DNA of 64,000 nt from a virus, in IMG/VR virus record IMGVR_UViG_3300020193_000004, positions 32,001 to 96,000 of that record; one strand, 5' to 3'. Positions 1 to 64,000 of this stretch are shown piece after piece (positions within the stretch are counted from its first letter, which is position 1; every line of letters begins with the position of its first letter). Made by a program: the position numbers and the translations under genes. The notes under the pieces are model-generated. The model had not been told where the DNA came from and did not search any database. It was given only the letters and a program-made list of their open reading frames with translations.

Positions 1-143
1 TGCAGCGGGTAGAGATCCCGGACGGGCAGGAGCTCGCCACGGCCGCCATGATGCAGGACCTCCTCGGCCCAGACGTCCGGATGCGCCTGTCGTACATCGA
101 GACGGCCAGCGAGGACATCGAAACGCTCGACCTTCACCTGTGA
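1..143 (+). CDS. hypothetical protein, 5'-truncated by window edge
   Basis: Open frame from position 3 to TGA at 141-143 with GC3-rich codons, ending 7 nt before next ATG. Confidence 0.55.
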   Translation, partial: QRVEIPDGQELATAAMMQDLLGPDVRMRLSYIETASEDIETLDLHL

Positions 144-150
144 GGCGCTG

Positions 151-786
151 ATGAAAGACTTCACCTACGAGACCAAGTACACGCCCGCTCGCGCCGACGG
201 AGAGACGGCCAAGGCGACCATCTCGATCGAGGGGCCCGGTACCGCCGATCTCATCCGCGTACTGGAGGGCACGGCGGTCGAGATCATGGATGGGCAGGTG
301 GCCACAGGGCGTGAGATCATCGACTTTCTGACCACCTTCAACGGCGGGCACAGCCGAGTCGAGAACGACGCCATGCTGCTGCAGGCCCTGGACGGCAGCT
401 GGCTGCTGAAGCTCGACGAGCTCTACACGCTCGCCACCTTTGGCACCATCACTGCCGGCGAGGAAACCTTCAACTTCGCCGACGCGCTGCTGGCCTGGCG
501 GAGGGCGCACCGCCAGCAGGACCCTCGGCGGAAGGGTCCACGCTACCCCTACACCCACGCCTACGACCTCGTCCGGATGCTCGGTCCGCAGGAGCAGACC
601 ACAGAGACCCTATTCGGCACCCCCCTGCTCTCTCGTACCCACGCAGCGCTGCTGGTGAAGGCCCTCGCCCCGGCGCTGCGTGTGGAGGCGCACGAGCTCG
701 CCGAGATGCTCGCCGACTACTACCTGGCCCACGAGGAGGAGCTGGTAGAGCTGTCAGTGCGCAGGATCACCGGCAGTACGCCGTAG
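151..786 (+). CDS. hypothetical phage protein (211 aa)
   Basis: ORF track; GAGG upstream; tightly packed with neighbours. Confidence 0.7.
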   Translation: MKDFTYETKYTPARADGETAKATISIEGPGTADLIRVLEGTAVEIMDGQVATGREIIDFLTTFNGGHSRVENDAMLLQALDGSWLLKLDELYTLATFGTITAGEETFNFADALLAWRRAHRQQDPRRKGPRYPYTHAYDLVRMLGPQEQTTETLFGTPLLSRTHAALLVKALAPALRVEAHELAEMLADYYLAHEEELVELSVRRITGSTP

Positions 787-789
787 CGC

Positions 790-1317
790 ATGGCGCGGCG
801 CCCCTACAAGGGAGGCGGGTACTCGTCGAGTTGGATTCGCCCAACCACGAGGCTCGCCCTTTACCTGCGCGACGGCCTGTGCTGCGTCTACTGCCTCCAG
901 GACTGGTCGGTGAACGGGCTCACCCTCGACCATGTCGTGGACCGGACCGATGGTGGCAACAACGACCCCACGAACCTGGTGAGCTCCTGCATGCGGTGCA
1001 ACGCGCTGAAGCGTCAGCGTGGCTGGCAGGGTTTCGCAGAAGCTCTGGACATAAGTCCCTCGTGGCTGAAGCGCCGCATTCAGGAGCAGGCGACGCCACT
1101 GACCACGCACCTCCGCCGGCGTGCCAGGCACCTGCGGAAGTTCCGACCCCCGTGGCTCAAGGAACTCCTCGAGCTCAACAAGAACTGGAGCCCACAGCAG
1201 CCGCTGTTCGACCTGCCGAAGAAGATCGTGCCGATGGTGCACGTCGAGCAGCCGCCGGAAGAAGACGAGGTGGACCCGCTTCCAGCGGTTCCAGATGACT
1301 CCGAGATCCCTTTCTAA
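790..1317 (+). CDS. HNH endonuclease (McrA-like, with CxxC Zn sites)
   Basis: RDGLCCVYC...LTLDHVV...GGNNDPTNLVSSCMRCNALK is a canonical HNH motif; acidic tail ending DDSEIPF. Confidence 0.9.
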   Translation: MARRPYKGGGYSSSWIRPTTRLALYLRDGLCCVYCLQDWSVNGLTLDHVVDRTDGGNNDPTNLVSSCMRCNALKRQRGWQGFAEALDISPSWLKRRIQEQATPLTTHLRRRARHLRKFRPPWLKELLELNKNWSPQQPLFDLPKKIVPMVHVEQPPEEDEVDPLPAVPDDSEIPF

Positions 1318-1329
1318 GGACATGACCGC

Positions 1330-2247
1330 ATGGACAAGCCGATCGAGACCATCCAGGTCCAGGGCCTGGTCGCGAAGATCTACCAGGACACGCACGCCGA
1401 GGACCCCGAGACCCTGACCGACGCCCCGGTGTGGTTGGCGCACTACCACCGCGACTTCCAGCACGCGCCGAAGGAGCTCCCCTTCCGGGACGGTCCGGGC
1501 TTCGTCGAGTGGTACAGGGGCTACAACGGAGAGGAGAGGGAGGATGACGAGTGGGACAGCCCCGTCCCCGAGTTCAAGTCCCTCTACTTGCACCGGCGGA
1601 AGCAGGAAATGCAGGACCAATGGGCCGTCTTCATCGTCCGCGCGTACATCCACGGCGGCGTGAGCCTCGCGCTGGAGGGCAGTCTGGCCCACGCGCGCAT
1701 GCCAGACCAGCAGTGGGACGTGAGCCGCTGCGGCGTCTTGCTCATCGACAAGGCGAAGTGGCGTGAGCGCATGGGATGCCCTCCGGCGCCAGTAAGCGGC
1801 GAGACCGAGAACGCCGCCTACTGGCGTGAGATCGCCGAGGCCCACATCCAGGAGTGGAACCAGTACCTGGGTGGCGAGGTGTACGGGTACCGCGTCGTCG
1901 AGGGCGAGGACGATGACAACGAAGTCGACAGCTGCTGGGGCTACTACGGCATCGAGGCCGTACGGGAGGCAGCGAAGGAGGCCGCCGAGGCGTGCTTCGA
2001 GAAAATGAAGCGCGATGGCGAGGAGTTCGACAGGTTCTGCGATTCCCTTGACCAGGACACCCTCATCGAACTCGTACTTGACGTGAAGCTGGACGAAGCC
2101 GCAGCCATCAACAACGCCGCCAAGGGTGTGCAGGTGGACTACCTGCTGAAGAATGGCTTCACGAAAGAGCTGCTCCTGGCGAAGGCGCGGGGGCCCGAAG
2201 AGGGCAACCTCAGCGACTTTGTGGCGCGCGGTGCGCGCCATGGATGA
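1330..2247 (+). CDS. conserved phage/mobile-element hypothetical protein (305 aa)
   Basis: YIHGGVSL...WD..., WNQYLGGEVYGY...DSCWGYYG motifs recall a widespread uncharacterised MGE family; AAGGA RBS. Confidence 0.7.
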   Translation: MDKPIETIQVQGLVAKIYQDTHAEDPETLTDAPVWLAHYHRDFQHAPKELPFRDGPGFVEWYRGYNGEEREDDEWDSPVPEFKSLYLHRRKQEMQDQWAVFIVRAYIHGGVSLALEGSLAHARMPDQQWDVSRCGVLLIDKAKWRERMGCPPAPVSGETENAAYWREIAEAHIQEWNQYLGGEVYGYRVVEGEDDDNEVDSCWGYYGIEAVREAAKEAAEACFEKMKRDGEEFDRFCDSLDQDTLIELVLDVKLDEAAAINNAAKGVQVDYLLKNGFTKELLLAKARGPEEGNLSDFVARGARHG

Positions 2248-2494
2248 GGGCCTCGAAGAGTTCGGCGAGTACACCCTCCGTGACAGGGGCGCAGTGGACA
2301 TCGTGGACGTCGGCCAGTTCGCGAACGAACTCCGTAAGCTGGACCCCGCGGAAGCCGGACGTCGCCTGAAAGCGCTGCACGGCAAGGGAGAGCTTTACTC
2401 CAAGGTCGCCAACGCGATCCTCGGGCAGCTCGACGATATGCCACTGGAATGGTGGGGAGACTGCATCGCCGCAAGCCCCCACGTGGAGTACTGA
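2240..2494 (+). CDS. hypothetical protein (start MDEGLEEF)
   Basis: Start overlaps stop of upstream gene; sub-ORF of track 2153..2494. Confidence 0.6.
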   Translation: MDEGLEEFGEYTLRDRGAVDIVDVGQFANELRKLDPAEAGRRLKALHGKGELYSKVANAILGQLDDMPLEWWGDCIAASPHVEY

Positions 2495-2495
2495 C

Positions 2496-2897
2496 ATGGA
2501 CGGCATCAGGAACATGCTCGACCTGTCGACGGCGCACATGCCGTACAACCCGGACGAGCAGGAGCGGTACGTGGTCGAGCGCGACCCGCTGCGCGGGCTG
2601 GTCATGCCTTCGATCTACGACAGGGTCACGAGGGAGAACAGCGAGCGGTGGCTCGACGTGAAGGCGTGCTTGCGCCACCGTACGAAGCTGAACCGGAAGG
2701 AGCGCTTCTGGGGCAGCCTCCGCGTGGCGAAGCACGAGCACGGCTGGATCGTGTTCGTGCCCGGCCGGGAACACGCCGAGACCGTTCCCGAGTGGGCGCA
2801 GCCGCTCATCAAGTACGCCCTCGAGCACGACTGCATCGTCGTCAACTTCGACAGGGACGCCGACGCGGTGGACCGTCTGCCGAAGTGGGAGTGGTAA
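2496..2897 (+). CDS. DUF5983-like hypothetical protein
   Basis: LDLSTAH...GWIVFV...FDRDAD...LPKWEW pattern; GGAG RBS. Confidence 0.6.
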   Translation: MDGIRNMLDLSTAHMPYNPDEQERYVVERDPLRGLVMPSIYDRVTRENSERWLDVKACLRHRTKLNRKERFWGSLRVAKHEHGWIVFVPGREHAETVPEWAQPLIKYALEHDCIVVNFDRDADAVDRLPKWEW

Positions 2898-2900
2898 GAC

Positions 2901-3170
2901 TCAGGGCTGGGTAGCCGTGTCTTCCTCGACGGCGGGAGCAATGGCTGCCCTGGGGCGCTTGGCGAAGTGCTCGCCGACGTTCGTCCCCGAGAACGTCGCG
3001 AGGATGCCTGTGAGCGCCATCAGCAGGGAGTCGAGCTCGTTCTCCGACATCCCCCCGTCGACGAAGGCCGCCACCCCGAGGAGGACGAGGACGATCAGCG
3101 CCTGCGCGTAGGCGATGCCCTTGCGCCCTTCAGGAGAACCGAGGAGTCGGCCGATGTTGATGGAACCCAT
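2901..3170 (-). CDS. two-TM membrane protein, holin-like
   Basis: Two hydrophobic helices (IAYAQALIVLVLLGVAAFV; LLMALTGILATFSG) and charged C-terminus; start taken at MGSINIG. Confidence 0.5.
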   Translation of the reverse strand: MGSINIGRLLGSPEGRKGIAYAQALIVLVLLGVAAFVDGGMSENELDSLLMALTGILATFSGTNVGEHFAKRPRAAIAPAVEEDTATQP

Positions 3171-3225
3171 GGGAGCATCGTAGCCGATGCAGTCCCCCGA
3201 AGCACACAACAACCAGGAGTACGTG

Positions 3226-3453
3226 ATGCACAACAAAGAGGACCAGGTCGAGTTGCTGCGGCGCGCCGCGGGCCAACTCGGCTACACGCTCACCAAGAAG
3301 CCGACCGGGCGGACGAAGGAAAAGCGCGAACAAGAGCTGCACGTGATGTGCAAGCTCTGCCAGAACTCGGTCCCGGCGAAGACCGCGCACCTGCACCAGG
3401 GAACCTGGGTCGGGGAGTGCTGCTGGGACGAACGACTGAAGAGCACGGAGTAG
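3226..3453 (+). CDS. small Cys-rich (zinc-finger-like) protein
   Basis: CKLC...ECCW; GGAG RBS at ~3216. Confidence 0.6.
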   Translation: MHNKEDQVELLRRAAGQLGYTLTKKPTGRTKEKREQELHVMCKLCQNSVPAKTAHLHQGTWVGECCWDERLKSTE

Positions 3454-3545
3454 TCGATGAACGAGACGAAATGCGCCTTCCTGCTCGAAGGACTGAAGCA
3501 CCTCGAACTTTGGACCGACGCGAAAACTCCTCAAGGCGCGCAGTG

Positions 3546-3911
3546 ATGCGGCGACAGCTATCGGAGCGACAGGTCCTCGTACTCTGCAGAGAGGACGAGG
3601 TCATCGCTGGCATGGGCGATACGTGCACCATCTTTGAGCTGCCCGGGACTCCGCAGGGGATCCAGCTGTGGGGCATTCGACTCAAACGACTCCTCCTCCC
3701 GCTCGAGGCGGGTGTCCTCGTGGCGGGGGAGTCCGGCCTGTCGCTCCGCCTGGAACGCGTCGGCAGAGGCGGCGGAGAGCTGGTGGCGAAGAACCTCACG
3801 TTCGTCAGCTCCGCCTTCGGGTTCATCGTCGATGGGCACAACACGGCGATCTACGAGCAGGTCAACTTCCAGACCGGGACGGAGCCAGCCATCCTCCTCG
3901 CGGAGACGTGA
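3546..3911 (+). CDS. hypothetical protein (121 aa)
   Basis: C-terminal part of track ORF 2967..3911 from ATG 3546; stop overlaps next ATG (TGATG). Confidence 0.55.
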   Translation: MRRQLSERQVLVLCREDEVIAGMGDTCTIFELPGTPQGIQLWGIRLKRLLLPLEAGVLVAGESGLSLRLERVGRGGGELVAKNLTFVSSAFGFIVDGHNTAIYEQVNFQTGTEPAILLAET

Positions 3912-4243
3912 TGCACGAGGACTACAGGAGCTTCGACGAGATGAGCGAGCTGGAGCTGGTCACGTACATCGACCGGGTTCTCGGATGGACCTGCAGCGAG
4001 ATGTCCTACGACGAGCTCCGCAACCTGGCCTTAGAGGGCTACGCCGAGCGCCTCGGCGGGCTCGACATGCACAGGAGCGAGCTCATGCAGTTCGGGGACG
4101 GGGGCTACCCGTACCTCTACGTCTCGCAGGCGGACGGGGGCGACAGCCTCTGCCACGTTTGTGCCACGAAGGAGCTCAAGAAGGGCGCGACCGTGGCCTG
4201 GTGCCACCACATGGAAGGGGAAGACGAGTACTGCACGGACTGA
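3911..4243 (+). CDS. small Zn-binding hypothetical protein; TGA falls where a fourth Cys is expected
   Basis: GGYPYLY...LCHVC...YCTD-TGA-GAVI; GGAG RBS and TGATG coupling. Confidence 0.55.
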   Translation: MHEDYRSFDEMSELELVTYIDRVLGWTCSEMSYDELRNLALEGYAERLGGLDMHRSELMQFGDGGYPYLYVSQADGGDSLCHVCATKELKKGATVAWCHHMEGEDEYCTD

Positions 4244-4446
4244 GGTGCCGTCATCCACCCATTCGTACGGAGTGCTGATGTTCGCAGTTAACCTGTTCGC
4301 TGGGGACGGTAACGCATCCAAGGGTATCCGGAGGGCGATCGTCTATGCGAATGCCTGCACTGGCCTTGCCAGGCGCAGGACGAGTAGACCTGAGATGGAT
4401 GCGGACATCGAGGCACCCCTCCCTCACCGGGGGCGTGCTCTTAGAC

Positions 4447-4683
4447 CTACTCCTTAGAACCGAGCGGGGCGCGCTGGGCGGCGTCGAGCTTCTCGAGCGC
4501 CTTGCGCGCGTCGTCGATGGCCTGCTGTGCCGCGGGAGGAGCGGGCACCGCCGCTGGGCATGCCGGGCACGGCGGGCACGTGGTCGGGTCCTGCGCGTGC
4601 GCCTGCGACATCTGGGAGCCGAAGCCGAGACCGAAGAGGAAGGTCACGACGATCAGGGAGAAGCTGGCGGGAGTGAGTCGCAT
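4447..4683 (-). CDS. small secreted Pro/Cys-rich protein
   Basis: Signal-peptide-like N-terminus ending AHA-Q, then CPPCPACP; TGATG coupling to upstream gene. Confidence 0.55.
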   Translation of the reverse strand: MRLTPASFSLIVVTFLFGLGFGSQMSQAHAQDPTTCPPCPACPAAVPAPPAAQQAIDDARKALEKLDAAQRAPLGSKE

Positions 4684-4913
4684 CACGGACCTCCGGGGGT
4701 AGGCGTAGGTGAAGAGATGGCGGAGCACGATTCGAGAGCGACGCGGCAGGCTGCGATGGCCTCGTCGGTCATCTCGAGTCGAGCGGTCTTGTCCGCCAGC
4801 TCGACCTGGCACTGGACGGCCTCTGGGGTCGTGATCTTCAGGTACCCGGCGAGCGCCAGGGCGATCATTCCGATCGCACCGAGACCAGCAGAGGCATAGC
4901 GGGAGTTCGGCAT
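4683..4913 (-). CDS. small membrane-anchored coiled-coil protein
   Basis: N-terminal TM (AGLGAIGMIALALAGYL) followed by helical segment with 3 Cys. Confidence 0.55.
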   Translation of the reverse strand: MPNSRYASAGLGAIGMIALALAGYLKITTPEAVQCQVELADKTARLEMTDEAIAACRVALESCSAISSPTPTPGGP

Positions 4914-4927
4914 GGGCTTCCTGTGAA

Positions 4928-5176
4928 CTATGGGACAGGGACGCCATTCGCCCGCAAGATTGCGGGCATGGCAGCCTCTCCCCAGGCCTTGAAGAACGCA
5001 GCGACATCCTCGGCAATCTCGCCAGCGGTGACCTTCTCCCCGCCCGGGCTGTCCGGGTCGTGGTTGTCCGCCCCCGACTCAATGCTTGCGCGCACCCCCT
5101 TGGGGATGGCAGCCAAGAGCTGGATGACCGGGATGGAGATGTTGGCGCGGCCGATCCGGACATGTTTGTTCTTCAT
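4928..5176 (-). CDS. hypothetical protein (start MKNKHVR)
   Basis: Co-oriented with two downstream small genes; DSPGGEKVT motif. Confidence 0.5.
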   Translation of the reverse strand: MKNKHVRIGRANISIPVIQLLAAIPKGVRASIESGADNHDPDSPGGEKVTAGEIAEDVAAFFKAWGEAAMPAILRANGVPVP

Positions 5177-5297
5177 GCGAGGGACGGTAGCATATCTACG
5201 GGGATTTCTGGTGAAGCGCGTGCCGAGTTTCATCCTAAGTGTGCGCTGGCTCTTAGCGGTAATCAGTTACAGATCTCGGCCCGCGAGACTGCTGCCT

Positions 5298-5849
5298 ATG
5301 AAAATCACAACGGTTAGCATGAAGCCGGAGTTCATAGTGTTGCAACCTTCAGTGCCACCGGACCGAGTCCTCGACTGGGCCCAGATCCTCCAGGAGGGGC
5401 TGACTGCCTTGCCCGCGCGCGGGCTCTACGTCGTCGTACGCGGGGTGGAGGTTCTCTACGTCGGCAGGTCTCGCGTCCTGCCGCAGCGTGTCGGCGAGCT
5501 AATCGGCAGCCTGCTCAGCGGGAGAGGCAACCACGCTGCCGGGGCCGTCATGTGCACCGCGGGGGTGGTCGCCGGCGACCTGCGCCTGGTGTTCTACTTC
5601 GGCGCCGAAGCGTACCGGCGCGAACCCGAGGTGGTTGTCGCCCTCCGGCCTCGCTTCAACACCAAGTACCGTCGCGACACGAGGGGCAGGTGGCACACCA
5701 GCGCACCACCCGCGCCTCCGGGGATGTCTCCTGCAGCGCAGCTCCTCGTGGAAGTATTGGGCAGGAATCCGCGGAAGGAGCCCCATCCGGCAGTCCAGGA
5801 TGAGCCGCGGGATGCCTACGAGATCCTCGAGCGGATCCTCGGGGGATAG
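5298..5849 (+). CDS. GIY-YIG nuclease-like protein
   Basis: GLYVV...VLYVGRS..L.QRV...E......LRPRFN matches the GIY-YIG fold pattern. Confidence 0.65.
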   Translation: MKITTVSMKPEFIVLQPSVPPDRVLDWAQILQEGLTALPARGLYVVVRGVEVLYVGRSRVLPQRVGELIGSLLSGRGNHAAGAVMCTAGVVAGDLRLVFYFGAEAYRREPEVVVALRPRFNTKYRRDTRGRWHTSAPPAPPGMSPAAQLLVEVLGRNPRKEPHPAVQDEPRDAYEILERILGG

Positions 5850-5941
5850 TAGCGCGCAGCCCACGTGCGAGAGACATGAGCATCCGCAGCTCTGGCGGAG
5901 TAGTATAGACCTTGTTCACACTGCGCACCCGCAGGAGCACC

Positions 5942-6310
5942 ATGGCTCGCCGAGTCAAGACCAGCACTATCAAGTCGGGGAACACGGCGAACGACCGTCG
6001 CGTTCTTGTGAGCGTCTCGACGACGGGCACAGCCCCCGCCGCAGCCACCGAGGGGTACATCCTCCAGCAGAACGAGTACGTGCACGTGCTCTTCGGCGTA
6101 GGAGGCACGAGCCCTGTGTTCCGTGTCCGCCTCTACTGGTACTTCGACGTCTCCGGGAAGTGGCACAAGGGGCACCAGGTCGTCGTGAACGGGGACGACT
6201 GCATGCTCATCGAGGCACAGGGCGCACAGCGGCTGGCCCTCGTCGTCGAAGGCGTCTCCGGGACCAGCCCCACGCTCAACGCTTGGGTCGCCCTGGCAAG
6301 GCCCGTCTGA
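5942..6310 (+). CDS. putative virion structural protein (beta-rich, 122 aa)
   Basis: AGGAG RBS; beta-strand rich; first of three coupled genes. Confidence 0.55.
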   Translation: MARRVKTSTIKSGNTANDRRVLVSVSTTGTAPAAATEGYILQQNEYVHVLFGVGGTSPVFRVRLYWYFDVSGKWHKGHQVVVNGDDCMLIEAQGAQRLALVVEGVSGTSPTLNAWVALARPV

Positions 6311-6873
6311 TGGGCCAGCGCATCATCACCCACCGTGGTCCGAACGAGACCCTGGCCCCGGCGCTTCAGGATCTTACAGAGCTCGCGCTCTACTCAACGG
6401 CCGACACCGACGACAAGCAGGGGGTCTACGTCGAGGACGAGAACTCCCTCTACTTCTACGACCTCCAGTCCGCGCTCGCCGAGAGCCTACCGGACATCGT
6501 TGCCCCGACTGGTGGGGTCGGGCGCTGGATCCGACACGGCTACCTCGCTGGTGGGAGCCCGTCGGAACTATACCGGCGGAAATGGTGGCAGCCGCAGGTC
6601 CTCGACACTGGTGACGACGTCGTCATCGAGGAGGACAACGAGCTCATCATCAGCACGCTCGATGTCGACGACGGGACCTTCACCGTCGATGGGCAGCTGA
6701 TCATCTACAGCAACGGCACCGGGACGTGGCGCTCCAGGTTCTCACAGCCTATGTACATCGGCCCCGACGAGGGCCACGCCATCCCGCGCGGGGACCATCT
6801 CCTCGTGGTCGGTGAGTTCACCGTCGACGGCAGCCTCGACGTGCGGGGCGACCTCTTCTTCCTAACCGTGTAA
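6310..6873 (+). CDS. putative virion appendage protein with duplicated beta motif
   Basis: TGATG coupling; two FTVDGxL-type repeats at C-terminus. Confidence 0.55.
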   Translation: MGQRIITHRGPNETLAPALQDLTELALYSTADTDDKQGVYVEDENSLYFYDLQSALAESLPDIVAPTGGVGRWIRHGYLAGGSPSELYRRKWWQPQVLDTGDDVVIEEDNELIISTLDVDDGTFTVDGQLIIYSNGTGTWRSRFSQPMYIGPDEGHAIPRGDHLLVVGEFTVDGSLDVRGDLFFLTV

Positions 6874-6895
6874 ACTTTCACGCTTCGGAGACCCC

Positions 6896-8416
6896 ATGCC
6901 CGGCTCGATTATCACTGACAACCTCAAGATGCGCCAGGGCGCCGCGGCCGCCACGCCCGCAGTGGGCCAGATCGCCCTCTACTGGAAGACCGGAGACGAG
7001 ACCCCGTACATCAAGGACTCGGGCGGAGTGGAATACGCCGTCCTCCTCGCCAGCGTGCCCACCGACGATCTGGTCATCGTCGACAACCAGGCGGGCGCGT
7101 GGGGCGTTCGGGAGGGCACCAACGACTACCTCCGAATCCGGACCTCCAACGGCGCTGAGATCATGACCTTGGGCGCCGACCCTGTGACGGTGACCACGGC
7201 GCAGCTGCACACGCGCGGCGGGCTCGGTGGGTGGGTCGCAACCAGCACAGGCGGGATGACCCTGGACGCGGTGGCTGCGCTGGAGCTGAACTCCAGTACC
7301 GGCGCCATCAACATCGCTAACGACGCGGTGAATCAAGCCGTCAACATCGCTACGGCAGGTACACGTACCGTCACGGTGGGCAACTCCACAGCCACACTCG
7401 TTACCACCGGTGCCTCTCACACCTGGAACATCAAGGACAACGTCGCTGCTCCCCTGACGATCAAGCAAGGAACGGACAACTACCTCGCCCTCAATACCAC
7501 CGATGGGACCGAGGCGATCAGCTTCGGTAACGCCGTCACGAATCCTGATTTCTTCTTCCTGGGGACCGGACCGACGGACTTTGCTGGGCCGGTCGATGTT
7601 AATGGCGCATTCACGCTCACCGGGAGTGCCTCCTACTCTCAGACTGCCGGCAACTTCACCTACAACGCCACGACGAACGACTACATCGTCAATGCGTCGT
7701 CAGCAGCCTTCGCGATCGCCAACAACAACGCAGCTGCTTGGGAAGTGAAGAAGACCCTCACCAACGACAGCTACATCAAGGTCAGCACCCTGAGTGGGTC
7801 AGAGAGGATCACGCTCGGCTCGTACAACGTCCACGTGGCGCAGGGCCTATACGTGGATGGAACGGCGTACGTGAAACTTGGTGTCGCCTCTGGCGTGGAG
7901 GCATACATCGGTGGATACGTCTACGCCAACGACGATGTCTCCTCCCTCGTGCAGAACACCGCGGTTGAGACAGCCTTCAACAAGCAGTGCCCGCAGTTCC
8001 CGGCCAACACCTTCGTCCCGGGTCGGAAGCTGAAGATCCGTGCGGCGGGCACGGTCGTCGACACCAACGGCAACGACGGCAATCAGCAAGTCACCCTGCG
8101 CATCAAGCTGCTCGAAGGGGCGGGCCCGACGCACGCCGTTCTCTTCACGCTCCAGTTCAACGCCAACGCCAACAACGTCTGGAGTATCGACTACTGCGGC
8201 CACGTGCTCAGCACCGGTACCGCCGGGACGCGCACGCTACGCCAGCTCATGGAGGCCGGGGCCGGGGCGTCTCCGGTGGCGAGGACCGCGGTGCAGAATG
8301 CCTCCCCGACGTTCGCCGCCGACCAGCCGGAGACCTTGCAGATCACGGCACAGTGGCAGAACCAGCACGTGGACAACAAGGTGCGCCTGGACTTCCTCGA
8401 GGTTGAGCTCGGATAG
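6896..8416 (+). CDS. putative tail/head fibre protein (506 aa)
   Basis: G/T/A/N-rich; three internal ~30-aa repeats (DNxAxAW/L...TNDY...GxExIxLG); C-terminal beta-sandwich-like knob. Confidence 0.6.
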   Translation: MPGSIITDNLKMRQGAAAATPAVGQIALYWKTGDETPYIKDSGGVEYAVLLASVPTDDLVIVDNQAGAWGVREGTNDYLRIRTSNGAEIMTLGADPVTVTTAQLHTRGGLGGWVATSTGGMTLDAVAALELNSSTGAINIANDAVNQAVNIATAGTRTVTVGNSTATLVTTGASHTWNIKDNVAAPLTIKQGTDNYLALNTTDGTEAISFGNAVTNPDFFFLGTGPTDFAGPVDVNGAFTLTGSASYSQTAGNFTYNATTNDYIVNASSAAFAIANNNAAAWEVKKTLTNDSYIKVSTLSGSERITLGSYNVHVAQGLYVDGTAYVKLGVASGVEAYIGGYVYANDDVSSLVQNTAVETAFNKQCPQFPANTFVPGRKLKIRAAGTVVDTNGNDGNQQVTLRIKLLEGAGPTHAVLFTLQFNANANNVWSIDYCGHVLSTGTAGTRTLRQLMEAGAGASPVARTAVQNASPTFAADQPETLQITAQWQNQHVDNKVRLDFLEVELG

Positions 8417-8467
8417 TTTCGAATCGAGAGGATCGCCTATTGACGGTGCCCGTGTTAGCACGCGCGT

Positions 8468-8857
8468 ATGCTGCTGCGTGCACGCGTCATCGCAGAGGTC
8501 GAGACCCGGGAGCTCTCGCTGTTCGCCAAGAGGCGCATCGACGCCGCGCTCAAGACATTGGAGCAGGAGTTGGGCCAGCTGGACGTGGGAGACCTGACCC
8601 CGCCCCAGCTGGCCCAAGTCGTCTACGTACCGGGCGACGATGCGCGCTACATCGTGATCGGTGACTGGGCTGACGGGACTGTGGACGTCGTGCGCGAGTT
8701 CGGATCCTTCCCTGCGGACTGCCTCGTCGGCTGGCGGCCAGGTCAGTCCATCGAGGCCTACGCGACCGAGCTCGCCGCCGAACCTGTACCGGAGCCCACA
8801 GATGAGCACCGACGAACGCCCCGTTCTCTCCTCACCACAGCTTCAACTTCGCGCTGA
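8468..8857 (+). CDS. hypothetical protein
   Basis: ORF track, GC3-rich codons. Confidence 0.5.
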   Translation: MLLRARVIAEVETRELSLFAKRRIDAALKTLEQELGQLDVGDLTPPQLAQVVYVPGDDARYIVIGDWADGTVDVVREFGSFPADCLVGWRPGQSIEAYATELAAEPVPEPTDEHRRTPRSLLTTASTSR

Positions 8858-9086
8858 CCTCGAGACCCGCCTCCTCGCGCTCCCGTATGTGGACTTCGTC
8901 TCGATCGGGTTTCTGAGCGAGGCACCGGGCGCACTGCTGGTCAGCATCGGTACCACGCGCCCCGACATCCTACAGGCCCTGGCCCGGGACATGGTCACCA
9001 CGCTCATGGAGCGCCTCTATGAGCACGACGAAGACATGGCCTGGAACCCGGACATCCACATCCTCAAGGGGCGCATCCGGAGCTGA
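8802..9086 (+). CDS. hypothetical protein (start MSTDERPV)
   Basis: GGAG RBS at 8791; sub-ORF of 8661..9086. Confidence 0.5.
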   Translation: MSTDERPVLSSPQLQLRADLETRLLALPYVDFVSIGFLSEAPGALLVSIGTTRPDILQALARDMVTTLMERLYEHDEDMAWNPDIHILKGRIRS

Positions 9087-9119
9087 TGTACTCACATCTT
9101 CCTTGACGATGTGAGTACA
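9087..9119. promoter_or_regulatory. perfect 12-bp inverted repeat enclosing a TTGAC -35-like box (operator/parS-like candidate)
   Basis: TGTACTCACATC-N9-GATGTGAGTACA in the intergenic gap upstream of the gene run ending in the ParB-like gene. Confidence 0.55.
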
Positions 9120-9138
9120 CATGAAGTAGAGGTTGCCC

Positions 9139-9411
9139 ATGTCCACCCAGCCCATCGACCTCAGCGCCGCCTCCCCGCAGGAGTTCCGGGGGCGTCTGGG
9201 GGAGCTGGTGCAGATCAGCTTGCAGAGGTCCGGGGCCTGCGTCCTGGTCGCCCGAGGGATCCAGGAGGTGTCCATCCTGAATCCCGGGATCCTGGACGCC
9301 GTCCCAGATGAAGACATCGCCGCAGCGCTGCTCGAGGTGTGGACCGATGAAGAGGTTCTTCGCTACCTCGAGCAGCGGGCCGAGCGCCGCAAGGGAGGCC
9401 GACATGGGTGA
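9139..9411 (+). CDS. hypothetical protein
   Basis: GAGGT RBS; overlaps next gene start. Confidence 0.6.
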   Translation: MSTQPIDLSAASPQEFRGRLGELVQISLQRSGACVLVARGIQEVSILNPGILDAVPDEDIAAALLEVWTDEEVLRYLEQRAERRKGGRHG

Positions 9412-9760
9412 GGGCAACAGGGTCATCGACGCCAGGGAGATATTCGCGGCACGCGCGAAGGAGGCCGTGAAGTACCCCTACTTCTCGCCCAACATGCGGT
9501 ACCTCCGCGAGCTCTGCTCGAGTATCTGCAAGACCCGCCTGCACAAGATGAAGGTCAGCCGCAAGACGCCGCCACCGCCGGACGTCGTCCAGGAACTGGT
9601 CAATGCTATCTCCCGCAATGTGCACCAGGTCCTCGACTGTCATGTCCTGCTGAACCGTACCGGGTGGCTCGTCGTCTTCGAGGCGGGCGACGAGAACGAG
9701 CGGTTCAACTACAGCCTGGTGGTCGACTGGAAGTGGATCCTGCACGAAAACTATGCGTAG
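9404..9760 (+). CDS. hypothetical protein (start MGEGNRV)
   Basis: GGGAGG RBS; coupled to neighbours. Confidence 0.6.
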   Translation: MGEGNRVIDAREIFAARAKEAVKYPYFSPNMRYLRELCSSICKTRLHKMKVSRKTPPPPDVVQELVNAISRNVHQVLDCHVLLNRTGWLVVFEAGDENERFNYSLVVDWKWILHENYA

Positions 9761-10709
9761 ACCTGCCATAGGGACCAGTCCCCGCCAGCGTACACCCAAC
9801 CCGGAGAGTGACGAAGTGCCGTACGAAATCGAACACACCACCGTGGAACTGCCCCTCGACACGATTGCGGTCGGGCGGAACATCAAGAACATCCGAACGG
9901 TGTTCAACGACGACAGCACCGTGGAGCTCGCGAAGAGCATCTTCCACGACGGACTGCTGAACCCCCTGGTGGTCATGCCGACCACCGACCCCGAGAGCGG
10001 AGAGGCGATCATCGAGCTGGTGTGTGGCGCCCGGCGTATGCGCGCCATCAGCTGGATCCGCGAGAACCTCGACCCGGACTGGAGCGCCGGAGAGGTGCGG
10101 TGCACCCAGTTCGCCGGCACCCTCGAGGACGCCAAGCTCCTAAACGGCGTCGAGAACGTCGAGCGCGAGAACGTCGACGAGGTCGACACCTGCGCCTGGC
10201 TCTACCACATGGTCGAGGAAGAGGGCCGGACCCAGGATGACCTCGCCGAGCGGATGCACCGTAGCGGGCAGTGGGTCTCGCTCCGCCTCACCGTGCATCG
10301 CAAGGGCAGCGACGAGCTCAAACAGGCCCTGCGCGAGGGGCTCATCTCCATCAGCGCGGCGTACGAGCTCGCGAAGAACCTGTCCAAGGAAGACCAGGAC
10401 AAGCGGGTGAAGAGGGCTCGCACCAACGCGGAGAAGCTCATCACCCTCGAAGAGGCGACCACCGCCGGCGACCCGGACAGGGTGCCGCGCCCCAGCAAGA
10501 AGAAGATTGCCGAGATGCTCGCGAAGGCCGAGCAGGCGTCGGCGAACCTGAAGAAGCGGAACGCGCACGGCACGGCCATGGGCCTCCGCTACGTCCTCGG
10601 TCTCTGCTCCGAGGACGAGGCGACCCGAGCGATCGAGTTCGAGCCGGAAGAGGAACCGTCCGGCGGGAACGAGAGGACCGACGACGCCGAGGACTCCAAG
10701 GAGGAGTGA
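9753..10709 (+). CDS. ParB/RepB/Spo0J-family protein
   Basis: ELAKSIFHDGLLNPLVV...LVCGARRMRA...ENVERE and HTH TQDDLAERMHRSGQWVS. Confidence 0.85.
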   Translation: MRRPAIGTSPRQRTPNPESDEVPYEIEHTTVELPLDTIAVGRNIKNIRTVFNDDSTVELAKSIFHDGLLNPLVVMPTTDPESGEAIIELVCGARRMRAISWIRENLDPDWSAGEVRCTQFAGTLEDAKLLNGVENVERENVDEVDTCAWLYHMVEEEGRTQDDLAERMHRSGQWVSLRLTVHRKGSDELKQALREGLISISAAYELAKNLSKEDQDKRVKRARTNAEKLITLEEATTAGDPDRVPRPSKKKIAEMLAKAEQASANLKKRNAHGTAMGLRYVLGLCSEDEATRAIEFEPEEEPSGGNERTDDAEDSKEE

Positions 10710-10711
10710 GG

Positions 10712-10861
10712 ATGTTCACGTGGTTCAGCACTCGCGTAGTGCTCGGCGTCAACCTTCGTACGGGCGAGGCAGTACTCTTCCTCGTCGACTTCGATGTCCG
10801 AGGGCAGCCGAACTACACCCCGCTCGCCAGTGGCTACGGAAACCTGGCTGCGGCAGCGTAG
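10712..10861 (+). CDS. small hypothetical protein (MFTWFSTR...)
   Basis: GGAG/GAGG upstream; lies between parB-like stop and terminator. Confidence 0.4.
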   Translation: MFTWFSTRVVLGVNLRTGEAVLFLVDFDVRGQPNYTPLASGYGNLAAAA

Positions 10862-10883
10862 ACCACATCCACCCCACAGCAGG

Positions 10884-10917
10884 ACGGCCCCGAGGCGACT
10901 CGGGGCCGTTTCTGTTT
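10884..10917 (+). terminator. intrinsic terminator
   Basis: ACGGCCCCGAG-GCGA-CTCGGGGCCGT stem (GNRA loop) followed by TTCTGTTT. Confidence 0.8.
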
Positions 10918-10951
10918 GCTTACAACCTATACAACTACATGGTGCTCTCAC

Positions 10952-12001
10952 ATGCACGAGATCGCGGACATCCGCCGCATCGACACCGCCCTGCTCCGCG
11001 CACGGCACTTCCCGACATACCAGAAGACCGGGCTCTTCGACATCCTCGGCAAGCTGGCGTGGAAGTCGCCGCTCATCCTCAAGGGTCCGAAGGGGGCCGG
11101 CAAGACGCTCGGTGTCGAGCAGTGGGCTTACGAGAACAAGGTGCCCTTCCTTAGGAAGAGCTGCACCGCGGACACCGGTGACCGTCAGTTGCTGGGCGCG
11201 CACACGCTCAAGAGCTTCACCGAGAGCTACTTCAGCCTGGGCGTTCTCTCCACCGCCATCGACGTAGCGAACCAGACGGGCCGGTGCCTTCTGGTCCTCG
11301 AGGAGATCAACGCGCTCAACGAGGAAGCGCAGAAGGTCGTCAACTCCATCGCCGATTACCGGCGCGAGGTCGACCTGCCGCACGTGGGCATGGTGTACCG
11401 CCTCAACGACGAGGAGGTGTCCCCCTTCGACGGCAAGGTCGTCGAGCTGGAAGCCATCAACGACTACCAGACCTCCCTGGTGATCGTGAACGCGCTCGAG
11501 GAGGAGGTCCATGAGCTGAAAGTGGCGACGCTCCTCCTCCGCCCGGAGGTGGTGCTGAACGCCGTCGTCAAGAAGGGGGAAGCCCTCTCGGATCGTCCGC
11601 AGCTCTGGGTCGTCGGTACGATGAACCCCGGGTACGGCGGCACCTACGACCTGAACGAGGACTTCCGGTCCCGCTTCAAGTTCATCGAGGTCGGCTTCAT
11701 GGACGACGCCAAGGAGACGGCCGTGCTCCACGGGAAGTTCCCGAGCAAGCCCACGGCGGCGGAAGAGGCGTTCATCCGACACCTCCGCTCCTTGGCGAAG
11801 GAGACCCGCGGCGGGAAGTACGGGTACGCGCTCTCGCTGCGCGACCTCGAGCAGGTGATCGAGGACTACCTGTCCCTGCTGTCGCTCCCGCTGGCGCTCA
11901 AGATGCTCGAGGGGAAGTTCGACTCCCAGTACACCAACGACCTCCAGGCGCGCGTGAAGAGCGTCTTCAGCGTGGACCTCACGCAGGTGACCCTGCTGTG
12001 A
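10952..12001 (+). CDS. MoxR/CbbQ/CobS-type AAA+ ATPase
   Basis: Walker A GPKGAGKT, Walker B LVLEEIN, sensor-1 GTMNPGY, arginine finger FRSRF, sensor-2 SLRDL. Confidence 0.9.
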   Translation: MHEIADIRRIDTALLRARHFPTYQKTGLFDILGKLAWKSPLILKGPKGAGKTLGVEQWAYENKVPFLRKSCTADTGDRQLLGAHTLKSFTESYFSLGVLSTAIDVANQTGRCLLVLEEINALNEEAQKVVNSIADYRREVDLPHVGMVYRLNDEEVSPFDGKVVELEAINDYQTSLVIVNALEEEVHELKVATLLLRPEVVLNAVVKKGEALSDRPQLWVVGTMNPGYGGTYDLNEDFRSRFKFIEVGFMDDAKETAVLHGKFPSKPTAAEEAFIRHLRSLAKETRGGKYGYALSLRDLEQVIEDYLSLLSLPLALKMLEGKFDSQYTNDLQARVKSVFSVDLTQVTLL

Positions 12002-12219
12002 GCGATCTCATCAAGAAGCCGAAGAGCCTGTATTGGCGCCAACGGCACGGGCCCGACGACGGACCCTTCTGCGGCGAGTGCGGTGAGCCGGTGATGCTCC
12101 TGGCCACCGACTTCACGTACCTGCCCGCGTTCTACGTGTGCATCTCTGCCAACTGCGGGTGGATCGGACAGATCGGCGTCGGCCCAGTACCGGATCTTAC
12201 CGATAAGGAGGAGCGTTGA
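11998..12219 (+). CDS. small zinc-ribbon protein
   Basis: CGEC...CISANC. Confidence 0.6.
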   Translation: MSDLIKKPKSLYWRQRHGPDDGPFCGECGEPVMLLATDFTYLPAFYVCISANCGWIGQIGVGPVPDLTDKEER

Positions 12220-12794
12220 TGCCTGATTACGACGCAACGACAGCGTCGAGGAAGGGGGAGAAAGTCCTCCGCCACGGCATCTCCACCAAGAACTTCTGGG
12301 GCACGCCCGGAGACGTGTTCCAGGAGCTGGACAAGGAGTTCGACTTCGACCTGGACGCCGCGGCCGAGAGGGGGTCCGCGAAGTGCAGCGACTGGCTCGG
12401 GCTCGATCATCCGGATCCGACCAGACGAGACTCCCTTGGAGGGCCTTCCTGGCCCGGGCTGCGGTCGTTCCTCAACCCGTCCTACTCGCCCGACGGCGGT
12501 ACGCTCTTCCGCTGGACAGTACGAGCCCACAGCGAGTCCAAGAACAAGGAGCACGTGGTGTGTCTCCTGCCTGGGACGGCGGACACGGACTGGGCGAACT
12601 ACTGCTTCGAGCACGCCGACGAGATGCGGTTCACGCCGCGCATTGCGTTCATCGACCCCAACGGCGGGCGAACGGCGCCGATGGGAGGTTCGCTCGTGGT
12701 GGTGTTCCGCAAGGAGCCGATCTGGAGGACCACCCTCTACCTCGACCATGCCTACGTGACCCTCGGCTACGCGCCGTGGAAGAAGGGGAAGTGA
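12219..12794 (+). CDS. phage DNA N6-adenine methyltransferase (Dam-like phage family)
   Basis: WGTP..F..L..EF.FDLDAAA; catalytic motif IV as NPSY; VCLLP..DT.W; RIAF. Confidence 0.8.
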   Translation: MPDYDATTASRKGEKVLRHGISTKNFWGTPGDVFQELDKEFDFDLDAAAERGSAKCSDWLGLDHPDPTRRDSLGGPSWPGLRSFLNPSYSPDGGTLFRWTVRAHSESKNKEHVVCLLPGTADTDWANYCFEHADEMRFTPRIAFIDPNGGRTAPMGGSLVVVFRKEPIWRTTLYLDHAYVTLGYAPWKKGK

Positions 12795-12973
12795 TGAACG
12801 GCCGCACCGGTGGCTGGATCTGCACGAGCCACGTAGTGGAGTTCTACCCACTTGACCCACGCATGCCCGCGCTCCCTCCCCCGCTCCCGGAGCCACTTCG
12901 CCCGTGGGTACCGGCCATCGCCAAGACGCGCTTCCTCACGCGTTTCCACCAACTCAAGGAGCGGCTGCAATGA
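12794..12973 (+). CDS. small hypothetical protein
   Basis: Fills gap with start/stop overlaps on both sides. Confidence 0.45.
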   Translation: MNGRTGGWICTSHVVEFYPLDPRMPALPPPLPEPLRPWVPAIAKTRFLTRFHQLKERLQ

Positions 12974-14901
12974 TGACCACGCAGGGACTCGGCGTAGCGC
13001 CGACTCGTCCACCCCTCGACCTCGGACCGATGACAGGCCCGCCCGAGTACATCCGCCAGCGTGCGGAGAACCTGGTTCGCGCGTTCGCGGGCCTGCTCGA
13101 CGTGCCGGAGATCAAGCTCGTCGACAGCTTCCCCGAGGGCGGGAAGACGGACTGCTTCAGCACCATCTGGGTGCCGATGCAGGACCCGGAAGGCTACCTC
13201 GTCACCGAACACGAGCTCTCCCACTGGCTCTTTGAGACCGACTGCGTCGCCACGACCAAGGTCGTCGAGAAGATCTCCAGCCGGCTGCTGAACGCCGCGG
13301 GGCTGAAGATGGGCACGGACGCTGCCCTGGCCTACGAGAAGCACCTCGGGAAGATCGTCCACCACCTGTGGAACATCCTCGAGGACTGGCGGTGCTGCTG
13401 GGCGTGGACCCGCCTGTACCCCGGCGGAGGGGCACTGCTGCAGCAGCGGTGGCACGACATCTCGGAGCATGAGGTACCGAAGGAGGCGCTGAAGCAGAAC
13501 CTCGTGACCTGCCTGGGCGCCTACGCCGTCGGCGTCGACGAGCCGGACGTGCCGCAGGCCTTCAAGGACTGCAAGAAGGCGATGCGCCGGGCCCTGAACC
13601 TCGTGGAGGGCGTGGACGCGATGGCCTGCCTGGCCATCACCTCGCGCCTCATCGACGAGATCGGGGACGCCCTCCTGGACAACAATCCTCCGCCTCCGCC
13701 CCCTCCGCCCGGTGGTGGGGGTGGTGGGCAGGGGTCGTCTCCCGCGCAGCAGCAGCAGCAGAAGCTCCAGCAGGCGCTCCGGCTGCTGAAGCTCCTGTGT
13801 GGCGCGGTGCCCAGGAGCGGGCAGTTCGCCCTGAAGGACAAGGGCCAGGGCATCGGGGACGCGGACATCGCCGACCCGCCGGAGCGGGAGAAGCTGCGGC
13901 GGGAGAGGACGGAGGGGCGACTGGTCACCATCGACCGCCTTCTCGGAGCAGACGACAAGGAGACCGACGAGTCCGGGATGACGCCCTTCGGCCTCATTCT
14001 GGCCCAGGGCGGGGAGAGCATGGAGGCGCGACTCGAGGCTGCACGGGCCGCCATGCTACGTCGGCTGGACACGCCGGACGAGAGCAACGCGGCCGCCCAC
14101 CTCGGCTGGTCGCGCGAGGCGGGGATCCCCATCGTGCACGTCAAGGCGCAGCGGGATCTGCCGCCCCCGACGCACGTGGGCTACGAGAACCGGCGCATCC
14201 TCGAGCAGCTCCGCATGCAGAAGCGGAGGAAAAAGGACTTCGACGGCGAGCTGAACACCGAGCGGCTGCTCTCGGCGATCGGCGCCGGCGAGCTCGATCG
14301 CCCGCTGTACGACAAGCTGGTCCGGGTCCCGCAGTTCGAGCTCCTCTTCGTGCTCGACGTCAGCGGGTCGATGACGATGGGCCAGGCGATGGCGCTCTCC
14401 GAGCGGGCGATCGCCGACTCCGTCTTCGCGGTCCAGGCCATCCGGTCGAAGGCGTACATGTGGGGCTTCTCTGACAAGCTCTACATGTTCGACAAGCCTG
14501 GGTCGCCGACGACGGCCGGGATCCTCTATGGCTCGACCTGCACGGTACAGGCGCTCGATGTCGCGCACAAGTGGGGCAAGAAGGCTCCAATGAAGCGAGC
14601 GGTGATGCTCGTGACCGACGGGTGGCCCACGAGCGTGCGGGCGCGGAATAGCACGGGCAACCCGCTCACGGACCTGCACGCCGTGCTGTCCGAGATGCGC
14701 GAGAGCAAGATCCCGCTCTCCGTACTGGCCATCCAGCACCAGGGACACGCCCTGGAGCAGGCGGTGAAGCAGTACGACATGGCATTCGGGCCCGGCGGCT
14801 ATGGCATGCTCGGGACCTTCGACGACCTGGCCAAGGAACTCCCCAAGGCGGTGCGAATCCTCGCGTCTGCCCACATCCAGAAGGGACTGACACGTACATG
14901 A
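12970..14901 (+). CDS. vWA-domain protein with N-terminal HExxH metallopeptidase-like domain (CobT-like MoxR partner)
   Basis: HELSH...NILEDWR; MIDAS LDVSGSM...T...VTDG; Pro/Gly/Gln linker. Confidence 0.85.
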   Translation: MMTTQGLGVAPTRPPLDLGPMTGPPEYIRQRAENLVRAFAGLLDVPEIKLVDSFPEGGKTDCFSTIWVPMQDPEGYLVTEHELSHWLFETDCVATTKVVEKISSRLLNAAGLKMGTDAALAYEKHLGKIVHHLWNILEDWRCCWAWTRLYPGGGALLQQRWHDISEHEVPKEALKQNLVTCLGAYAVGVDEPDVPQAFKDCKKAMRRALNLVEGVDAMACLAITSRLIDEIGDALLDNNPPPPPPPPGGGGGGQGSSPAQQQQQKLQQALRLLKLLCGAVPRSGQFALKDKGQGIGDADIADPPEREKLRRERTEGRLVTIDRLLGADDKETDESGMTPFGLILAQGGESMEARLEAARAAMLRRLDTPDESNAAAHLGWSREAGIPIVHVKAQRDLPPPTHVGYENRRILEQLRMQKRRKKDFDGELNTERLLSAIGAGELDRPLYDKLVRVPQFELLFVLDVSGSMTMGQAMALSERAIADSVFAVQAIRSKAYMWGFSDKLYMFDKPGSPTTAGILYGSTCTVQALDVAHKWGKKAPMKRAVMLVTDGWPTSVRARNSTGNPLTDLHAVLSEMRESKIPLSVLAIQHQGHALEQAVKQYDMAFGPGGYGMLGTFDDLAKELPKAVRILASAHIQKGLTRT

Positions 14902-15104
14902 GTAGTAGCTCGGAGCACGAGAAGTGCGACCACACCGAGTTTGAGTTCAGCCGGTGCGAGGTCGACGGCGGCGACCTCATCTTTCACGTCAACTGCTGCG
15001 CCTGCGGGCGGTCCGGCAGTGTCATCATCACCAGCGAAGACGTTCATCTCGTACTGGCGAGCTTCGTTACGAGAGGAATGTCTTCGAGCGACGTGCTCTG
15101 GTAG
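14898..15104 (+). CDS. small Cys-rich protein
   Basis: CDH...CCACG; ATGA overlap. Confidence 0.5.
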   Translation: MSSSSEHEKCDHTEFEFSRCEVDGGDLIFHVNCCACGRSGSVIITSEDVHLVLASFVTRGMSSSDVLW

Positions 15105-15118
15105 CACACAGGAGTTCT

Positions 15119-15475
15119 ATGCACACCCGTAACTACGACGTCTTCCAGAGTGAGCTGTACCAGCTGCTCGGCAAGTCCAAAGTGGAGAACTTCTTCTTCG
15201 CCACCGTCACCTTCGACGGTGGCGACCTGACCGACCTACCGGTGATGGCGAACGTGGTGGGCAACCGCGAGCAGAACCTCGGCCCGGCACGCCTGACAGC
15301 AGTCATGGTGGAGCAGTGCGTAAAGGCCCTGATCCAGCTGACGATGCGGTACTGCGGACTCCAGCTCCACCAGGCGGTCGGAGTCATGGTCGAGTCGACC
15401 AAGGCTGCCGCCTTCGAGTTGCAGCAGCAGCAGGAGGCGTACCTGCAGAGCCAGCGTGGGCACGCCGAGGGGTAG
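15119..15475 (+). CDS. hypothetical protein
   Basis: AGGAG RBS; sub-ORF of 14954..15475. Confidence 0.6.
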   Translation: MHTRNYDVFQSELYQLLGKSKVENFFFATVTFDGGDLTDLPVMANVVGNREQNLGPARLTAVMVEQCVKALIQLTMRYCGLQLHQAVGVMVESTKAAAFELQQQQEAYLQSQRGHAEG

Positions 15476-15646
15476 TCGGCTGAAGGGGTGTCTGCACACG
15501 GCGCTCACCGCGCCCGTGCGGGCCCTCTTCTTGTACCTGGACTGGCGCAGACGGCGCGCCGACGCGCGGTGGAGGCGGGACGTGTGAAGCCCCATCACGA
15601 GCTTGCGTTCAAGGTATACGCGTGATACCTAAGGAAGGGAGGTTGA

Positions 15647-16261
15647 ATGTGCTCCTTTCCTGAGTGTGAGAAGGACGACTACTGCGGTGGCCTGTGCCGA
15701 GGGCACTACGCCCAGAAGCGCAAAGGCCAAGAGCTCAGACCGCTGCAGGACCGCAGAAAGCCCAACCGCTACGTCGTCGTGGATGACGAGGCGCACATCA
15801 TCCTCGTGGACCGCGAAGGTAGTCCGCAGGGCTTCGCTCGCGTGTCTCTCGAGGATCTCGATCGTGTACTACGTCTCCGCTGGCACCGTGCGGCAAAGGG
15901 CTACGTCGCTGCGCACGTCTACGGCACGACCTCGAACACCGTCTTCTTGCACCGCTACATCCTCGACGCACCAGAGCGGGACGAAGTCGACCACAGGAAT
16001 GGGGACCGCCGGAACTGCACGCGCGGGAACCTTCGACTCGGAACCTTGATCCTGAACAGCGAGAACCGCGGGAGTACCGGAGCCACCGGGTACAGGAACA
16101 TCTACCGGTACGGCGACCGCTTCAGGGTGGCCGTGGTGAAGAACCGCAAGCAGTACTGGGGTGGCTACCACGACACGATCGAGGAGGCAGAAGAGGAAGC
16201 CCGCAGGCTACGCACGCGGCTCTTCACCTTCCACAACGAAGAGCGCAGCCGTGCGTCTTGA
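15647..16261 (+). CDS. HNH homing endonuclease with C-terminal AP2-like DNA-binding domain
   Basis: LHRYI...VDHRNGDRRNCTRGNLR; TGYRNIYR...F......WGGYHDTIEEAE; N-terminal C-x4-C...C-x2-H finger; GGAGGT RBS. Confidence 0.85.
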   Translation: MCSFPECEKDDYCGGLCRGHYAQKRKGQELRPLQDRRKPNRYVVVDDEAHIILVDREGSPQGFARVSLEDLDRVLRLRWHRAAKGYVAAHVYGTTSNTVFLHRYILDAPERDEVDHRNGDRRNCTRGNLRLGTLILNSENRGSTGATGYRNIYRYGDRFRVAVVKNRKQYWGGYHDTIEEAEEEARRLRTRLFTFHNEERSRAS

Positions 16262-16523
16262 GGTCTCACCGAAGGCCGAGCGGTACCTGGAGCGCACAGC
16301 CCGCATCCTGTCACGGGACGCGGGCCGACGCCTCAAGCCGGAGGATGTCCTCGAGCTCCTGGTGGAGCTGGCGATCGCGGACGAGGGACTCTACGACCCC
16401 GAGACCGGGGCGTCGCTCAGTAGTACACGGGCTCGGAGCCAGAGCGAGAGAGTCCGAGGCTCAGAACCTTCTGGGCGGTTCGCGCTCCAGCACCTAAGCC
16501 AACGCCTTCGGGACGAGGATTGA
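16251..16523 (+). CDS. small hypothetical (possible ribbon-helix-helix) protein
   Basis: GTG start overlapping HNH gene end; 3' end overlaps convergent polyprotein gene. Confidence 0.4.
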   Translation: MRLEVSPKAERYLERTARILSRDAGRRLKPEDVLELLVELAIADEGLYDPETGASLSSTRARSQSERVRGSEPSGRFALQHLSQRLRDED

Positions 16524-19500
16524 CCGCCTGGTCGGCGGTTCTCTTTAGGGTGGCCAGCCCCAGGCCCACTGCTCCAGTACCGAGCGCCCCGTAGCGGACC
16601 TTCTCAGGGATAGCGTTCCAGTGTGTACCGAGCTCGCGCAGGATGTCTTCCGCACCTGCCGCTTTCACCACCCCTGTGGCTGCGGGCGCAGCACCTGCCT
16701 GCACCGGACGAGACAGCTTCGGGAACTCGATGGGCTTGGTCAGCGCTCTGGCGATGCGGTTTGCCGGACGCGTAGGGTCCACCGCATACTCAGAGTGCTC
16801 CGCGAGGCCCATGGGCACCTGCACGCCGTGTGCTTTCAACACCCCCACGGACTGCCGAACATCGTCCACGCTCGGCAGTCCGTGGATCCCGCGCTCACGT
16901 GCTGCAGCACCCAGTGCCTGCGCCTGTTCGTAGTGCCCGACGACATGGGGGTCGAACGCACTCAAGATCCCCTTGCTGACGGGGTGCAGGCCGCGTTCGC
17001 CCCTGGTTCCGGCAACCAGGCCCGCATGCGCTGCCCCCTCGTAGTACGGACGGAATACCTGCTTCAGGCCTGGGATTTTCGTCCCATATCGCCCGAGGAG
17101 GTGTGCCTTGGCGATGCCTGCGGTGGCAGCCAGCGCCTCTGGAGACGCGAAGGCATAGTGCAGTATGTCGTAGAGGTTCGCCTGTTTTATTGCAGCTGCG
17201 AGCGGTAGCTTGCCGGTGAAAAGGGGTTGTCCTTCTCTCCCCGGGACCGCCTCAAGTGCAGTACGGTTCCCATAAGTCTTCACGACACCAGGCACCTTAT
17301 CAATGGTGTAACCCTGTGTCTTTCCCAGTGAACCCCACACCCGCTGAGCGGCCTCCGACACTTGTTCACCGCTCTTTAGCTCCTGATTCGGCAAGCGCCG
17401 CATGACCTCCCCATACAGCTTCTTTCCCAGACCAAACCCCTGAAACTCGTCATTGATGTGGGTACCAACGATACGACCGTTCAACGTCTCCATATAGCCG
17501 ATCGGACGCCCATTCAGATGCATAGTATGGTCGACCAACCCCGGAAGATATTCGTGCGCTTTGGACACGACCTGCACTGATCGACGCAGGCGACTCCCCG
17601 CCAGCTTCTGCCAGTTGCCGCGGAAGGGGTTGATCGGGATGTGCTTGCCCTGATCCGGGTTCAGGCGAGGGGCGGCGAGCCGCGGCTGCTTCATGCCAGG
17701 CACGCGCGGCCGCTCCCCTTCGTCTCCCACTCCAGGGAGCTCCGCGGCGAGCTTCACACTCCCTTGCTTGGCCCAAGGACTCGAGGCCACCTGCAGGGTG
17801 GGCGCCGGCGGGCGCTGCGTCGGTATCGGGGTCTGCTGCTTGCTGGCGTACGCCTTCAGCGCGATTCCCCCTGTCAGCGCACCAGCCCCAAGGAGGATCT
17901 TGCCCTTGTTCCCGGCTACGAACCCGCCAACACGATTGAGCCCGCTCCGCAGAGCACTGCCAACTCCTCCATCGGCATGCGCCGCGGTGTTCCGTACAGC
18001 CAGAGCAGTATTGGCGGTAGCCGCTTCTGCAGCGGGCGGCGGAGGCGTCACGATCCGTGCGCGCCCCTGCGCGTCGAAGTGCGGGATCCGCGCGGCCAGA
18101 TCCTTCGACCGCTGTGCAGCTACGGGGTCCACGACGGGGCGAGGGGGACGCTCCACGCCCACCCACGGGACCGTGGGGGCCTTGCCCGGGTTCTGCAGGA
18201 CGTTGTGGATCTGATGCTCCGTACGGAAGGCCAGCCGTTTCACGGCAGCGCCTTGGCGCAGGGCCTCTTCAGGAGAGCTCGCCTTCAGTGCGTCGGCCGC
18301 TCCGCGCTGCAGACGGTCGTACCGAGCGGCGATGGCCCTCTGCTTTGCCTCCTCCGAGATGGCGACCTTCTCGAGGGACGACAGCACGGCCGAGCCGACA
18401 GGCACCTCTGCGAGGTTGGACTTCCCCGCGGTCTTCTGGAGGACCCCGAACGACCTCTCTGGTACAACACGTGCTGCATGTGCATGTGCCTGTCGTGCGA
18501 ACTCTTCGGAGGACTGCCCGAAACGTGCCTTCTGCGTGACCACCACTGGCGCTGCACGGCCAACCACGTCGAGCTCGTCAGGTATCACCTCAGCGTACAT
18601 GTGACGCCCCCGCTGCCTTACACGCACGCGAGGGAACCTCCGCGCCCCTTGTTCTGTCGAGCTGTACGCAGGAGAAGCACCCGCCGACACTGAGGCACTG
18701 CTGATAGCTTCCTCTACTTCGGGACCAGCGGCCTTTCGTCCATTCTTGAAGTAGATGCCTGGGCCTTCGTTGTCCAAGGCTTGCCCGAGCAAGAAGGTGT
18801 CCCCCGGCTCAGCCCACTTCGTCCTTGCGAGCGCCGCAGGGGTAACTGCCGCTCCGAGTACTCCACCGAGCAATCCTCCAGCAAGAGCGCCGCGAGTACG
18901 GTTTTTCTTGTCAAGAGCAGCACCGGCTCCAGCACCTGCAAGTCCAAACCCGAGCCCACCAGCAATGCGTGCGCGTAGGGGCGTAGCTACGAGTCCCTCG
19001 AGGGACGACAGTACATTGGCTGCAGTCTTGGAAGAGTTCTGCGAGAACCCGAGACGGTTGAGGGCGCTGGCCCTCTGCTTTGCCTCCTCCGAGATGGCGA
19101 CCTTCTCGAGGGACGACAGCACGCCGGAGGATTTCTGTGCTCGTCGCGCATGTCCCCACAGGCCCTTCGCCAAGGCCAGCCCGACCATCCCTCCAACGAT
19201 GCCCCGCTCTACCGGCGTCCAGCCAGCGATCTTCTTGCCGTGGTTCTGGCGGTCGTGGAAGATTCCGGCCGTCTTGGGCGGGGCCTGCGGTACTGCAGGA
19301 TGTACGGCGTCCCAGAGCTTCTTGACGCCATAGCCGCCCAGGTGGTGGGCGGCGTGGAAGATTCCGGCCGTCTTGGGCGGGGCCTGCGGTACTGCAGGAT
19401 GTACGGCGTCCCAGAGCTTCTTGACGCCATAGCCGCCCAGGGCCGCGGCTCCTGTCGCCAGTGCAGCCCCACCGGCGAACCTACCAGGACGCGCACGTGC

Positions 19501-20238
19501 GTACTCCGCGATCTCACGCAGACCGACACCTCGATAGTTCTTCGAGCCCTTGATGTACTCTGTCGGTATGGAGTCGACCGCGTGCTCGGCATATGACTGG
19601 AGACCGTGCTGTGCGCGCGCAGCGAGCTCGTTGTCCCTGATCAGCGCTGCCTGCTGGTGTGCATTGAAGTCGAGAAAATGGGCGCCCTTTAGACGGTCTA
19701 ACGTACGCTGCCTCCACGCGTGAAACCCGCCTGCCGTTTCTGGGTTCTCCTGTAGCGGAATCTTCCAGGTTGGTACGGACATCTTGACCGTAGCGGCTCC
19801 GCCTTCTCCAGGGCGGAGCTTAGCGGCCTGAGCGGCGTACATTGGCGCCTTCAGGTTCTTGGACGTCGTCACGTACGCCTTGTCTGCCCACTCCTTTGGG
19901 AAGTTGCCCTTGTTAATAACGCCGGCGGCGCCACCCCGGTTTGACGGCAAGAGCCCCTGTTCGCGGATCCGTGCCGCAGACTCCGCCGTAGTGCCGTGGT
20001 AGAGCGCCTGCCGTCCTGTGACCCGTGGAACCGACATCTTGGCGAGCACGCCACCACCTGCGAGCGCTCCAACTCCCGTAACGGCATCATCGGTCGTGGA
20101 GGGCTCTTGCCGGTCCGCACCCAGCTTCTGGAGCTCGTCCCCGAAGCTGGTCCAGTGGACGGTCTCTGCTGCGAGCTCGGTAATGCTCGCCTCCTTGGTC
20201 AACGGCCCCGCGAGGAGTCGATATAGACGCGCACCCAT
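16417..20238 (-). CDS. modular virion-cargo polyprotein: ADP-ribosyltransferase-like + glycine-zipper TM + GNAT-like cassettes separated by K-x-A motifs
   Basis: LYHGT...GL...AYVTT...A..YA...IPTEYI; GNAT motif A EFQGFGLGKKLY; >10 KxA/G sites; internal exact DNA repeats. Confidence 0.65.
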   Translation of the reverse strand: MGARLYRLLAGPLTKEASITELAAETVHWTSFGDELQKLGADRQEPSTTDDAVTGVGALAGGGVLAKMSVPRVTGRQALYHGTTAESAARIREQGLLPSNRGGAAGVINKGNFPKEWADKAYVTTSKNLKAPMYAAQAAKLRPGEGGAATVKMSVPTWKIPLQENPETAGGFHAWRQRTLDRLKGAHFLDFNAHQQAALIRDNELAARAQHGLQSYAEHAVDSIPTEYIKGSKNYRGVGLREIAEYARARPGRFAGGAALATGAAALGGYGVKKLWDAVHPAVPQAPPKTAGIFHAAHHLGGYGVKKLWDAVHPAVPQAPPKTAGIFHDRQNHGKKIAGWTPVERGIVGGMVGLALAKGLWGHARRAQKSSGVLSSLEKVAISEEAKQRASALNRLGFSQNSSKTAANVLSSLEGLVATPLRARIAGGLGFGLAGAGAGAALDKKNRTRGALAGGLLGGVLGAAVTPAALARTKWAEPGDTFLLGQALDNEGPGIYFKNGRKAAGPEVEEAISSASVSAGASPAYSSTEQGARRFPRVRVRQRGRHMYAEVIPDELDVVGRAAPVVVTQKARFGQSSEEFARQAHAHAARVVPERSFGVLQKTAGKSNLAEVPVGSAVLSSLEKVAISEEAKQRAIAARYDRLQRGAADALKASSPEEALRQGAAVKRLAFRTEHQIHNVLQNPGKAPTVPWVGVERPPRPVVDPVAAQRSKDLAARIPHFDAQGRARIVTPPPPAAEAATANTALAVRNTAAHADGGVGSALRSGLNRVGGFVAGNKGKILLGAGALTGGIALKAYASKQQTPIPTQRPPAPTLQVASSPWAKQGSVKLAAELPGVGDEGERPRVPGMKQPRLAAPRLNPDQGKHIPINPFRGNWQKLAGSRLRRSVQVVSKAHEYLPGLVDHTMHLNGRPIGYMETLNGRIVGTHINDEFQGFGLGKKLYGEVMRRLPNQELKSGEQVSEAAQRVWGSLGKTQGYTIDKVPGVVKTYGNRTALEAVPGREGQPLFTGKLPLAAAIKQANLYDILHYAFASPEALAATAGIAKAHLLGRYGTKIPGLKQVFRPYYEGAAHAGLVAGTRGERGLHPVSKGILSAFDPHVVGHYEQAQALGAAARERGIHGLPSVDDVRQSVGVLKAHGVQVPMGLAEHSEYAVDPTRPANRIARALTKPIEFPKLSRPVQAGAAPAATGVVKAAGAEDILRELGTHWNAIPEKVRYGALGTGAVGLGLATLKRTADQAVNPRPEGVGLGAGARTAQKVLSLGLSRSGSEPVYY
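18333..18388. repeat. 56-bp exact direct repeat, copy A (encodes VLSSLEKVAISEEAKQRA on - strand)
   Basis: Identical to 19068-19123; 15-bp partial third copy at 18997-19011. Confidence 0.9.
19068..19123. repeat. 56-bp exact direct repeat, copy B
   Basis: Identical to 18333-18388. Confidence 0.9.
19254..19441. repeat. tandem 89-bp exact duplication (period 99 bp) encoding GGYGVKKLWDAVHPAVPQAPPKTAGIFH
   Basis: 19254-19342 identical to 19353-19441. Confidence 0.9.
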
Positions 20239-20241
20239 CAG

Positions 20242-20652
20242 TCAGAGCTCCCAGACGTAGTTCGGGTCCTTCAGCTTAGCCTGTACCTCACTGACGGACA
20301 TGTCGCCGATGGCCTTGTCGAGGCCTGCGTCGGTCTTTGCAGAAGTGGCGTTCATCTTCTTGGCACGCTCGAGGACCTGCTGCATGCGTTCCTTGGGATC
20401 TGCAATCGCGGGCTTCACCGTGACCTTGATGTCGGGCGTAGGCAATGCAGCCGCGAGGCTTGAGGTTCCAGTCCTCGACCGCAGGGTGTGGCGCGCAAGG
20501 AGGCCGCCACCGGCCAGCAGGCCAACGGCACCCAGGCCTGTGGCGACTGGATGCCTCTTCCAGAACGGCCGATCGCCCTCGTGCTCCTCGTCCCCGACCT
20601 TCTCGAGAGCGAGGGCGTACACGTCGTAGACTTCTGCGGCTGTTTTGAACAT
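20242..20652 (-). CDS. small KxA-motif membrane protein (136 aa)
   Basis: MFKTA...LEKVG then Gly-rich TM; AGGAG RBS. Confidence 0.65.
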   Translation of the reverse strand: MFKTAAEVYDVYALALEKVGDEEHEGDRPFWKRHPVATGLGAVGLLAGGGLLARHTLRSRTGTSSLAAALPTPDIKVTVKPAIADPKERMQQVLERAKKMNATSAKTDAGLDKAIGDMSVSEVQAKLKDPNYVWEL

Positions 20653-20661
20653 GGAGAACTC

Positions 20662-23487
20662 CTACTTCACTGAGACGGCACGGGCATTCGAGCCCACAGC
20701 GAGCCGGTGGAGCTTCTTCTCCTCCTGCTGTACCTCGAGACCGCGCAGGAGGTGGATCATCTGCTCATCCGTGAGGCGGGCAGAGCGCCTCGCACGTGCC
20801 CCAGTCGTGGAGAACTTCGGGTCCTTGTAGCTCGACCACGCGTTCATGCCTCCCAGAACACCGCCACCCAGGAGACCAATCGCCGCGGCGCGTGGCAGGG
20901 CATCCTTCATCGGAAGGCCGCTCTTCAGGCTCTGGACGGCCGCGGTGACTACCTGCGTGTAGCCTGTGATGAGCGCACCGAGTGCTCCGACCGCCAACGT
21001 CTGCTTCAGGATCTCCCTCTTGCGCTCGTCATCGGTCTTGGCCTTCGACACCAGGCCGTCTCCGCTCCCGGGCTTCGCTGCCTCCCGGTAGTAGGCTCGC
21101 AATGCCTCGACGTACTCCTGCTCACGCTCCTGCAGCTCCTTGGGGAGCACCACCTTGGTGGGGTCCACCGCCTCCTCGAGGTGAGGGGCGAACTCCTTCA
21201 TGTAGGCCTCCATGATCGGCCTGTCGGACTTCACCAGGCGGTAAGGCTGCATGGGGAGGCGCTGCGCTGCAAGGCGGCGCTCCTTCGTCTTCTGGTCCGC
21301 TGCGGTCTTGATCGCCGCCGCCTCTGGGAGGGACCCGCGGTAGGACCACGGGCGCTCCTCCCTCAGCATCTGCGCCTTGATCTCTGGAGTGAGACCCTCC
21401 CAGGGCATCCGCTGTGAGGTCCTCAGCATCCCATTGTGCTCGTACTGGTGCGACCAAGGCGCCTGCTCCACCTTCCACCCGTGGCCGCCCTTCCCCAGGG
21501 AGTTCCAAAGACGAGTGGCCTCCGGAGAGACTTGTCCGTCGCTCTTCAGGGACGCGCCAGGCATACGACGCGCAACCTCCCCGTAGAACTTCCTTCCGAG
21601 CCCGAGGTTCCGGAACTCCTTCTCGATCTCGGTACCCATGATCTGCCCATCACGGGTCACCATCCGCCCAGCGGGCTTCCCACCGACCAGGAGCGTCCAG
21701 TGTGTCCGATCTGGATGCACCGAGCTTACTTCAGAGACCACCCGAGTCATTGCACGTAGACGACTCCCTGCCATCTTGGTGGCGCCACCCCCGGCGCGAG
21801 CCGCGAGGCCGTCCTCGAGGAGGTCCAGCATGTCCTCGACGGTGTCGCAGGGAGCCTCGGCGGTCTTGTCGAGGTTGCCGCGCAGCTGCTTGTTGCGCTC
21901 GTCCTTGTTCCACGCCACCTCGTAGGCCCACTCGTCCGGCGAGCGCTCACGCTTCAGCGGGTTGTAGAAGACGGGCTGGCCCTCGAGGACGCGACTGAGC
22001 ATGCCGGACGGCGCGATCAGGTTCATCGTGTCCTTCGCGACCTGCGTCTTCGAGAGAGGGACGCGCGTGACGTAGCGACGGATGAGGACGTGCCGCTGGT
22101 CCTCGGGACGGTGCGCCTGCCCGCCGGCGCGCACGCCGCGGGCCTCGGCCTGGTGGATCTTCTCGGGGTTGAAGTGCCCGTCGACGTTGGCGACGAAGGT
22201 GGTGTTGCCCAGGTTCAGTCCCTCGCCGCCAGCGGAGGAGAGGAGGATGACCTTCTTCGTCCCCGCCTGGTAGTCGGCGACCGCCTGTGAGCGGCTCTGC
22301 TCGGTGGAGCCCGCCTGCCCCTTGCCCATGAAGATGCCGTGCGCGATGCCGCGGTCCTTCAGGCCTTGGCTGAGGACGTCGACCCCACCCTGGATCATGT
22401 TCGAGTAGATGATGACCTGCCCGTCCGGCGTCTCCTTCAGGTGCGTCTCCACGTCGTCCAGCACCCGCTTGATCTTGGGGGAGCGCTGCGCGGACTCCGC
22501 GAGCGTCACCGACTTGTTGACGGTGTGGATGGCGTTCGAGACCTGGCGCGCCTGGGTCATCTTGTTGAAGATGTTGTTGATATCGTTAGTCTTGAGCTTC
22601 GACGAGCCGAAGCGGAACTTCAGTGCCGTCACCGGGTCCATCTTCCCGACGACGTACTGGTAGAGCTCCTGCTGCTCGGGGGTCATGTCGACCTTGACCG
22701 TCTCCACGGTCTTCTTCGGCATCGCGCCGCCACCGGTCGAGGCGTCGACGTGGTGGATGTAGGGGTTCAGCAGCAGGCGCACGACGGGGGTGTTCTGGAG
22801 CTTCCCGTCCTCGGTCATGAACCGCCGCTCGAAGTTCTCCTTCGTACCGAGGTGGTGCTGCCCGTCCGTCATCGCGTCGACGAGCGGGACCAGGTCCGCC
22901 GGCGTGTTGCTCACGATCGAGCCCGTCAGCCCGATGAAGTTGCGGTGATGCTTCCGCGCCTCGCGGAGCGCCTTACCGGTGATCCCGATGTTCTTGATCT
23001 TGTGGAGCTCGTCGTAGATGACGGTGTCCGCCCCCGAGGACTTGATGTACTTCTCGGGGTTGGTGCGGAAGAGGTCGTAGCTGACGACGTGGTAGCGCGC
23101 AGACGGGTCCGGGTCGTCTACATGACGGCCCGTGCCGTTGGCGACCTCCTCGGCGTTGCCGAACACCGCGGCCTTGTCCTTCGTGAACTTGTGCACGCCC
23201 TCGTTGGTGAAGTTCTTCCGCAGGGAGGCCGGGGTCACGATGAGCGCGCGGTCGGCCATCCCGTTCTGGCGGAGACGATCGAACGCCGCGATCGCGGTGA
23301 CGGTCTTCCCGGAACCGACGGGGTGGCTCAGGATGAGGTTGCCGTTCTGCCGCACGGCCTTCTGGACGGCGTCCTCCTGGTGCGGACGGAGCTCAACGCC
23401 AGCCTGCAGGGCCGAGCCCACAGCGGCCGCGAGCTTCTGCCCCAGGTTGACGAAGATGTGGAAGCCCTGCCGCTCTCGCATGGACAT
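20662..23487 (-). CDS. SNF2/SWI2-family helicase fused to KxA-bounded GNAT-like and TM cassettes
   Basis: LRPHQ, HPVGSGKT, YDELH, LTGS, AGGEGLNL, QAEARGVR; C-terminal cassettes after LDKTA / TKMA / IKTA. Confidence 0.85.
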   Translation of the reverse strand: MSMRERQGFHIFVNLGQKLAAAVGSALQAGVELRPHQEDAVQKAVRQNGNLILSHPVGSGKTVTAIAAFDRLRQNGMADRALIVTPASLRKNFTNEGVHKFTKDKAAVFGNAEEVANGTGRHVDDPDPSARYHVVSYDLFRTNPEKYIKSSGADTVIYDELHKIKNIGITGKALREARKHHRNFIGLTGSIVSNTPADLVPLVDAMTDGQHHLGTKENFERRFMTEDGKLQNTPVVRLLLNPYIHHVDASTGGGAMPKKTVETVKVDMTPEQQELYQYVVGKMDPVTALKFRFGSSKLKTNDINNIFNKMTQARQVSNAIHTVNKSVTLAESAQRSPKIKRVLDDVETHLKETPDGQVIIYSNMIQGGVDVLSQGLKDRGIAHGIFMGKGQAGSTEQSRSQAVADYQAGTKKVILLSSAGGEGLNLGNTTFVANVDGHFNPEKIHQAEARGVRAGGQAHRPEDQRHVLIRRYVTRVPLSKTQVAKDTMNLIAPSGMLSRVLEGQPVFYNPLKRERSPDEWAYEVAWNKDERNKQLRGNLDKTAEAPCDTVEDMLDLLEDGLAARAGGGATKMAGSRLRAMTRVVSEVSSVHPDRTHWTLLVGGKPAGRMVTRDGQIMGTEIEKEFRNLGLGRKFYGEVARRMPGASLKSDGQVSPEATRLWNSLGKGGHGWKVEQAPWSHQYEHNGMLRTSQRMPWEGLTPEIKAQMLREERPWSYRGSLPEAAAIKTAADQKTKERRLAAQRLPMQPYRLVKSDRPIMEAYMKEFAPHLEEAVDPTKVVLPKELQEREQEYVEALRAYYREAAKPGSGDGLVSKAKTDDERKREILKQTLAVGALGALITGYTQVVTAAVQSLKSGLPMKDALPRAAAIGLLGGGVLGGMNAWSSYKDPKFSTTGARARRSARLTDEQMIHLLRGLEVQQEEKKLHRLAVGSNARAVSVK

Positions 23488-23499
23488 CCGGTGCTTCCC

Positions 23500-24201
23500 C
23501 TACAGACCGCTGATCAGGCCAACGACCCTGGTGGCGATCGGGAGCATCCGCTCGTACTGGATCCCGACACCTTCCTGCAGGACCGTGCCCATGGCGTCGG
23601 TCGAGAGGGAGTGGTTGGGGACGTAGCAGGCCTCGAAGTAGTAGGCGCACATCGTGTCCTCGTTACTGTCCTTCAGCATGAGGAGGATGCCAATCGGCTG
23701 CTTGAAGAGGTCGCTGGCCAGATTGAGGTAGATGTTCTCGTAGCCGGGAGGGATGACGACGTCGTGCGGGTTGGCCACCGTCGAGGCCCCGATGTTCGGG
23801 AACACGGCGGGGACGACCGTGGGCGGGACCAGGTCCTGGTAGTAGGCGTAGAGCGTCCGGAGCAGCGAGGGCCCGTGGTACATGATACGGGACAGCGAGA
23901 GGCTGCCCATCACGCGGCCAGGGATGAAGTAGCTGCGCTCGGACCCGATCTCGAAGAACCGGGCCAGCTGCATGTTGTTGCCGAGCTGGAAGCTCTGGAC
24001 CACGCCCACCGGGTAGGCGATCTGGTCGCTACTGCTGCTGCCCGCCGAGAGCGCGGCCGCGAGGAACGAAGGGCCGCCGATGTTCGCCAGACGTGGGGGA
24101 CCGGCCGCGATCAGGGTGAAGGCCGCGTTCAGAAAGCGACCGTCGACCATGCCCCCCTGTACGTACTGATCGTACGGGCTCCATTCGGAAAGCGTTGCCA
24201 T
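23500..24201 (-). CDS. putative tail tube protein
   Basis: Downstream of sheath; VGVVQSF...RFFEIGSERSYFIPG...SLSRI...YFEAC..., QEGVGIQYER tube-like pattern. Confidence 0.7.
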   Translation of the reverse strand: MATLSEWSPYDQYVQGGMVDGRFLNAAFTLIAAGPPRLANIGGPSFLAAALSAGSSSSDQIAYPVGVVQSFQLGNNMQLARFFEIGSERSYFIPGRVMGSLSLSRIMYHGPSLLRTLYAYYQDLVPPTVVPAVFPNIGASTVANPHDVVIPPGYENIYLNLASDLFKQPIGILLMLKDSNEDTMCAYYFEACYVPNHSLSTDAMGTVLQEGVGIQYERMLPIATRVVGLISGL

Positions 24202-24243
24202 CAGGTACTCCGCAGGGAGAGGAGGTGTGCGTGGTGAAAGAGT

Positions 24244-24270
24244 GGTGGCCCCGGTCTAACCGGGGCCACC
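24244..24270. terminator. GC-rich hairpin (weak terminator or mRNA stabiliser)
   Basis: GGTGGCCCCGGT-CTA-ACCGGGGCCACC; only a short U run on - strand. Confidence 0.55.
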
Positions 24271-24279
24271 TACAGCCGA

Positions 24280-25710
24280 CTACCGGGCGGCGCGGACGCG
24301 GTACCAGTCGATGCTCATGACCTCGGCCTCGGCCCCGGCGTCGCGCTGGATGCAGAAGATGGGCTGGAGCATGTTGGAGTTGGTCAGGGCGCCGGCGTCG
24401 AGCGTCTGGGTGATCAGCACGCCGTTGACGTAGAACTTGACCGCGTTGAGGTCGGACGCGTCGATGCGGAACACCGTGTAGGTGTTGTCGACGATGTCCA
24501 GCGTGCTGTCGTTGTCGTCGTCGTCGAGGGTACCGTCGTCGGACTCGATGAGGATGTTCAGGTTCGCGCCTTCGACCCGGAACCAGAGGTTCGAGACGAC
24601 GGCGTCGAGCCCGTCCTCGGCGTTGGTGTGTGCGGAGCAGAGCCCCACGACCGCGCGCTGGTCGGCGGAGAAGGTGGCGCCGTCGAAGTTGATCTTGAGG
24701 CGGGCCTCGAAGATCGGGTTCTTCGTGGGGTCGAAGACCAGCTGGTCGCCGAAGGTGAGCTGTCCGGCTTGGGCTTCCGAGGTGCCGTCGTGGGTGAGGG
24801 CCCAGACGCCGCCGGCGACATCGGCCACGAAGTCGCCGGCGATGTTGGCGGTCTGCAGGTCCTTGGCGAGGGGTGCCGGCAAGGTGCCGGCGGCGTCGAG
24901 CTCAAAGTCGTACGACTTGCAGAAGAAGCTCCCGCCGATGGCGCCCCAGGGCTCGCTGTCGGCGACGAGGGCGGTCTCGTAGGCGAGTACGTCGTCCACC
25001 CACAGGCGGAGCATGTAGACCTTGCCCGAGGCGAGCGCGGTCGCATCGAAGTCGAAGGTGATCGCCGTGTCGGTGTAGATGGTGATGCCGGTCTTCGAGA
25101 CGGAGCCGTCGACCGCGACGGTGTCGATCTGGAGCACGGGGAGGCTCCCCGTACCGCCGTCGACCGTCACGGTCTCGTCGGCGTCGATGTCGCCGGCGGT
25201 GCCCACGGTTGCCTGGACCATGAACTTCGCCACCGCATCGGCGTTGATCGCCGCGACGATCTCGGCCGCTGTCGAGGCCCCGCCCGCACCGCCACCGTCG
25301 GAGCCGTGCACGATCTCGATCGTACCGGCCGCGGCGTCCGCGGTGATTGCGAGGGCCGCGTTGGTGTCCTCGATGGTGACCGTGATGGTCTGCTCGCCGG
25401 GGACCACCGCGGTGAAGGTCACCTGGCCGGTGCTGTCTGCCTGGGTCCCGGTCGACTTCGTCGCGCTGTCGATGAGGTTGGTCCCGGTGATGACCAGGTC
25501 CTGGTGCTGGATGAGGGCAAGCCACCCGATCTCCCGGCTGAGCGACTGGACCGCCGGGTAGTAGGAGTCGGACCGCGCCTCGATGATCTTGAGCGCGTCG
25601 AAGATGGCGTTATCGCGCTCGTCCAGCACGCGGTGCCTGCGGAGGGTGAGCTGCTCCTTCACGCGCTCGTAGTTGGTGACGCTCGAGAAGGCCTTGGAGT
25701 CGGTCGACAT
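24280..25710 (-). CDS. tail-associated structural protein with C-terminal lectin/ConA-like beta domain
   Basis: Between sheath and tube; shares TAAEIVAAIN module with sheath; YTVFRID...FYVNG...IDWYRV ending. Confidence 0.55.
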   Translation of the reverse strand: MSTDSKAFSSVTNYERVKEQLTLRRHRVLDERDNAIFDALKIIEARSDSYYPAVQSLSREIGWLALIQHQDLVITGTNLIDSATKSTGTQADSTGQVTFTAVVPGEQTITVTIEDTNAALAITADAAAGTIEIVHGSDGGGAGGASTAAEIVAAINADAVAKFMVQATVGTAGDIDADETVTVDGGTGSLPVLQIDTVAVDGSVSKTGITIYTDTAITFDFDATALASGKVYMLRLWVDDVLAYETALVADSEPWGAIGGSFFCKSYDFELDAAGTLPAPLAKDLQTANIAGDFVADVAGGVWALTHDGTSEAQAGQLTFGDQLVFDPTKNPIFEARLKINFDGATFSADQRAVVGLCSAHTNAEDGLDAVVSNLWFRVEGANLNILIESDDGTLDDDDNDSTLDIVDNTYTVFRIDASDLNAVKFYVNGVLITQTLDAGALTNSNMLQPIFCIQRDAGAEAEVMSIDWYRVRAAR

Positions 25711-25747
25711 GGGAGGATTCTCCGCAGATTGAGGCAGTTGAAGTGTA

Positions 25748-28700
25748 TCAAGAGACGATGGTGATCTTGATCTTGTTGCAGGGGTAGACCGGCTCGACCG
25801 AGACATCAATGAGGACGGTGTCGGGCGCGTCGGTATCCTGCAGCAGCTTCGTGAGCTCGGCCTTGCGGACCACGCCGAGCAGCTCCGCGTAGTCCAGGAA
25901 GCCCTCGTTGCAGAGGGTCAGCTGGTCGAGGAAGCCGCTAGTGATGACGGACCGCCCGATGAACACGCGGTTCGTCGCCCGCAGGCCCTTCGCGAGCCAG
26001 TCGATCGCCTTCGTGATCGACAGCTCCTTGGTCTGGATGCTGGTCGGGTCGGTCGACAGCTGCTTCCGCGCGACCGGCACACCGCCCAGGTTGACCATCA
26101 CGTAGCGGCCGGCGTCGGCGATGGTGTCGAGCTGCTTCCCATTGTAGGTGTCGTCGGTCCCATACACCCGGGTGAAGCCCGCGACCGGGAAGTTCGTGAA
26201 CGGCTGCTGCGGGGGCTGCTCCGCCACCATACCGGCGATGGCCGCCGCCAGGTAGAAGCCCTCCACGTTCTGGGTCACGCCGTCGATGCTCGTGTCGACC
26301 GAGTCGCACGCCAGGTAGTAAACCCGGCGGTGCGCGAAAGCCGCGGCCTGCGACGCCGCGGCAGACGCCTCGGCGGCCAGGTCGGGGATCGTGGTCCCGG
26401 TCACGTAGAGCCTGTCGCCGCGGATCTTGAGCGTCCAGTCCGCGGCGGACAGCTCCTCGTCAAGGGTCTCGGTCGTGAAGAACCCGTCCGTGTTCTCGCC
26501 GTCCGCGAAGGTCACGCGCAGCGCGATGACCACGCCGTTGACCTCCTGCACGGAGTAGCGGCGGAGCTCCGAGACGCCCAGGGTCGTTACGACCAGCTCG
26601 AGGTAGAGGTTGTCGTCGACCGAGATCTCGTCCGAGGGGTCGATGCCGTTCTCGATGAGGTCCGACGCCGGGTTCACGTCGAGCGTGAACGAGTTCTCGG
26701 TCCCGTTGCTCTCCCCGTTCTCGCCGCTGGCCACGGTGACGGTGACCGCACGGTCCGGCAGCGCCGCCCAGATGAAGAGAATGCGCTCGCCGCGCTCCTC
26801 GGGGGCGCTCATCGCCTGGACGTGCGTGGACAGCAGCCCCTGCACGTACTCGTCGGCGGTGAGCGGCGCGATGGCGTAGACCTCCTTGCTCTCGATGTAC
26901 TCGATCGCGCGGCTCCATCCGTCCAGTGTCCCGTAGGGCGCGGCCGCACTCTCCTCGTCGATGCCGAGGGCGCTGATGGTTTGCGTCGGGCTGTTGGCGA
27001 GGGCCAGGAAGACGCCCAGGCACAGCGGGTTGTTGATGCTGATCGGTCCGATGGACGCCTCGAGGATCTCGGTACTCTCGAATGTCAGGAGCGCCGGGTC
27101 CTCCGCCGAGGCCGTCACGTCCTTCCGCAGCGCCGTGTACGGGATGTACACGTCGGCGAGGGCCGAGGCGAGCGAGAATGGGATGCCAGAGCTCCGGTTG
27201 CGCAGGATGTTGGGGCCGATGTGTACCGCACCGTCCCCGTCCAGGTAGAAGTCGGGGTCCGGGCGCCCTGCTCCCTCGTCGGTGCCGGTGATGCCGAAGA
27301 CCGTGTCCGCGGTAGAGGTGGAGTCGATCGCCACCTTCGACGCGGCGCCTGCGAGCAGGCTGGTCAGGACCAGCTTGCGGGTGTCCTCGGAAGCCACGTC
27401 TTCCGCACCATCGACGAGCTCGTTGATATCGTCGATGGCGGCCTGCAGCGAGTTCGTCGCGAACGTGATCTCGTAGTCGTACGGGTTGTCATCGAGGTTG
27501 AAGATCAGGATGGTGCTCTTGAGAGCGTCGGCGCCGCCGTCGTCCGCGTTGGTCCCGTTGGCTGCGCCCGCGTCGTTGTACGCCGCGGGGTCGACGTCGA
27601 AGCCCATCGCTGTGAAGCCGGCCTGCAGTGCGGCCGCCTCCAGCTCCATCACGACCCCACCGTCGATGGTGCGCACGGACACGACGTCGTTGTCGGCGCT
27701 GAACCACTCTACGAGACGCTTCGCTGCGGCGGTGATGCCGTTGAAGTTCGCCGCCGCGTTGAGCAGCTCGGTGAGCTCCTCAGCATCTGCCGAGCCGGCC
27801 ATCGCGTAGGTAGCCGTGCCTGTAATGGTGGTAGTGGTGCCGCCACCGTCGTCCGACCAGGTGAAGACGATGTCTGCGGGGGTGATACCACTGGGAGTAC
27901 CACCGAGCCACGTGGCCACGGCCTGCGCGTCGGACGCGCCGGAATCAAAGAGAACGTCGCGCAAGTTGGTACCGCCAGTACGGTCCGCGATCGTGATCGA
28001 CGCCGCGCCCGTGACCGTGATCTCGAACTGCTCGTCATCGAAATCGAAGATCACGGAGACAAGGCCCGACGCGGCACCGGCGCCGACCATCGCGGCCTCG
28101 AGCTGCGTCTCGAGGTCGGCGGCGAGCTCGTTCAGCGTCAGGCCCGTCCCGGTCGATAGCGAGATCACCACGGCGGCGGGGTTGCCGCCGGCGACGCCGG
28201 TCGTGGAGAAGTCGAAGCCGGAAGTGGCTCCCACGGTGAGGATGCCACCGAGGCCGCTGAAGTCCGTGACGCCGCCGACAGAGTCGAGCTGCGCGGGAGC
28301 GTCGCCAGTATCGTCGTGGAACCCGAGGAATCGGAACCCGTCGGTCTCGTCCACAGCGGTGATGGCGAGCGTCACGCTCGCGCCACCCTCGATCGTGGTG
28401 ATGGTGATCGTGCCGGTCGTGTCCGCCCCGCCGGAGTTCGTCATCGTCGCGATGGGGATGCCGCCGTCGTAGATGGTCGGGTCGAGGGTTCCATCGGTGG
28501 AGCCGAAGGCCTCGCAGAGCTTATCGGTCAGTGCCGCGAGCGTCCCCGCGTCCGTCGCCAGCGACACCGCCGCCGTGGTGACGGTGTGGGTGCCCTTCGA
28601 GTCCTCGATGGTGAGCTCGTAGACCTTCGTGGTCAGGTCGACCATGGGCAGGGCGAAGAAGTCGCTCGTGAGCGCTGCCTGGGTCGCGAACTCGACGTCC

Positions 28701-30274
28701 TTGCCGGTGTCGGTGGTCGCGGCGGTGGTCGAGAACAGGAGCGCGGTGTTGGCCGTGCCCGTGGACTTCACGGTAACAGACTGGTCTGCGCCGGCCTTCG
28801 TGGTCGTGAGCACGAGACGGTTGTCGACGGAGATGCTGATCGTGAGCTGGCCGAACTCGTCTGCGGCGGCCAGCAGATCCTTGAGCTCCGTGCGCGTGTA
28901 CGGGCCGCCGGCGAAGGTGTAGGTGACCTCCTCGCCCTCGACGCCGTCCTCAGTCACCTGGAAGATCAGCGTGAGGCTGGCCAGGCTCAGCGAGGCGGCG
29001 ATGGCGCCGGTGCTCTGCACGTAGGCCGAGCGGGACGCGAGCCCCTGGTTGGAACCGGTGAGCGTGGCGGCCTCGCCCTCGGGGGTGATCGAGCCGTACT
29101 CGAGCGCCTGCGCCCGGAAGTACGCGTACTTCGGCGCGAATGGGGTGCCGTGGTTCTCGGTGTTCACCTCGATGGTGTCGTAGACGCGGTTCGTGGGGTT
29201 CCCGTCGTCGTCGAACGTCGAGAGGCTGCTGTTGAGCTTGCCGATCTTGAACCGGCTGGCCTCGATCTTGGTGATCTCCCCGCTGCCGACCTGTGAGCCG
29301 TCGGCCCACATCTGGTCTCCGGGCTTCGCCGCCGTTGCTGCTGCGAGCGGCACCGTGGCGGACGTCCCGGTGTAGGTGACCGCGGCCGCCTTCGAGGTGT
29401 TGAAGGTCTCGTCGAGGTCGACCTGGCCTGCCCAGAGGAGGTTGGCGGTGGGAGCCGCGTCGAAGGAGAGCTGCTCGCTGTCGTCCTCGAAGTAGCCGCC
29501 ACGGTAGAACTCGAGCCACGGCGTGGTGAGGTCGCTGTCCTCGTCGTCCTGTCCGCGGAAGCCCGCGCCCTCGACGCGGTACTCCTTGGAGGCGTCGAAC
29601 GAGGCGCCGAAGAGGATGGTGAGGGCCGAGGTCCCGGCTCGGATGGTGATACTCGAGGTTGCGCCGAAGGTCGGCGAGGTGAGCTGCACCTTGTCCGAGC
29701 CGCTGACGTCGACCACCGTGGCGACCTCGGAACCGACGGCCTCGTTGATTGCCTCCGCGACCTCCTCTGCCGTCAGGGTCCCGACGAAGGTCACGGTGAT
29801 GTCGGAGGAGACGTTCACGGGGTTCACGACGTCGAAGGCGAACGTGAACGCGTCCCCCACGGTGGCGTCGAAGGCGAACGAGTCGCCGACAGAGGTGCGC
29901 AGCGCCGCGGCGCGGCACTTGTTCATCAGCTTGAGGAACGCCGAGCCGTACGAGTCGTTGCTGCCGCGGTCGAGCGTGCGGACACTCCCGCCGAAGTACA
30001 GCGAGACCCCGACGGTCTCCTCGTCGATGTTGAGCTCGTCGATGTTCTCGCGGGGGTCCGGGAAGTCCGCCTGCGGGATGAACATCGACGCTTGGTTGTA
30101 GCGTGCGTCGGGGTACTTCGCATCGCTGTTCAGCCCGCCGTCGCTGTCGAGGACCTCGATGATCTGACGACAGACGCCCATGACGAGAGGGACGAGGGCG
30201 GGAGACGAGGGCGTGGAAGAACTCGACGCGATTTCCTGCGTGATCTCGACACCGGGGCGGTTGCTGGATGCCAT
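25748..30274 (-). CDS. contractile tail sheath protein with large insertions (1508 aa)
   Basis: N-terminal RPGVEITQE, C-terminal YLAAAIAG...ELSI...D.V.I.V...PVYPCNKIKITI sheath pattern. Confidence 0.8.
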   Translation of the reverse strand: MASSNRPGVEITQEIASSSSTPSSPALVPLVMGVCRQIIEVLDSDGGLNSDAKYPDARYNQASMFIPQADFPDPRENIDELNIDEETVGVSLYFGGSVRTLDRGSNDSYGSAFLKLMNKCRAAALRTSVGDSFAFDATVGDAFTFAFDVVNPVNVSSDITVTFVGTLTAEEVAEAINEAVGSEVATVVDVSGSDKVQLTSPTFGATSSITIRAGTSALTILFGASFDASKEYRVEGAGFRGQDDEDSDLTTPWLEFYRGGYFEDDSEQLSFDAAPTANLLWAGQVDLDETFNTSKAAAVTYTGTSATVPLAAATAAKPGDQMWADGSQVGSGEITKIEASRFKIGKLNSSLSTFDDDGNPTNRVYDTIEVNTENHGTPFAPKYAYFRAQALEYGSITPEGEAATLTGSNQGLASRSAYVQSTGAIAASLSLASLTLIFQVTEDGVEGEEVTYTFAGGPYTRTELKDLLAAADEFGQLTISISVDNRLVLTTTKAGADQSVTVKSTGTANTALLFSTTAATTDTGKDVEFATQAALTSDFFALPMVDLTTKVYELTIEDSKGTHTVTTAAVSLATDAGTLAALTDKLCEAFGSTDGTLDPTIYDGGIPIATMTNSGGADTTGTITITTIEGGASVTLAITAVDETDGFRFLGFHDDTGDAPAQLDSVGGVTDFSGLGGILTVGATSGFDFSTTGVAGGNPAAVVISLSTGTGLTLNELAADLETQLEAAMVGAGAASGLVSVIFDFDDEQFEITVTGAASITIADRTGGTNLRDVLFDSGASDAQAVATWLGGTPSGITPADIVFTWSDDGGGTTTTITGTATYAMAGSADAEELTELLNAAANFNGITAAAKRLVEWFSADNDVVSVRTIDGGVVMELEAAALQAGFTAMGFDVDPAAYNDAGAANGTNADDGGADALKSTILIFNLDDNPYDYEITFATNSLQAAIDDINELVDGAEDVASEDTRKLVLTSLLAGAASKVAIDSTSTADTVFGITGTDEGAGRPDPDFYLDGDGAVHIGPNILRNRSSGIPFSLASALADVYIPYTALRKDVTASAEDPALLTFESTEILEASIGPISINNPLCLGVFLALANSPTQTISALGIDEESAAAPYGTLDGWSRAIEYIESKEVYAIAPLTADEYVQGLLSTHVQAMSAPEERGERILFIWAALPDRAVTVTVASGENGESNGTENSFTLDVNPASDLIENGIDPSDEISVDDNLYLELVVTTLGVSELRRYSVQEVNGVVIALRVTFADGENTDGFFTTETLDEELSAADWTLKIRGDRLYVTGTTIPDLAAEASAAASQAAAFAHRRVYYLACDSVDTSIDGVTQNVEGFYLAAAIAGMVAEQPPQQPFTNFPVAGFTRVYGTDDTYNGKQLDTIADAGRYVMVNLGGVPVARKQLSTDPTSIQTKELSITKAIDWLAKGLRATNRVFIGRSVITSGFLDQLTLCNEGFLDYAELLGVVRKAELTKLLQDTDAPDTVLIDVSVEPVYPCNKIKITIVS

Positions 30275-30276
30275 GT

Positions 30277-31071
30277 TCAGGCCTCGTCAGAGCTGTTGGA
30301 GGTGAAAACCGTCTCGAGGAGGACTTCAGCCTCTCGGAGGGTCTCGGGAGGTGAGCCGATCCGACGTACCACGACGGGCGCCGAAGACATCGCCAACTGT
30401 ACCTTCTCCAGCACGCTGGGGGAAGAGTAGAGGTAGTCCGAGGCGCGTCGTTCCTGGTTGATCATGTCGATCGACCGAGCACTTGCGGGAGCAGTGGGCT
30501 CTTCTGCCCATGTCCACTGGAACGAGAACGGGAGGTTGACCTGCACCATGAAGAGCCCGGTCGGGTCGCCGTGGATCAGTGCCCCCGGTGGGCTCGGGGA
30601 GTTCTGCGAGGCCGCCGGGCGCGCTATCTGATGGAACCCACCAGAGCCTTCGAGGAGGCGGCGGTTGGCGTACGTCCCGTGCACGACCAGGTGTGCCAGC
30701 CACTGCGCGACGACGTCGTTCTCGGCCAGGCAGTACACCACGAAGTGGCCGGAGATCAGGTCCGCGTGGACCCGCCGCCCGGTGGTGAGGTTCATGTACA
30801 TCAGCTGGTCGATACCGAGCCCCTGGTACTGGACAGGGCCCATGACGACGGTCACCGCAGGCTTCTTGCCCACCGTCTTCATGTCGAGCGGGGCCTCGGC
30901 GCGGATGATCACTTCCGTCCGCTCGGCATCCGGCTCCCAGTGGAACTTCCCCTCTGCGTTGAAGTTGAAGAGTCCCTGCAGGAACCGGACGAAGAGCTTC
31001 TGCGCATAGAGCAACGGGTTGTCCCCGCGCTCCAACGAGACGCGTCGCGAGCGGGTGGCAACCTCACTCAC
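30277..31071 (-). CDS. putative tail terminator/completion protein
   Basis: Immediately upstream of sheath; KKPAVTVV motif; GTG start overlapping upstream gene. Confidence 0.5.
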   Translation of the reverse strand: MSEVATRSRRVSLERGDNPLLYAQKLFVRFLQGLFNFNAEGKFHWEPDAERTEVIIRAEAPLDMKTVGKKPAVTVVMGPVQYQGLGIDQLMYMNLTTGRRVHADLISGHFVVYCLAENDVVAQWLAHLVVHGTYANRRLLEGSGGFHQIARPAASQNSPSPPGALIHGDPTGLFMVQVNLPFSFQWTWAEEPTAPASARSIDMINQERRASDYLYSSPSVLEKVQLAMSSAPVVVRRIGSPPETLREAEVLLETVFTSNSSDEA

Positions 31072-31495
31072 GGGACAGCTCCAGGAGGGCTTGGTGGTAC
31101 ACGTCGTAGATGGAGGCGACCTTCTCAGACCCAGCAGCCTTGCGCTCCTTCTCCAGTCGAGAGACCTCCTCTGCGATACGGACTTGACCGGCCATGTGCG
31201 CGAGTCCAGCGCTGACGGTGGCCACGGAGCCGAGAGCCCCCACGGCCTGTGTGATGGCCCGACGCTGAACGTCCGGGTGGAGCCGCGCGAAGCGCGCACC
31301 GAACCGGGAACGGGCGAGGGCGTCGGCGACCGGTACCCCTGCGTAGTACCCGAGCGCGTGTGCAGCCGCGATTCCGCCCATGTTCGCCAGGACGAACCCC
31401 CAGGGGTACGACGATGGGGGCGTACGCGCAGCCTGCTCCTGGTACTCCTGGTACCCGGGCTGCTTCTTCATCTCGGCGACAGGGTCACGCATCAT
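31064..31495 (-). CDS. two-TM KxA-motif protein
   Basis: Two hydrophobic segments; C-terminal EKVASIYDVY. Confidence 0.55.
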   Translation of the reverse strand: MMRDPVAEMKKQPGYQEYQEQAARTPPSSYPWGFVLANMGGIAAAHALGYYAGVPVADALARSRFGARFARLHPDVQRRAITQAVGALGSVATVSAGLAHMAGQVRIAEEVSRLEKERKAAGSEKVASIYDVYHQALLELSRE

Positions 31496-32378
31496 CGCGG
31501 TATCCGTACCGACCGAGTAGCCGATCCAGCTCGTCCGCGGGAGTCGAACTCGCTGCCTCGATCGTGTGTGGGTTCGTGTAGTTGCGCGACGCCGCGTGCG
31601 TGACCTCCCGGTGGTCGACCTGCAACGGAATCGCCGCCTCGATCGCACTGGGAGACAGCTGCACAGCCTGCGCCTCCTGATGCACCGAGACCCCGAGGCG
31701 GGTGGTGGCGGAGACGCTGAGCACTCGGAAACGCTGGTTCCGGTGGTCGATGATCAAGGACAGCGGGGTGATGCGCGGCGACGCCGTGGTGCGCAGGGTC
31801 AGCGTGTTCTGCTGATAGTGGTCGTACGTGGACGAGATCTCGACGGTCGGGTTCCGGTCGAACTGGATGAAGCACTCGACGGGGTAGTGGTAACCCCCCG
31901 AGAACCCAGTCCCCCAGCACACCGTGCAGGAGTCGTCCAGGCGCTTTGCGAGGGCGTCGTCCCAGCACTGCGGACAGCGCTGCCCGAAGGTGCGCCGCGG
32001 GAAGAGCCATGCCCGTGTACCGGCGAACTCGGTGAAGAGGAGATGCTCCAGACTGACGATCTCGGCGCCGATGAGGTCCAGTTCCCCCTCACGATCGGCA
32101 ACCCCGGACACGACCTCGACGCTGCGCAGCGTGTTCGCGGCCCGGATGCGGTAGATGAGCACGCGGTTGAACGCGAACTGCGGAGTCGAGTTGTCCCGCA
32201 CGTAGTAGCGGTCGATGATCGGCCCGGCGATCACATCCCACGGCCCGGCCTCGGACTCAGACCGCTCGACGAAGAACTCCCACTCCTGCATGTCGTCGTG
32301 GGTGGGCGCGATCTCCCAGTCCACGTCGAGGTACCGGCGGTCGAACCCCGTGACACGGACCTGCGTGATGGAGATCAT
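31485..32378 (-). CDS. putative neck/head-closure protein with FN3-like N-terminus and Zn finger
   Basis: W...F.VERSES..GPW; GQRCPQCWD...CTVCWGTGFSGGY; position between adaptor and terminator. Confidence 0.55.
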   Translation of the reverse strand: MISITQVRVTGFDRRYLDVDWEIAPTHDDMQEWEFFVERSESEAGPWDVIAGPIIDRYYVRDNSTPQFAFNRVLIYRIRAANTLRSVEVVSGVADREGELDLIGAEIVSLEHLLFTEFAGTRAWLFPRRTFGQRCPQCWDDALAKRLDDSCTVCWGTGFSGGYHYPVECFIQFDRNPTVEISSTYDHYQQNTLTLRTTASPRITPLSLIIDHRNQRFRVLSVSATTRLGVSVHQEAQAVQLSPSAIEAAIPLQVDHREVTHAASRNYTNPHTIEAASSTPADELDRLLGRYGYRDDA

Positions 32379-33238
32379 CGCAGCACGCGCGGTACGACTC
32401 CGGCTGCGGCCAACCCCGCGAGAATCCCGTAAGGCAGTGCCGCCACCGCTGCCGAGCGCCGAGGGTTCTCGCTGCCCTCCGCGGCAAGCTCTGCCCGCAT
32501 GTCATGGTACTTCGTCTTCAGCCGCTGGATGGCCGTGTCCTTGCTGTGCGCTGCGTGGACCTGGTGAGCTGCGCGAGCTGCCTCTTCCTTGATCTCACGA
32601 GACGACTTGCCGCTCTCACCTCGCGTGAGCTTGCTCTTCTCGTAGAGGTACCCACCAGCGGCCGCCGGTACACCCAGGAGCACCGCGCCGATGGCCGGAG
32701 CTGCAGCGGGGTGCGCACGCACGTACTCGCGAATGGCTGCACCAGCAGCCGAAGCAGCCTTGTTCTGGCCTGAGCCGCGTACAGCAAGCCCAGCGGCTCC
32801 GCCCACAGTACCCACACCAGCTCCGACTGCGCCGTGCTGAAGACCAGACACAAGGGTCCCTGCGTCGCGCAGCTCCTGTGGGTGCGCGACGCGCCCATGC
32901 TGCTTCGCGAACGCCTCGGCCGCATCACCCACCACACTCCGGGTCCTACGAGCGATCGAGGGTGCAGCGAGGTGGCCAACCGCAGCACCACCAAGTCCGC
33001 CGACGCCGGCGCCGATAGCCGCACCCTTCAGACGGTTGCCCTTCCCAGCAGTCAGGGCACCGACGCCGGCACCGACGCCGGCACCGACAAGCCCCCCGAC
33101 TACCGAGGCACGCTTCTCCATCGCCTCCTTGGCGATCTCGAACGCGGCTGCCTGCTTCCGCCCGGTGAGCTCCATCCAGAGGTCAGCGGCGGCAGCCTGC
33201 CGGGCCGCGGATGTGCGGACGTCCCAGTGCGGTTCCAT
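32375..33238 (-). CDS. glycine-zipper multi-TM KxA-motif protein (287 aa)
   Basis: EKRA / NKAA sites; GGLVGAGVGAGVGA, GAAIGAGVGGLGG zippers. Confidence 0.65.
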   Translation of the reverse strand: MEPHWDVRTSAARQAAAADLWMELTGRKQAAAFEIAKEAMEKRASVVGGLVGAGVGAGVGALTAGKGNRLKGAAIGAGVGGLGGAAVGHLAAPSIARRTRSVVGDAAEAFAKQHGRVAHPQELRDAGTLVSGLQHGAVGAGVGTVGGAAGLAVRGSGQNKAASAAGAAIREYVRAHPAAAPAIGAVLLGVPAAAGGYLYEKSKLTRGESGKSSREIKEEAARAAHQVHAAHSKDTAIQRLKTKYHDMRAELAAEGSENPRRSAAVAALPYGILAGLAAAGVVPRVLR

Positions 33239-33729
33239 CACATCAACCCGTTGAGGTAGACGCCGTTGATGACGAAGTACTCCGAAGTCGCGCCGATCCC
33301 GTCCATGGCTGCCTCCACGTTCATCGAGGACTTCATCCTGACCTTCTTGTCCTCGTAACCGGACTTGAGCATGCTCACCCACTGCATGATCATCGGCGCC
33401 TTGTCGTTCACGGAGACGGAGATCCCGCCGTCGCTAAACGAGATATGGTTCCGCATCTGCAGCATGGCGATGCTCTCCAGGAGGGAGATCGCGGCCGCCC
33501 GGCACAGCAGGTGCTTCGAGGGGAAGTTGTCGATGGTGGTCGTACCCAGGAAGGGTGGCGTCGTGTTCCAGTCATCGAGCGCGTCGACGATGGCCCACGC
33601 GATCATGCGGGGCGAGCTCTCATAGCCCTGCGTCAGTCGGTTCAACTCCGGGTAGTCGCGCATGTACTGGCGCACGTACGCGATCATCTCGTTCATCCGC
33701 GCCGACGCTGATGGGAGAGCAGTAGCCAC
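33238..33729 (-). CDS. putative head-tail adaptor protein
   Basis: Helical, VRQYMRDYPELNRL...QMRNHISFSDGGISVS; downstream of capsid. Confidence 0.6.
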   Translation of the reverse strand: MATALPSASARMNEMIAYVRQYMRDYPELNRLTQGYESSPRMIAWAIVDALDDWNTTPPFLGTTTIDNFPSKHLLCRAAAISLLESIAMLQMRNHISFSDGGISVSVNDKAPMIMQWVSMLKSGYEDKKVRMKSSMNVEAAMDGIGATSEYFVINGVYLNGLM

Positions 33730-33732
33730 AGG

Positions 33733-34215
33733 TCACTCCGTCGGGATGAAGCCGCCACGGGTACGCGTCCAGCGCCCCAGCCAGAAGAACGCCTCGGGGT
33801 CGAGCTCGCGACCCTCCTGGAACAGCGCGCGGCTCAGTCGCATGACCGCCGCCGCCTTGGAGGCAGGCACGCTGATCGACGGCAGGGCCCGAGTGGCCAG
33901 GTTCTGTACCTGCTCGAGCGTGAGGTCGTTCAGGTAGACGCGTACCTGCTCGAGGGTGAGCGCGGTGGGGGCCGTGGCCTCCGCCTGCTCACGTGCGGCG
34001 CGCAGCCCCGCCTTGCTCGTGCGCGTAAAACGAGCAGGCAGGTCACCGATCCAGAGGAGGGTGCCGTGCATCTCGCGGTGCTTCGCGCCAATGGTGGAGG
34101 AGTCCACCTCGACGAACTGCCCCGGGCGTACACTCTGCCCGCCGATCTTGACCGCGACACCCTCACCGGGGGTGTTCGGCCGGTCGGAGACGTTGTGAAC
34201 GAGGATCTTGCCCAT
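33733..34215 (-). CDS. hypothetical head-region protein
   Basis: GGAGG RBS, TGATG coupling; helix-extension-helix-like C-terminus. Confidence 0.6.
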   Translation of the reverse strand: MGKILVHNVSDRPNTPGEGVAVKIGGQSVRPGQFVEVDSSTIGAKHREMHGTLLWIGDLPARFTRTSKAGLRAAREQAEATAPTALTLEQVRVYLNDLTLEQVQNLATRALPSISVPASKAAAVMRLSRALFQEGRELDPEAFFWLGRWTRTRGGFIPTE

Positions 34216-34919
34216 CAGACCTCCTCGGTCCGCAGGAGAGCGACCGCGCGGTTGGCGATGACCGGGTCGGGGTCACCGGAGAGGCACTCGTTGACCTCCT
34301 CGATGAGCGTGGCCTTGTTCTTACCCAGCCACGGCTTCTCGAAGAGCGCGAGGACGCCGCCCAGCACCTTGTTCTTGGCATCGCGCACCAGCTCGTCGAT
34401 GTCGAGCGGGAGCGTGAAGGTCTCGTTGTCGGCCACCGGGGGTGCCTTGGGATCGGTGTGCTCCTCGGCCACGGGGTCCAGGAACGCTTCGACCGGGGGC
34501 GGTGCCTCCTCCTCGGGGGTGACATCGCCCTCAGGGGAGACCACCGACCCCTCCGCGCCCCCCAGTGGAACTGCAGGGCTGGTGTCGGCGGGAGGAGTCG
34601 GCGGTTCGGCTGCTACGGCCTGCGCTGCTGCATCACCCTCGGGACCCGGGGTGATGCCCAGGCGCACGCGCAGCTCGGCGAAGTCCACCGACTGGCGAGA
34701 GGACCCGAACTCGCGGACCTCGATGTTGCCGATGCTGACCAGATACTCCAGCTGGTCGACGATCGCCGGCAGCAGCAGATCGACAGGCATCACGCGGCGG
34801 CCGCGGGGAGGGAGGGGCTGCCCGGCGATCGTCGGCCGCTGGAGTACCTTGCCCGGGAACCTGGCGCGCAGACGCGCCGTACCAGGGTCCATGACCGTGT
34901 TGATGACGAGAAGGCGCAT
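34215..34919 (-). CDS. hypothetical head-region protein with acidic Pro-rich linker
   Basis: AGGAG RBS; follows capsid terminator. Confidence 0.6.
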   Translation of the reverse strand: MRLLVINTVMDPGTARLRARFPGKVLQRPTIAGQPLPPRGRRVMPVDLLLPAIVDQLEYLVSIGNIEVREFGSSRQSVDFAELRVRLGITPGPEGDAAAQAVAAEPPTPPADTSPAVPLGGAEGSVVSPEGDVTPEEEAPPPVEAFLDPVAEEHTDPKAPPVADNETFTLPLDIDELVRDAKNKVLGGVLALFEKPWLGKNKATLIEEVNECLSGDPDPVIANRAVALLRTEEV

Positions 34920-34931
34920 GTGCAGCTCCTG

Positions 34932-34968
34932 AAACAGGTCGGCCCCGATCTTGTGGACCGGGGCCGAC
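34932..34968 (-). terminator. intrinsic terminator after major capsid gene
   Basis: GTCGGCCCCG...CGGGGCCGAC stem followed by CTGTTTC on - strand. Confidence 0.65.
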
Positions 34969-35007
34969 AGAGGGTGGGAGGCCCGTGGACCTGTCGGCCC
35001 GCGAGTC

Positions 35008-36171
35008 TCAGAAGAGCGAGATGTGCGGGAAGGTCAGGCCCTCGGCGACCTTATTATTCACGCCGCCCATGTCCTCGATCTCGACCGGGATGCCGGCCGC
35101 GTAGCCGGAGTCGGTGTCGCCCGCGGTGACGGACCCGGAGTAGAGCTCGAGCTTCACCACCGAGGCGATGTTCGCGATGCCCAGCCCGATGTCCATCCAG
35201 GCCTGCCAGTAGATCCGGTTCGCGATCTTGTCGATGTAGAACTTCACGTCGTTGAGCGTGTAGTTCCGGCCGAAGTACTGGGCGCTGGTGAAGACGTAGA
35301 CGTTGCCCTCGCGGAGCAGGTCGTTCTTGATCGTCTTCACGATGCGCAGGCCGACGGCCTTGTTGTACGACCAGCCGTTCACCGCGGTCTCGCTCTGGAG
35401 CCGTGAGCCCAGGTCCTCGTGGGTCCAGGAGTCGAACTCGTCGATGTCCGACTCGCAGGCCAGCATGACCTCGGGACGCAAGCGGCCCTGGCGGACCACG
35501 TTGCCCGAACCGTCGGTGATCACGCGCTTCAGGAGGCGCTTGATCTTGACGATGTCGGGGCGCTGGATCGCCTTGACCACGAAGTTGTCCGAGGCCTGCT
35601 GCAGGGCGAGCGAGCCCTTGACCTTCGAGACCTCGAGGCAGGTGCCGGCATTTACGTTCGTGGTGTTGAAGCCGACCACGGAGCCATTGGCCTCCTCCTG
35701 CATCGCCTCGACCGCGGTCTCGGTGTGCACGAGGAAGTTGCGGTCCTTGACCTCGACCATGTCCTTGAGGCTGTTCTCCTCGATGATGCGCGTCACCGGC
35801 ATTTCGTAGGCCATCAGCTCTTGCTCCACAATCTCGAACTTGAGGCTCGAGACAGTGAAGAAGCCGATCGCGAAGCGCTTGCCGGTGACGTACTGGGCGT
35901 CGGGCTGGCCGCGGAAGGTGAACGCCATCGCGCGGGACCCGGGCTCGATGTCCACGATCTTCACGAGGGTGTCGTGCTCGACCGACCGCTGCAGATCGCC
36001 GCGCACGACGCGCTCGTTCGGGACGATCATGTCCGTGAAGCTGGCCTCACGGATACGATCTCGGATGAAGTTGAGGGACTCGGCCGCGGTCTTAGTGGTG
36101 CCGTCGGTCTCGAGCCGCTCGACGAACCCTGCGTTGAGATCCCGGGCGCTGCTGCCGTCGATCGTGTTCAT
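35008..36171 (-). CDS. major capsid protein (HK97-fold, inferred)
   Basis: 387 aa; downstream of protease/scaffold/decoration genes, followed by terminator; highly biased codons; KTA at residues 27-29. Confidence 0.8.
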   Translation of the reverse strand: MNTIDGSSARDLNAGFVERLETDGTTKTAAESLNFIRDRIREASFTDMIVPNERVVRGDLQRSVEHDTLVKIVDIEPGSRAMAFTFRGQPDAQYVTGKRFAIGFFTVSSLKFEIVEQELMAYEMPVTRIIEENSLKDMVEVKDRNFLVHTETAVEAMQEEANGSVVGFNTTNVNAGTCLEVSKVKGSLALQQASDNFVVKAIQRPDIVKIKRLLKRVITDGSGNVVRQGRLRPEVMLACESDIDEFDSWTHEDLGSRLQSETAVNGWSYNKAVGLRIVKTIKNDLLREGNVYVFTSAQYFGRNYTLNDVKFYIDKIANRIYWQAWMDIGLGIANIASVVKLELYSGSVTAGDTDSGYAAGIPVEIEDMGGVNNKVAEGLTFPHISLF

Positions 36172-36222
36172 GACAGATCCTTGAGAAGGTGGGTGGAGTA
36201 GGAGAGGGGGTACCCGGGACGC

Positions 36223-36747
36223 CTACTGGAGCCCGTAGATGACGCTGATATCGTCCGTGCCGTAGATGCGTGAGACGCGCCCCACGACCCAGCCGGCGCT
36301 GAAGACGGCGAGGGCGCGGCGGACCTTGCCCCAGGCGTTGCTGCCGCCGTCCCAGTCCCACACGGAGACCTTGCTGTTCACCGAGAGGCCGGACGAGCGA
36401 CAGATCTTAGTGCGGAACTCGAAGCCGAGGGGACCGCGGATGCAGTGCGCCTGCTGCGACATCTGCGCGTCGTAACGCCCCTCCTCGAGGAAGTACATGA
36501 AGGCGGGGTTGGTGCCCTCGCCGTCCGGCGTGCCCTCCACGGCCACGGCATTGTTGCCACCTCGGGTGTACTTGGCGGAGGACCCGCTCGAGACGAGCTC
36601 GAGGAACTCGCCCTCGACGAGGGCGCGGGTGTCGCTGGGGTCGAACGGGTTCACGCCCGACTCGCCGGACCCTGCCGTGTAGGGCAGATCCCGGGTGACG
36701 AGAAGGCTGTAACCCGGGTTCAGGATGGTGACGTACTTGCCGGCCAT
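36223..36747 (-). CDS. putative capsid decoration protein
   Basis: 174 aa beta-rich protein immediately upstream of MCP. Confidence 0.6.
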   Translation of the reverse strand: MAGKYVTILNPGYSLLVTRDLPYTAGSGESGVNPFDPSDTRALVEGEFLELVSSGSSAKYTRGGNNAVAVEGTPDGEGTNPAFMYFLEEGRYDAQMSQQAHCIRGPLGFEFRTKICRSSGLSVNSKVSVWDWDGGSNAWGKVRRALAVFSAGWVVGRVSRIYGTDDISVIYGLQ

Positions 36748-36821
36748 GATGTGATTCCTCTGGAGGGAGATTCTGCCCTTGCGATGCGCGAAGGGTCAAG
36801 TGGGTTGGAGAAGGAGAGCCT

Positions 36822-37205
36822 CTACGAGGAGTGGCCCGTGAGACAGAACGCCTCGAAAGAGGACGTGCTGACATCGGTATCGGACCGCGGGGCTCCCTCC
36901 TCGACCTTGGCCAGGTCGAGCTTGCCGCCACCGGCGAGCTTGATGGACTCGCGGACGATGCCGAGGTCGCTATATCGAGAAACCGAGGCGACCTTCTCCT
37001 CGAAGGTCAGCTCGGGGGACAGTCCACGGGACTCCATCTCCCGAGCCAGGGCCCGCACCTCGTCCGCGCGCGCGTAGCTGGCGACCTTCGCGCGCAGCTG
37101 GACGTTCTCGGCCTCGGTGCTTGCGAGCTTCGTCGCGAGCTGGCGCAGGGTCGCGGCCGACTGTGCGGCGACGGCGGCGACGCCGTCATTCATGTTGGTG
37201 CTCAT
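36822..37205 (-). CDS. scaffold-like coiled-coil protein
   Basis: Coiled coil; four KxA sites (KLA, KVA, KVA, KLA). Confidence 0.55.
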   Translation of the reverse strand: MSTNMNDGVAAVAAQSAATLRQLATKLASTEAENVQLRAKVASYARADEVRALAREMESRGLSPELTFEEKVASVSRYSDLGIVRESIKLAGGGKLDLAKVEEGAPRSDTDVSTSSFEAFCLTGHSS

Positions 37206-37438
37206 GGAGTGGCGTCCTTCGGAGGGGTGGGGGATGCGGAACCGTTCTCGAGGCTGGAGGGGGCACGGCGACGGAGGAACTCGCCCACGCGACGCAGTCG
37301 CGCCTCCTCACTGGTCTCGGCAGATCGGTCGTCGACAGTGGCGGTCTTGGGAAAGGTCGCACATGCCTTGAACGCACGCGCACGCGTATCCTCGGACACG
37401 GAGGCACGCTTCTCGATCATGGCGACCAGTTCGCGCAT
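37202..37438 (-). CDS. small KxA-motif protein
   Basis: EKRA, PKTA; coupled to both neighbours. Confidence 0.5.
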   Translation of the reverse strand: MRELVAMIEKRASVSEDTRARAFKACATFPKTATVDDRSAETSEEARLRRVGEFLRRRAPSSLENGSASPTPPKDATP

Positions 37439-38850
37439 CAGACCGACAGCTCCTCGGCGAAGCGGATGACGTTCAGGGCGTCCTCGCCGAGCTGCCCGGC
37501 GGCGGCGAGGTCGGCGAGCGCCGCGTAGTCAGCCAGCGACGCGCGCTTCTCTTCCTGGAGGAAGGGCGAGCGTTTGGTGTCCACGTTGTACGGGGAGCCG
37601 CCCTTGTTGATGTTGACGTTGAACATGCCGCTGCCGGCAGCGCGACGCCCCTCGCGCGCAGCCACGAGGTCGGCGAGCGCGGCGTGCTCCTGCCGCATGT
37701 GCCGCTTGTTGTACAGGTGGCTCGCGACGTCGGCGTGGAGGGCCGAAGGGTCTGCCGCCTCTTCGCGGGCCAGGCGTGCACGTAGCTTGCTCAGTCCGTA
37801 CGTCGTCCCGCCCAGGAGTACGCCACCGGTCAGGGCGCCAGCGGCGGCGCCCGACAGCCCTGCGCGCCGGGCGGCCTCCAGAGCGGCCCCGCGGGCGATA
37901 CCGTGCTGGAACCCGAGCAGGGCACCAACGGCTGCTCCCGGGTAGGCGCCGACGAGGGAGCCGAGCGCGGTGTTGCCACGTCGTGCTCTGTCGGAACCCT
38001 CCGCGCGGTTCTGGAGTCCCTGACGCAGCAGGTCTTCCCGCTCGGGCGCCGACATCCCCAGAGACTCCCGCGCTGCGCGTATCTGCGTGTTCCCACGAGA
38101 CATCTGCGCTTCGCCGCCGAACCAGTCGTGCTTGGGAGGGTCGCCCGCGTCGGCCACCTTCAGCCCACCCTTGGCGGTGGCCATCGGGAAGGCCGCCTCG
38201 GCCGCCGCGCGGGAGGCACCGGTGTCATCGGCGTGGGCGAAGAGCTGCGCGAGGCGGGCGCGGGTCGGGAGCTTCGCCTCGCGCTTGGTGGCGTTGACGA
38301 TGTCCTGGACCGAGCGGAGCATCTCGATGTTCGTGTTCTCGTTCCTCGCCGGAGGTGCGGCGGCGTTCTCGCCGGACACACTCTGCTGGGGACCCGGGAT
38401 CGCACTGGTGTCCGCCCGCTTGGTGATGAGGTCGAAGAGGGTCATCGGGGCGCCGGCCTTCTTGGTGCCGGTCTGGTCCAGGGTGGCCTGGGTACCAGTC
38501 GGGGCCTCGCTCTCCGGAGGAGACTCGCCACAGGGATGGCCGGTCGGGAGGATCTTCTTCGAGCCGGACTGGGGCGGCACTGCCTGGGTTCCGGTCGGTG
38601 CCACGCTCCGGGCCGGGCCCGGGATCGCCGAAGTGTCGGCGCCCTTGAAGAACTGCTCGACCACGCTCCGGCGTACTGCCCCGGCGACGGAGCCGTCGTC
38701 GACGGCACTCATGGCGATGAACTCGTTGGCGTCTGCCAACTCGTGTGCGAGCTTCACGAGATCGCCGCCCGGGGCGGCCGCGGTCTTCGTCCCCCCGGCG
38801 GAAGCACGCGCCTTGTTGAGCGCGGCGTCGATGATGTGCTGTACCGACAT
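37438..38850 (-). CDS. KxA-punctuated head protein with glycine-zipper cassette (470 aa)
   Basis: KTA, KLA, KGA, KKA, KRA, KVA, KRA sites; duplicated ADTSAIPGP; start taken at MSVQH. Confidence 0.65.
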   Translation of the reverse strand: MSVQHIIDAALNKARASAGGTKTAAAPGGDLVKLAHELADANEFIAMSAVDDGSVAGAVRRSVVEQFFKGADTSAIPGPARSVAPTGTQAVPPQSGSKKILPTGHPCGESPPESEAPTGTQATLDQTGTKKAGAPMTLFDLITKRADTSAIPGPQQSVSGENAAAPPARNENTNIEMLRSVQDIVNATKREAKLPTRARLAQLFAHADDTGASRAAAEAAFPMATAKGGLKVADAGDPPKHDWFGGEAQMSRGNTQIRAARESLGMSAPEREDLLRQGLQNRAEGSDRARRGNTALGSLVGAYPGAAVGALLGFQHGIARGAALEAARRAGLSGAAAGALTGGVLLGGTTYGLSKLRARLAREEAADPSALHADVASHLYNKRHMRQEHAALADLVAAREGRRAAGSGMFNVNINKGGSPYNVDTKRSPFLQEEKRASLADYAALADLAAAGQLGEDALNVIRFAEELSV

Positions 38851-38860
38851 GGGTGATGCC

Positions 38861-39073
38861 TCAGGCGCTGATGTTGGGAGGTGGGAGTGAGGCCGGCGAG
38901 GTCGCCTTGATGGCCTGCGAGATGGAGGGGGTAGACCCGGCTGCCGGTTGGGATGAGGGGAACTTCCGCATCGCGTTGCCATGGGCCGCAGCACCGGCCG
39001 GGTTCCTCCCGAGTGACGCCGCGTGCTTGCGGAGCTCCTCGGAGAACGCTTCCAGCTGGGCTCTCGGCATCAC
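38861..39073 (-). CDS. small KxA-motif protein (70 aa)
   Basis: GAGGAG RBS; AFSEELRKHA motif. Confidence 0.55.
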   Translation of the reverse strand: MMPRAQLEAFSEELRKHAASLGRNPAGAAAHGNAMRKFPSSQPAAGSTPSISQAIKATSPASLPPPNISA

Positions 39074-39080
39074 GGGCTCC

Positions 39081-40586
39081 TCACTCGGCCGTCGCGTATC
39101 CGTTGTCGATCAGCCACTGGGCGGCGAGATCCTCGGCGGCGTCCTGGACGAGCAGGTCGAGCGCGGCATCGGCGGACTTCTCCTCCCCCTCCTCCCTCTC
39201 GATCGCCGCGTCGACGATCATGCTGGCCGCCTTCTGCAGCCCAGCACCGTCCCCAGCGTTGGCGAGCTCGGCCAGGGTGAGGACGTCCTCGCCCGTGAGG
39301 GCGATCGCGCTGCTGTTCTTCTCGCTGCCCGCGGTCTTGCTGCGGTTGCGCAGGGCCTTGACGCCCTTGTACCCACCGAAGCCGAGGCCCGCTGTGCCCG
39401 CCGCGGCGACCGCGCGCGCACCGAGGATCTTGCGGGCCTCGACTGCGTACGGGCCCGAGCCGCGGGCAGCCTCCATGAGTCCGAGCGACGTACGGCGCCT
39501 GAACTCGTTGCCGGTGAGCAGCTGCTTGCCGCGCTGACCCGCGGCCGACGCGAAGTCCATCAGCGTCTCTCGGACCGATGCCTCCTTCTCGAGCGCCGCC
39601 TCGACGATCAGGCTGGCCGCCTTCTGGAGGCCTTCGGCATCGCCGGCCGCGGCGAGGTTGTTGAGGATCAGGACGTCGTCGACCGTGAGGTCGATCGCGC
39701 TGCTGGTCTTCTCGCCGTCGTTCTCGGGCGGCGTGCCACGGCTCATGCGCTTCTTGGCGGCCATGGCCCCGCCCGCCAGGAGGGTGGCTCCGGCCACCGG
39801 GATTCCGTAGCCGATCGCACGAGCGGCGCGGTCGCTGATCGGTCCGCGCCCCAGTCGGTGGGCGATGTTGGCGCCGAGGTCCAGGGCCCTCGAGTCGATC
39901 TTGCCACCCGCCGCGCGCGCCGCGCCGAAGATGCGGTCCGTGAGCCCCTCCTTCCTCGGGATGAGCGCGAGGGCCCGCTCCCCAGGCGCTGCGACGGGTA
40001 CTGCGGCGACGGGTACTGCGGCGGCGGCGGCGGCTGCAGCTCTGCTCCGGTGGCGCCTTCTAACGAAGTCCTCGGGGGTGTCGTTCCACGCCCCGAGCTT
40101 GCCCATCTCGTCCACGTAGCTGCGCGCCATCTGCCGTCCGAGGATGTCGGCCTCGGCCAGCTTGGCCTGGGCCTCCTCGACCTGGGCCTGCTTCTCGACG
40201 TCGACGACGACCGGCTCGAACCCGTTCTCGGCCATCACCGGGAGCACGTTCTCGAGGAAGTACTCGAACGCCGCGCCGAGCTGCTCGTCGGTGGCGCCCG
40301 ACAGGTCGAGGCCTTCGGCGCTCGCCTGCTTGTCGAAGAGCGCGAAGGCCTGCTCCTGGGTCAGGGAGGCGATCTTCTGCTCGGTGGAGGGTGCGTCGAG
40401 CAACGCGGGGAGCACGTTCGCCTCGAAGTGCGCGTAGAGCTCCTCGACCTGCTCCGGGGCCAGCAGGTCGAGGTCGATGCTCTCGGCCGCGGCTACTTTC
40501 TGGAAGATACGCACGCTGGCGGCCTTCTCGAGGTCCTCGGGAGTCACGTTGTGCTGGGCGAGGGTCTCGGCGAGCTTGATGGACAT
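39081..40586 (-). CDS. scaffold-like acidic protein with inserted basic/TM cassettes (501 aa)
   Basis: Directly downstream of protease; ~12 KxA/G sites; duplicated 45-aa module. Confidence 0.65.
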   Translation of the reverse strand: MSIKLAETLAQHNVTPEDLEKAASVRIFQKVAAAESIDLDLLAPEQVEELYAHFEANVLPALLDAPSTEQKIASLTQEQAFALFDKQASAEGLDLSGATDEQLGAAFEYFLENVLPVMAENGFEPVVVDVEKQAQVEEAQAKLAEADILGRQMARSYVDEMGKLGAWNDTPEDFVRRRHRSRAAAAAAAAVPVAAVPVAAPGERALALIPRKEGLTDRIFGAARAAGGKIDSRALDLGANIAHRLGRGPISDRAARAIGYGIPVAGATLLAGGAMAAKKRMSRGTPPENDGEKTSSAIDLTVDDVLILNNLAAAGDAEGLQKAASLIVEAALEKEASVRETLMDFASAAGQRGKQLLTGNEFRRRTSLGLMEAARGSGPYAVEARKILGARAVAAAGTAGLGFGGYKGVKALRNRSKTAGSEKNSSAIALTGEDVLTLAELANAGDGAGLQKAASMIVDAAIEREEGEEKSADAALDLLVQDAAEDLAAQWLIDNGYATAE

Positions 40587-40690
40587 GCGATTCGGGCTCC
40601 GTTGGAGGTAGCAATGAAGTGGGAGGTCCGAGGGGACTCTATGAAGACGCCGCTCGCCCTGCAGGGAGGACTCTATCCTATGTTGTAGTC

Positions 40691-42601
40691 CTACCAGTAG
40701 GCAAGGTGGAGAAGAAGGGAGGAGATCAAGTTCGGGGCATCCGCGGTCTTGTCACTGAAGAGAGTAGCAGACCTGGACATCGCGGGCACATAACTCCAAT
40801 CGGGTGGACGCGTCATCAGCCCCGTCCGATAGTCGTTGTACTGCTGCGAGATCTGGTCAAGAAGCGGGTCGGAAAGCAGTGTACTGACTCCGCCGTCCTG
40901 CGGAGCGGGACACATCGTAATGCGGATCGCGACGGCCCTGGGTGCGAACGACCGCCCGAGAAGCACCGGGCCGAGTGCGCTCACGAGTCGAGAGATCGTG
41001 TCGCCGCGCAAGGCACCAGGCAGCCACCGCGGCTCGTGGTAGGGGTCGAGCGGCGTACGCTCGAAGCAGCTGCCCTCCGCAGCCAGCTCCTGCGCCCTGG
41101 CCGACTGCCCCATGGAGCTCAACGAGCAGTACTGGAACTCCTCTGGGCGGAGAACGACCCCGAGGGCGCCCAGGTGCGACAGCATGTCGTGCATGCTGGA
41201 GGGGCCAGCACCGCACTCGTCGTAGATCTCACGAGGCAGCACCGGGACCAGGCGCCCCATGTGATCCCTCAGCAGCGCCCGCTGGTGCTCGCTCGGAGCC
41301 GGAATCCGCTTCACGAGCTCCGCCCACTTGGCCAGAGAGCCCAGCTTCTCCCCGACCGGCAGCGCATTCATGCGGCTGGTAAGCAAAGCGATCGCGCGGT
41401 CCTGCTGCGCAGGCGTGACCGAGGCAGCGTGCAGATCTTGCCCGCTCCGCCCCTCCCAGAACCGCTGCTCCTCGTCCGTGATCGTACGGTCTCGCACGCC
41501 GGCGCGACGTCGCAACGTCTCCTGCGCGTGCTCCATCGCCTTCGCCTCGGCGTCCGAACGCGCGGCAGGGAGCGCGGACAGCACACTGGCAATGTTCGCG
41601 CCGACGCGGGACTCCGCGGGACCGCGCACGCGGGAGTTGAGGACATTGGCAACTGCGTTCCCGAGACGCGCATGCCGTTCGTCGAGCGGCAGGAGAGGCG
41701 CGTCGGCCGAGACCTCACGAGTCGAGAGACCAATACCGCCGGGGGCGAAGAGCCTCTCCGTGTACGGGCGGTTCCCGCGTACCCTGGAGGTAACGTTCGC
41801 CATCACCTTCGCCGATCGCTCCGCACCGATGAAGACGTAGGAGTCGTCGAAGAAGCGCGGGTAGTCGTTGTAGACGCCGCACATCCTCCCGTCGGGGAGG
41901 ATGGCGCGCATCCCGAACGGAGGAAGCGCCCCGCGCACGACGTGCTCGCAGTAGTGCTCGGGCGACCGCGCGTAGTGGTTGCAGATCGAGCAGCGGTCGT
42001 AAGGCACCTTCGCGCCCATCGAGGTGTCCGGGAACTCCCCCGCGGCGATCCGATCGTAGAGGTCGACCGCACCCAGGCGAACGCAGAGGTCCCGTACCAG
42101 CTCCGAGACGAGGACGACCCGACGCATCCGCGCATCCCAGAACGCCCCGAGGATGTACCCGTAGGCGCGCTCCGGGTCCTTGTTCACGTGGTGGCGGAAA
42201 CGGTGCGCGTTGTAGAAGGTCGGGTACCCCCACGCGAGGGAGCCCCAGTCTTTGACGGTCTCCGTGGTGCTGGCAGCTCGCCGACGTCCCTCGATGTCCC
42301 AGACCGGGATCGTGTCCCAGCCCGGCGGCGTGTGGAGCAGCCCGCGCTCGGTGAACCAGTCGCCCCGGAGGTTGAAGCCAACGAACTCCCCTGCGCCGAG
42401 AGCGGAGTTCACCAGGTAGAGCCGCCCCGGCTGGGGCTGGATCGACTCGATGAGCTCGAGGACTTCGGGCAGGTGCTCGCCACTCGCGACCTTGTCCAGT
42501 CCCGCGGACGTACCCAGGCCGTAGCCGGTGCTCGGCTCGACCAGGTGGATGAGAGGACGGCCCTCGGCCGTCTTCCCGTGGAGCTGGAAGTGCTTGTCCA
42601 T
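40691..42601 (-). CDS. prohead (capsid maturation) serine protease
   Basis: N.RGDWF, RHHVN (His), DTSMG (Ser), CSIC...C.H Zn insert, FFDDSYV...A; upstream of scaffold/capsid genes. Confidence 0.8.
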   Translation of the reverse strand: MDKHFQLHGKTAEGRPLIHLVEPSTGYGLGTSAGLDKVASGEHLPEVLELIESIQPQPGRLYLVNSALGAGEFVGFNLRGDWFTERGLLHTPPGWDTIPVWDIEGRRRAASTTETVKDWGSLAWGYPTFYNAHRFRHHVNKDPERAYGYILGAFWDARMRRVVLVSELVRDLCVRLGAVDLYDRIAAGEFPDTSMGAKVPYDRCSICNHYARSPEHYCEHVVRGALPPFGMRAILPDGRMCGVYNDYPRFFDDSYVFIGAERSAKVMANVTSRVRGNRPYTERLFAPGGIGLSTREVSADAPLLPLDERHARLGNAVANVLNSRVRGPAESRVGANIASVLSALPAARSDAEAKAMEHAQETLRRRAGVRDRTITDEEQRFWEGRSGQDLHAASVTPAQQDRAIALLTSRMNALPVGEKLGSLAKWAELVKRIPAPSEHQRALLRDHMGRLVPVLPREIYDECGAGPSSMHDMLSHLGALGVVLRPEEFQYCSLSSMGQSARAQELAAEGSCFERTPLDPYHEPRWLPGALRGDTISRLVSALGPVLLGRSFAPRAVAIRITMCPAPQDGGVSTLLSDPLLDQISQQYNDYRTGLMTRPPDWSYVPAMSRSATLFSDKTADAPNLISSLLLHLAYW

Positions 42602-43608
42602 CAGGGCATGTGGCGGCGCAGGTTCGGGTACAGATGCAGCACGTCACCGATGGTCGGAGGGGTCTTCTGCCCCGTCACGGGATCCAGGTACTCCTGGTTG
42701 ACTGCGTCGCGCAGGATCGCCTGGGCGAATACGCGGCGGTCGTTCGCCTCCCGGTCGAGCTTCTTCTCGTGGCGGTCGTCGGCGCGGTCCCGGCGACTGG
42801 CATAGAACTGCCGCGCCTTCATGCCCAGTTCCTGGCGCTTGAGCTTGAGGTCCTGCTGCCGGCGAAAATAGGCGTCCAGCTCCTTGGCCTCCTCGCCGCG
42901 CTCCTTCCGCACCCGCTCGGCCTTCGCCTCGGCCAGCTCATCCCTGCGCTGCGCGATCTGTGCGTCGTTCTGCGCCGCCTGCCAGCTCTGCTGATGCTGC
43001 GCACTGCGCAGCTTGGACGCCTCGTTGAAGCCGATGCCCATGCCCACCGACATGGCGTCGCGCATGATTTCCTCGCCGGTATGCCGCTCCTCCGGGCGCA
43101 GGCGCAGGAGGTTGCCGGCGAGATCGGTCTCCATACGCATGGTCTTGGGGTCCAGGTTGTCCCGCTGGCGGAGGACCTGTCCGAGGAGCGACCCACCTGC
43201 GAGGGGGTCCTTCGCGATGTGCGGATTCATATGGCGGATGGAGTTGTAGGCGAGCTCGATCTCGTTCGGCGGGTACTCCTTGAGGCGCGGGAACACCTCG
43301 AGGATGCGCTCCAGGTCCTTCTTCTTAGAGAGTCGCTCGTTGATCGCACGTGCACCGCTGGCGACCCCGTGCACGCCGAGGCCTGCCAGACCGATGCCGA
43401 GACTCGACGCCAGGCCGGTGGTGATGGCCTGCTGCGTCGCCGGGCTGAGCGTGAGACGCCCGAGGGCATTGCGTACGGCCGGAGGCACCAAGAGCGCCTC
43501 CTTCTTCATCCCAAGCAGCCCGGCGAGCTTCACGGCAGACGCCGTATCCGCCGGCGTGATCCTCCCAGCCGCCTGCTTTTCCAGCACATTGACGAGAACT
43601 GCATCCAT
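42601..43608 (-). CDS. KxA-motif head protein with TM and coiled-coil
   Basis: EKQA, VKLA, KKEA; Gly-rich TM; HIAKDPLAGGS motif. Confidence 0.6.
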   Translation of the reverse strand: MDAVLVNVLEKQAAGRITPADTASAVKLAGLLGMKKEALLVPPAVRNALGRLTLSPATQQAITTGLASSLGIGLAGLGVHGVASGARAINERLSKKKDLERILEVFPRLKEYPPNEIELAYNSIRHMNPHIAKDPLAGGSLLGQVLRQRDNLDPKTMRMETDLAGNLLRLRPEERHTGEEIMRDAMSVGMGIGFNEASKLRSAQHQQSWQAAQNDAQIAQRRDELAEAKAERVRKERGEEAKELDAYFRRQQDLKLKRQELGMKARQFYASRRDRADDRHEKKLDREANDRRVFAQAILRDAVNQEYLDPVTGQKTPPTIGDVLHLYPNLRRHMP

Positions 43609-43886
43609 CAGAAACCTCTCACGGTGGGTCCAGTACCACGGACGAAGCGCTCGTCCTGCGCCAGCCTACCAGCCATCTGCGGGACCTGGGTAGCTGCACC
43701 GACCCCGATCGTGCCAAGGAGTCCGGCGCGCATGATCGGGTTCGGGGCAACGACACCGGCGCCGTGCCAGATGCCCTTCCCGAGTAGTCCGACTCCCTGC
43801 CCGACGGCCTTGACGGTGGTACCGAGCCAGCCGGCCTGCTTGCACCACTCGGTGAGCGGACCACCCAGACTACTGGTAGAGCGCAT
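43608..43886 (-). CDS. small Gly-rich membrane protein (start uncertain)
   Basis: CKQAG then amphipathic/Gly-rich segments; stop coupled to next ATG. Confidence 0.45.
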   Translation of the reverse strand: MRSTSSLGGPLTEWCKQAGWLGTTVKAVGQGVGLLGKGIWHGAGVVAPNPIMRAGLLGTIGVGAATQVPQMAGRLAQDERFVRGTGPTVRGF

Positions 43887-44772
43887 CCTTAAGCTCCCGC
43901 TCGACCCGGCCGAGCTGCGTCTGGATGTCCTGCAGCGCGACCCCTCCATGCACACGGTACTCGCGGAGCTCGGCGACCTTGACCGCCTGGGCCCGCAGGG
44001 GGTGCCGCACGTTCAGCCCGTAGCCACCCATGTGAGCGAGCTTCTCGTTGTCGAGGGGGACGCCACGGCGCGGGAGCGCACGCAGCAGATCCGTCGCGAT
44101 CGTGTCGAGCACGTTGTCCGAGGCGTCGGCCGTCTTCCCGAACTCCAGACACGCTTCGACGGCGTGCAGCGGTGCCACGCCCTGGCGCACCGAGGAGACC
44201 ACCCCGTCGAGGAGCTCGAGGAACGCGATCTTCTCGGCGCCCGCGGCAGACCCCAGGTCGAGGGAGAGCTTGCGCGCGGCCTCCTTGAGGGTGTCCCGCG
44301 TACTGAGGAGCTGGTACCGCGCCTCCTTCTTCATCCCGCTGATGTCCGCAACGGTCCGCGACATGGCAGCGACGAACGCGTTCTGCGCAGGAGGAGGTCC
44401 CCGGGACACCGAGTGACTTGCCGTCTTGTCCATGGAGGTGCCTCCGCGCGGAGCGCTGGCGAGCTTCGCGCTGAATGATTCGATGCGATGCGCGCGCACG
44501 GCCGACGCCGCCTTCACGGCATCCGGTGGATCGAAACTGACGAGGCGGTCCGGGCCCGGGTTCTCGCGGAACGCGCGCTCGAACACGTCGTGGTAGACCA
44601 TCTCGCAGACTCGCTGGATGTGCTCGCTGGTGAGCCCTTCCTCCGAGGTCGAAGCGACCTTGATGACCGCGTCCGTTGCGGACAGATCACCCCCACTCTC
44701 GCGGTACAAAGACGCGGCCTCGCGAGCCATGGCGCGGAGGTCGGTCTCAGTAACTTCGCTGAAGTGTGGCAT
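43870..44772 (-). CDS. KxA-rich head-associated protein
   Basis: Eight KxA sites; start taken at MPHFSEV. Confidence 0.6.
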   Translation of the reverse strand: MPHFSEVTETDLRAMAREAASLYRESGGDLSATDAVIKVASTSEEGLTSEHIQRVCEMVYHDVFERAFRENPGPDRLVSFDPPDAVKAASAVRAHRIESFSAKLASAPRGGTSMDKTASHSVSRGPPPAQNAFVAAMSRTVADISGMKKEARYQLLSTRDTLKEAARKLSLDLGSAAGAEKIAFLELLDGVVSSVRQGVAPLHAVEACLEFGKTADASDNVLDTIATDLLRALPRRGVPLDNEKLAHMGGYGLNVRHPLRAQAVKVAELREYRVHGGVALQDIQTQLGRVERELKDALYQ

Positions 44773-44840
44773 CTTGAGTACCTGCAGGGGTGCTTGCGCA
44801 AGAATATACCCTTCTTCGACCTTGCGCACGGGAGGAGTAA

Positions 44841-45551
44841 GTGTCTACGACCCTGATGACCATCGAAGATAGCGCTCGGCACCTCGGGGTGAGCACGAGA
44901 ACTATCCGCTCCTACATCGCGCAGCACCTCCTGTCTACCCGGCAGGGTGAGGGTAGCCGCCGGAAGTGGCTCGACCCTGCAGAGGTCGAGGAGCTCCGGA
45001 AGGATCAGATCGAGCACTGCGCAGCCACGCCCGGTGCCAGAAAGCGCGAGACCCTTGAGCTGCGCGCGACGGTCCGCCGCCTGCGGGCCGAGATGGACCT
45101 GGTGCTCCGGATCCTCGACGTCCACGAAGCGCCGCTGCGGCTCGACGCCGCTGGTGCACACACGATCTACGAGAGCGCACAGGCGGGGCTCCGGAAGACG
45201 AACTGGGCCCTGGACGAGCTGACCCAGTGGGCGGAGGTGCTCCTCCGCATCAACGAAGAGGACCTCCACGTGATCTCTGCGGAGGCAGGAGAGCGCCCCT
45301 GGAGTGTGCTCTTGCGCCTCTGCGTGGACTTGATCGTCTACGTGCACGGCTGTCCAGACTACAAGACGTCGCTCGACCTCCAGGTGATGCACCGGCGACT
45401 GACAGAAGCACGCCGTCGACTCCGGATCGCCGCGCTCTGCTACGAGGACATGTACGGCAGGGAGATGGAACGGGAGCTGAAGCGCGCGGCCCTGCTCGAC
45501 ACACCCACCTCGGTGCGGGAGGCCCTGGTAGCGCGGGCACGCCGAAAGTAG
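44841..45551 (+). CDS. helix-turn-helix (excisionase/MerR-like) DNA-binding protein
   Basis: LMTIEDSARHLGVSTRTIRSYI; GGAGGAG RBS; divergent from head operon. Confidence 0.75.
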   Translation: MSTTLMTIEDSARHLGVSTRTIRSYIAQHLLSTRQGEGSRRKWLDPAEVEELRKDQIEHCAATPGARKRETLELRATVRRLRAEMDLVLRILDVHEAPLRLDAAGAHTIYESAQAGLRKTNWALDELTQWAEVLLRINEEDLHVISAEAGERPWSVLLRLCVDLIVYVHGCPDYKTSLDLQVMHRRLTEARRRLRIAALCYEDMYGREMERELKRAALLDTPTSVREALVARARRK

Positions 45552-45569
45552 ACCTAAGGACGGCATAAG
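45542..45569 (+). promoter_or_regulatory. bipartite promoter-like motif copy 1
   Basis: CCGAAA-N16-CATAAG upstream of 45603 gene. Confidence 0.55.
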
Positions 45570-45602
45570 AACCTCGGCAGTCAACAACCTGCTGGAGGTT
45601 CC

Positions 45603-45920
45603 ATGGATACGAATGAGGGAGAGAGGGGCAGCCAACGCGTCCGGGGCACATCAGCGGCGGACGGCGTGGACGCCGCCGCACGCGGGAAGGGGAAGCCCGT
45701 ACAGGCACCCCCGGTCACGGAAAACCCGAGGCAGAGGGCACCGACCCGGCGTCCCTCCTCCCGGGAGGTGCACGAGGACACGGGCCTGGCCGCGAAGGTC
45801 GCCGCGCTCGAGGCGGAGAACGTGGAGCTCCGGGACGACCTCCGCGTCATGCGAACGCACCTCGACGATCTCCACCGGCTGTGCACGACCCACGTGCACT
45901 ATGTGCGCAGCACCGGGTAG
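45603..45920 (+). CDS. coiled-coil hypothetical protein
   Basis: GGAGGT RBS; LAAKVAALEAENVELRDDL heptads. Confidence 0.6.
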   Translation: MDTNEGERGSQRVRGTSAADGVDAAARGKGKPVQAPPVTENPRQRAPTRRPSSREVHEDTGLAAKVAALEAENVELRDDLRVMRTHLDDLHRLCTTHVHYVRSTG

Positions 45921-45937
45921 GCGCAGGCCAGAATGCC

Positions 45938-45966
45938 CTAAAAACAGGCACTTTCCCAGTCATAAG
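45938..45966 (+). promoter_or_regulatory. bipartite promoter-like motif copy 2
   Basis: CTAAAA-N17-CATAAG upstream of 46021 gene. Confidence 0.55.
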
Positions 45967-46020
45967 GAGCCTACGGAAGCTCCCAAGCCCCCGTGTGTCC
46001 ACAACTACCAGGAGTCAACC

Positions 46021-46662
46021 ATGTCGTTCAAGTCCAGTGTCACGAAGTTCCGACTCGGGCTCACCTCCCTCCTCGCCGCCGTGGCCCGCCCCGCGGCGGA
46101 GGGCGCCGTCGCGGCGTCCATCCTGACCTGGGGGGTGCCCCGCGTGACGATGTACTTCCGCGGGTCGCCCATGGTCCTCTCGATGACCGCCATCATCGGC
46201 GGCACCATCGCGACGGTCGCCATGGTCGAGGGCATCTGGTGGGTTCTCAACGACGAGACCACCGTGGCGAAGGCCCAGGCGGACGCCTGGGCCAGCTTCG
46301 GCAGGGAGCTCCTCGCCGACGAGCAGCTCCTTGCCGACTACGCCCTCCTCCGCGGCAAGTCCCCGGAGGAGGTCAGGGAGCTGGCGGCCATGCTCATCAG
46401 CGGGGGCCACGTCAACCCGCTGGCGGCCAAGGTGACCGCGCTCGAGGAGCAGGTCGCCAAGCTGGCCGCCGCGGCGGCCCCGGCCCCGGTCGTGGCGGCC
46501 CCGGCCCCGGTCGTGGCGGCCCCGGCCCCGGTCGTGGCGGCCCCGGCCCCGGTCGCGGCCCCGGTGGTCCAGACCGGTCCCGCCGTGATGCCGGCGGAGG
46601 CCCCCGCCGACGAGGCGGTCCCCGCCAAGAAGGGCGGGAAGAAGGAGGCGGCCGCGGCCTGA
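46021..46662 (+). CDS. membrane protein with Ala/Pro-rich repeat tail
   Basis: AGGAG RBS; N-terminal hydrophobic segments; AAPAPVV repeats. Confidence 0.7.
   Translation: MSFKSSVTKFRLGLTSLLAAVARPAAEGAVAASILTWGVPRVTMYFRGSPMVLSMTAIIGGTIATVAMVEGIWWVLNDETTVAKAQADAWASFGRELLADEQLLADYALLRGKSPEEVRELAAMLISGGHVNPLAAKVTALEEQVAKLAAAAAPAPVVAAPAPVVAAPAPVVAAPAPVAAPVVQTGPAVMPAEAPADEAVPAKKGGKKEAAAA
46474..46554 (+). repeat. 21-bp tandem repeat (~3.9 copies) encoding AAPAPVV
   Basis: GCGGCCCCGGCCCCGGTCGTG units. Confidence 0.9.
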
Positions 46663-46675
46663 TGGCCATGAGCAT

Positions 46676-46710
46676 CGCGGGAGAGATGGGGGCAACCCCT
46701 CTCTCCCGCG
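46676..46710. terminator. long hairpin between convergent genes
   Basis: CGCGGGAGAGA-TGGGG-GCAA-CCCC-TCTCTCCCGCG; GNRA loop; no U tract. Confidence 0.6.
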
Positions 46711-46719
46711 GCCGCTCGC

Positions 46720-49700
46720 TTAGCTCTCGAGCCTCCGATCGATCGCCGCGCTCGGCACGAAGATGTCAGGGCGCGGGGTGTCCAGCATCGACACGCAGGT
46801 GAGGAACAGCAGCGCGTGGAAGGAGTCGTCGGTGTTGTTCGACGACTTCTTGTACTGCGTCATGTGCATGTGCTCGTTGTACTCGGAGAAGATCGAGAGC
46901 ATGTCGGCGGCGTAGGGAGCTGCAAAGTCCTTCCAGGCGGGGAACTTGTAGACGGTGCCGCGCTTGATGGCGTTGAAGATCGCAGACATCACTTCCGAGC
47001 GGTGGATGATGTAGCGGCCCAGTTGCGAGTCCCACTTCATGAAGACGCTGGGGGTCGAGTACTGGAAGCGGACGATACGCTGCGAGCCGTACTTCCGCAG
47101 GAGCTCGTCGTTGGGGTGGAGCCCGCCGCCGTAGTCGACTCCAACACGAGCGAGCTGGAAGGTGTCGATGAGGCGACAGATCTTGTCCATCTGCACGCGG
47201 ATGTCGGTGTCTGCTCCGATGAAGCGGTACGCGTAGATGACGCGGAACCGCCCCTGGTAGTAGCCGCCGATCTTCATGACGGTGTGGGACTTCGTGCTGT
47301 CCTGCCCCCAGTCGATCCCGCCGTAGAGTGGGATGCCGTTCAGCTTCTCCCGCCAGAGCTTCACGATCTCCGGGAGGAGGCGCATCTGCTCGTCGCAGTT
47401 GATCTGGATGTCGGCCGCCGTCAACGGGCGCTGGCCGCTGTCGTACGAGAGCCCGAGGCACTCGTTGAAGAACATGGCGCGCGGGTAGTCGTTGTACTTG
47501 GTGTACAGGTCCTTCCAGTCGATCCACGGCACCATCAGCTGCGGGATGCGGTAGCCCTCGTACACACTGAGCGTGGGGTCGGGAGAGCCCGTGCGAACCC
47601 ACTGCGCGAGCGGGTGTGCCGGGTCGATCGGACCGCCGCACTTGTCGCAGATGAGCCCCAGCTTGCCGATGTTCAACTCGCCGAGGATGTTCCAGTGCCA
47701 GGACCCGGGGTCCTTCGGCGTGCCGTGGCGCTCGCAGGGGACGCCCCACTCGTTCTGCGTGGAGAAGTTCGACCAGTAGTGCTCGATGGGGTTGTCGTTG
47801 GACTTCGGCGTCCCCGAGTAGATGAAGTACCTGTATGGGGAGTGGGAGGCGGCCTCCTCGATGACGGGGATGTTCTCGAGGAGGATGTCCTGGATCTCGT
47901 CGAGGGCAACCAGGTCCGCGCGCAGCCCGCGGCACCGGTCCGCGTTGAGGAAGGCGTACCGGAGCGTCACCGTGCTGCGATTGATGGCCTTCTTCTCGAA
48001 GACGTTGTCGGTGAGGTGGATGGGGAACCACTTCCGCAGGTCGGGCGAGGTCTCCAGGGTCTCGCGGATGCGTGTCTTCGAGAACTCCTGCGTCTGCTGC
48101 GCGGAGGGCGAGACATAGAGCGTTCGGAAGTGCGGGATGAGGCAGCTGCTCGCGAGGATCCGGTTCCCGAGCGTTGTGCTGTTGTGCGTGACGATCGCGC
48201 CGGCGACACAGTTGTGGTGGTCCGCGACGGTCAGGTCGTAGCACCACTGCTCGCCGAGGTCCTCGACGGCCTGGACCTCGTCCCAGTACACGTCGGAGTC
48301 GAGGTGGGCCTCGAGCAGGTCCACGTGGGCCTGGTCATATCGCTCGTCACCGCGGAAGAACTCGACAAACTGCGCGAGCTTGTCCTTCGTGAGGCAGTAC
48401 TCGTCAGGGGGCAGACGGGCGATGCCACATGACCGAAGGGTGCGGTCTCCCTTCCTCGGCTGCACCGCCGCGTAGACCTCCCGGACGAGCTGCGTGACCT
48501 CGGGTGGGTACGTGTCGGTGTTCGAGTTCGACTCCCATGGTTCGAGCTCTTGGCACTCGATCTTGTCCAGCGCGCCGATCTCGCGTACGAAGGCGCGGAT
48601 GCCCTCCTGCGTCTCCACACGCAGGATGTACGCGAGCTTCTTCTCCCCGCGCTTCTTGTAGATGTTCGGCCAGTTCTCGCGGATGCACGAGGGGATACCG
48701 AACTTGTGCAGCAGCGACTGCACCTGCAGGACGAGCCTCTGCGACATCGAGCAGTACTCGATGGACCACTTCGTCGCGTGGTTCATCTTCACATGGCCGT
48801 CGGTCGACCACAGGCGGTTCAGGAAGAGCGCAGTCTGCTCGCGGGAGAGCTGAAAGACCCAGTCCGGGACGAACTTCGTGTACGAACTCGTGCCGAGGAG
48901 GCCGTCCTCGTCGAACCAGTCGTAGAGCTTCTGAGCGCTGTAGCGGGGGAGCTGAAAGTCGACGGCCCTGGAGCGAGGGTCGTCCTGGAACGTATAGCTC
49001 ATGCCCTCGTCGCAAAGAGCGCGGTCGAAGTCGTCGAGCACGGCGTACGAGGCGTTCGTGAAGCGGAGGGCCTTGGCGGCGCAGGAACCGTCCCCGATCA
49101 TGAACGCCGTCAGCCTCACGCGGGACTCGGGTTGCGGCTCGGCGAGGAAGACGCCGGCCTGGCGCACGACTGCGATGCGGTCGCCCACACGGACGTCGCT
49201 GGCGTCCCGCCAACCGGCCCACACGCGCACGGGGTGCGTGGTCGCCATCTCGGATGCGTGGCCCTGGCGCGTGCGCACGCGGACGCAGGGCTTCTGATAG
49301 CGCCTGGACTTCCACGTGACCTCAGATGTTGTCGTACGGTGACCATACCCACGTTCGACGCCGGGCTCCGCCTCGTCCGTCTTGAGGCACACGAGCTCAT
49401 CACCGAGTTCGACGTCCTTGACCTGCTTGAAGGTCCCATCAGCGCTTCGTAGAAAGGTAGTTTCTACCCAACTTTTCTCGACCTGCCGCGCACACTTCAA
49501 CAGGATCCGTTTGTGCGGCGTGTCGTAGATCCGACGGAGGTAGGGACGTTCCGAGAAGTCGAAGCTCCTGAGGGACTTCGTCTCCGCGTCCGGCATCATG
49601 ACCGACGTCTCGACGAACTGCGAGGGCGAGACCGCGAGGAGGGAGCGCGCCTCCTTCAGTGCCTCGCTGAACTCCCAGTCCGCCGCGTCAGGGGTCGGAG

Positions 49701-49806
49701 GCTCGTAGTCCCAGGGCTCCGCGTAGTCCAGGAGCGTCGTGTCCTCGCACTCCTGCTTGACGAGGCGGAAGACGTCGAGGGGATCCTGACGATCTGAAAG
49801 ATTCAC
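46720..49806 (-). CDS. terL: terminase large subunit, intein-containing
   Basis: Walker A-like ARQVEK|ST, Walker B VALDEIQD, motif III YSGTP, RNase H-like YGGIDWG and DDSFHA. Confidence 0.9.
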   Translation of the reverse strand: MNLSDRQDPLDVFRLVKQECEDTTLLDYAEPWDYEPPTPDAADWEFSEALKEARSLLAVSPSQFVETSVMMPDAETKSLRSFDFSERPYLRRIYDTPHKRILLKCARQVEKSWVETTFLRSADGTFKQVKDVELGDELVCLKTDEAEPGVERGYGHRTTTSEVTWKSRRYQKPCVRVRTRQGHASEMATTHPVRVWAGWRDASDVRVGDRIAVVRQAGVFLAEPQPESRVRLTAFMIGDGSCAAKALRFTNASYAVLDDFDRALCDEGMSYTFQDDPRSRAVDFQLPRYSAQKLYDWFDEDGLLGTSSYTKFVPDWVFQLSREQTALFLNRLWSTDGHVKMNHATKWSIEYCSMSQRLVLQVQSLLHKFGIPSCIRENWPNIYKKRGEKKLAYILRVETQEGIRAFVREIGALDKIECQELEPWESNSNTDTYPPEVTQLVREVYAAVQPRKGDRTLRSCGIARLPPDEYCLTKDKLAQFVEFFRGDERYDQAHVDLLEAHLDSDVYWDEVQAVEDLGEQWCYDLTVADHHNCVAGAIVTHNSTTLGNRILASSCLIPHFRTLYVSPSAQQTQEFSKTRIRETLETSPDLRKWFPIHLTDNVFEKKAINRSTVTLRYAFLNADRCRGLRADLVALDEIQDILLENIPVIEEAASHSPYRYFIYSGTPKSNDNPIEHYWSNFSTQNEWGVPCERHGTPKDPGSWHWNILGELNIGKLGLICDKCGGPIDPAHPLAQWVRTGSPDPTLSVYEGYRIPQLMVPWIDWKDLYTKYNDYPRAMFFNECLGLSYDSGQRPLTAADIQINCDEQMRLLPEIVKLWREKLNGIPLYGGIDWGQDSTKSHTVMKIGGYYQGRFRVIYAYRFIGADTDIRVQMDKICRLIDTFQLARVGVDYGGGLHPNDELLRKYGSQRIVRFQYSTPSVFMKWDSQLGRYIIHRSEVMSAIFNAIKRGTVYKFPAWKDFAAPYAADMLSIFSEYNEHMHMTQYKKSSNNTDDSFHALLFLTCVSMLDTPRPDIFVPSAAIDRRLES
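48181..49473 (-). mobile_element. intein (431 aa) with LAGLIDADG homing endonuclease in terminase P-loop
   Basis: Starts Ser (SWVETT), block B TTHP, LAGLIDADG motifs AFMIGDG and RLWSTDG, ends YDLTV...VTHN before Ser(+1). Confidence 0.9.
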
Positions 49807-49822
49807 GTTGCCTCGCCATAAG
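49794..49822 (+). promoter_or_regulatory. bipartite promoter-like motif copy 3
   Basis: CTGAAA-N17-CATAAG upstream of 49872 gene, overlapping terL start. Confidence 0.55.
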
Positions 49823-49871
49823 ACCCTTGCTGGCGAAACACGCCAGTTCTACCACCAAGAGGCTCCCTACC

Positions 49872-50666
49872 ATGAAATCCGTCTTCACGCTCGCCCTCGA
49901 GGGCCGTCGTCTCCCCGAACACACGGAGGAGGTGAACGGCCAGCCGGTCCTCATCCCGGCACACTGGACCATCCTTGCCGTGTTCGGCGGGGTCGATCCC
50001 CGCGGTGTCGTGCGGATGTGGTCCACGGATACGGGGCTCGTCCACCGCGGCGAGAACCCGGAGGGGCTGCGCCCGCTCTTTCACGAGGCGGCGCGCGCGT
50101 TCCCGCTCGACGGGCGCGACCTGCGTGTGCAGGGCCGCTACGTCTGCGGCAGGCTGCGCGGTGCCGGCGGTGAACTCCGCGACTACCACCTGTGGGTGCC
50201 TCCGAAGGACATCTTCAGCGACGGGTACGACGTGGTCGAGGTGACGGGAACCGTCGTGGGACTCGGCATCGGGCTCGAGACGCGCAAGGACACCCGGGAC
50301 GTCGAGGGAAACCGGGCGGTCTTCCTCGCCCCGTACTACGCCACGCTGGTCTACGAGGAGTTCGAGGACGGGCGGAAGGTGCCCATCGTCGTGCCCGTGC
50401 GCTGGATGGCTCCGTGGGACGAGAAGACGCGGCTTGTGGAGGACGACGAGCCGCTGACGGTGTTCCTCCCCAAGATCGTGCGGCGCATGCAGGACCGGGC
50501 GAGGATCGGCTCGTCGCTGACCGTGCACGTCCGGAAGGACCCCACGCCGCACTACTACCTGGAAGGGATCGTGGCCCCCGACACGATCATGGGCGCCGCG
50601 GTCAAAGGCGCCGGACTCGACAACCGGGCCTTCCCTGAGGCGCCGCTGAAGGTCGGTACGGCGTGA
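49872..50666 (+). CDS. hypothetical protein (beta-rich, possibly OB-fold)
   Basis: GAGG RBS; first gene of + strand island. Confidence 0.6.
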   Translation: MKSVFTLALEGRRLPEHTEEVNGQPVLIPAHWTILAVFGGVDPRGVVRMWSTDTGLVHRGENPEGLRPLFHEAARAFPLDGRDLRVQGRYVCGRLRGAGGELRDYHLWVPPKDIFSDGYDVVEVTGTVVGLGIGLETRKDTRDVEGNRAVFLAPYYATLVYEEFEDGRKVPIVVPVRWMAPWDEKTRLVEDDEPLTVFLPKIVRRMQDRARIGSSLTVHVRKDPTPHYYLEGIVAPDTIMGAAVKGAGLDNRAFPEAPLKVGTA

Positions 50667-51040
50667 CCGAGCTGCCGGCATCGCTGCGCTGGGTACCCCT
50701 GTTCGCCGCCTCGGCGAACAGAGCCCTGGATGGTGACATCCTCGACGCCAAGATCAGTCAGCGAACCGACCCTCTCCAGTGGGTTCTGGTCCTCACCACG
50801 AGCTTCCAGTGGACCGCCATGACCTCGAAAGTCATGCGCGGTCTGCTGGAGGCCTGGTGCGCAGCGAACGACGCGGTGCTCGACCGCGCGGGTATCGGTA
50901 CCCCTGCGACGACATGGTCTGCACTCATACTCATCAAGGGGCTGGGCCCCGAGAAGACGATCAACCCCTACGAGGAGGACAGCGATGCAGCTCGCAACGC
51001 GGCCCGTCGACTCCATCAGCGACCCAAGATTCGCCGCTGA
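50663..51040 (+). CDS. hypothetical protein
   Basis: GTGA overlap. Confidence 0.55.
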   Translation: MTELPASLRWVPLFAASANRALDGDILDAKISQRTDPLQWVLVLTTSFQWTAMTSKVMRGLLEAWCAANDAVLDRAGIGTPATTWSALILIKGLGPEKTINPYEEDSDAARNAARRLHQRPKIRR

Positions 51041-51041
51041 G

Positions 51042-51173
51042 ATGGCCCACGCCAGGCAGGTCTGGCTTCAGACGCTCGAGTGGCGGCGCATCGAGGCGCA
51101 CGTAAGCACACCGCCGATGCGCATCGTACGCGTCGGGGACGAGCTCCTCCTACCGGGTGATCTCCCCAGATGA
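51042..51173 (+). CDS. small hypothetical protein
   Basis: Fills gap with coupled start/stop. Confidence 0.35.
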   Translation: MAHARQVWLQTLEWRRIEAHVSTPPMRIVRVGDELLLPGDLPR

Positions 51174-51355
51174 AGGACTCCCACAACGACAGCGAGGCTC
51201 ACCTGCGTGATCTGATCGCGAAGCTCGCGCCAGCAGATCGCGAGGCTGTTCGCGCGGACTTGACCAAGTGGCATGGCCTCCTCTGGTCATTGCTCCTCGG
51301 CACGTCGGAGCAGGATACCGAGCAGGCGCGACAGCGTCTGCTGAGGCTCCTGTGA
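51170..51355 (+). CDS. small hypothetical protein
   Basis: ATGA and GTGA overlaps with neighbours. Confidence 0.45.
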   Translation: MKDSHNDSEAHLRDLIAKLAPADREAVRADLTKWHGLLWSLLLGTSEQDTEQARQRLLRLL

Positions 51356-51975
51356 GGTACGCCGGCGTGGACGAGGTCGGGTACGGGGCCCTGGCAGGGC
51401 CCCTGGTCTCCGTGGCGGTGGCGGTCGACGTTGACCTGTCGTTCGAGCGACTCCGCCGTTGGTGGCCTGTCGACCGCGTGCGGGACTCGAAGAAGACCAC
51501 GCCGGCGCAGCGCGCGGAGATCATGTCCAGGCTGATGCCCTGGCTGGTCGAGCAGCACGCGTCGGTGGGGATCGGAGAGATCCCGCCGTCGACGATCGAC
51601 CAGTACGGGTACAGCAAGGCGCTGCTCTGGTCGAAGCAGGACGCACTGAAGGTGCTGACCGCGGAGGCTCCCGTGGACCTGCTGATCGTCGACGGGTCCG
51701 TCGGCGTCGGCGACCTCCCCGGTGTACGGGAGTGCCGCGTCATCCCGCAGGCAGACGCCGATTACTGGGTCGTGTCGGCAGCGTCGATCATCGCGAAGGT
51801 CTACCGGGACGCGCTCATGCGCGACCTGGCCAGCGAGTACCCGCAGTACGACTGGACGAACAACATGGGGTACGCCGGCGGAGGGAAGCTGACGAGCGTG
51901 CACATCGCAGCCCTGCGGAAGCACGGGCTCACCGTGCACCACCGGAAGCAGGCATGCAGGACCGCCCTCTCGTAG
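51352..51975 (+). CDS. rnhB: ribonuclease HII
   Basis: AGVDEVGYG.LAGP, RDSKK, LIVDG, AD......SAASIIAKV.RD, GY, HR motifs. Confidence 0.92.
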   Translation: MRYAGVDEVGYGALAGPLVSVAVAVDVDLSFERLRRWWPVDRVRDSKKTTPAQRAEIMSRLMPWLVEQHASVGIGEIPPSTIDQYGYSKALLWSKQDALKVLTAEAPVDLLIVDGSVGVGDLPGVRECRVIPQADADYWVVSAASIIAKVYRDALMRDLASEYPQYDWTNNMGYAGGGKLTSVHIAALRKHGLTVHHRKQACRTALS

Positions 51976-51993
51976 GAGGCGGTCCTCTTAGCC

Positions 51994-52398
51994 CTATCGG
52001 GCGAGCCAGCTCACGAAGTAGAGGCTGTTCGCACCGATTGCGATGCGGTTCGCCGCGGTCGCGGTGCCGTCTCCTTCGTACCGCCCTTCCCAGTCGATCT
52101 CGAAGGTGTCGCCGCTGAGGATGGTGAACGACCCCTTGTTGAGGATGTTCAGAGTGGTGTTGCCGCCTGAGGCGGTGACGCGGATGCGGTGGAGGCGTGC
52201 ACCGTCAGCGAGGTCGACGTTGGCCGCTCCTGCACCGGCTGCGATGCCGGTCGGGTCCGCGTCGTCGTACATGATGTCGATGTGGCCAGACTGGTTCGAC
52301 CCACCGAAGATCGTGATGTCCTCGGGACCCATGTCGTTCGCGACCAGCCAGGTGGATAGCGCGTGCGCGTGGGGGAACGTGTTGGTACGGATGGCCAT
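51994..52398 (-). CDS. putative small virion protein (beta-rich)
   Basis: AGGAG RBS; last gene of - strand run. Confidence 0.55.
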   Translation of the reverse strand: MAIRTNTFPHAHALSTWLVANDMGPEDITIFGGSNQSGHIDIMYDDADPTGIAAGAGAANVDLADGARLHRIRVTASGGNTTLNILNKGSFTILSGDTFEIDWEGRYEGDGTATAANRIAIGANSLYFVSWLAR

Positions 52399-52407
52399 GA
52401 AGAGCTC

Positions 52408-52824
52408 CTACAGGTCAGCGAGCGCCTGGTTGACGAAGCGAGCGAACCCGGCGACGTGATGTTCCTTGTCGTAGCTGATCATCCCTGTCAGGTCGCGAGC
52501 TATCAGCCCCCAGCTCGAGAGCTCGGAGATGTACGAGGCCGAGAAGCGATCGAGGCCCCCAAAGTAGATCATGACCATGTCTGTGAGTAAGGCGCGCCCG
52601 TCCCCCACGTCCCTGGGCCACTTCTTCTTGGGGAAGATCTGGAAGACCACGTCGCCGTTCTCGCGGAAGACGACGGTGATGTCGCAGAACTTCCCCTCGA
52701 ACTCCTCCCGCGGCTCGATCGCGAACTGCGTGCGGTTGAACGACTCGAGACCCCGCTCGAACTGGCCGAGGAGGCGTGCACGATCCTTGTCGGTGAACGA
52801 GATGTCGGCGGTCTGGGGGGTCAT
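52408..52824 (-). CDS. hypothetical protein
   Basis: AAGGAG RBS; ATGA overlap. Confidence 0.65.
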   Translation of the reverse strand: MTPQTADISFTDKDRARLLGQFERGLESFNRTQFAIEPREEFEGKFCDITVVFRENGDVVFQIFPKKKWPRDVGDGRALLTDMVMIYFGGLDRFSASYISELSSWGLIARDLTGMISYDKEHHVAGFARFVNQALADL

Positions 52825-53699
52825 GCAGTCTCCTTGGCAGTAATCTGCGCCACCTGGCGCCCCCTATCACTGATCGTGCCGGTGGGAGCAAGGTCACGCA
52901 TCGACGGCACCTCGCCGGGTGCCGAGACAAGACGGAAGCGCTCGAACTTCCGGAGCACGTCGGCCAGCGCGGTGTCGCCTGCCTCGAGGCGCTCCTCGAT
53001 CCGCACGACGCTGCGCGAGATGTTCGACAGCATCTCCACCTTCTTGTCCGAGAGAGGCAGCGCACGCACCTCCTGGAAGGTGAAGTAGAGCTCGCGGTGC
53101 ATCTCCTCGAGCGTCTTGCGCCGGTCGATCTCGACGCGGATGCCCGTGCGGTAGAGCGCGAACTGCGGGCCCGAGATGCGCGCCGCGTCGTACTGCTCCT
53201 GCAGGTCGCGCGTGCGGCCGCGGTTGTCGCTGCGGTAGTAGTGCGCCCAGTCGCCCGCACCCATGATCTCGGTGTTCCAGAAGTAGTGCCGGAAGTCCGC
53301 GACCGCCGACTCGTTCACCCGGTAGCCCAGCTCCTGCAGGCGGAAGGCTACCTCCTGGTGCGGCACGTTGCCGATGAGCAGGCGCTCCACGGCCTCCCGC
53401 AGGCGCCGGTGGGCCACGATGGCCATCATCTCGGTGGTCGCCGCGTCCTGGTGCAGGACCGAGTAGATCTTCCGCTGGCGGAGCCACCGAGACGACGGCA
53501 GATGGGTCGCGTCCCACGGGCGGAAGTCGATCGGCTGCTCGCGCACGCTCGCGATCGCCTCCTCGACCTGCGCGTCGTCCAGCTCCGCCACCCCGTAGCG
53601 CCCAAGTGCCGGATTCAACTCCTCGCGGGGGTTGTCGAGCACCAGCACCAGGTACCTGGCGTAGTAGGTTGCGGGGTGGACGAAGACGTTGTTGGTCAT
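52821..53699 (-). CDS. helical DNA-binding-like protein, candidate terminase small subunit
   Basis: HTH-like HQEVAFRL...VNESAVADFRHYFW plus C-terminal helical hairpin; same strand upstream of terL. Confidence 0.4.
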   Translation of the reverse strand: MTNNVFVHPATYYARYLVLVLDNPREELNPALGRYGVAELDDAQVEEAIASVREQPIDFRPWDATHLPSSRWLRQRKIYSVLHQDAATTEMMAIVAHRRLREAVERLLIGNVPHQEVAFRLQELGYRVNESAVADFRHYFWNTEIMGAGDWAHYYRSDNRGRTRDLQEQYDAARISGPQFALYRTGIRVEIDRRKTLEEMHRELYFTFQEVRALPLSDKKVEMLSNISRSVVRIEERLEAGDTALADVLRKFERFRLVSAPGEVPSMRDLAPTGTISDRGRQVAQITAKETA

Positions 53700-53729
53700 G
53701 GCTACTTCCTGTACACACGCCCGGCAGGA

Positions 53730-53927
53730 TCACGCAAGCGCGCGGCCCAGCGCAATGCCTCCCACGCCCGAGATCCCGCCGATCCCGGCCCCCGTGAGGG
53801 CGCCGCGGAGGCGGTGCCCCTTCTCCTCCGTGGCGGCCCCGTACGCGGCACCGGCGAGTGCACCGAGTCCGCCGAAGGTGGCGGCCGCGCGCACCGGGTT
53901 CACTCCCGCACTGGCGGTCTTGAACAT
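53730..53927 (-). CDS. small glycine-zipper 2TM protein with N-terminal KTA
   Basis: MFKTAS..GGLGALAGAAYG..KGHRLRGALTGAGIGG; GAGGAGGT RBS. Confidence 0.65.
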   Translation of the reverse strand: MFKTASAGVNPVRAAATFGGLGALAGAAYGAATEEKGHRLRGALTGAGIGGISGVGGIALGRALA

Positions 53928-53938
53928 GGTGAACCTCC

Positions 53939-56728
53939 TCAGAGTTTGTAGGTCTTGAGCCCCTTGAGCCCGGTGATGACCTCCTCGAGGGACGTCATCG
54001 CGCGGACCGCGGCGGTCTTGGGGATGGACTGCAGGCCGAGCTGGGTAGCGAAGACCAAGCTGGCGAGCTTGCTCTGGGTCTCCTCGAGCTCGGGGATCGC
54101 GTTGACGAAGTCCTGTACGTTCTCGGCGTTGATGAAGCCGAGGGAGAGCAGGGTGTCGAGCGAGTCGACGCCGGCCAGGGCCTTCGCCTCCTTGTACAGC
54201 TCGATGGCCATGGCCTCCTTGAGGAGGCACACCGGCTTGGGCACCGGCCCCCTGGTAGTGGCGATGTCCGCCACCGCGTCGGCGAAGGCCTCCTTCACGA
54301 TGGCCGGGTCGGGCGACAGGGTGCGCAGGCCGTAGATACGTACAGGCTCCCCGGTCATGGCCGCCTTCTCCATCAGGGCGACGGAGAGGTTCTGGGGCAC
54401 ACCCGCGGCCGCGAGGTAGAAGATCGCGTCCGGCACGCCGTAGTCGCCCGAGCCGACCTTCTCGAAGACGGGGCCGGTGAGCTTCGCGCCCTGGAGCCCG
54501 CCGTAGCCGTCGGTCCAGGCGCGGATGACCGCGGAGCTGGAGAAGGAAGCAATCTTGGCGGGCATCATCGGATCGGCGCCTGCGCCCATCAGCTCGACCT
54601 GCCCGTTCAGGGGCATCCAGACGTAGTCGGCCGGCATCGCGATCTCGGTGGGGCTGGTCGCGATCGGGCGGCGGATGCCGTCGCTCGGGGTGATCTGGAC
54701 CTCCATCCCCTCCATCGTCTGCGCGGCGTAGTAGCGCACGCCCTCGACGCTCACCGCGGTCATCACCGTGAACGGGATGGTGGCGATGATGCCCTTGCCG
54801 TCGGTCTTGTAGAAGACGCCGAGGCCGCGGGGTTCGGACTGCCCGCCAGGCAGGTTGTAGCTGACGCCCACCAGCACGCCGGCGATGTCCGGCTGCAGGG
54901 CGAAGGCGCTGCCGTTGGTGAAGAGCTTGGTCGGCGTCGTCTGCCCGGTGCGCGGGTCGAAGAGCGTCGGGATGACGTAGCCGACGAGCTCGTTGCCGGT
55001 GCTGGCCTCGTGGACCTTGTAGGTACCGAAGCCCTCGACGGGCTGCACCTGCTCCTCGAGGGGGTCGGGCTCCGCCTCGACACCGGTCATCGTGGCCACG
55101 CCCTGCTGGTCGGCGGTCTGGAGGGCCTCGGGCGGGAGGGTCTGCTGGGCCTGCGCCTGCGACATCTCCTGCTGCTGGGGCTGCACGCCATCCGGCGCCG
55201 CGGCCCACTTCACCAGGTAGCCGAACTCGGTGGGGCGCACCTGCACGACGTCGAACCGGCCACGCGACGCGAGCTTCGTCGCGCCCTGGACGGTCATGCG
55301 GGTGCCTACGCCCTTCGAGGCGATCTTGTTCAGCGCGGCCATGGTCGAGGGGCAGATGGGCAGGAGGTCAGCGACCGCCGCGTCCTTGTACATCTCCTCG
55401 AAGACGGCGAAGTCGCTCGCGCGGACGGTGCCGGCGATCTTGGTCGAGAGGTTCACGGAGCTCTCCTTGACGATGAAGTCTCGAATGTGGCCGGCTGCAC
55501 GACGGAACGGAGACAGTACGCGGTCACGTGCAGCACCGACCTCCGACTTCGCCGCGCTCATACCACCTGCGACCGCGGCATGTCCTGCCTCCTGCGCCAA
55601 GGGAGTCACGTGAGGTGCCACTGCGGCAACCGCGGCGTCTGCCATGTTCTTCCCGACTTCTCGGGAGAGGGGGGCGATGTGCGGGGCCAGCGCCTTAACC
55701 GTGGCGTTGGCGTACTCGTCTCCGACCATCCTGGCGCGGGTCTTGATGAAGTCGTCCAGGTGCCCGAGAGCGGCAGGTGCGTAGTGGGCTGCTGCGCCGG
55801 CGCCGAGACCAAGCACGCCACCCTTCGCGGCACCGACGAGTGCACGGTGACGCGCGAGCTGGTTGCCGAGTTCCTTGCTGCGATCGGCGTCCTCCTTCTT
55901 CATGAGGCCGCGCTGGACAAGGTCGTCCATCCCCATGCGCCCGACGTGCTGGCGCTCACGCTCCTTGAGGTACGCCCCGATGCCCCCGAGCGTGGAGCCC
56001 CCGAGACTGGTGAGCGCGATGGTGCCGGCGGAGGCCTCCTTCTGCCGCTCCGAGTACGCATGGGGCATGTGGCCGATCACGGACTTGTGGTGCCAGTCCG
56101 GACCGTGCTGCTGCTCCAACGCACGCTGAAGAGGGCCCCAGGACCCAACGCTGTCTCCGCCGCAGTAGGCTGCGCGCATCGCGGCTTGTCCGTGCATCCA
56201 GTTCATGTAGTGCCTGTCCAGCTCGGCGCTGTGCTGCTGCAGAAACGCCTTCTCTTCGGCCGAGCCTTCCGCGTGCCGCATCAACTGCTGCTGCAACGGG
56301 TTGTACTTCTTCTCCTTCACTTCCCACACGGGGTGCAGATCCTTGGCGAACTGCTTGGCGTCGACCATGAACCGGTGCGGACGGATGTTGCGGACGTAGG
56401 GGCGTACCTGATCTTCCGGAATGCCCGAGGCGGCTGAGACCTGGGCCACGTAGGCGGAGGGGGCCTCGCTCTCCATGAGCTTCCTGGTAAGAAAGCTACC
56501 GATCCCGGCGTGCTTGTCCACCTCCGCAGAGGCCTCCTTCCCGATGTCTGGGAAGCGGGCGTGGACGGCGTCCTGGACCTGCTTCTTCTCCGCGGGTGTG
56601 CCGTGTTGCGCGACGCGGGCGAGCGCGTTGCGGGCATGAGCAAGATCGTGCACGGGGTACTTCCTCTTCTCGGGGAGGGCGAACGCCCCATCTGAGAGGC
56701 TATTCCGCTGTTGCGTTGTCAGATCCAT
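53939..56728 (-). CDS. large KxA-punctuated head protein (929 aa) with N-terminal DUF6582-like domain and cassettes
   Basis: LT...R..L...FALP..RKYPVHD..HARNALAR; ~15 KxA sites; helical C-terminal domain LSLGFINAEN. Confidence 0.65.
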   Translation of the reverse strand: MDLTTQQRNSLSDGAFALPEKRKYPVHDLAHARNALARVAQHGTPAEKKQVQDAVHARFPDIGKEASAEVDKHAGIGSFLTRKLMESEAPSAYVAQVSAASGIPEDQVRPYVRNIRPHRFMVDAKQFAKDLHPVWEVKEKKYNPLQQQLMRHAEGSAEEKAFLQQHSAELDRHYMNWMHGQAAMRAAYCGGDSVGSWGPLQRALEQQHGPDWHHKSVIGHMPHAYSERQKEASAGTIALTSLGGSTLGGIGAYLKERERQHVGRMGMDDLVQRGLMKKEDADRSKELGNQLARHRALVGAAKGGVLGLGAGAAAHYAPAALGHLDDFIKTRARMVGDEYANATVKALAPHIAPLSREVGKNMADAAVAAVAPHVTPLAQEAGHAAVAGGMSAAKSEVGAARDRVLSPFRRAAGHIRDFIVKESSVNLSTKIAGTVRASDFAVFEEMYKDAAVADLLPICPSTMAALNKIASKGVGTRMTVQGATKLASRGRFDVVQVRPTEFGYLVKWAAAPDGVQPQQQEMSQAQAQQTLPPEALQTADQQGVATMTGVEAEPDPLEEQVQPVEGFGTYKVHEASTGNELVGYVIPTLFDPRTGQTTPTKLFTNGSAFALQPDIAGVLVGVSYNLPGGQSEPRGLGVFYKTDGKGIIATIPFTVMTAVSVEGVRYYAAQTMEGMEVQITPSDGIRRPIATSPTEIAMPADYVWMPLNGQVELMGAGADPMMPAKIASFSSSAVIRAWTDGYGGLQGAKLTGPVFEKVGSGDYGVPDAIFYLAAAGVPQNLSVALMEKAAMTGEPVRIYGLRTLSPDPAIVKEAFADAVADIATTRGPVPKPVCLLKEAMAIELYKEAKALAGVDSLDTLLSLGFINAENVQDFVNAIPELEETQSKLASLVFATQLGLQSIPKTAAVRAMTSLEEVITGLKGLKTYKL

Positions 56729-57170
56729 GGGACGTCTCCAGATACGCGATCATCTTCCTCAGCAGCACGGGGCTGTCTCGGATCGACCCGAGCACCCGAT
56801 TACACCGATTGCACAGCCACCCACGAAACGTCCCGCTTGCGTGGCAGTGGTCGAACACGACCTTACCGGACTCTCCGCACAGCTCACAAGCGGCTGGACG
56901 CGGGCGCCCGGCAAGAGCCACACGCGCCGCTTCCTGCCGGGCTTTGAACTGCTGTTGCCGGCGTTGTGCTCCCTCAGGGTCGGCCGAGCGGCGGCGACGC
57001 TGCGCCTCCCGATCGAGATCTCGAACTCGTTCCTGGTTCTGCTCCCGGTGTCGATCGCGAGCAGCCCTGACTTTGTCCGGGTGGCGCTCTCGGTACCTAC
57101 GCGCTTGCTCTGCGACCTTGTCGGGATTCTGCTTCCGCCATGCCTTGACCACTGCGTAGTCGCCAGACAT
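56700..57170 (-). mobile_element. free-standing endonuclease VII-family homing endonuclease
   Basis: CELC...FDHCH.SG.FRGWLCNRCN..LG...D...L..M..YL; GGAGGT RBS. Confidence 0.88.
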
Positions 57171-57211
57171 CGACCACCTCCATAAGTCATGGAGATGATA
57201 ACCCTCGGCTC

Positions 57212-57298
57212 CGCGTCATGGATGGGGTAGCGCCGCCCAGGAAGCGCGAAGGCACCCTCACCGAGGTTGTTGCGCTGGTCCGTGGTGAGCTCGGACAT
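57212..57298 (-). pseudogene. orphaned 5' fragment (29 codons) of the downstream DUF6582-like gene start
   Basis: MSELTTDQRNNLGEGAFALPGRRYPIHDA vs MDLTTQQRNSLSDGAFALPEKRKYPVHDL; similarity stops abruptly just before the endonuclease RBS. Confidence 0.7.
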
Positions 57299-60200
57299 CA
57301 GCGACCTCCCAGGGTCGGCTGCGGCGCGGGCTCGGGGTTGCGCTTCTTGAGGAAGTGACGGATGCCAAGAGCCCCGGCAGCCCCAGCAGCCGCGACCCCA
57401 GCCCCGAGCACGGCATTGCGCCTGGTCAGGTGCCTGGCGAACCCACCTGCAGCAGGCGCCGCCGCGTGCGCGGCCTCCGCAACAACCGGGGCCGCGTGCG
57501 ACGCCGCCGCTGCCGGCACAGGCGTGTGAACGGGCGCAGGCGTGTGCACGGGTGCTGCAGGCGGTGGTACCGGCTTCGGAGGTGCTGCTGCAGGCGCAGA
57601 CGGTGCTGCAGGTGCAACGTCGGAGATCTGCGGGGTCGCAGCCGGCTGCCGACTGTGGACACGGTCCTGGAGCTTCTGGTATCGATCGGCCACGCGGTTC
57701 AGACGCTGCGCCTTGTCAGCATCGCCTGCGGCAGCAGCGGCGGCGGCGTGTGCACGTAGCTCCTTCGCGCTACCTGTTAGCTCCCTCGCGGAAATGACCG
57801 TCTTGCCCCTCCGGACTTGCGCGGCACCCGCATCCGCGGCCTGCTGCACCGCTGGTGCGTGAGAGATCTGCGGGGTCGCAGCGGCTGGCGTCGGTGCAGC
57901 CGGTCGAGGTGCCGTGGGCTCCGCGGTCCAATGTCCGTCATAGGCAGCCGCGATGTCCTGACCCGTGTTGATGTGCGCCGGAGAAGGGTTCTTCTTTACA
58001 TGCTCCCCCCACTCGTTCACAGCTCGAGAGACCTGTGCACGCCGAGCCTCCTGCGCAGCGTTGTGCTGTGCCGCCGCCTGCGCCTCCTGCGCTGCTTGTG
58101 CCTGCTGCGCACGCGCCAGCTGCGCCGGGGCCAGCCTCTGCGAGTTCTCTACGGCAACCGCAGGCGCCTGGGCCGCACGACGGGCCGCTTCCCGTGCCTG
58201 CAGCTCTGCTCCGGTGAGCGCCTCCTTCACGAAGAAGGCACGGATGCTCGCCATCTTGGATGCTTCGGACATGGGCGCCCCACAGCTCGAGCAGTGACCG
58301 GTGTTCCCGACAGTACCCGTACCGCAGTACGCGCACTTGTACTTCTGCGGGGCGGCCGGGGACGACGACGACGACGAGCGGTCGCCGTAGTGGTGGTGCT
58401 CCGTCCGTGCAGGACGAAGCGCGTTGGAGATGACCGCGGCCTGGAGAGCATGCCGGTGGCGCCGCTCCTCGCCAGCGACGCCCTCGATCGCATGCCGGAT
58501 CGCCTGGTGTGCCTCGTCCCTCTCCGCCGCCGGTCCTGCGGTGTTGACTCGCTTCCACTTTGCGATGGCCGCGTCATCGGATGCCTTCATGCCCCCGCCG
58601 ATGAGCGCGCCGCCGAGACCGCCCACCACAGCCCCCAGCGCGGCCCCGCGGAGCCCGTGCCCGCGCCCGCCGTGCATTCCTGCGAGAGCTCCCGTGAGGA
58701 GGCCGAGTCCACCGCCGACACCCCCGCCGGTCGTCAGCGCGGTACCGAGATCAGTCTGCTTTTCCTTCGCCTTCTTCCTGCCGTAGTCGATGACCGCCTT
58801 CTCCCGATCACCTTGGCTGACTGCGGCAGAGGCGAGGTAGTCACGTCCGGGGTGGCTGGCTCCGAAGACCGCGGCGCCCTTCTCGCCAGCGGGCATCGCC
58901 GGTGACATCGGCATGGGCTGCGCTGCCGGGACCGTCTGTGGGTCCGGAGCGGTCGGTGCGGGCTGCATCGCATCGGCGATCTGGGGAACTGGTTGTTCCT
59001 GCGTGGCGGCAGGCGGGGCCGCCGCGGACGGATCGCGCTGCTTGAGTAGGTACTGGTTCGTCTCGTGCGTGCTCGCGATGCCCATCAGCAGGTCGTCGAT
59101 CCCAAGGGAGAGCCCGCCGCCCTGGTCGAGGGAGCTGTAGGCCTCGAACAGGGTTGCCTGGAGCTCTCCCTCAGCGATGAGCGCCGCCTCGAAGATGCTG
59201 CCCGCGCCCTGCATCCACTGCTGGGAGCGGGCGGAGGCCTCGGCGAAGATCGTGCCGGGGTCCAGGCTCTGGTTGCCACCGTGCCCGACGATGCGCTCCG
59301 CCACGCTGTCGAACTCCTCCCGCACACCCTCGTACAGGCGCGTGAAGAGCTGGTGGTCTGAGTACGACGCCTCGCCCTGGCTGGTCCAGTGGGCGAAGTA
59401 GTAGAGCTGGTGGAGCGCGAAGAGCGTCGAGAGTACGGGGGCCAGTGAGGATGCGACGGCGTCCGGCACGGGGGTCGGGGTGTGCTCGGCGGCCTTCTCC
59501 GGCCCAGCTTCTCGAAGACGCTCCTCGATCCGCCCCAGTCGAGACTTCAAGCCTGACCTGAACCCATAGTGTCCCGCGGCCGCACCCAGTGCCATCGAGC
59601 CGAGAGCGATCGGAAGGTCTGCCGCGCCAAGACGCGGACCGAAGTGAGAGGCGATGCCCATCCCCAAGGCGCCTCCCGCAGCCCCCGGAAGCGTCGCCGT
59701 GCGGCTCGCGAGCTGCTGCTCGACACGCTCCTTCTCGGCCAGCAGCTCCTCGCGCGTCATGGAGCCTACGAGTCTCGGCGTACCTACAAGTGCCGGCCCC
59801 CCGACCTTGGTGGCGGCACCAGCCAGCGGGATGGGCGCCGCGCTGATCTTGTTGAGGCCCATCGCCGGCTCGGTGACGCGGCCGAAGCCGTTGCGCTGCT
59901 GGTAGGGCGGGTAGAGCGAGTCCAGCAGCCCGGGCGAGCTCGGCATGCTGGTGGCGTCGGTGTCGAAGATCGCCGGGTTCAGCATGGCCTGCTGGATGCG
60001 CTCCTCGGTCAGCGGGTAGACCTGGCCGCCCGCCTCGAAGATGTAGAACTTCTGAAGGCGGCGGTTCTCCACGACGATGGGGATGCGGAGGACGTTGCCC
60101 GCGTTCGGGAGGTTGTCCTGGGGGCGCGACATCGTGCGGTTCTGGACCTGCGCGTAGCCCAGCGCGCCGCCGGCCTCGGGGTCCATCCGGTCGAGGACGA

Positions 60201-60366
60201 TCTCGATGTCGTACCGCGTGAGGAAGGGGTTCTCCTTCTGCAGCTCGGAGAAGATGTGCGCGGGCCACTTCTTCTCGTCGTCCGGCATACGCGAGATCGC
60301 CGACGCGACCTTCGTGGCGAAGAGGTCGTCGGAGGTCTTGAGCTGGATCAGAAGGGGTTCATGCAT
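57298..60366 (-). CDS. large KxA-punctuated polyprotein (1022 aa): globular N-domain + glycine zippers + Dps/ferritin-like + Zn ribbon + Ala/Pro-rich TM cassette
   Basis: HW...G.....H.LF..LY......D.VAER; CAYC...CSSC; cassettes bounded by KIS/KAA/KGA/KMA/KEA. Confidence 0.7.
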   Translation of the reverse strand: MHEPLLIQLKTSDDLFATKVASAISRMPDDEKKWPAHIFSELQKENPFLTRYDIEIVLDRMDPEAGGALGYAQVQNRTMSRPQDNLPNAGNVLRIPIVVENRRLQKFYIFEAGGQVYPLTEERIQQAMLNPAIFDTDATSMPSSPGLLDSLYPPYQQRNGFGRVTEPAMGLNKISAAPIPLAGAATKVGGPALVGTPRLVGSMTREELLAEKERVEQQLASRTATLPGAAGGALGMGIASHFGPRLGAADLPIALGSMALGAAAGHYGFRSGLKSRLGRIEERLREAGPEKAAEHTPTPVPDAVASSLAPVLSTLFALHQLYYFAHWTSQGEASYSDHQLFTRLYEGVREEFDSVAERIVGHGGNQSLDPGTIFAEASARSQQWMQGAGSIFEAALIAEGELQATLFEAYSSLDQGGGLSLGIDDLLMGIASTHETNQYLLKQRDPSAAAPPAATQEQPVPQIADAMQPAPTAPDPQTVPAAQPMPMSPAMPAGEKGAAVFGASHPGRDYLASAAVSQGDREKAVIDYGRKKAKEKQTDLGTALTTGGGVGGGLGLLTGALAGMHGGRGHGLRGAALGAVVGGLGGALIGGGMKASDDAAIAKWKRVNTAGPAAERDEAHQAIRHAIEGVAGEERRHRHALQAAVISNALRPARTEHHHYGDRSSSSSSPAAPQKYKCAYCGTGTVGNTGHCSSCGAPMSEASKMASIRAFFVKEALTGAELQAREAARRAAQAPAVAVENSQRLAPAQLARAQQAQAAQEAQAAAQHNAAQEARRAQVSRAVNEWGEHVKKNPSPAHINTGQDIAAAYDGHWTAEPTAPRPAAPTPAAATPQISHAPAVQQAADAGAAQVRRGKTVISARELTGSAKELRAHAAAAAAAGDADKAQRLNRVADRYQKLQDRVHSRQPAATPQISDVAPAAPSAPAAAPPKPVPPPAAPVHTPAPVHTPVPAAAASHAAPVVAEAAHAAAPAAGGFARHLTRRNAVLGAGVAAAGAAGALGIRHFLKKRNPEPAPQPTLGGR

Positions 60367-60462
60367 CGAGGGACCTCGCGTAGCAAGCAGCAGGATAACA
60401 GGAGGGGGCAGTTCTGGCTCACACCAGGGCGGGGACGAGGGCGGCGTTCTGGACGATCTCCT

Positions 60463-60657
60463 TCACCCGCCCGCCCATCGTACCAGGAGCTGGAGCCCCG
60501 CAGTGCCCTCGGCGACTTCCCCGGCGACAACGGGGAAGTCGCCGTTCACGGCGGCGATCATGCAGTCAGCGCACAGTTCGATGCCATCGCGTTCAAGTTC
60601 CATATGAGCCTCCGTGCTCACCCTGGAGTAGTAGCCGACCTCCCCGAGCTGGTTCAC
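60463..60657 (-). CDS. small hypothetical protein
   Basis: ORF track; CADC motif. Confidence 0.35.
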   Translation of the reverse strand: MNQLGEVGYYSRVSTEAHMELERDGIELCADCMIAAVNGDFPVVAGEVAEGTAGLQLLVRWAGG

Positions 60658-60699
60658 TTTTTCAGGGAAGGTGATCGCCGGGCGGCAATGGCAGGTCGC

Positions 60700-60885
60700 C
60701 TATCCTTTCCCGGGCTCGGTCTGGGGCGCGGGTCGGCGCTGGATCTTCACGTCGTCGAGCGCGGTCACGGCGAGCGAGACCCGCCCCGAGTCGGCCCTCG
60801 CGACAAAGACCTCCACGAGGCGACCGTCGGGGCCCGTCAACAGGATCGCCTCCCCGGTCTTCAGGGTCAGGGTCAGGCGGCCCAC
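60700..60885 (-). CDS. csrA: CsrA/RsmA-like RNA-binding protein
   Basis: LTLTLKTGEAILL...VEVFV....GRVSLAVTA..DVKIQR parallels the CsrA pattern MLILTRRVGE...VRIGVNAPKEVSVHRE; 61 aa. Confidence 0.7.
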   Translation of the reverse strand: MGRLTLTLKTGEAILLTGPDGRLVEVFVARADSGRVSLAVTALDDVKIQRRPAPQTEPGKG

Positions 60886-61121
60886 TATAGCGCCCGCAGT
60901 GCCGCGATCTCGGTCGCGTAGGTGGTCGCGTCGCGAACGGCATAACGCTGGGCGCAAGCAAGGAAGGCGACGATCAGCACGGGACTACTCCTGGACAGGC
61001 GCGCAGAGCCAGAAAAACGGTTCGCCCCAGCGATGCGGGTCAAAGCAGTCTCCACGCCCATCCTACCCGACGAGATGTGATCCGCGAGCGTCGCGACCCA
61101 CGACGGGACCACGCCGGGCAC
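60885..61121 (-). CDS. hypothetical protein
   Basis: ORF track; start uncertain. Confidence 0.3.
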   Translation of the reverse strand: MPGVVPSWVATLADHISSGRMGVETALTRIAGANRFSGSARLSRSSPVLIVAFLACAQRYAVRDATTYATEIAALRAL

Positions 61122-61160
61122 TCGCGCCCGTACTGTCAGTTGCTCACGATCCTACGCGCG

Positions 61161-61526
61161 TCAGCGACGTTCTCGGCGTCTGCCTTTCTCACCCGTGCCT
61201 CCCTGCACGGGCGTATTCATGCCCACGGGGGCGCCCGGCGTGGAGGTCTCCACGCCGGGCGACAATCCCGGGGCCTCTGGGCCGCCGGGCTCCCAGCCGC
61301 CGGGGACGCTCATGCGCAGGGGCAGCATGTCGCCCACGCTGTAGGAGACAACGACCGACCGGCGGATGCTCCAATCGCGCACGACAAGCCGGGGGAAGGC
61401 TTCCTCGACGACCCCCTGGATGCCGCGCAGTAGCACGTTGTCGGAGAGCAACGGACAGGGTCCGATGCTCTCCGCGAGCTGGACACTCTCGGTGCCATCC
61501 GGAGCACGCAGACGGACGGCGACCAC
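61161..61526 (-). CDS. hypothetical protein
   Basis: Starts 4 nt after upstream stop. Confidence 0.45.
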   Translation of the reverse strand: MVAVRLRAPDGTESVQLAESIGPCPLLSDNVLLRGIQGVVEEAFPRLVVRDWSIRRSVVVSYSVGDMLPLRMSVPGGWEPGGPEAPGLSPGVETSTPGAPVGMNTPVQGGTGEKGRRRERR

Positions 61527-61529
61527 GCG

Positions 61530-62873
61530 CTATACCATGTAGTCGATCTGGACGGTCTGCCCGGCGGGGATAGACGCGCCCCACTCGATCTTCGTGGCGC
61601 CGCCCTCCTCGATCACGCGGTACTCGTCGATGCTGGCCGGGACGCCCGTGACGAACCTGGCACGCTGCCCGTTGCGGAAGGCATGGATACCCGGGTAGTG
61701 TGCGGCGGGGACCACGTTCACCAGCGCGTGCTTCGTGGCGTTGCCGCCGTCCAGCGACTCGGCCTTCGCGCGGGCACCGATCTTGGCGAGGGTCACGGCG
61801 TCGTTGGCGAGGTCGCCGGTCGCGATGGCACCAGCCGCGAACTTACCCGCGCCGATGGTGCTCGAGGCGATCTTATCGTTCGTGATCGCGAGGTTGCGAA
61901 TGTGGTTCGTGGTCACGGCGCGGTCGGCATCGGTAGCCACGCTGTCCTTCAGCTTGCCCGCGTCCACCGCGTCATCCGCGATGTCAGCCGTGGCAATGCT
62001 GCCCGCAGCGTACTTCCCGGCGCTGACGCCGCCGTTGGCGATCTTCGCGCCGCTCACGGCAGAGTCGGCCATGTCGGCGTTGGCGATGCTACCCGCCGCG
62101 TACTTCCCGGCCACGACCGCGCCGTTCGCGATCTTCGTGGACGAGATCGCGGAGTCCTTGACGTGGTTCGTGGACACGGCGCGGGCGGAGTCATCGGCAG
62201 CGGAGGACGAGAGCTTGGCGCTGGTGACGGCGTCGGCGGCCAGGAGGCTGGTGACGATCTGCCCGGCGGCGAGCTGCGCGGCCGACTTGTCAACCATGGC
62301 GACGGTCGCGTCATCCCAGACCGGCATGTCGTTCAGGTCGAAAATCTGCGCGTAGGCGAAGACGAACGGCGATGCCATCGTGTAGGCGATCTCGGTCCCG
62401 CTGCCGAACTCGCCGCTGAAGAAGCGGAGGGTGTAGCTGCCCGCCGTGGTGCGGGCGGAACAGGAGATCACGCCCCAGACCTCGCGACCGACGCTGTCCA
62501 CGATGGCATCGCCGCTCGCGTCCATGATGGGCACCTTGCTGCTGCGGGCGCGAGCGTTCGCACCGACCTTGCCGGTCGTGGTGTTGAACTCGTTGCCGTT
62601 CGCCGCTTCCAGGAGAGCATCCTTGCCCTTGGCGACACCCTCGGGGTCCACGCCCGCGGCGCTGTCGAAGCCCAGCAGGGTCTTGACGTTCATCGTGCTT
62701 GCGGAAGGGCTCGCCTGCTCCGCGACCTGGACCCAGCGGCCCACCAGCTTCGACTGGAGTGCGCTGGCCTTCGCGTCGGCGGCGAGCTTGGCGCCCGTGA
62801 TGGAGGCGTCGGCGAGTTTGCTGGTGGTGACGCTGCTGTCGGTGTACTGGTCGGTGACAAACTGGAGAGGCAC
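61530..62873 (-). CDS. tail-fibre-like protein with 10-residue (D/N)xA(V/I)TxAK(I/L)A repeats
   Basis: Many decapeptide repeats; C-terminal F.NG.R...EY...I.Y Ig-like domain. Confidence 0.7.
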   Translation of the reverse strand: MPLQFVTDQYTDSSVTTSKLADASITGAKLAADAKASALQSKLVGRWVQVAEQASPSASTMNVKTLLGFDSAAGVDPEGVAKGKDALLEAANGNEFNTTTGKVGANARARSSKVPIMDASGDAIVDSVGREVWGVISCSARTTAGSYTLRFFSGEFGSGTEIAYTMASPFVFAYAQIFDLNDMPVWDDATVAMVDKSAAQLAAGQIVTSLLAADAVTSAKLSSSAADDSARAVSTNHVKDSAISSTKIANGAVVAGKYAAGSIANADMADSAVSGAKIANGGVSAGKYAAGSIATADIADDAVDAGKLKDSVATDADRAVTTNHIRNLAITNDKIASSTIGAGKFAAGAIATGDLANDAVTLAKIGARAKAESLDGGNATKHALVNVVPAAHYPGIHAFRNGQRARFVTGVPASIDEYRVIEEGGATKIEWGASIPAGQTVQIDYMV

Positions 62874-62922
62874 GGTAGGCTCCGAGCGTGAGGGGTAAAA
62901 GCGAGCGTGCCGCTTCCGACTC

Positions 62923-63675
62923 CTACGTCACGGCGACGATGTATTCTACCTCGATGCTCTCCAGGGCGGAAGGGGTCAAGCCCTCCAGTAGCTCAAATGT
63001 CGATGCGCTTGCCTCCGCGAAGTCAACGCCGGTTAGGAGCCGCTGACCGTTCCGGTAGACGCGCATGGAACCGGTGACAGCGGGCTCGGGTAGCACGAAG
63101 ACCTGCGTCTCCCCGTCGCACTGCTCGGACAGGTCGGACGACTTCAGCACCGCGTTCGGTCCGGTGATCCCGTACTCGGCTTCCAGTGCCTGCCCCGCGC
63201 CGGGGATGAACGAAAATGCGTCCAGCGTGACCAGCGCCCCGGCGACGGTGAAGTCTCGCCCGGGGATCAGCCGCTGTCCGTTCCAGTACAGGCGCACCGT
63301 GGTCGCGGCGGCCGGGGTCTCGGGCAGGTCGAAGGTGATTGTCGCTCCGTCGCACTGCGCCGACAGGTCCGCAGACTTCCACTCCAGGCTCGCGTAGTAG
63401 ATAACTTGTGGTTCCCCGAGGGGCTGGTAGAACTCGGCGTAGTCTTCTGACTGCGCGGAAACGTCGCCTGAGCGGCTGAACACGCTGGTCACGGGGGCCG
63501 CGGTCACGGGGACCTGCGCCTCCTTGATCGCGTCGAAGAGCCACGTGGCGAGCGCCTGCGCATAGCCGGTCCTGTACCGGCGCTTCTCCTCCGCGCTCCA
63601 CTCGGCGAAGCCCGGAGTGTACTGCTCCATCGCCGCGATCAGCGCCTTGCGCAGGGAGTTCTCGCTGACCGCCAT
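62923..63675 (-). CDS. virion protein with two tandem Ig-like repeats
   Basis: Duplicated KS.DLS.QCDG.T..F.LPE...V/LY.NGQRL..G.DF...EY unit. Confidence 0.7.
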   Translation of the reverse strand: MAVSENSLRKALIAAMEQYTPGFAEWSAEEKRRYRTGYAQALATWLFDAIKEAQVPVTAAPVTSVFSRSGDVSAQSEDYAEFYQPLGEPQVIYYASLEWKSADLSAQCDGATITFDLPETPAAATTVRLYWNGQRLIPGRDFTVAGALVTLDAFSFIPGAGQALEAEYGITGPNAVLKSSDLSEQCDGETQVFVLPEPAVTGSMRVYRNGQRLLTGVDFAEASASTFELLEGLTPSALESIEVEYIVAVT

Positions 63676-64000
63676 CAGTCCGTCTCCAGCTTTTGCGCGG
63701 TGTAGGCCTGCGCGCCGAGGGAGGCAGCGTGCTTGTCGATATTCGTGGAGGGCAGGCCGAGCGCCTTCGCCAGCGCGGAGACCTCGGTCCAGGCAGCCGC
63801 TGCGTCGGCGCTGAAACTCAGGTCGAAGAGAGCGCGCGCGGTCCCGTTCCCCACCTTCACCTTGTCTCCGGTGTGCGTGACTGCCAGCCCCGCTGCCGTG
63901 GTGGTGACGGAGGTGTCCGCGTCCAGAGTGACCGTACCATCGGTGTTGACCGTCAGCGTGACGGTGCTGCTCCCGAGGATTTTGATGACGGTCTTGCCCT
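63675..64000 (-). CDS. baseplate spike-like protein, C-terminal part (5'-truncated)
   Basis: Open frame to window end: GKTVIKI..TVTLTVNTDGTVTLDAD beta-helix-like alternation. Confidence 0.45.
   Translation of the reverse strand, partial: GKTVIKILGSSTVTLTVNTDGTVTLDADTSVTTTAAGLAVTHTGDKVKVGNGTARALFDLSFSADAAAAWTEVSALAKALGLPSTNIDKHAASLGAQAYTAQKLETD

Follow-up and report, generated by a model that had tools for sequence, protein, structure and literature searches.

Lys-x-Ala Sites in the Head Proteins of an Uncultured Phage: Putative Prohead-Protease Sites and Exchange Points of Modular Proteins

The late region of a 115-kb uncultured phage, distantly related to Salmonella phage Arash, encodes a series of proteins in which the tripeptide Lys-x-Ala (K-x-A) recurs. 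This raises the question of whether K-x-A is a site recognized by the phage's own head protease and whether the same site joins the modules of proteins that might travel in the capsid. The original prediction proposed both, holding that K-x-A or K-x-G punctuates about a dozen head-region open reading frames at boundaries between unrelated modules. The window analyzed here is the whole 64,000-nucleotide stretch that covers the late region; genes are named by their first coordinate in it (Table 1).

Table 1. Window positions of the genes discussed, with K-x-A counts as observed/expected
Positions	Strand	Product	Evidence or remarks
16417..20238	(-)	1273-aa multi-module protein	segment map
20242..20652	(-)	136-aa protein, starts M-F-K-T-A, glycine-zipper segment	no K-x-A enrichment
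20662..23487	(-)	SNF2-family helicase, 941 aa	Pfam SNF2-rel_dom/Helicase_C
32375..33382	(-)	glycine-zipper protein	K-x-A cluster near N terminus
35008..36171	(-)	major capsid protein, 387 aa, K-T-A at aa 27-29 (window 36085-36093)	Arash homology
36822..37205	(-)	small scaffold-like protein, 127 aa	four conserved K-x-A-S/G sites, aa 26, 40, 71, 89
37438..38994	(-)	head-module protein, 7 K-x-A sites	K-x-A 7/3.4
39081..40586	(-)	head-module scaffold/core-like protein, 501 aa, 12 K-x-A sites	K-x-A 12/4.7, p 0.0004
40691..42601	(-)	predicted prohead protease, 636 aa	fold model, Foldseek, PHROG 18299
42601..43608	(-)	head-module protein, 335 aa	three K-x-A (aa 11, 27, 36) within first 38 residues
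43870..44829	(-)	head-module protein, 319 aa, 11 K-x-A sites	K-x-A 11/2.1, p 0.0002
53939..56728	(-)	929-aa protein: 505-aa K-x-A-rich core plus three-module extension	K-x-A 15/6.9
57298..60366	(-)	1022-aa multi-module protein	K-V-A leader at aa 19; K-x-A 7/6.5, not enriched

K-x-A enrichment in the head genes

Sites were counted gene by gene, and expected numbers were obtained from composition-matched shuffles of each gene. Seven scaffold/core-type proteins contain 65 K-x-A sites versus 21.8 expected, while the 82 genes of the genome outside the head set contain 92 versus 94.1 expected, which is no excess. An unbiased survey of every spaced residue pair puts K-x-A first in the head set (102/50.9, z 7.2). 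Shuffle tests give p<0.01 for 6 of 95 genes, and 3 of the 95 pass Bonferroni correction. The tail-fibre gene 61530 is also enriched, through an internal fibre repeat. The residue that follows K-x-A is, in decreasing order, S, A, G, E, or D. Just beyond the window, the gene at genome positions 108860-110401 is enriched as well (12/2.5).

The proposed punctuation of a dozen reading frames was borne out for 36822, 37438, 39081, 40691, 43870, and 53939, but not for the K-x-G variant (8/11.7 and 9/21.1) and not for 16417, 20242, 20662, 42601, and 57298, which, pooled with the capsid protein, have no overall K-x-A enrichment (37/29.1). The evidence for these five genes is positional: K-x-A in the first 20 residues and at cassette borders. 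The N-terminal sites lie within residues 3 to 19 in all five and in 39081.

Orthologues from 35 related loci stay enriched 4.7-fold for 36822, 3.9-fold for 43870, and 2.7-fold for the protease, compared with 0.35- to 1.3-fold for tail genes, and they retain individual K-x-A sites where the flanking sequence varies. Sites are kept in 35 related metagenomic phages, in Arash, and in diverse members of the protease family. K-x-A is again the top residue pair in Arash head genes gp218-226 (46 observed, 21.0 expected), and it occurs at the N termini of the Arash major capsid protein and protease homologue. By chance, a K-x-A near an N terminus is not very rare.

A gp21/assemblin-fold protease and its candidate substrates

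The assignment of 40691-42601 as a head protease was supported. The product models confidently with the T4 gp21/herpesvirus-assemblin fold and is a probable serine-type prohead protease. The AF2 model (pLDDT 88.7) matches T4 gp21 5jbl with a VIA Z of 9.0 (rmsd 3.1, 133 residues aligned), VZV protease 1vzv with a Z of 7.8, and HCMV protease 8j3s with a Z of 6.1; unrelated chains score no higher than 4.2. The top Foldseek matches are all herpesvirus proteases or gp21, with individual E-values of 7e-3 or weaker. At the sequence level, no similarity to T4 gp21 was found, and the protein matches PHROG 18299, head maturation protease, with an E-value of 9.4e-5. This PHROG annotation is also matched by 36 of 57 protease-family members (best, 1.5e-12). 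H138, S194, D81, D202, D252, and S254 are invariant in 57 diverse members of the family, which comprises 3120 representative clusters, and His138, 56 residues ahead of Ser194, forms a candidate catalytic pair with it. The catalytic domain occupies approximately aa 45 to 290 (window 41732-42469), with a C-terminal extension behind it. The gene is located upstream of the capsid gene, at a distance of 4.5 kb and in the same orientation.

The protease itself carries K-x-A at aa 10, 37, 425, and 618 (4/1.2), and its relatives have one more site at ~297. K37, K425, and K618 are kept in 16 of 16 orthologues. The conserved sites flank the catalytic domain, and K37 and the ~297 site fall in low-confidence linkers of the AF2 model. 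Across 137 diverse family members, K-x-A is found 1403 times versus 632 expected (z 30.7), most often followed by Ser, and the first K-x-A is usually at residue 28 to 33 or 3 to 5.

The major capsid protein shares homology with gp226, annotated in Arash as the major capsid protein, which has K-E-A at the position matching K-T-A 27-29. Of 25 distinct orthologues, with identities as low as 38%, 24 keep K-x-A in this column, and the capsid protein is predicted to lose a 29-residue N-terminal propeptide. Among the scaffold-like proteins, 36822 (4/0.9; orthologues, 93/19.7) keeps its sites in 14 to 18 of 18 sequences. In 37438, which probably starts at an internal Met near aa 48, sites 70, 81, 178, and 279 are kept in 5 of 5 orthologues. 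Sites 21, 30, 71, 86, and 142 of 39081 are kept in 6 of 6, and 11 of its 12 K-x-A sites are followed by S, A, G, D, or E. The most K-x-A-enriched gene of the window is 43870 (orthologues, 195/50.4), in which site 135 is kept in 19 of 19 sequences despite a flank identity of 0.21. Sites 27 and 36 of 42601, which lacks overall enrichment, are kept in 3 of 4 orthologues, and its N-terminal cluster is a candidate propeptide marker.

Judging from this conservation in the capsid N terminus, in scaffold-like proteins, and around the catalytic domain, K-x-A most likely behaves like the recognition motif of the 40691-42601 protease, in agreement with the original prediction. We consider it likely that K-x-A with a small or acidic residue after it is a prohead-protease recognition site, probably cut after the alanine; we infer this scissile bond from the parallel with herpesvirus assemblins, which cut an Ala/Ser bond.

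Module gain and loss at K-x-A

The multi-module proteins combine segments whose names are supported to different degrees. The SNF2 assignment is solid, the ferritin-like one passes the Pfam cutoff as a segment, and the GNAT-like assignment is moderate, but the ART-like, Zn-ribbon, and glycine-zipper assignments are weak leads. The scores behind every name except SNF2 and ferritin-like are weak. The SNF2 protein 20662, 30% identical to Arash gp217, consists of a 20-residue leader ending in K-L-A, the helicase, a GNAT-like cassette (aa 574 to 729, window 21301-21768), and a C-terminal glycine-zipper tail. Protein 16417 has an ART-like lead module (aa 18 to 186; the Atlas lead, a weak one, includes ART-PolyVal clusters), along with glycine zippers and, at aa 881 to 1020 (window 17179-17598), a GNAT-like cassette. 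Protein 57298 contains a ferritin-like domain at aa 312 to 410 (PF00210, 27.8 bits in a segment scan) together with glycine-zipper segments, a weak lead, and Cys-rich ones. In 53939, a conserved core (aa 425 to 929) is joined at K-I-A 430-432 to a 424-aa extension whose N terminus matches PHROG 16160/DUF6582. At least two unrelated effector-type domains share a polypeptide in a structural-gene context (SNF2 and GNAT-like in 20662; ferritin-like and other segments in 57298), and both of these genes are on the strand of the tail genes and contiguous with them. Pfam scans of whole proteins and segments detected no embedded peptidase domain, although a divergent one may have escaped them, and on inspection no common leader beyond K-x-A and no shared capsid-targeting sequence was seen.

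Comparison with relatives revealed both gains and losses of modules at K-x-A between close relatives, in support of the original prediction. Homology between the GNAT-like cassettes of 16417 and 20662 runs exactly from K-x-A to K-x-A. In L037-L039, the SNF2 gene (~80% identical protein) is without the cassette and has a single K-E-A in its place; L037 carries the cassette at a third K-x-A-bounded position, from which it is absent in L038. One cassette is thus found in three different contexts with K-x-A at both ends. The L037/L038 orthologues of 16417 carry different modules and lack aa 883 to 1191, with junctions at K-L-A 878 and K-A-A 1192. The L044 orthologue of 53939 is a 506-aa protein with an 8-residue leader ending in K-L-A, aligned to aa 425 to 432, and 11 of 12 core K-x-A sites are conserved between the two. 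Border positions were tested at four variable loci, including 57298; other module gains end at K-x-A too, though not all do. The claim that sites fall at module boundaries stands for the GNAT-like cassette and the joints of 16417 and 53939, but not for K105, in the SNF2 core, or for 57298, in which only 1 of 4 homology-block borders with a 577-aa L044 orthologue has K-x-A. K105, inside a folded domain, and K604, in the GNAT-like cassette and not conserved between cassette copies, are probably chance occurrences. With K-x-A at the joints of 16417, 20662, 53939, and 57298, it is fairly probable that the modules are therefore evolutionarily exchangeable units.

A narrower explanation is that K-x-A is cut only in classical substrates (capsid, scaffold/core, and protease) and that 16417, 20242, 20662, and 57298 are ordinary late or polyvalent proteins that act uncut in the cell or travel otherwise, their K-x-A sites being chance or recombination-favouring linkers. 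The absence of overall enrichment in the pool that includes the large multi-module proteins, the in-domain K105, the nonconserved K604, and the mostly unmarked borders of 57298 are what such proteins would show. Near-exact DNA repeats in 16417 also span K-x-A linkers (window 19237-19434, 18328-18394, and 19063-19129), and repeated linker DNA alone could account for shuffling there. However, SNF2 leader sites are conserved: relatives have K-L-A ahead of the helicase core, and a homologue with 39% identity has K-Y-A there; the GNAT-like cassette has K-x-A at both ends in three independent contexts; and 5 of 7 block borders in 16417 are within 3 residues of K-x-A, versus ~8% of positions that are this close. 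In addition, the Arash homologue of the helicase, gp217, was detected in virions by proteomics, along with RNA polymerase subunits (PMC10585845). This detection is the sole outside support for virion loading, and that proteome is not very discriminating because it lists 116 proteins (PMC10585845). We regard restriction of cleavage to classical substrates as unlikely.

Proposed processing, known systems, and other readings of the motif

In the model that we favor, the protease would act in the prohead to remove the 29-residue N-terminal peptide of the capsid protein, to cut the scaffold/core-like proteins (36822, 37438, 39081, 43870, and the 53939 core) into short fragments, and to free its own catalytic domain and clip its 16-residue C-terminal tail. 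Recombination between conserved motif-bearing linkers would move cassettes among sites, leaving a product that remains processable. On balance, these two steps together, a cleavage code that is also a module-shuffling joint, seem probable to us. By analogy with T4 internal proteins and Alt, phiKZ/SPN3US ejection proteins, and polyvalent proteins, we tentatively suggest a third step, in which module chains would be packaged in the capsid, separated inside it, and carried into the host along with the DNA. More speculative still is the extension of a Lys-x-Ala/Ser code, read by an assemblin-fold protease, to a large uncharacterized clade of tailed phages (Arash-like, phage-G-like, and thousands of metagenomic lineages), serving both capsid maturation and a universal in-frame joint. 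Any module between two joints would then be translated as part of the chain, packaged, released within the head, and passed on to the host. Cleavage sites would at the same time delimit the units of recombination in a plug-in platform for effectors, and the Ala/Ser-type specificity would tie phage maturation proteases to those of herpesviruses more closely than the Glu specificity of T4 does.

The herpesvirus assemblin consensus is V/L/I-x-A-S, cut between A and S. The pUL26-type protease-scaffold fusions resemble the present protease in fold, in having Ala before a small residue, mostly Ser (a likeness in specificity that we infer from the motif), and in layout, i.e., protease domain, site, long extension, and a site 16 to 36 residues from the C terminus. 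They differ in that the third residue before the cut is hydrophobic rather than the Lys found before the putative cut here, and the present host is bacterial. An HCMV assemblin substrate contains Asn-Ala-Ser-Ser (PMC13486704). In the giant phages phiKZ and SPN3US, whose prohead proteases are gp175 and gp245, a short motif marks the processing sites of many head-internal proteins, including ejected enzymes such as a virion RNA polymerase; long propeptides undergo several cuts, and the protease cleaves itself (PMC10052503). RNA-polymerase beta-like genes adjoin the portal gene in the present clade, a parallel to the polymerase in those virions; a leader K-x-A was looked for in the RNA-polymerase-like genes beside the portal, and none was seen. 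The phiKZ/SPN3US motif, in contrast, ends in Glu (S/A/G-x-E or A-x-E), and cleavage there mostly removes N-terminal propeptides, whereas the joints here, known from sequence alone, separate unrelated modules.

T4 gp21 recognizes (L/I)-x-Glu and cuts after Glu (reviews PMC9026906, PMC5694885). As here, its gene lies among scaffold and capsid genes, and a three-residue motif occurs in the capsid N terminus, scaffold-like proteins, the protease, and short leaders of accessory proteins (T4 substrates gp23, scaffold gp22, internal proteins IPI-III, and Alt, with their capsid-targeting sequence). Besides the motif itself, Lys-x-Ala plus a small residue here, the differences are that T4 cargo consists of single-module genes, not several modules chained per reading frame, and that the present protease, at 636 aa, has a Cys-rich insert and a long C-terminal extension. 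Polyvalent proteins are multi-domain proteins with SNF2 helicases, GNATs, ARTs, and other effectors, and their genes accompany late or structural ones; it was proposed that they are packaged in the capsid, delivered with the DNA, and processed by embedded metallopeptidase (MPTase) domains (Iyer, Burroughs, Anand, de Souza, Aravind 2017; PMC5512222). The late-region proteins of this phage likewise combine SNF2, GNAT-like, and ART-like modules. In contrast, their joints carry the putative motif of the capsid-maturation protease and no embedded peptidase was detected; joints of this kind would imply that the chains are processed in trans, within the prohead.

If K-x-A is the cleavage code, mature ends and head-internal substrates could be read from sequence in thousands of uncultured phages and in cultured ones such as Arash. 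It would define a second specificity class among gp21/assemblin-fold proteases, resembling the herpesvirus Ala/Ser rule, and would account for the processing of polyvalent multi-enzyme phage proteins that have no peptidase of their own. The cassette comparisons offer a specific example, open to test, of domain shuffling at putative protease sites, of relevance to the diversification of injected counter-defence enzymes by phages and to the engineering of capsid-loaded cargo.

Alternatively, K-x-A might serve structure or interaction in helical scaffold proteins rich in Ala and Lys (helix register or shell contact), inherited across the clade and overcounted through kinship. The proteins with K-x-A enrichment do have a high Ala content and are probably helical, and related sequences share sites by descent. 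We consider this reading quite improbable. In the head set, the excess is confined to the i, i+2 spacing and is missing from K/A pairs at spacings 0, 2, and 3 (K-A, K-x-x-A, and K-x-x-x-A); R-x-A and, as noted, K-x-G are not enriched; the next residue is biased to Ser, Ala, or Gly; sites persist where flanks diverge; and they also occur outside scaffolds, in the capsid N terminus, protease-domain linkers, short M-x-K-x-A leaders, and cassette joints. A chance or composition artefact of an Ala-rich, high-GC genome, where Ala is abundant and spurious reading frames are many, is effectively refuted, as the excess survives per-gene composition-matched shuffles, is absent from the other 82 genes, and recurs in the low-GC Arash genome and in the 137 diverse family members.

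One of these spurious frames is 53730..55208 (-), listed in the original prediction among the punctuated head genes and rejected here as an alternative frame overlapping 53939-56728: its GC contents by codon position are 0.92/0.65/0.51, versus 0.67/0.46/0.89 for the real 53939 frame. The frame at 32375-33382, by comparison, was confirmed as a gene. Its real start is probably Met49, at 33238, and the frame is conserved in the relatives L001/L002/L021 with 41% identity over 346 aa.

Lys-x-Ala motifs in head-module proteins

Genes were called with a codon-usage model, and Lys-x-Ala (K-x-A) motifs were counted in each protein and compared with composition-matched shuffles. Six of 95 genes have an excess of K-x-A at P < 0.01, and three of these survive Bonferroni correction. 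In the window, the excess is strongest in the products of the genes starting at 36822 (4 sites observed, 0.9 expected), 39081 (12 and 4.7), 43870 (11 and 2.1), and 53939 (15 and 6.9), and it is weaker in 37438 (7 and 3.4) and in the protease (4 and 1.2). A portal-adjacent gene outside the window has 12 sites, with 2.5 expected. The seven most enriched proteins contain 65 K-x-A sites versus 21.8 expected, and 45% of their lysines lie in the motif. When every residue pair at spacings of 0 to 3 was scored without preselection, K-x-A ranks first among the head-module proteins (the head set; 102 observed, 50.9 expected, z = 7.2) and K-x-x-S ranks third, while other K..A spacings are no more frequent than expected. 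The remaining 82 genes of the genome have no K-x-A excess (92 observed, 94.1 expected). At 80 of the 107 head-set sites, the alanine is followed by Ser (29 sites), Ala (18), Gly (16), Glu (10), or Asp (7); the distribution at this position is flat in genes outside the head set.

The original prediction was that about a dozen open reading frames (ORFs) of the head region are punctuated by K-x-A or K-x-G. Enrichment of K-x-A was confirmed in a subset of these genes, but K-x-G is not enriched, and neither are R-x-A, K-x-S, or other spacings tested as parts of the motif. Statistical enrichment of K-x-A fails for 16417, 20242, 20662, 42601, and 57298, and ORF 53730 is a spurious frame and not a gene. 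The frame at 32375 to 33382 appeared doubtful by codon-position GC, but this doubt was overturned by its conservation in relatives. The tail-fiber gene at 61530 is ruled out as a substrate because its K-x-A sites belong to an internal fiber repeat, and any motif-based prediction of substrates would wrongly include it.

A capsid-protein scan of viral contigs yielded 35 loci with 38 to 94% identity. Orthologs of the same proteins keep their K-x-A enrichment, which is 4.7-fold for 36822, 3.9-fold for 43870, and 2.7-fold for the protease, with lower values for 39081 (2.0-fold), 37438 (1.8-fold), and the capsid protein (1.7-fold). The values for orthologs of neck and tail proteins are 0.35- to 1.66-fold. 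K-x-A alignment columns are conserved even where the flanks are variable. In the 43870 protein, site 135 is present in 19 of 19 sequences with a flank identity of 0.21, each of the four sites of the 127-residue 36822 protein is kept in 14 to 18 of 18, and 24 of 25 distinct capsid protein orthologs have a K-x-A near residue ~27. In the low-GC Salmonella phage Arash, the top residue pair in head genes gp218 to gp226 is again K-x-A (46 observed, 21.0 expected). Its capsid protein, gp226, has a site (K-E-A) near residue 27, and its protease homolog, gp222, has one (K-Q-A) near residue 30; gp220, gp223, and gp225 have several each.

The protease and its predicted cleavage site

The product of 40691-42601 is 636 residues long. 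A Pfam scan placed it in no family, and sequence comparison with PDB chains, using either the single sequence or profiles A1 and A2, gave nothing useful. An exhaustive profile search recovered a family of 3,120 representative clusters, and the diverse homologs from this search were needed for structure prediction: an earlier AlphaFold2 model built from 14 close orthologs had a pLDDT of 40.5, and a model of residues 1 to 300 built from an alignment of 57 diverse members has a pLDDT of 88.7. In a Foldseek-independent structural search with this model, the T4 prohead protease gp21 (PDB 5jbl) was first (Z = 9.0, RMSD of 3.1, 133 residues), followed by the proteases of VZV (Z = 7.8) and HCMV (6.1), with unrelated chains at ≤4.2. 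Every top Foldseek match is a herpesvirus protease or gp21, and 36 of the 57 members match PHROG 18299, "head maturation protease." His138 and Ser194 are among the family-invariant residues, and in the alignment they occur in the order His then Ser, as in this protease class.

The protease family is itself rich in the motif. Among 137 diverse members there are 1,403 K-x-A sites, with 632 expected (z = 30.7); the commonest residue after the motif is Ser, and the first site is mostly at residues 28 to 33 or 3 to 5. Nearly all family members have K37, which the AlphaFold2 model places in a low-confidence linker before the catalytic domain, and the proteases of relatives have an additional K-x-A at ~residue 297, directly past this domain. 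All 16 of 16 orthologs retain K425 and K618, the latter being the site 16 residues from the C terminus. With putative sites on both sides of the protease domain and one near the C terminus, the layout recalls the autoprocessing of T4 gp21 and SPN3US gp245 (PMC10052503) and, in herpesviruses, the fusion of protease and scaffold with its R and M sites (PMC8537868). The 40691, 36822, 37438, 39081, and 53939 proteins all have a K-x-A 16 to 36 residues before the C terminus (29 to 36 residues in several scaffold-like proteins), followed by a partly hydrophobic tail, an arrangement like that of the M site in herpesviruses, where cleavage frees the tail by which the scaffold binds the capsid.

The simplest account of these observations is that K-x-A followed by a small residue is a cleavage code read by the phage's gp21/assemblin-fold protease. 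In the cleavage consensus of herpesvirus assemblins, the cut bond is Ala then Ser. Since Ala-Ser is the bond cut by assemblins, we infer by analogy that the scissile bond here follows the Ala; an assemblin substrate with Ala then Ser at the cut bond has been described (PMC13486704). The primary substrates would be the capsid protein, scaffold/core proteins, and the protease itself. A literature search of incomplete coverage found no description of a K-x-A phage protease motif, and the Arash virion paper (PMC10585845) contains no cleavage or N-terminal data.

Family members P0121 to P0257 are 450 to 1,500 residues long, and single members have extra C-terminal domains that match inorganic pyrophosphatase (Pfam InPase) or endolysin, DNA methyltransferase, DarB-like, and minor head protein PHROGs. 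Other phages may therefore carry cargo-type domains as direct fusions to their head protease.

Module joints at K-x-A sites

In the same account, the K-x-A sites also serve as the points where accessory modules enter, leave, or change position. The expectation that cassettes would be present or absent at these sites in related phages was borne out by a GNAT-like cassette. Residues 878 to 1020 of 16417 align to residues 571 to 729 of the SNF2 protein (20662) with 42% identity (E = 3e-25); the alignment begins K-x-A-G-S-R-L-R and ends A-A-A-I-K-x-A, and the flanks are unrelated. The three closest relatives (~80% identical in the SNF2 protein) lack the cassette and have one K-E-A at that point. 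Relative L037 has the cassette elsewhere in its 16417 ortholog, again between K-x-A sites, and L038 lacks it.

Both L037 and L038 lack residues 883 to 1191 of 16417, and the junctions lie at K-L-A 878 and K-A-A 1192. In place of the window's ART-like region, their orthologs have a 140-residue module, of which the window protein keeps only the last 12 residues, ending K-K-I-A. Five of the seven block borders of 16417 are ≤3 residues from a K-x-A, while ~8% of positions are that close. In a relative, the 53939 ortholog is 506 residues long, and its first 8 residues form a leader that ends in K-L-A. The window protein is extended at its N terminus by 424 residues, which are joined ahead of the corresponding K-I-A; in the core common to both proteins, 11 of 12 K-x-A sites are conserved. 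The 57298 protein is a counterexample, in which only one of four block borders is at a K-x-A. An apparent similarity between residues 491 to 815 of 16417 and 733 to 1019 of 57298, obtained without composition correction, is gone with composition-based statistics and is a low-complexity artifact.

Near-exact DNA repeats in 16417 encode or span K-x-A linkers and offer a potential recombination substrate. The small ORF upstream of 53939 has atypical codon-position GC beyond its first 28 residues and may derive from a duplicated leader module that has since decayed.

The module identities differ in strength. The SNF2 identity of 20662 is secure, and the ferritin-like domain is above the Pfam cutoff as a segment. 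The GNAT-like cassette is grouped with viral GNAT clusters by Atlas features (0.94), with sub-threshold Pfam scores, and a profile of three such cassettes matches acetyltransferase structures at E = 0.35 to 0.43 only. The ART-like (PARP E = 0.3 and Atlas 0.85, below the reliable range), Zn-ribbon, and glycine-zipper assignments should be taken only as leads.

Positions of features in the window, the genome, and related loci
Feature	Position	Strand	Details
Tail-fiber protein	61530-62873	(-)	K-x-A 11 vs 4.7 expected, all in repeated T-K-I-A-N-G-A-V..G-K-Y-A-A-G-S-I unit
16417 orthologs	L037:11666-13939, L038:10411-12471		140-residue K-x-A-bounded module absent from window phage
99-nt tandem duplication in 16417	19237-19434		93% identical; linker with K-x-A
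67-nt dispersed repeat in 16417	18328-18394 and 19063-19129		96%; linker with K-x-A
Small ORF	56759-57298	(-)	First 28 residues repeat DUF6582/PHROG 16160-like N terminus of next gene, 53939 (67% identity)
Two ~1,070-residue proteins	genome 97213-107476 (window coordinates 65213-75476, past window end)		Homologous to Arash RNA polymerase beta-type gp206, gp216
Portal, 712 residues	beside the RNA-polymerase-like genes, late operon		Homolog of Arash gp204
Large terminase, 1,028 residues	46720-49806	(-)	Pfam LAGLIDADG_3 residues 324-411, Intein_splicing residues 164-542, ahead of GpA-type ATPase region

Genome setting and putative cargo

The genome is a single contig of 115,144 bp with 64 to 69% GC, and the genes of the window (bases 32001 to 96000) include those for an intein-containing large terminase, the major capsid protein, the tail, and a tail fiber. 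Inteins are also present in several head-protease homologs, which are ~1,000-residue forms with Hint_2, LAGLIDADG_3, and Intein_splicing. The cultured relatives found are distant only: Arash (25.6% identity in the capsid protein and 31% in the protease region), three Vibrio phages, and Bacillus phage G, whose gp19 is a relative for the protease only.

Capsid loading and injection of the module chains, which the original prediction proposed for any domain inserted between two sites, are putative and are drawn by analogy with known systems. Iyer et al. (PMC5512222) proposed that polyvalent proteins are packaged in the capsid and processed by embedded metallopeptidases. The multi-module proteins of the window match this architecture but differ in that no embedded metallopeptidase is detectable in them. 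The SNF2 protein is homologous to Arash gp217, which was found in Arash particles (PMC10585845). The main alternative, that the large module chains are not capsid cargo, seems to us rather unlikely.

Just past the right end of the window are the portal gene and two genes resembling RNA polymerase beta. A leader K-x-A was sought in the RNA-polymerase-like genes, and none is present. RNA polymerase proteins are among the most abundant proteins of the Arash virion (PMC10585845), which suggests a virion RNA polymerase in the clade of the window phage and Arash.
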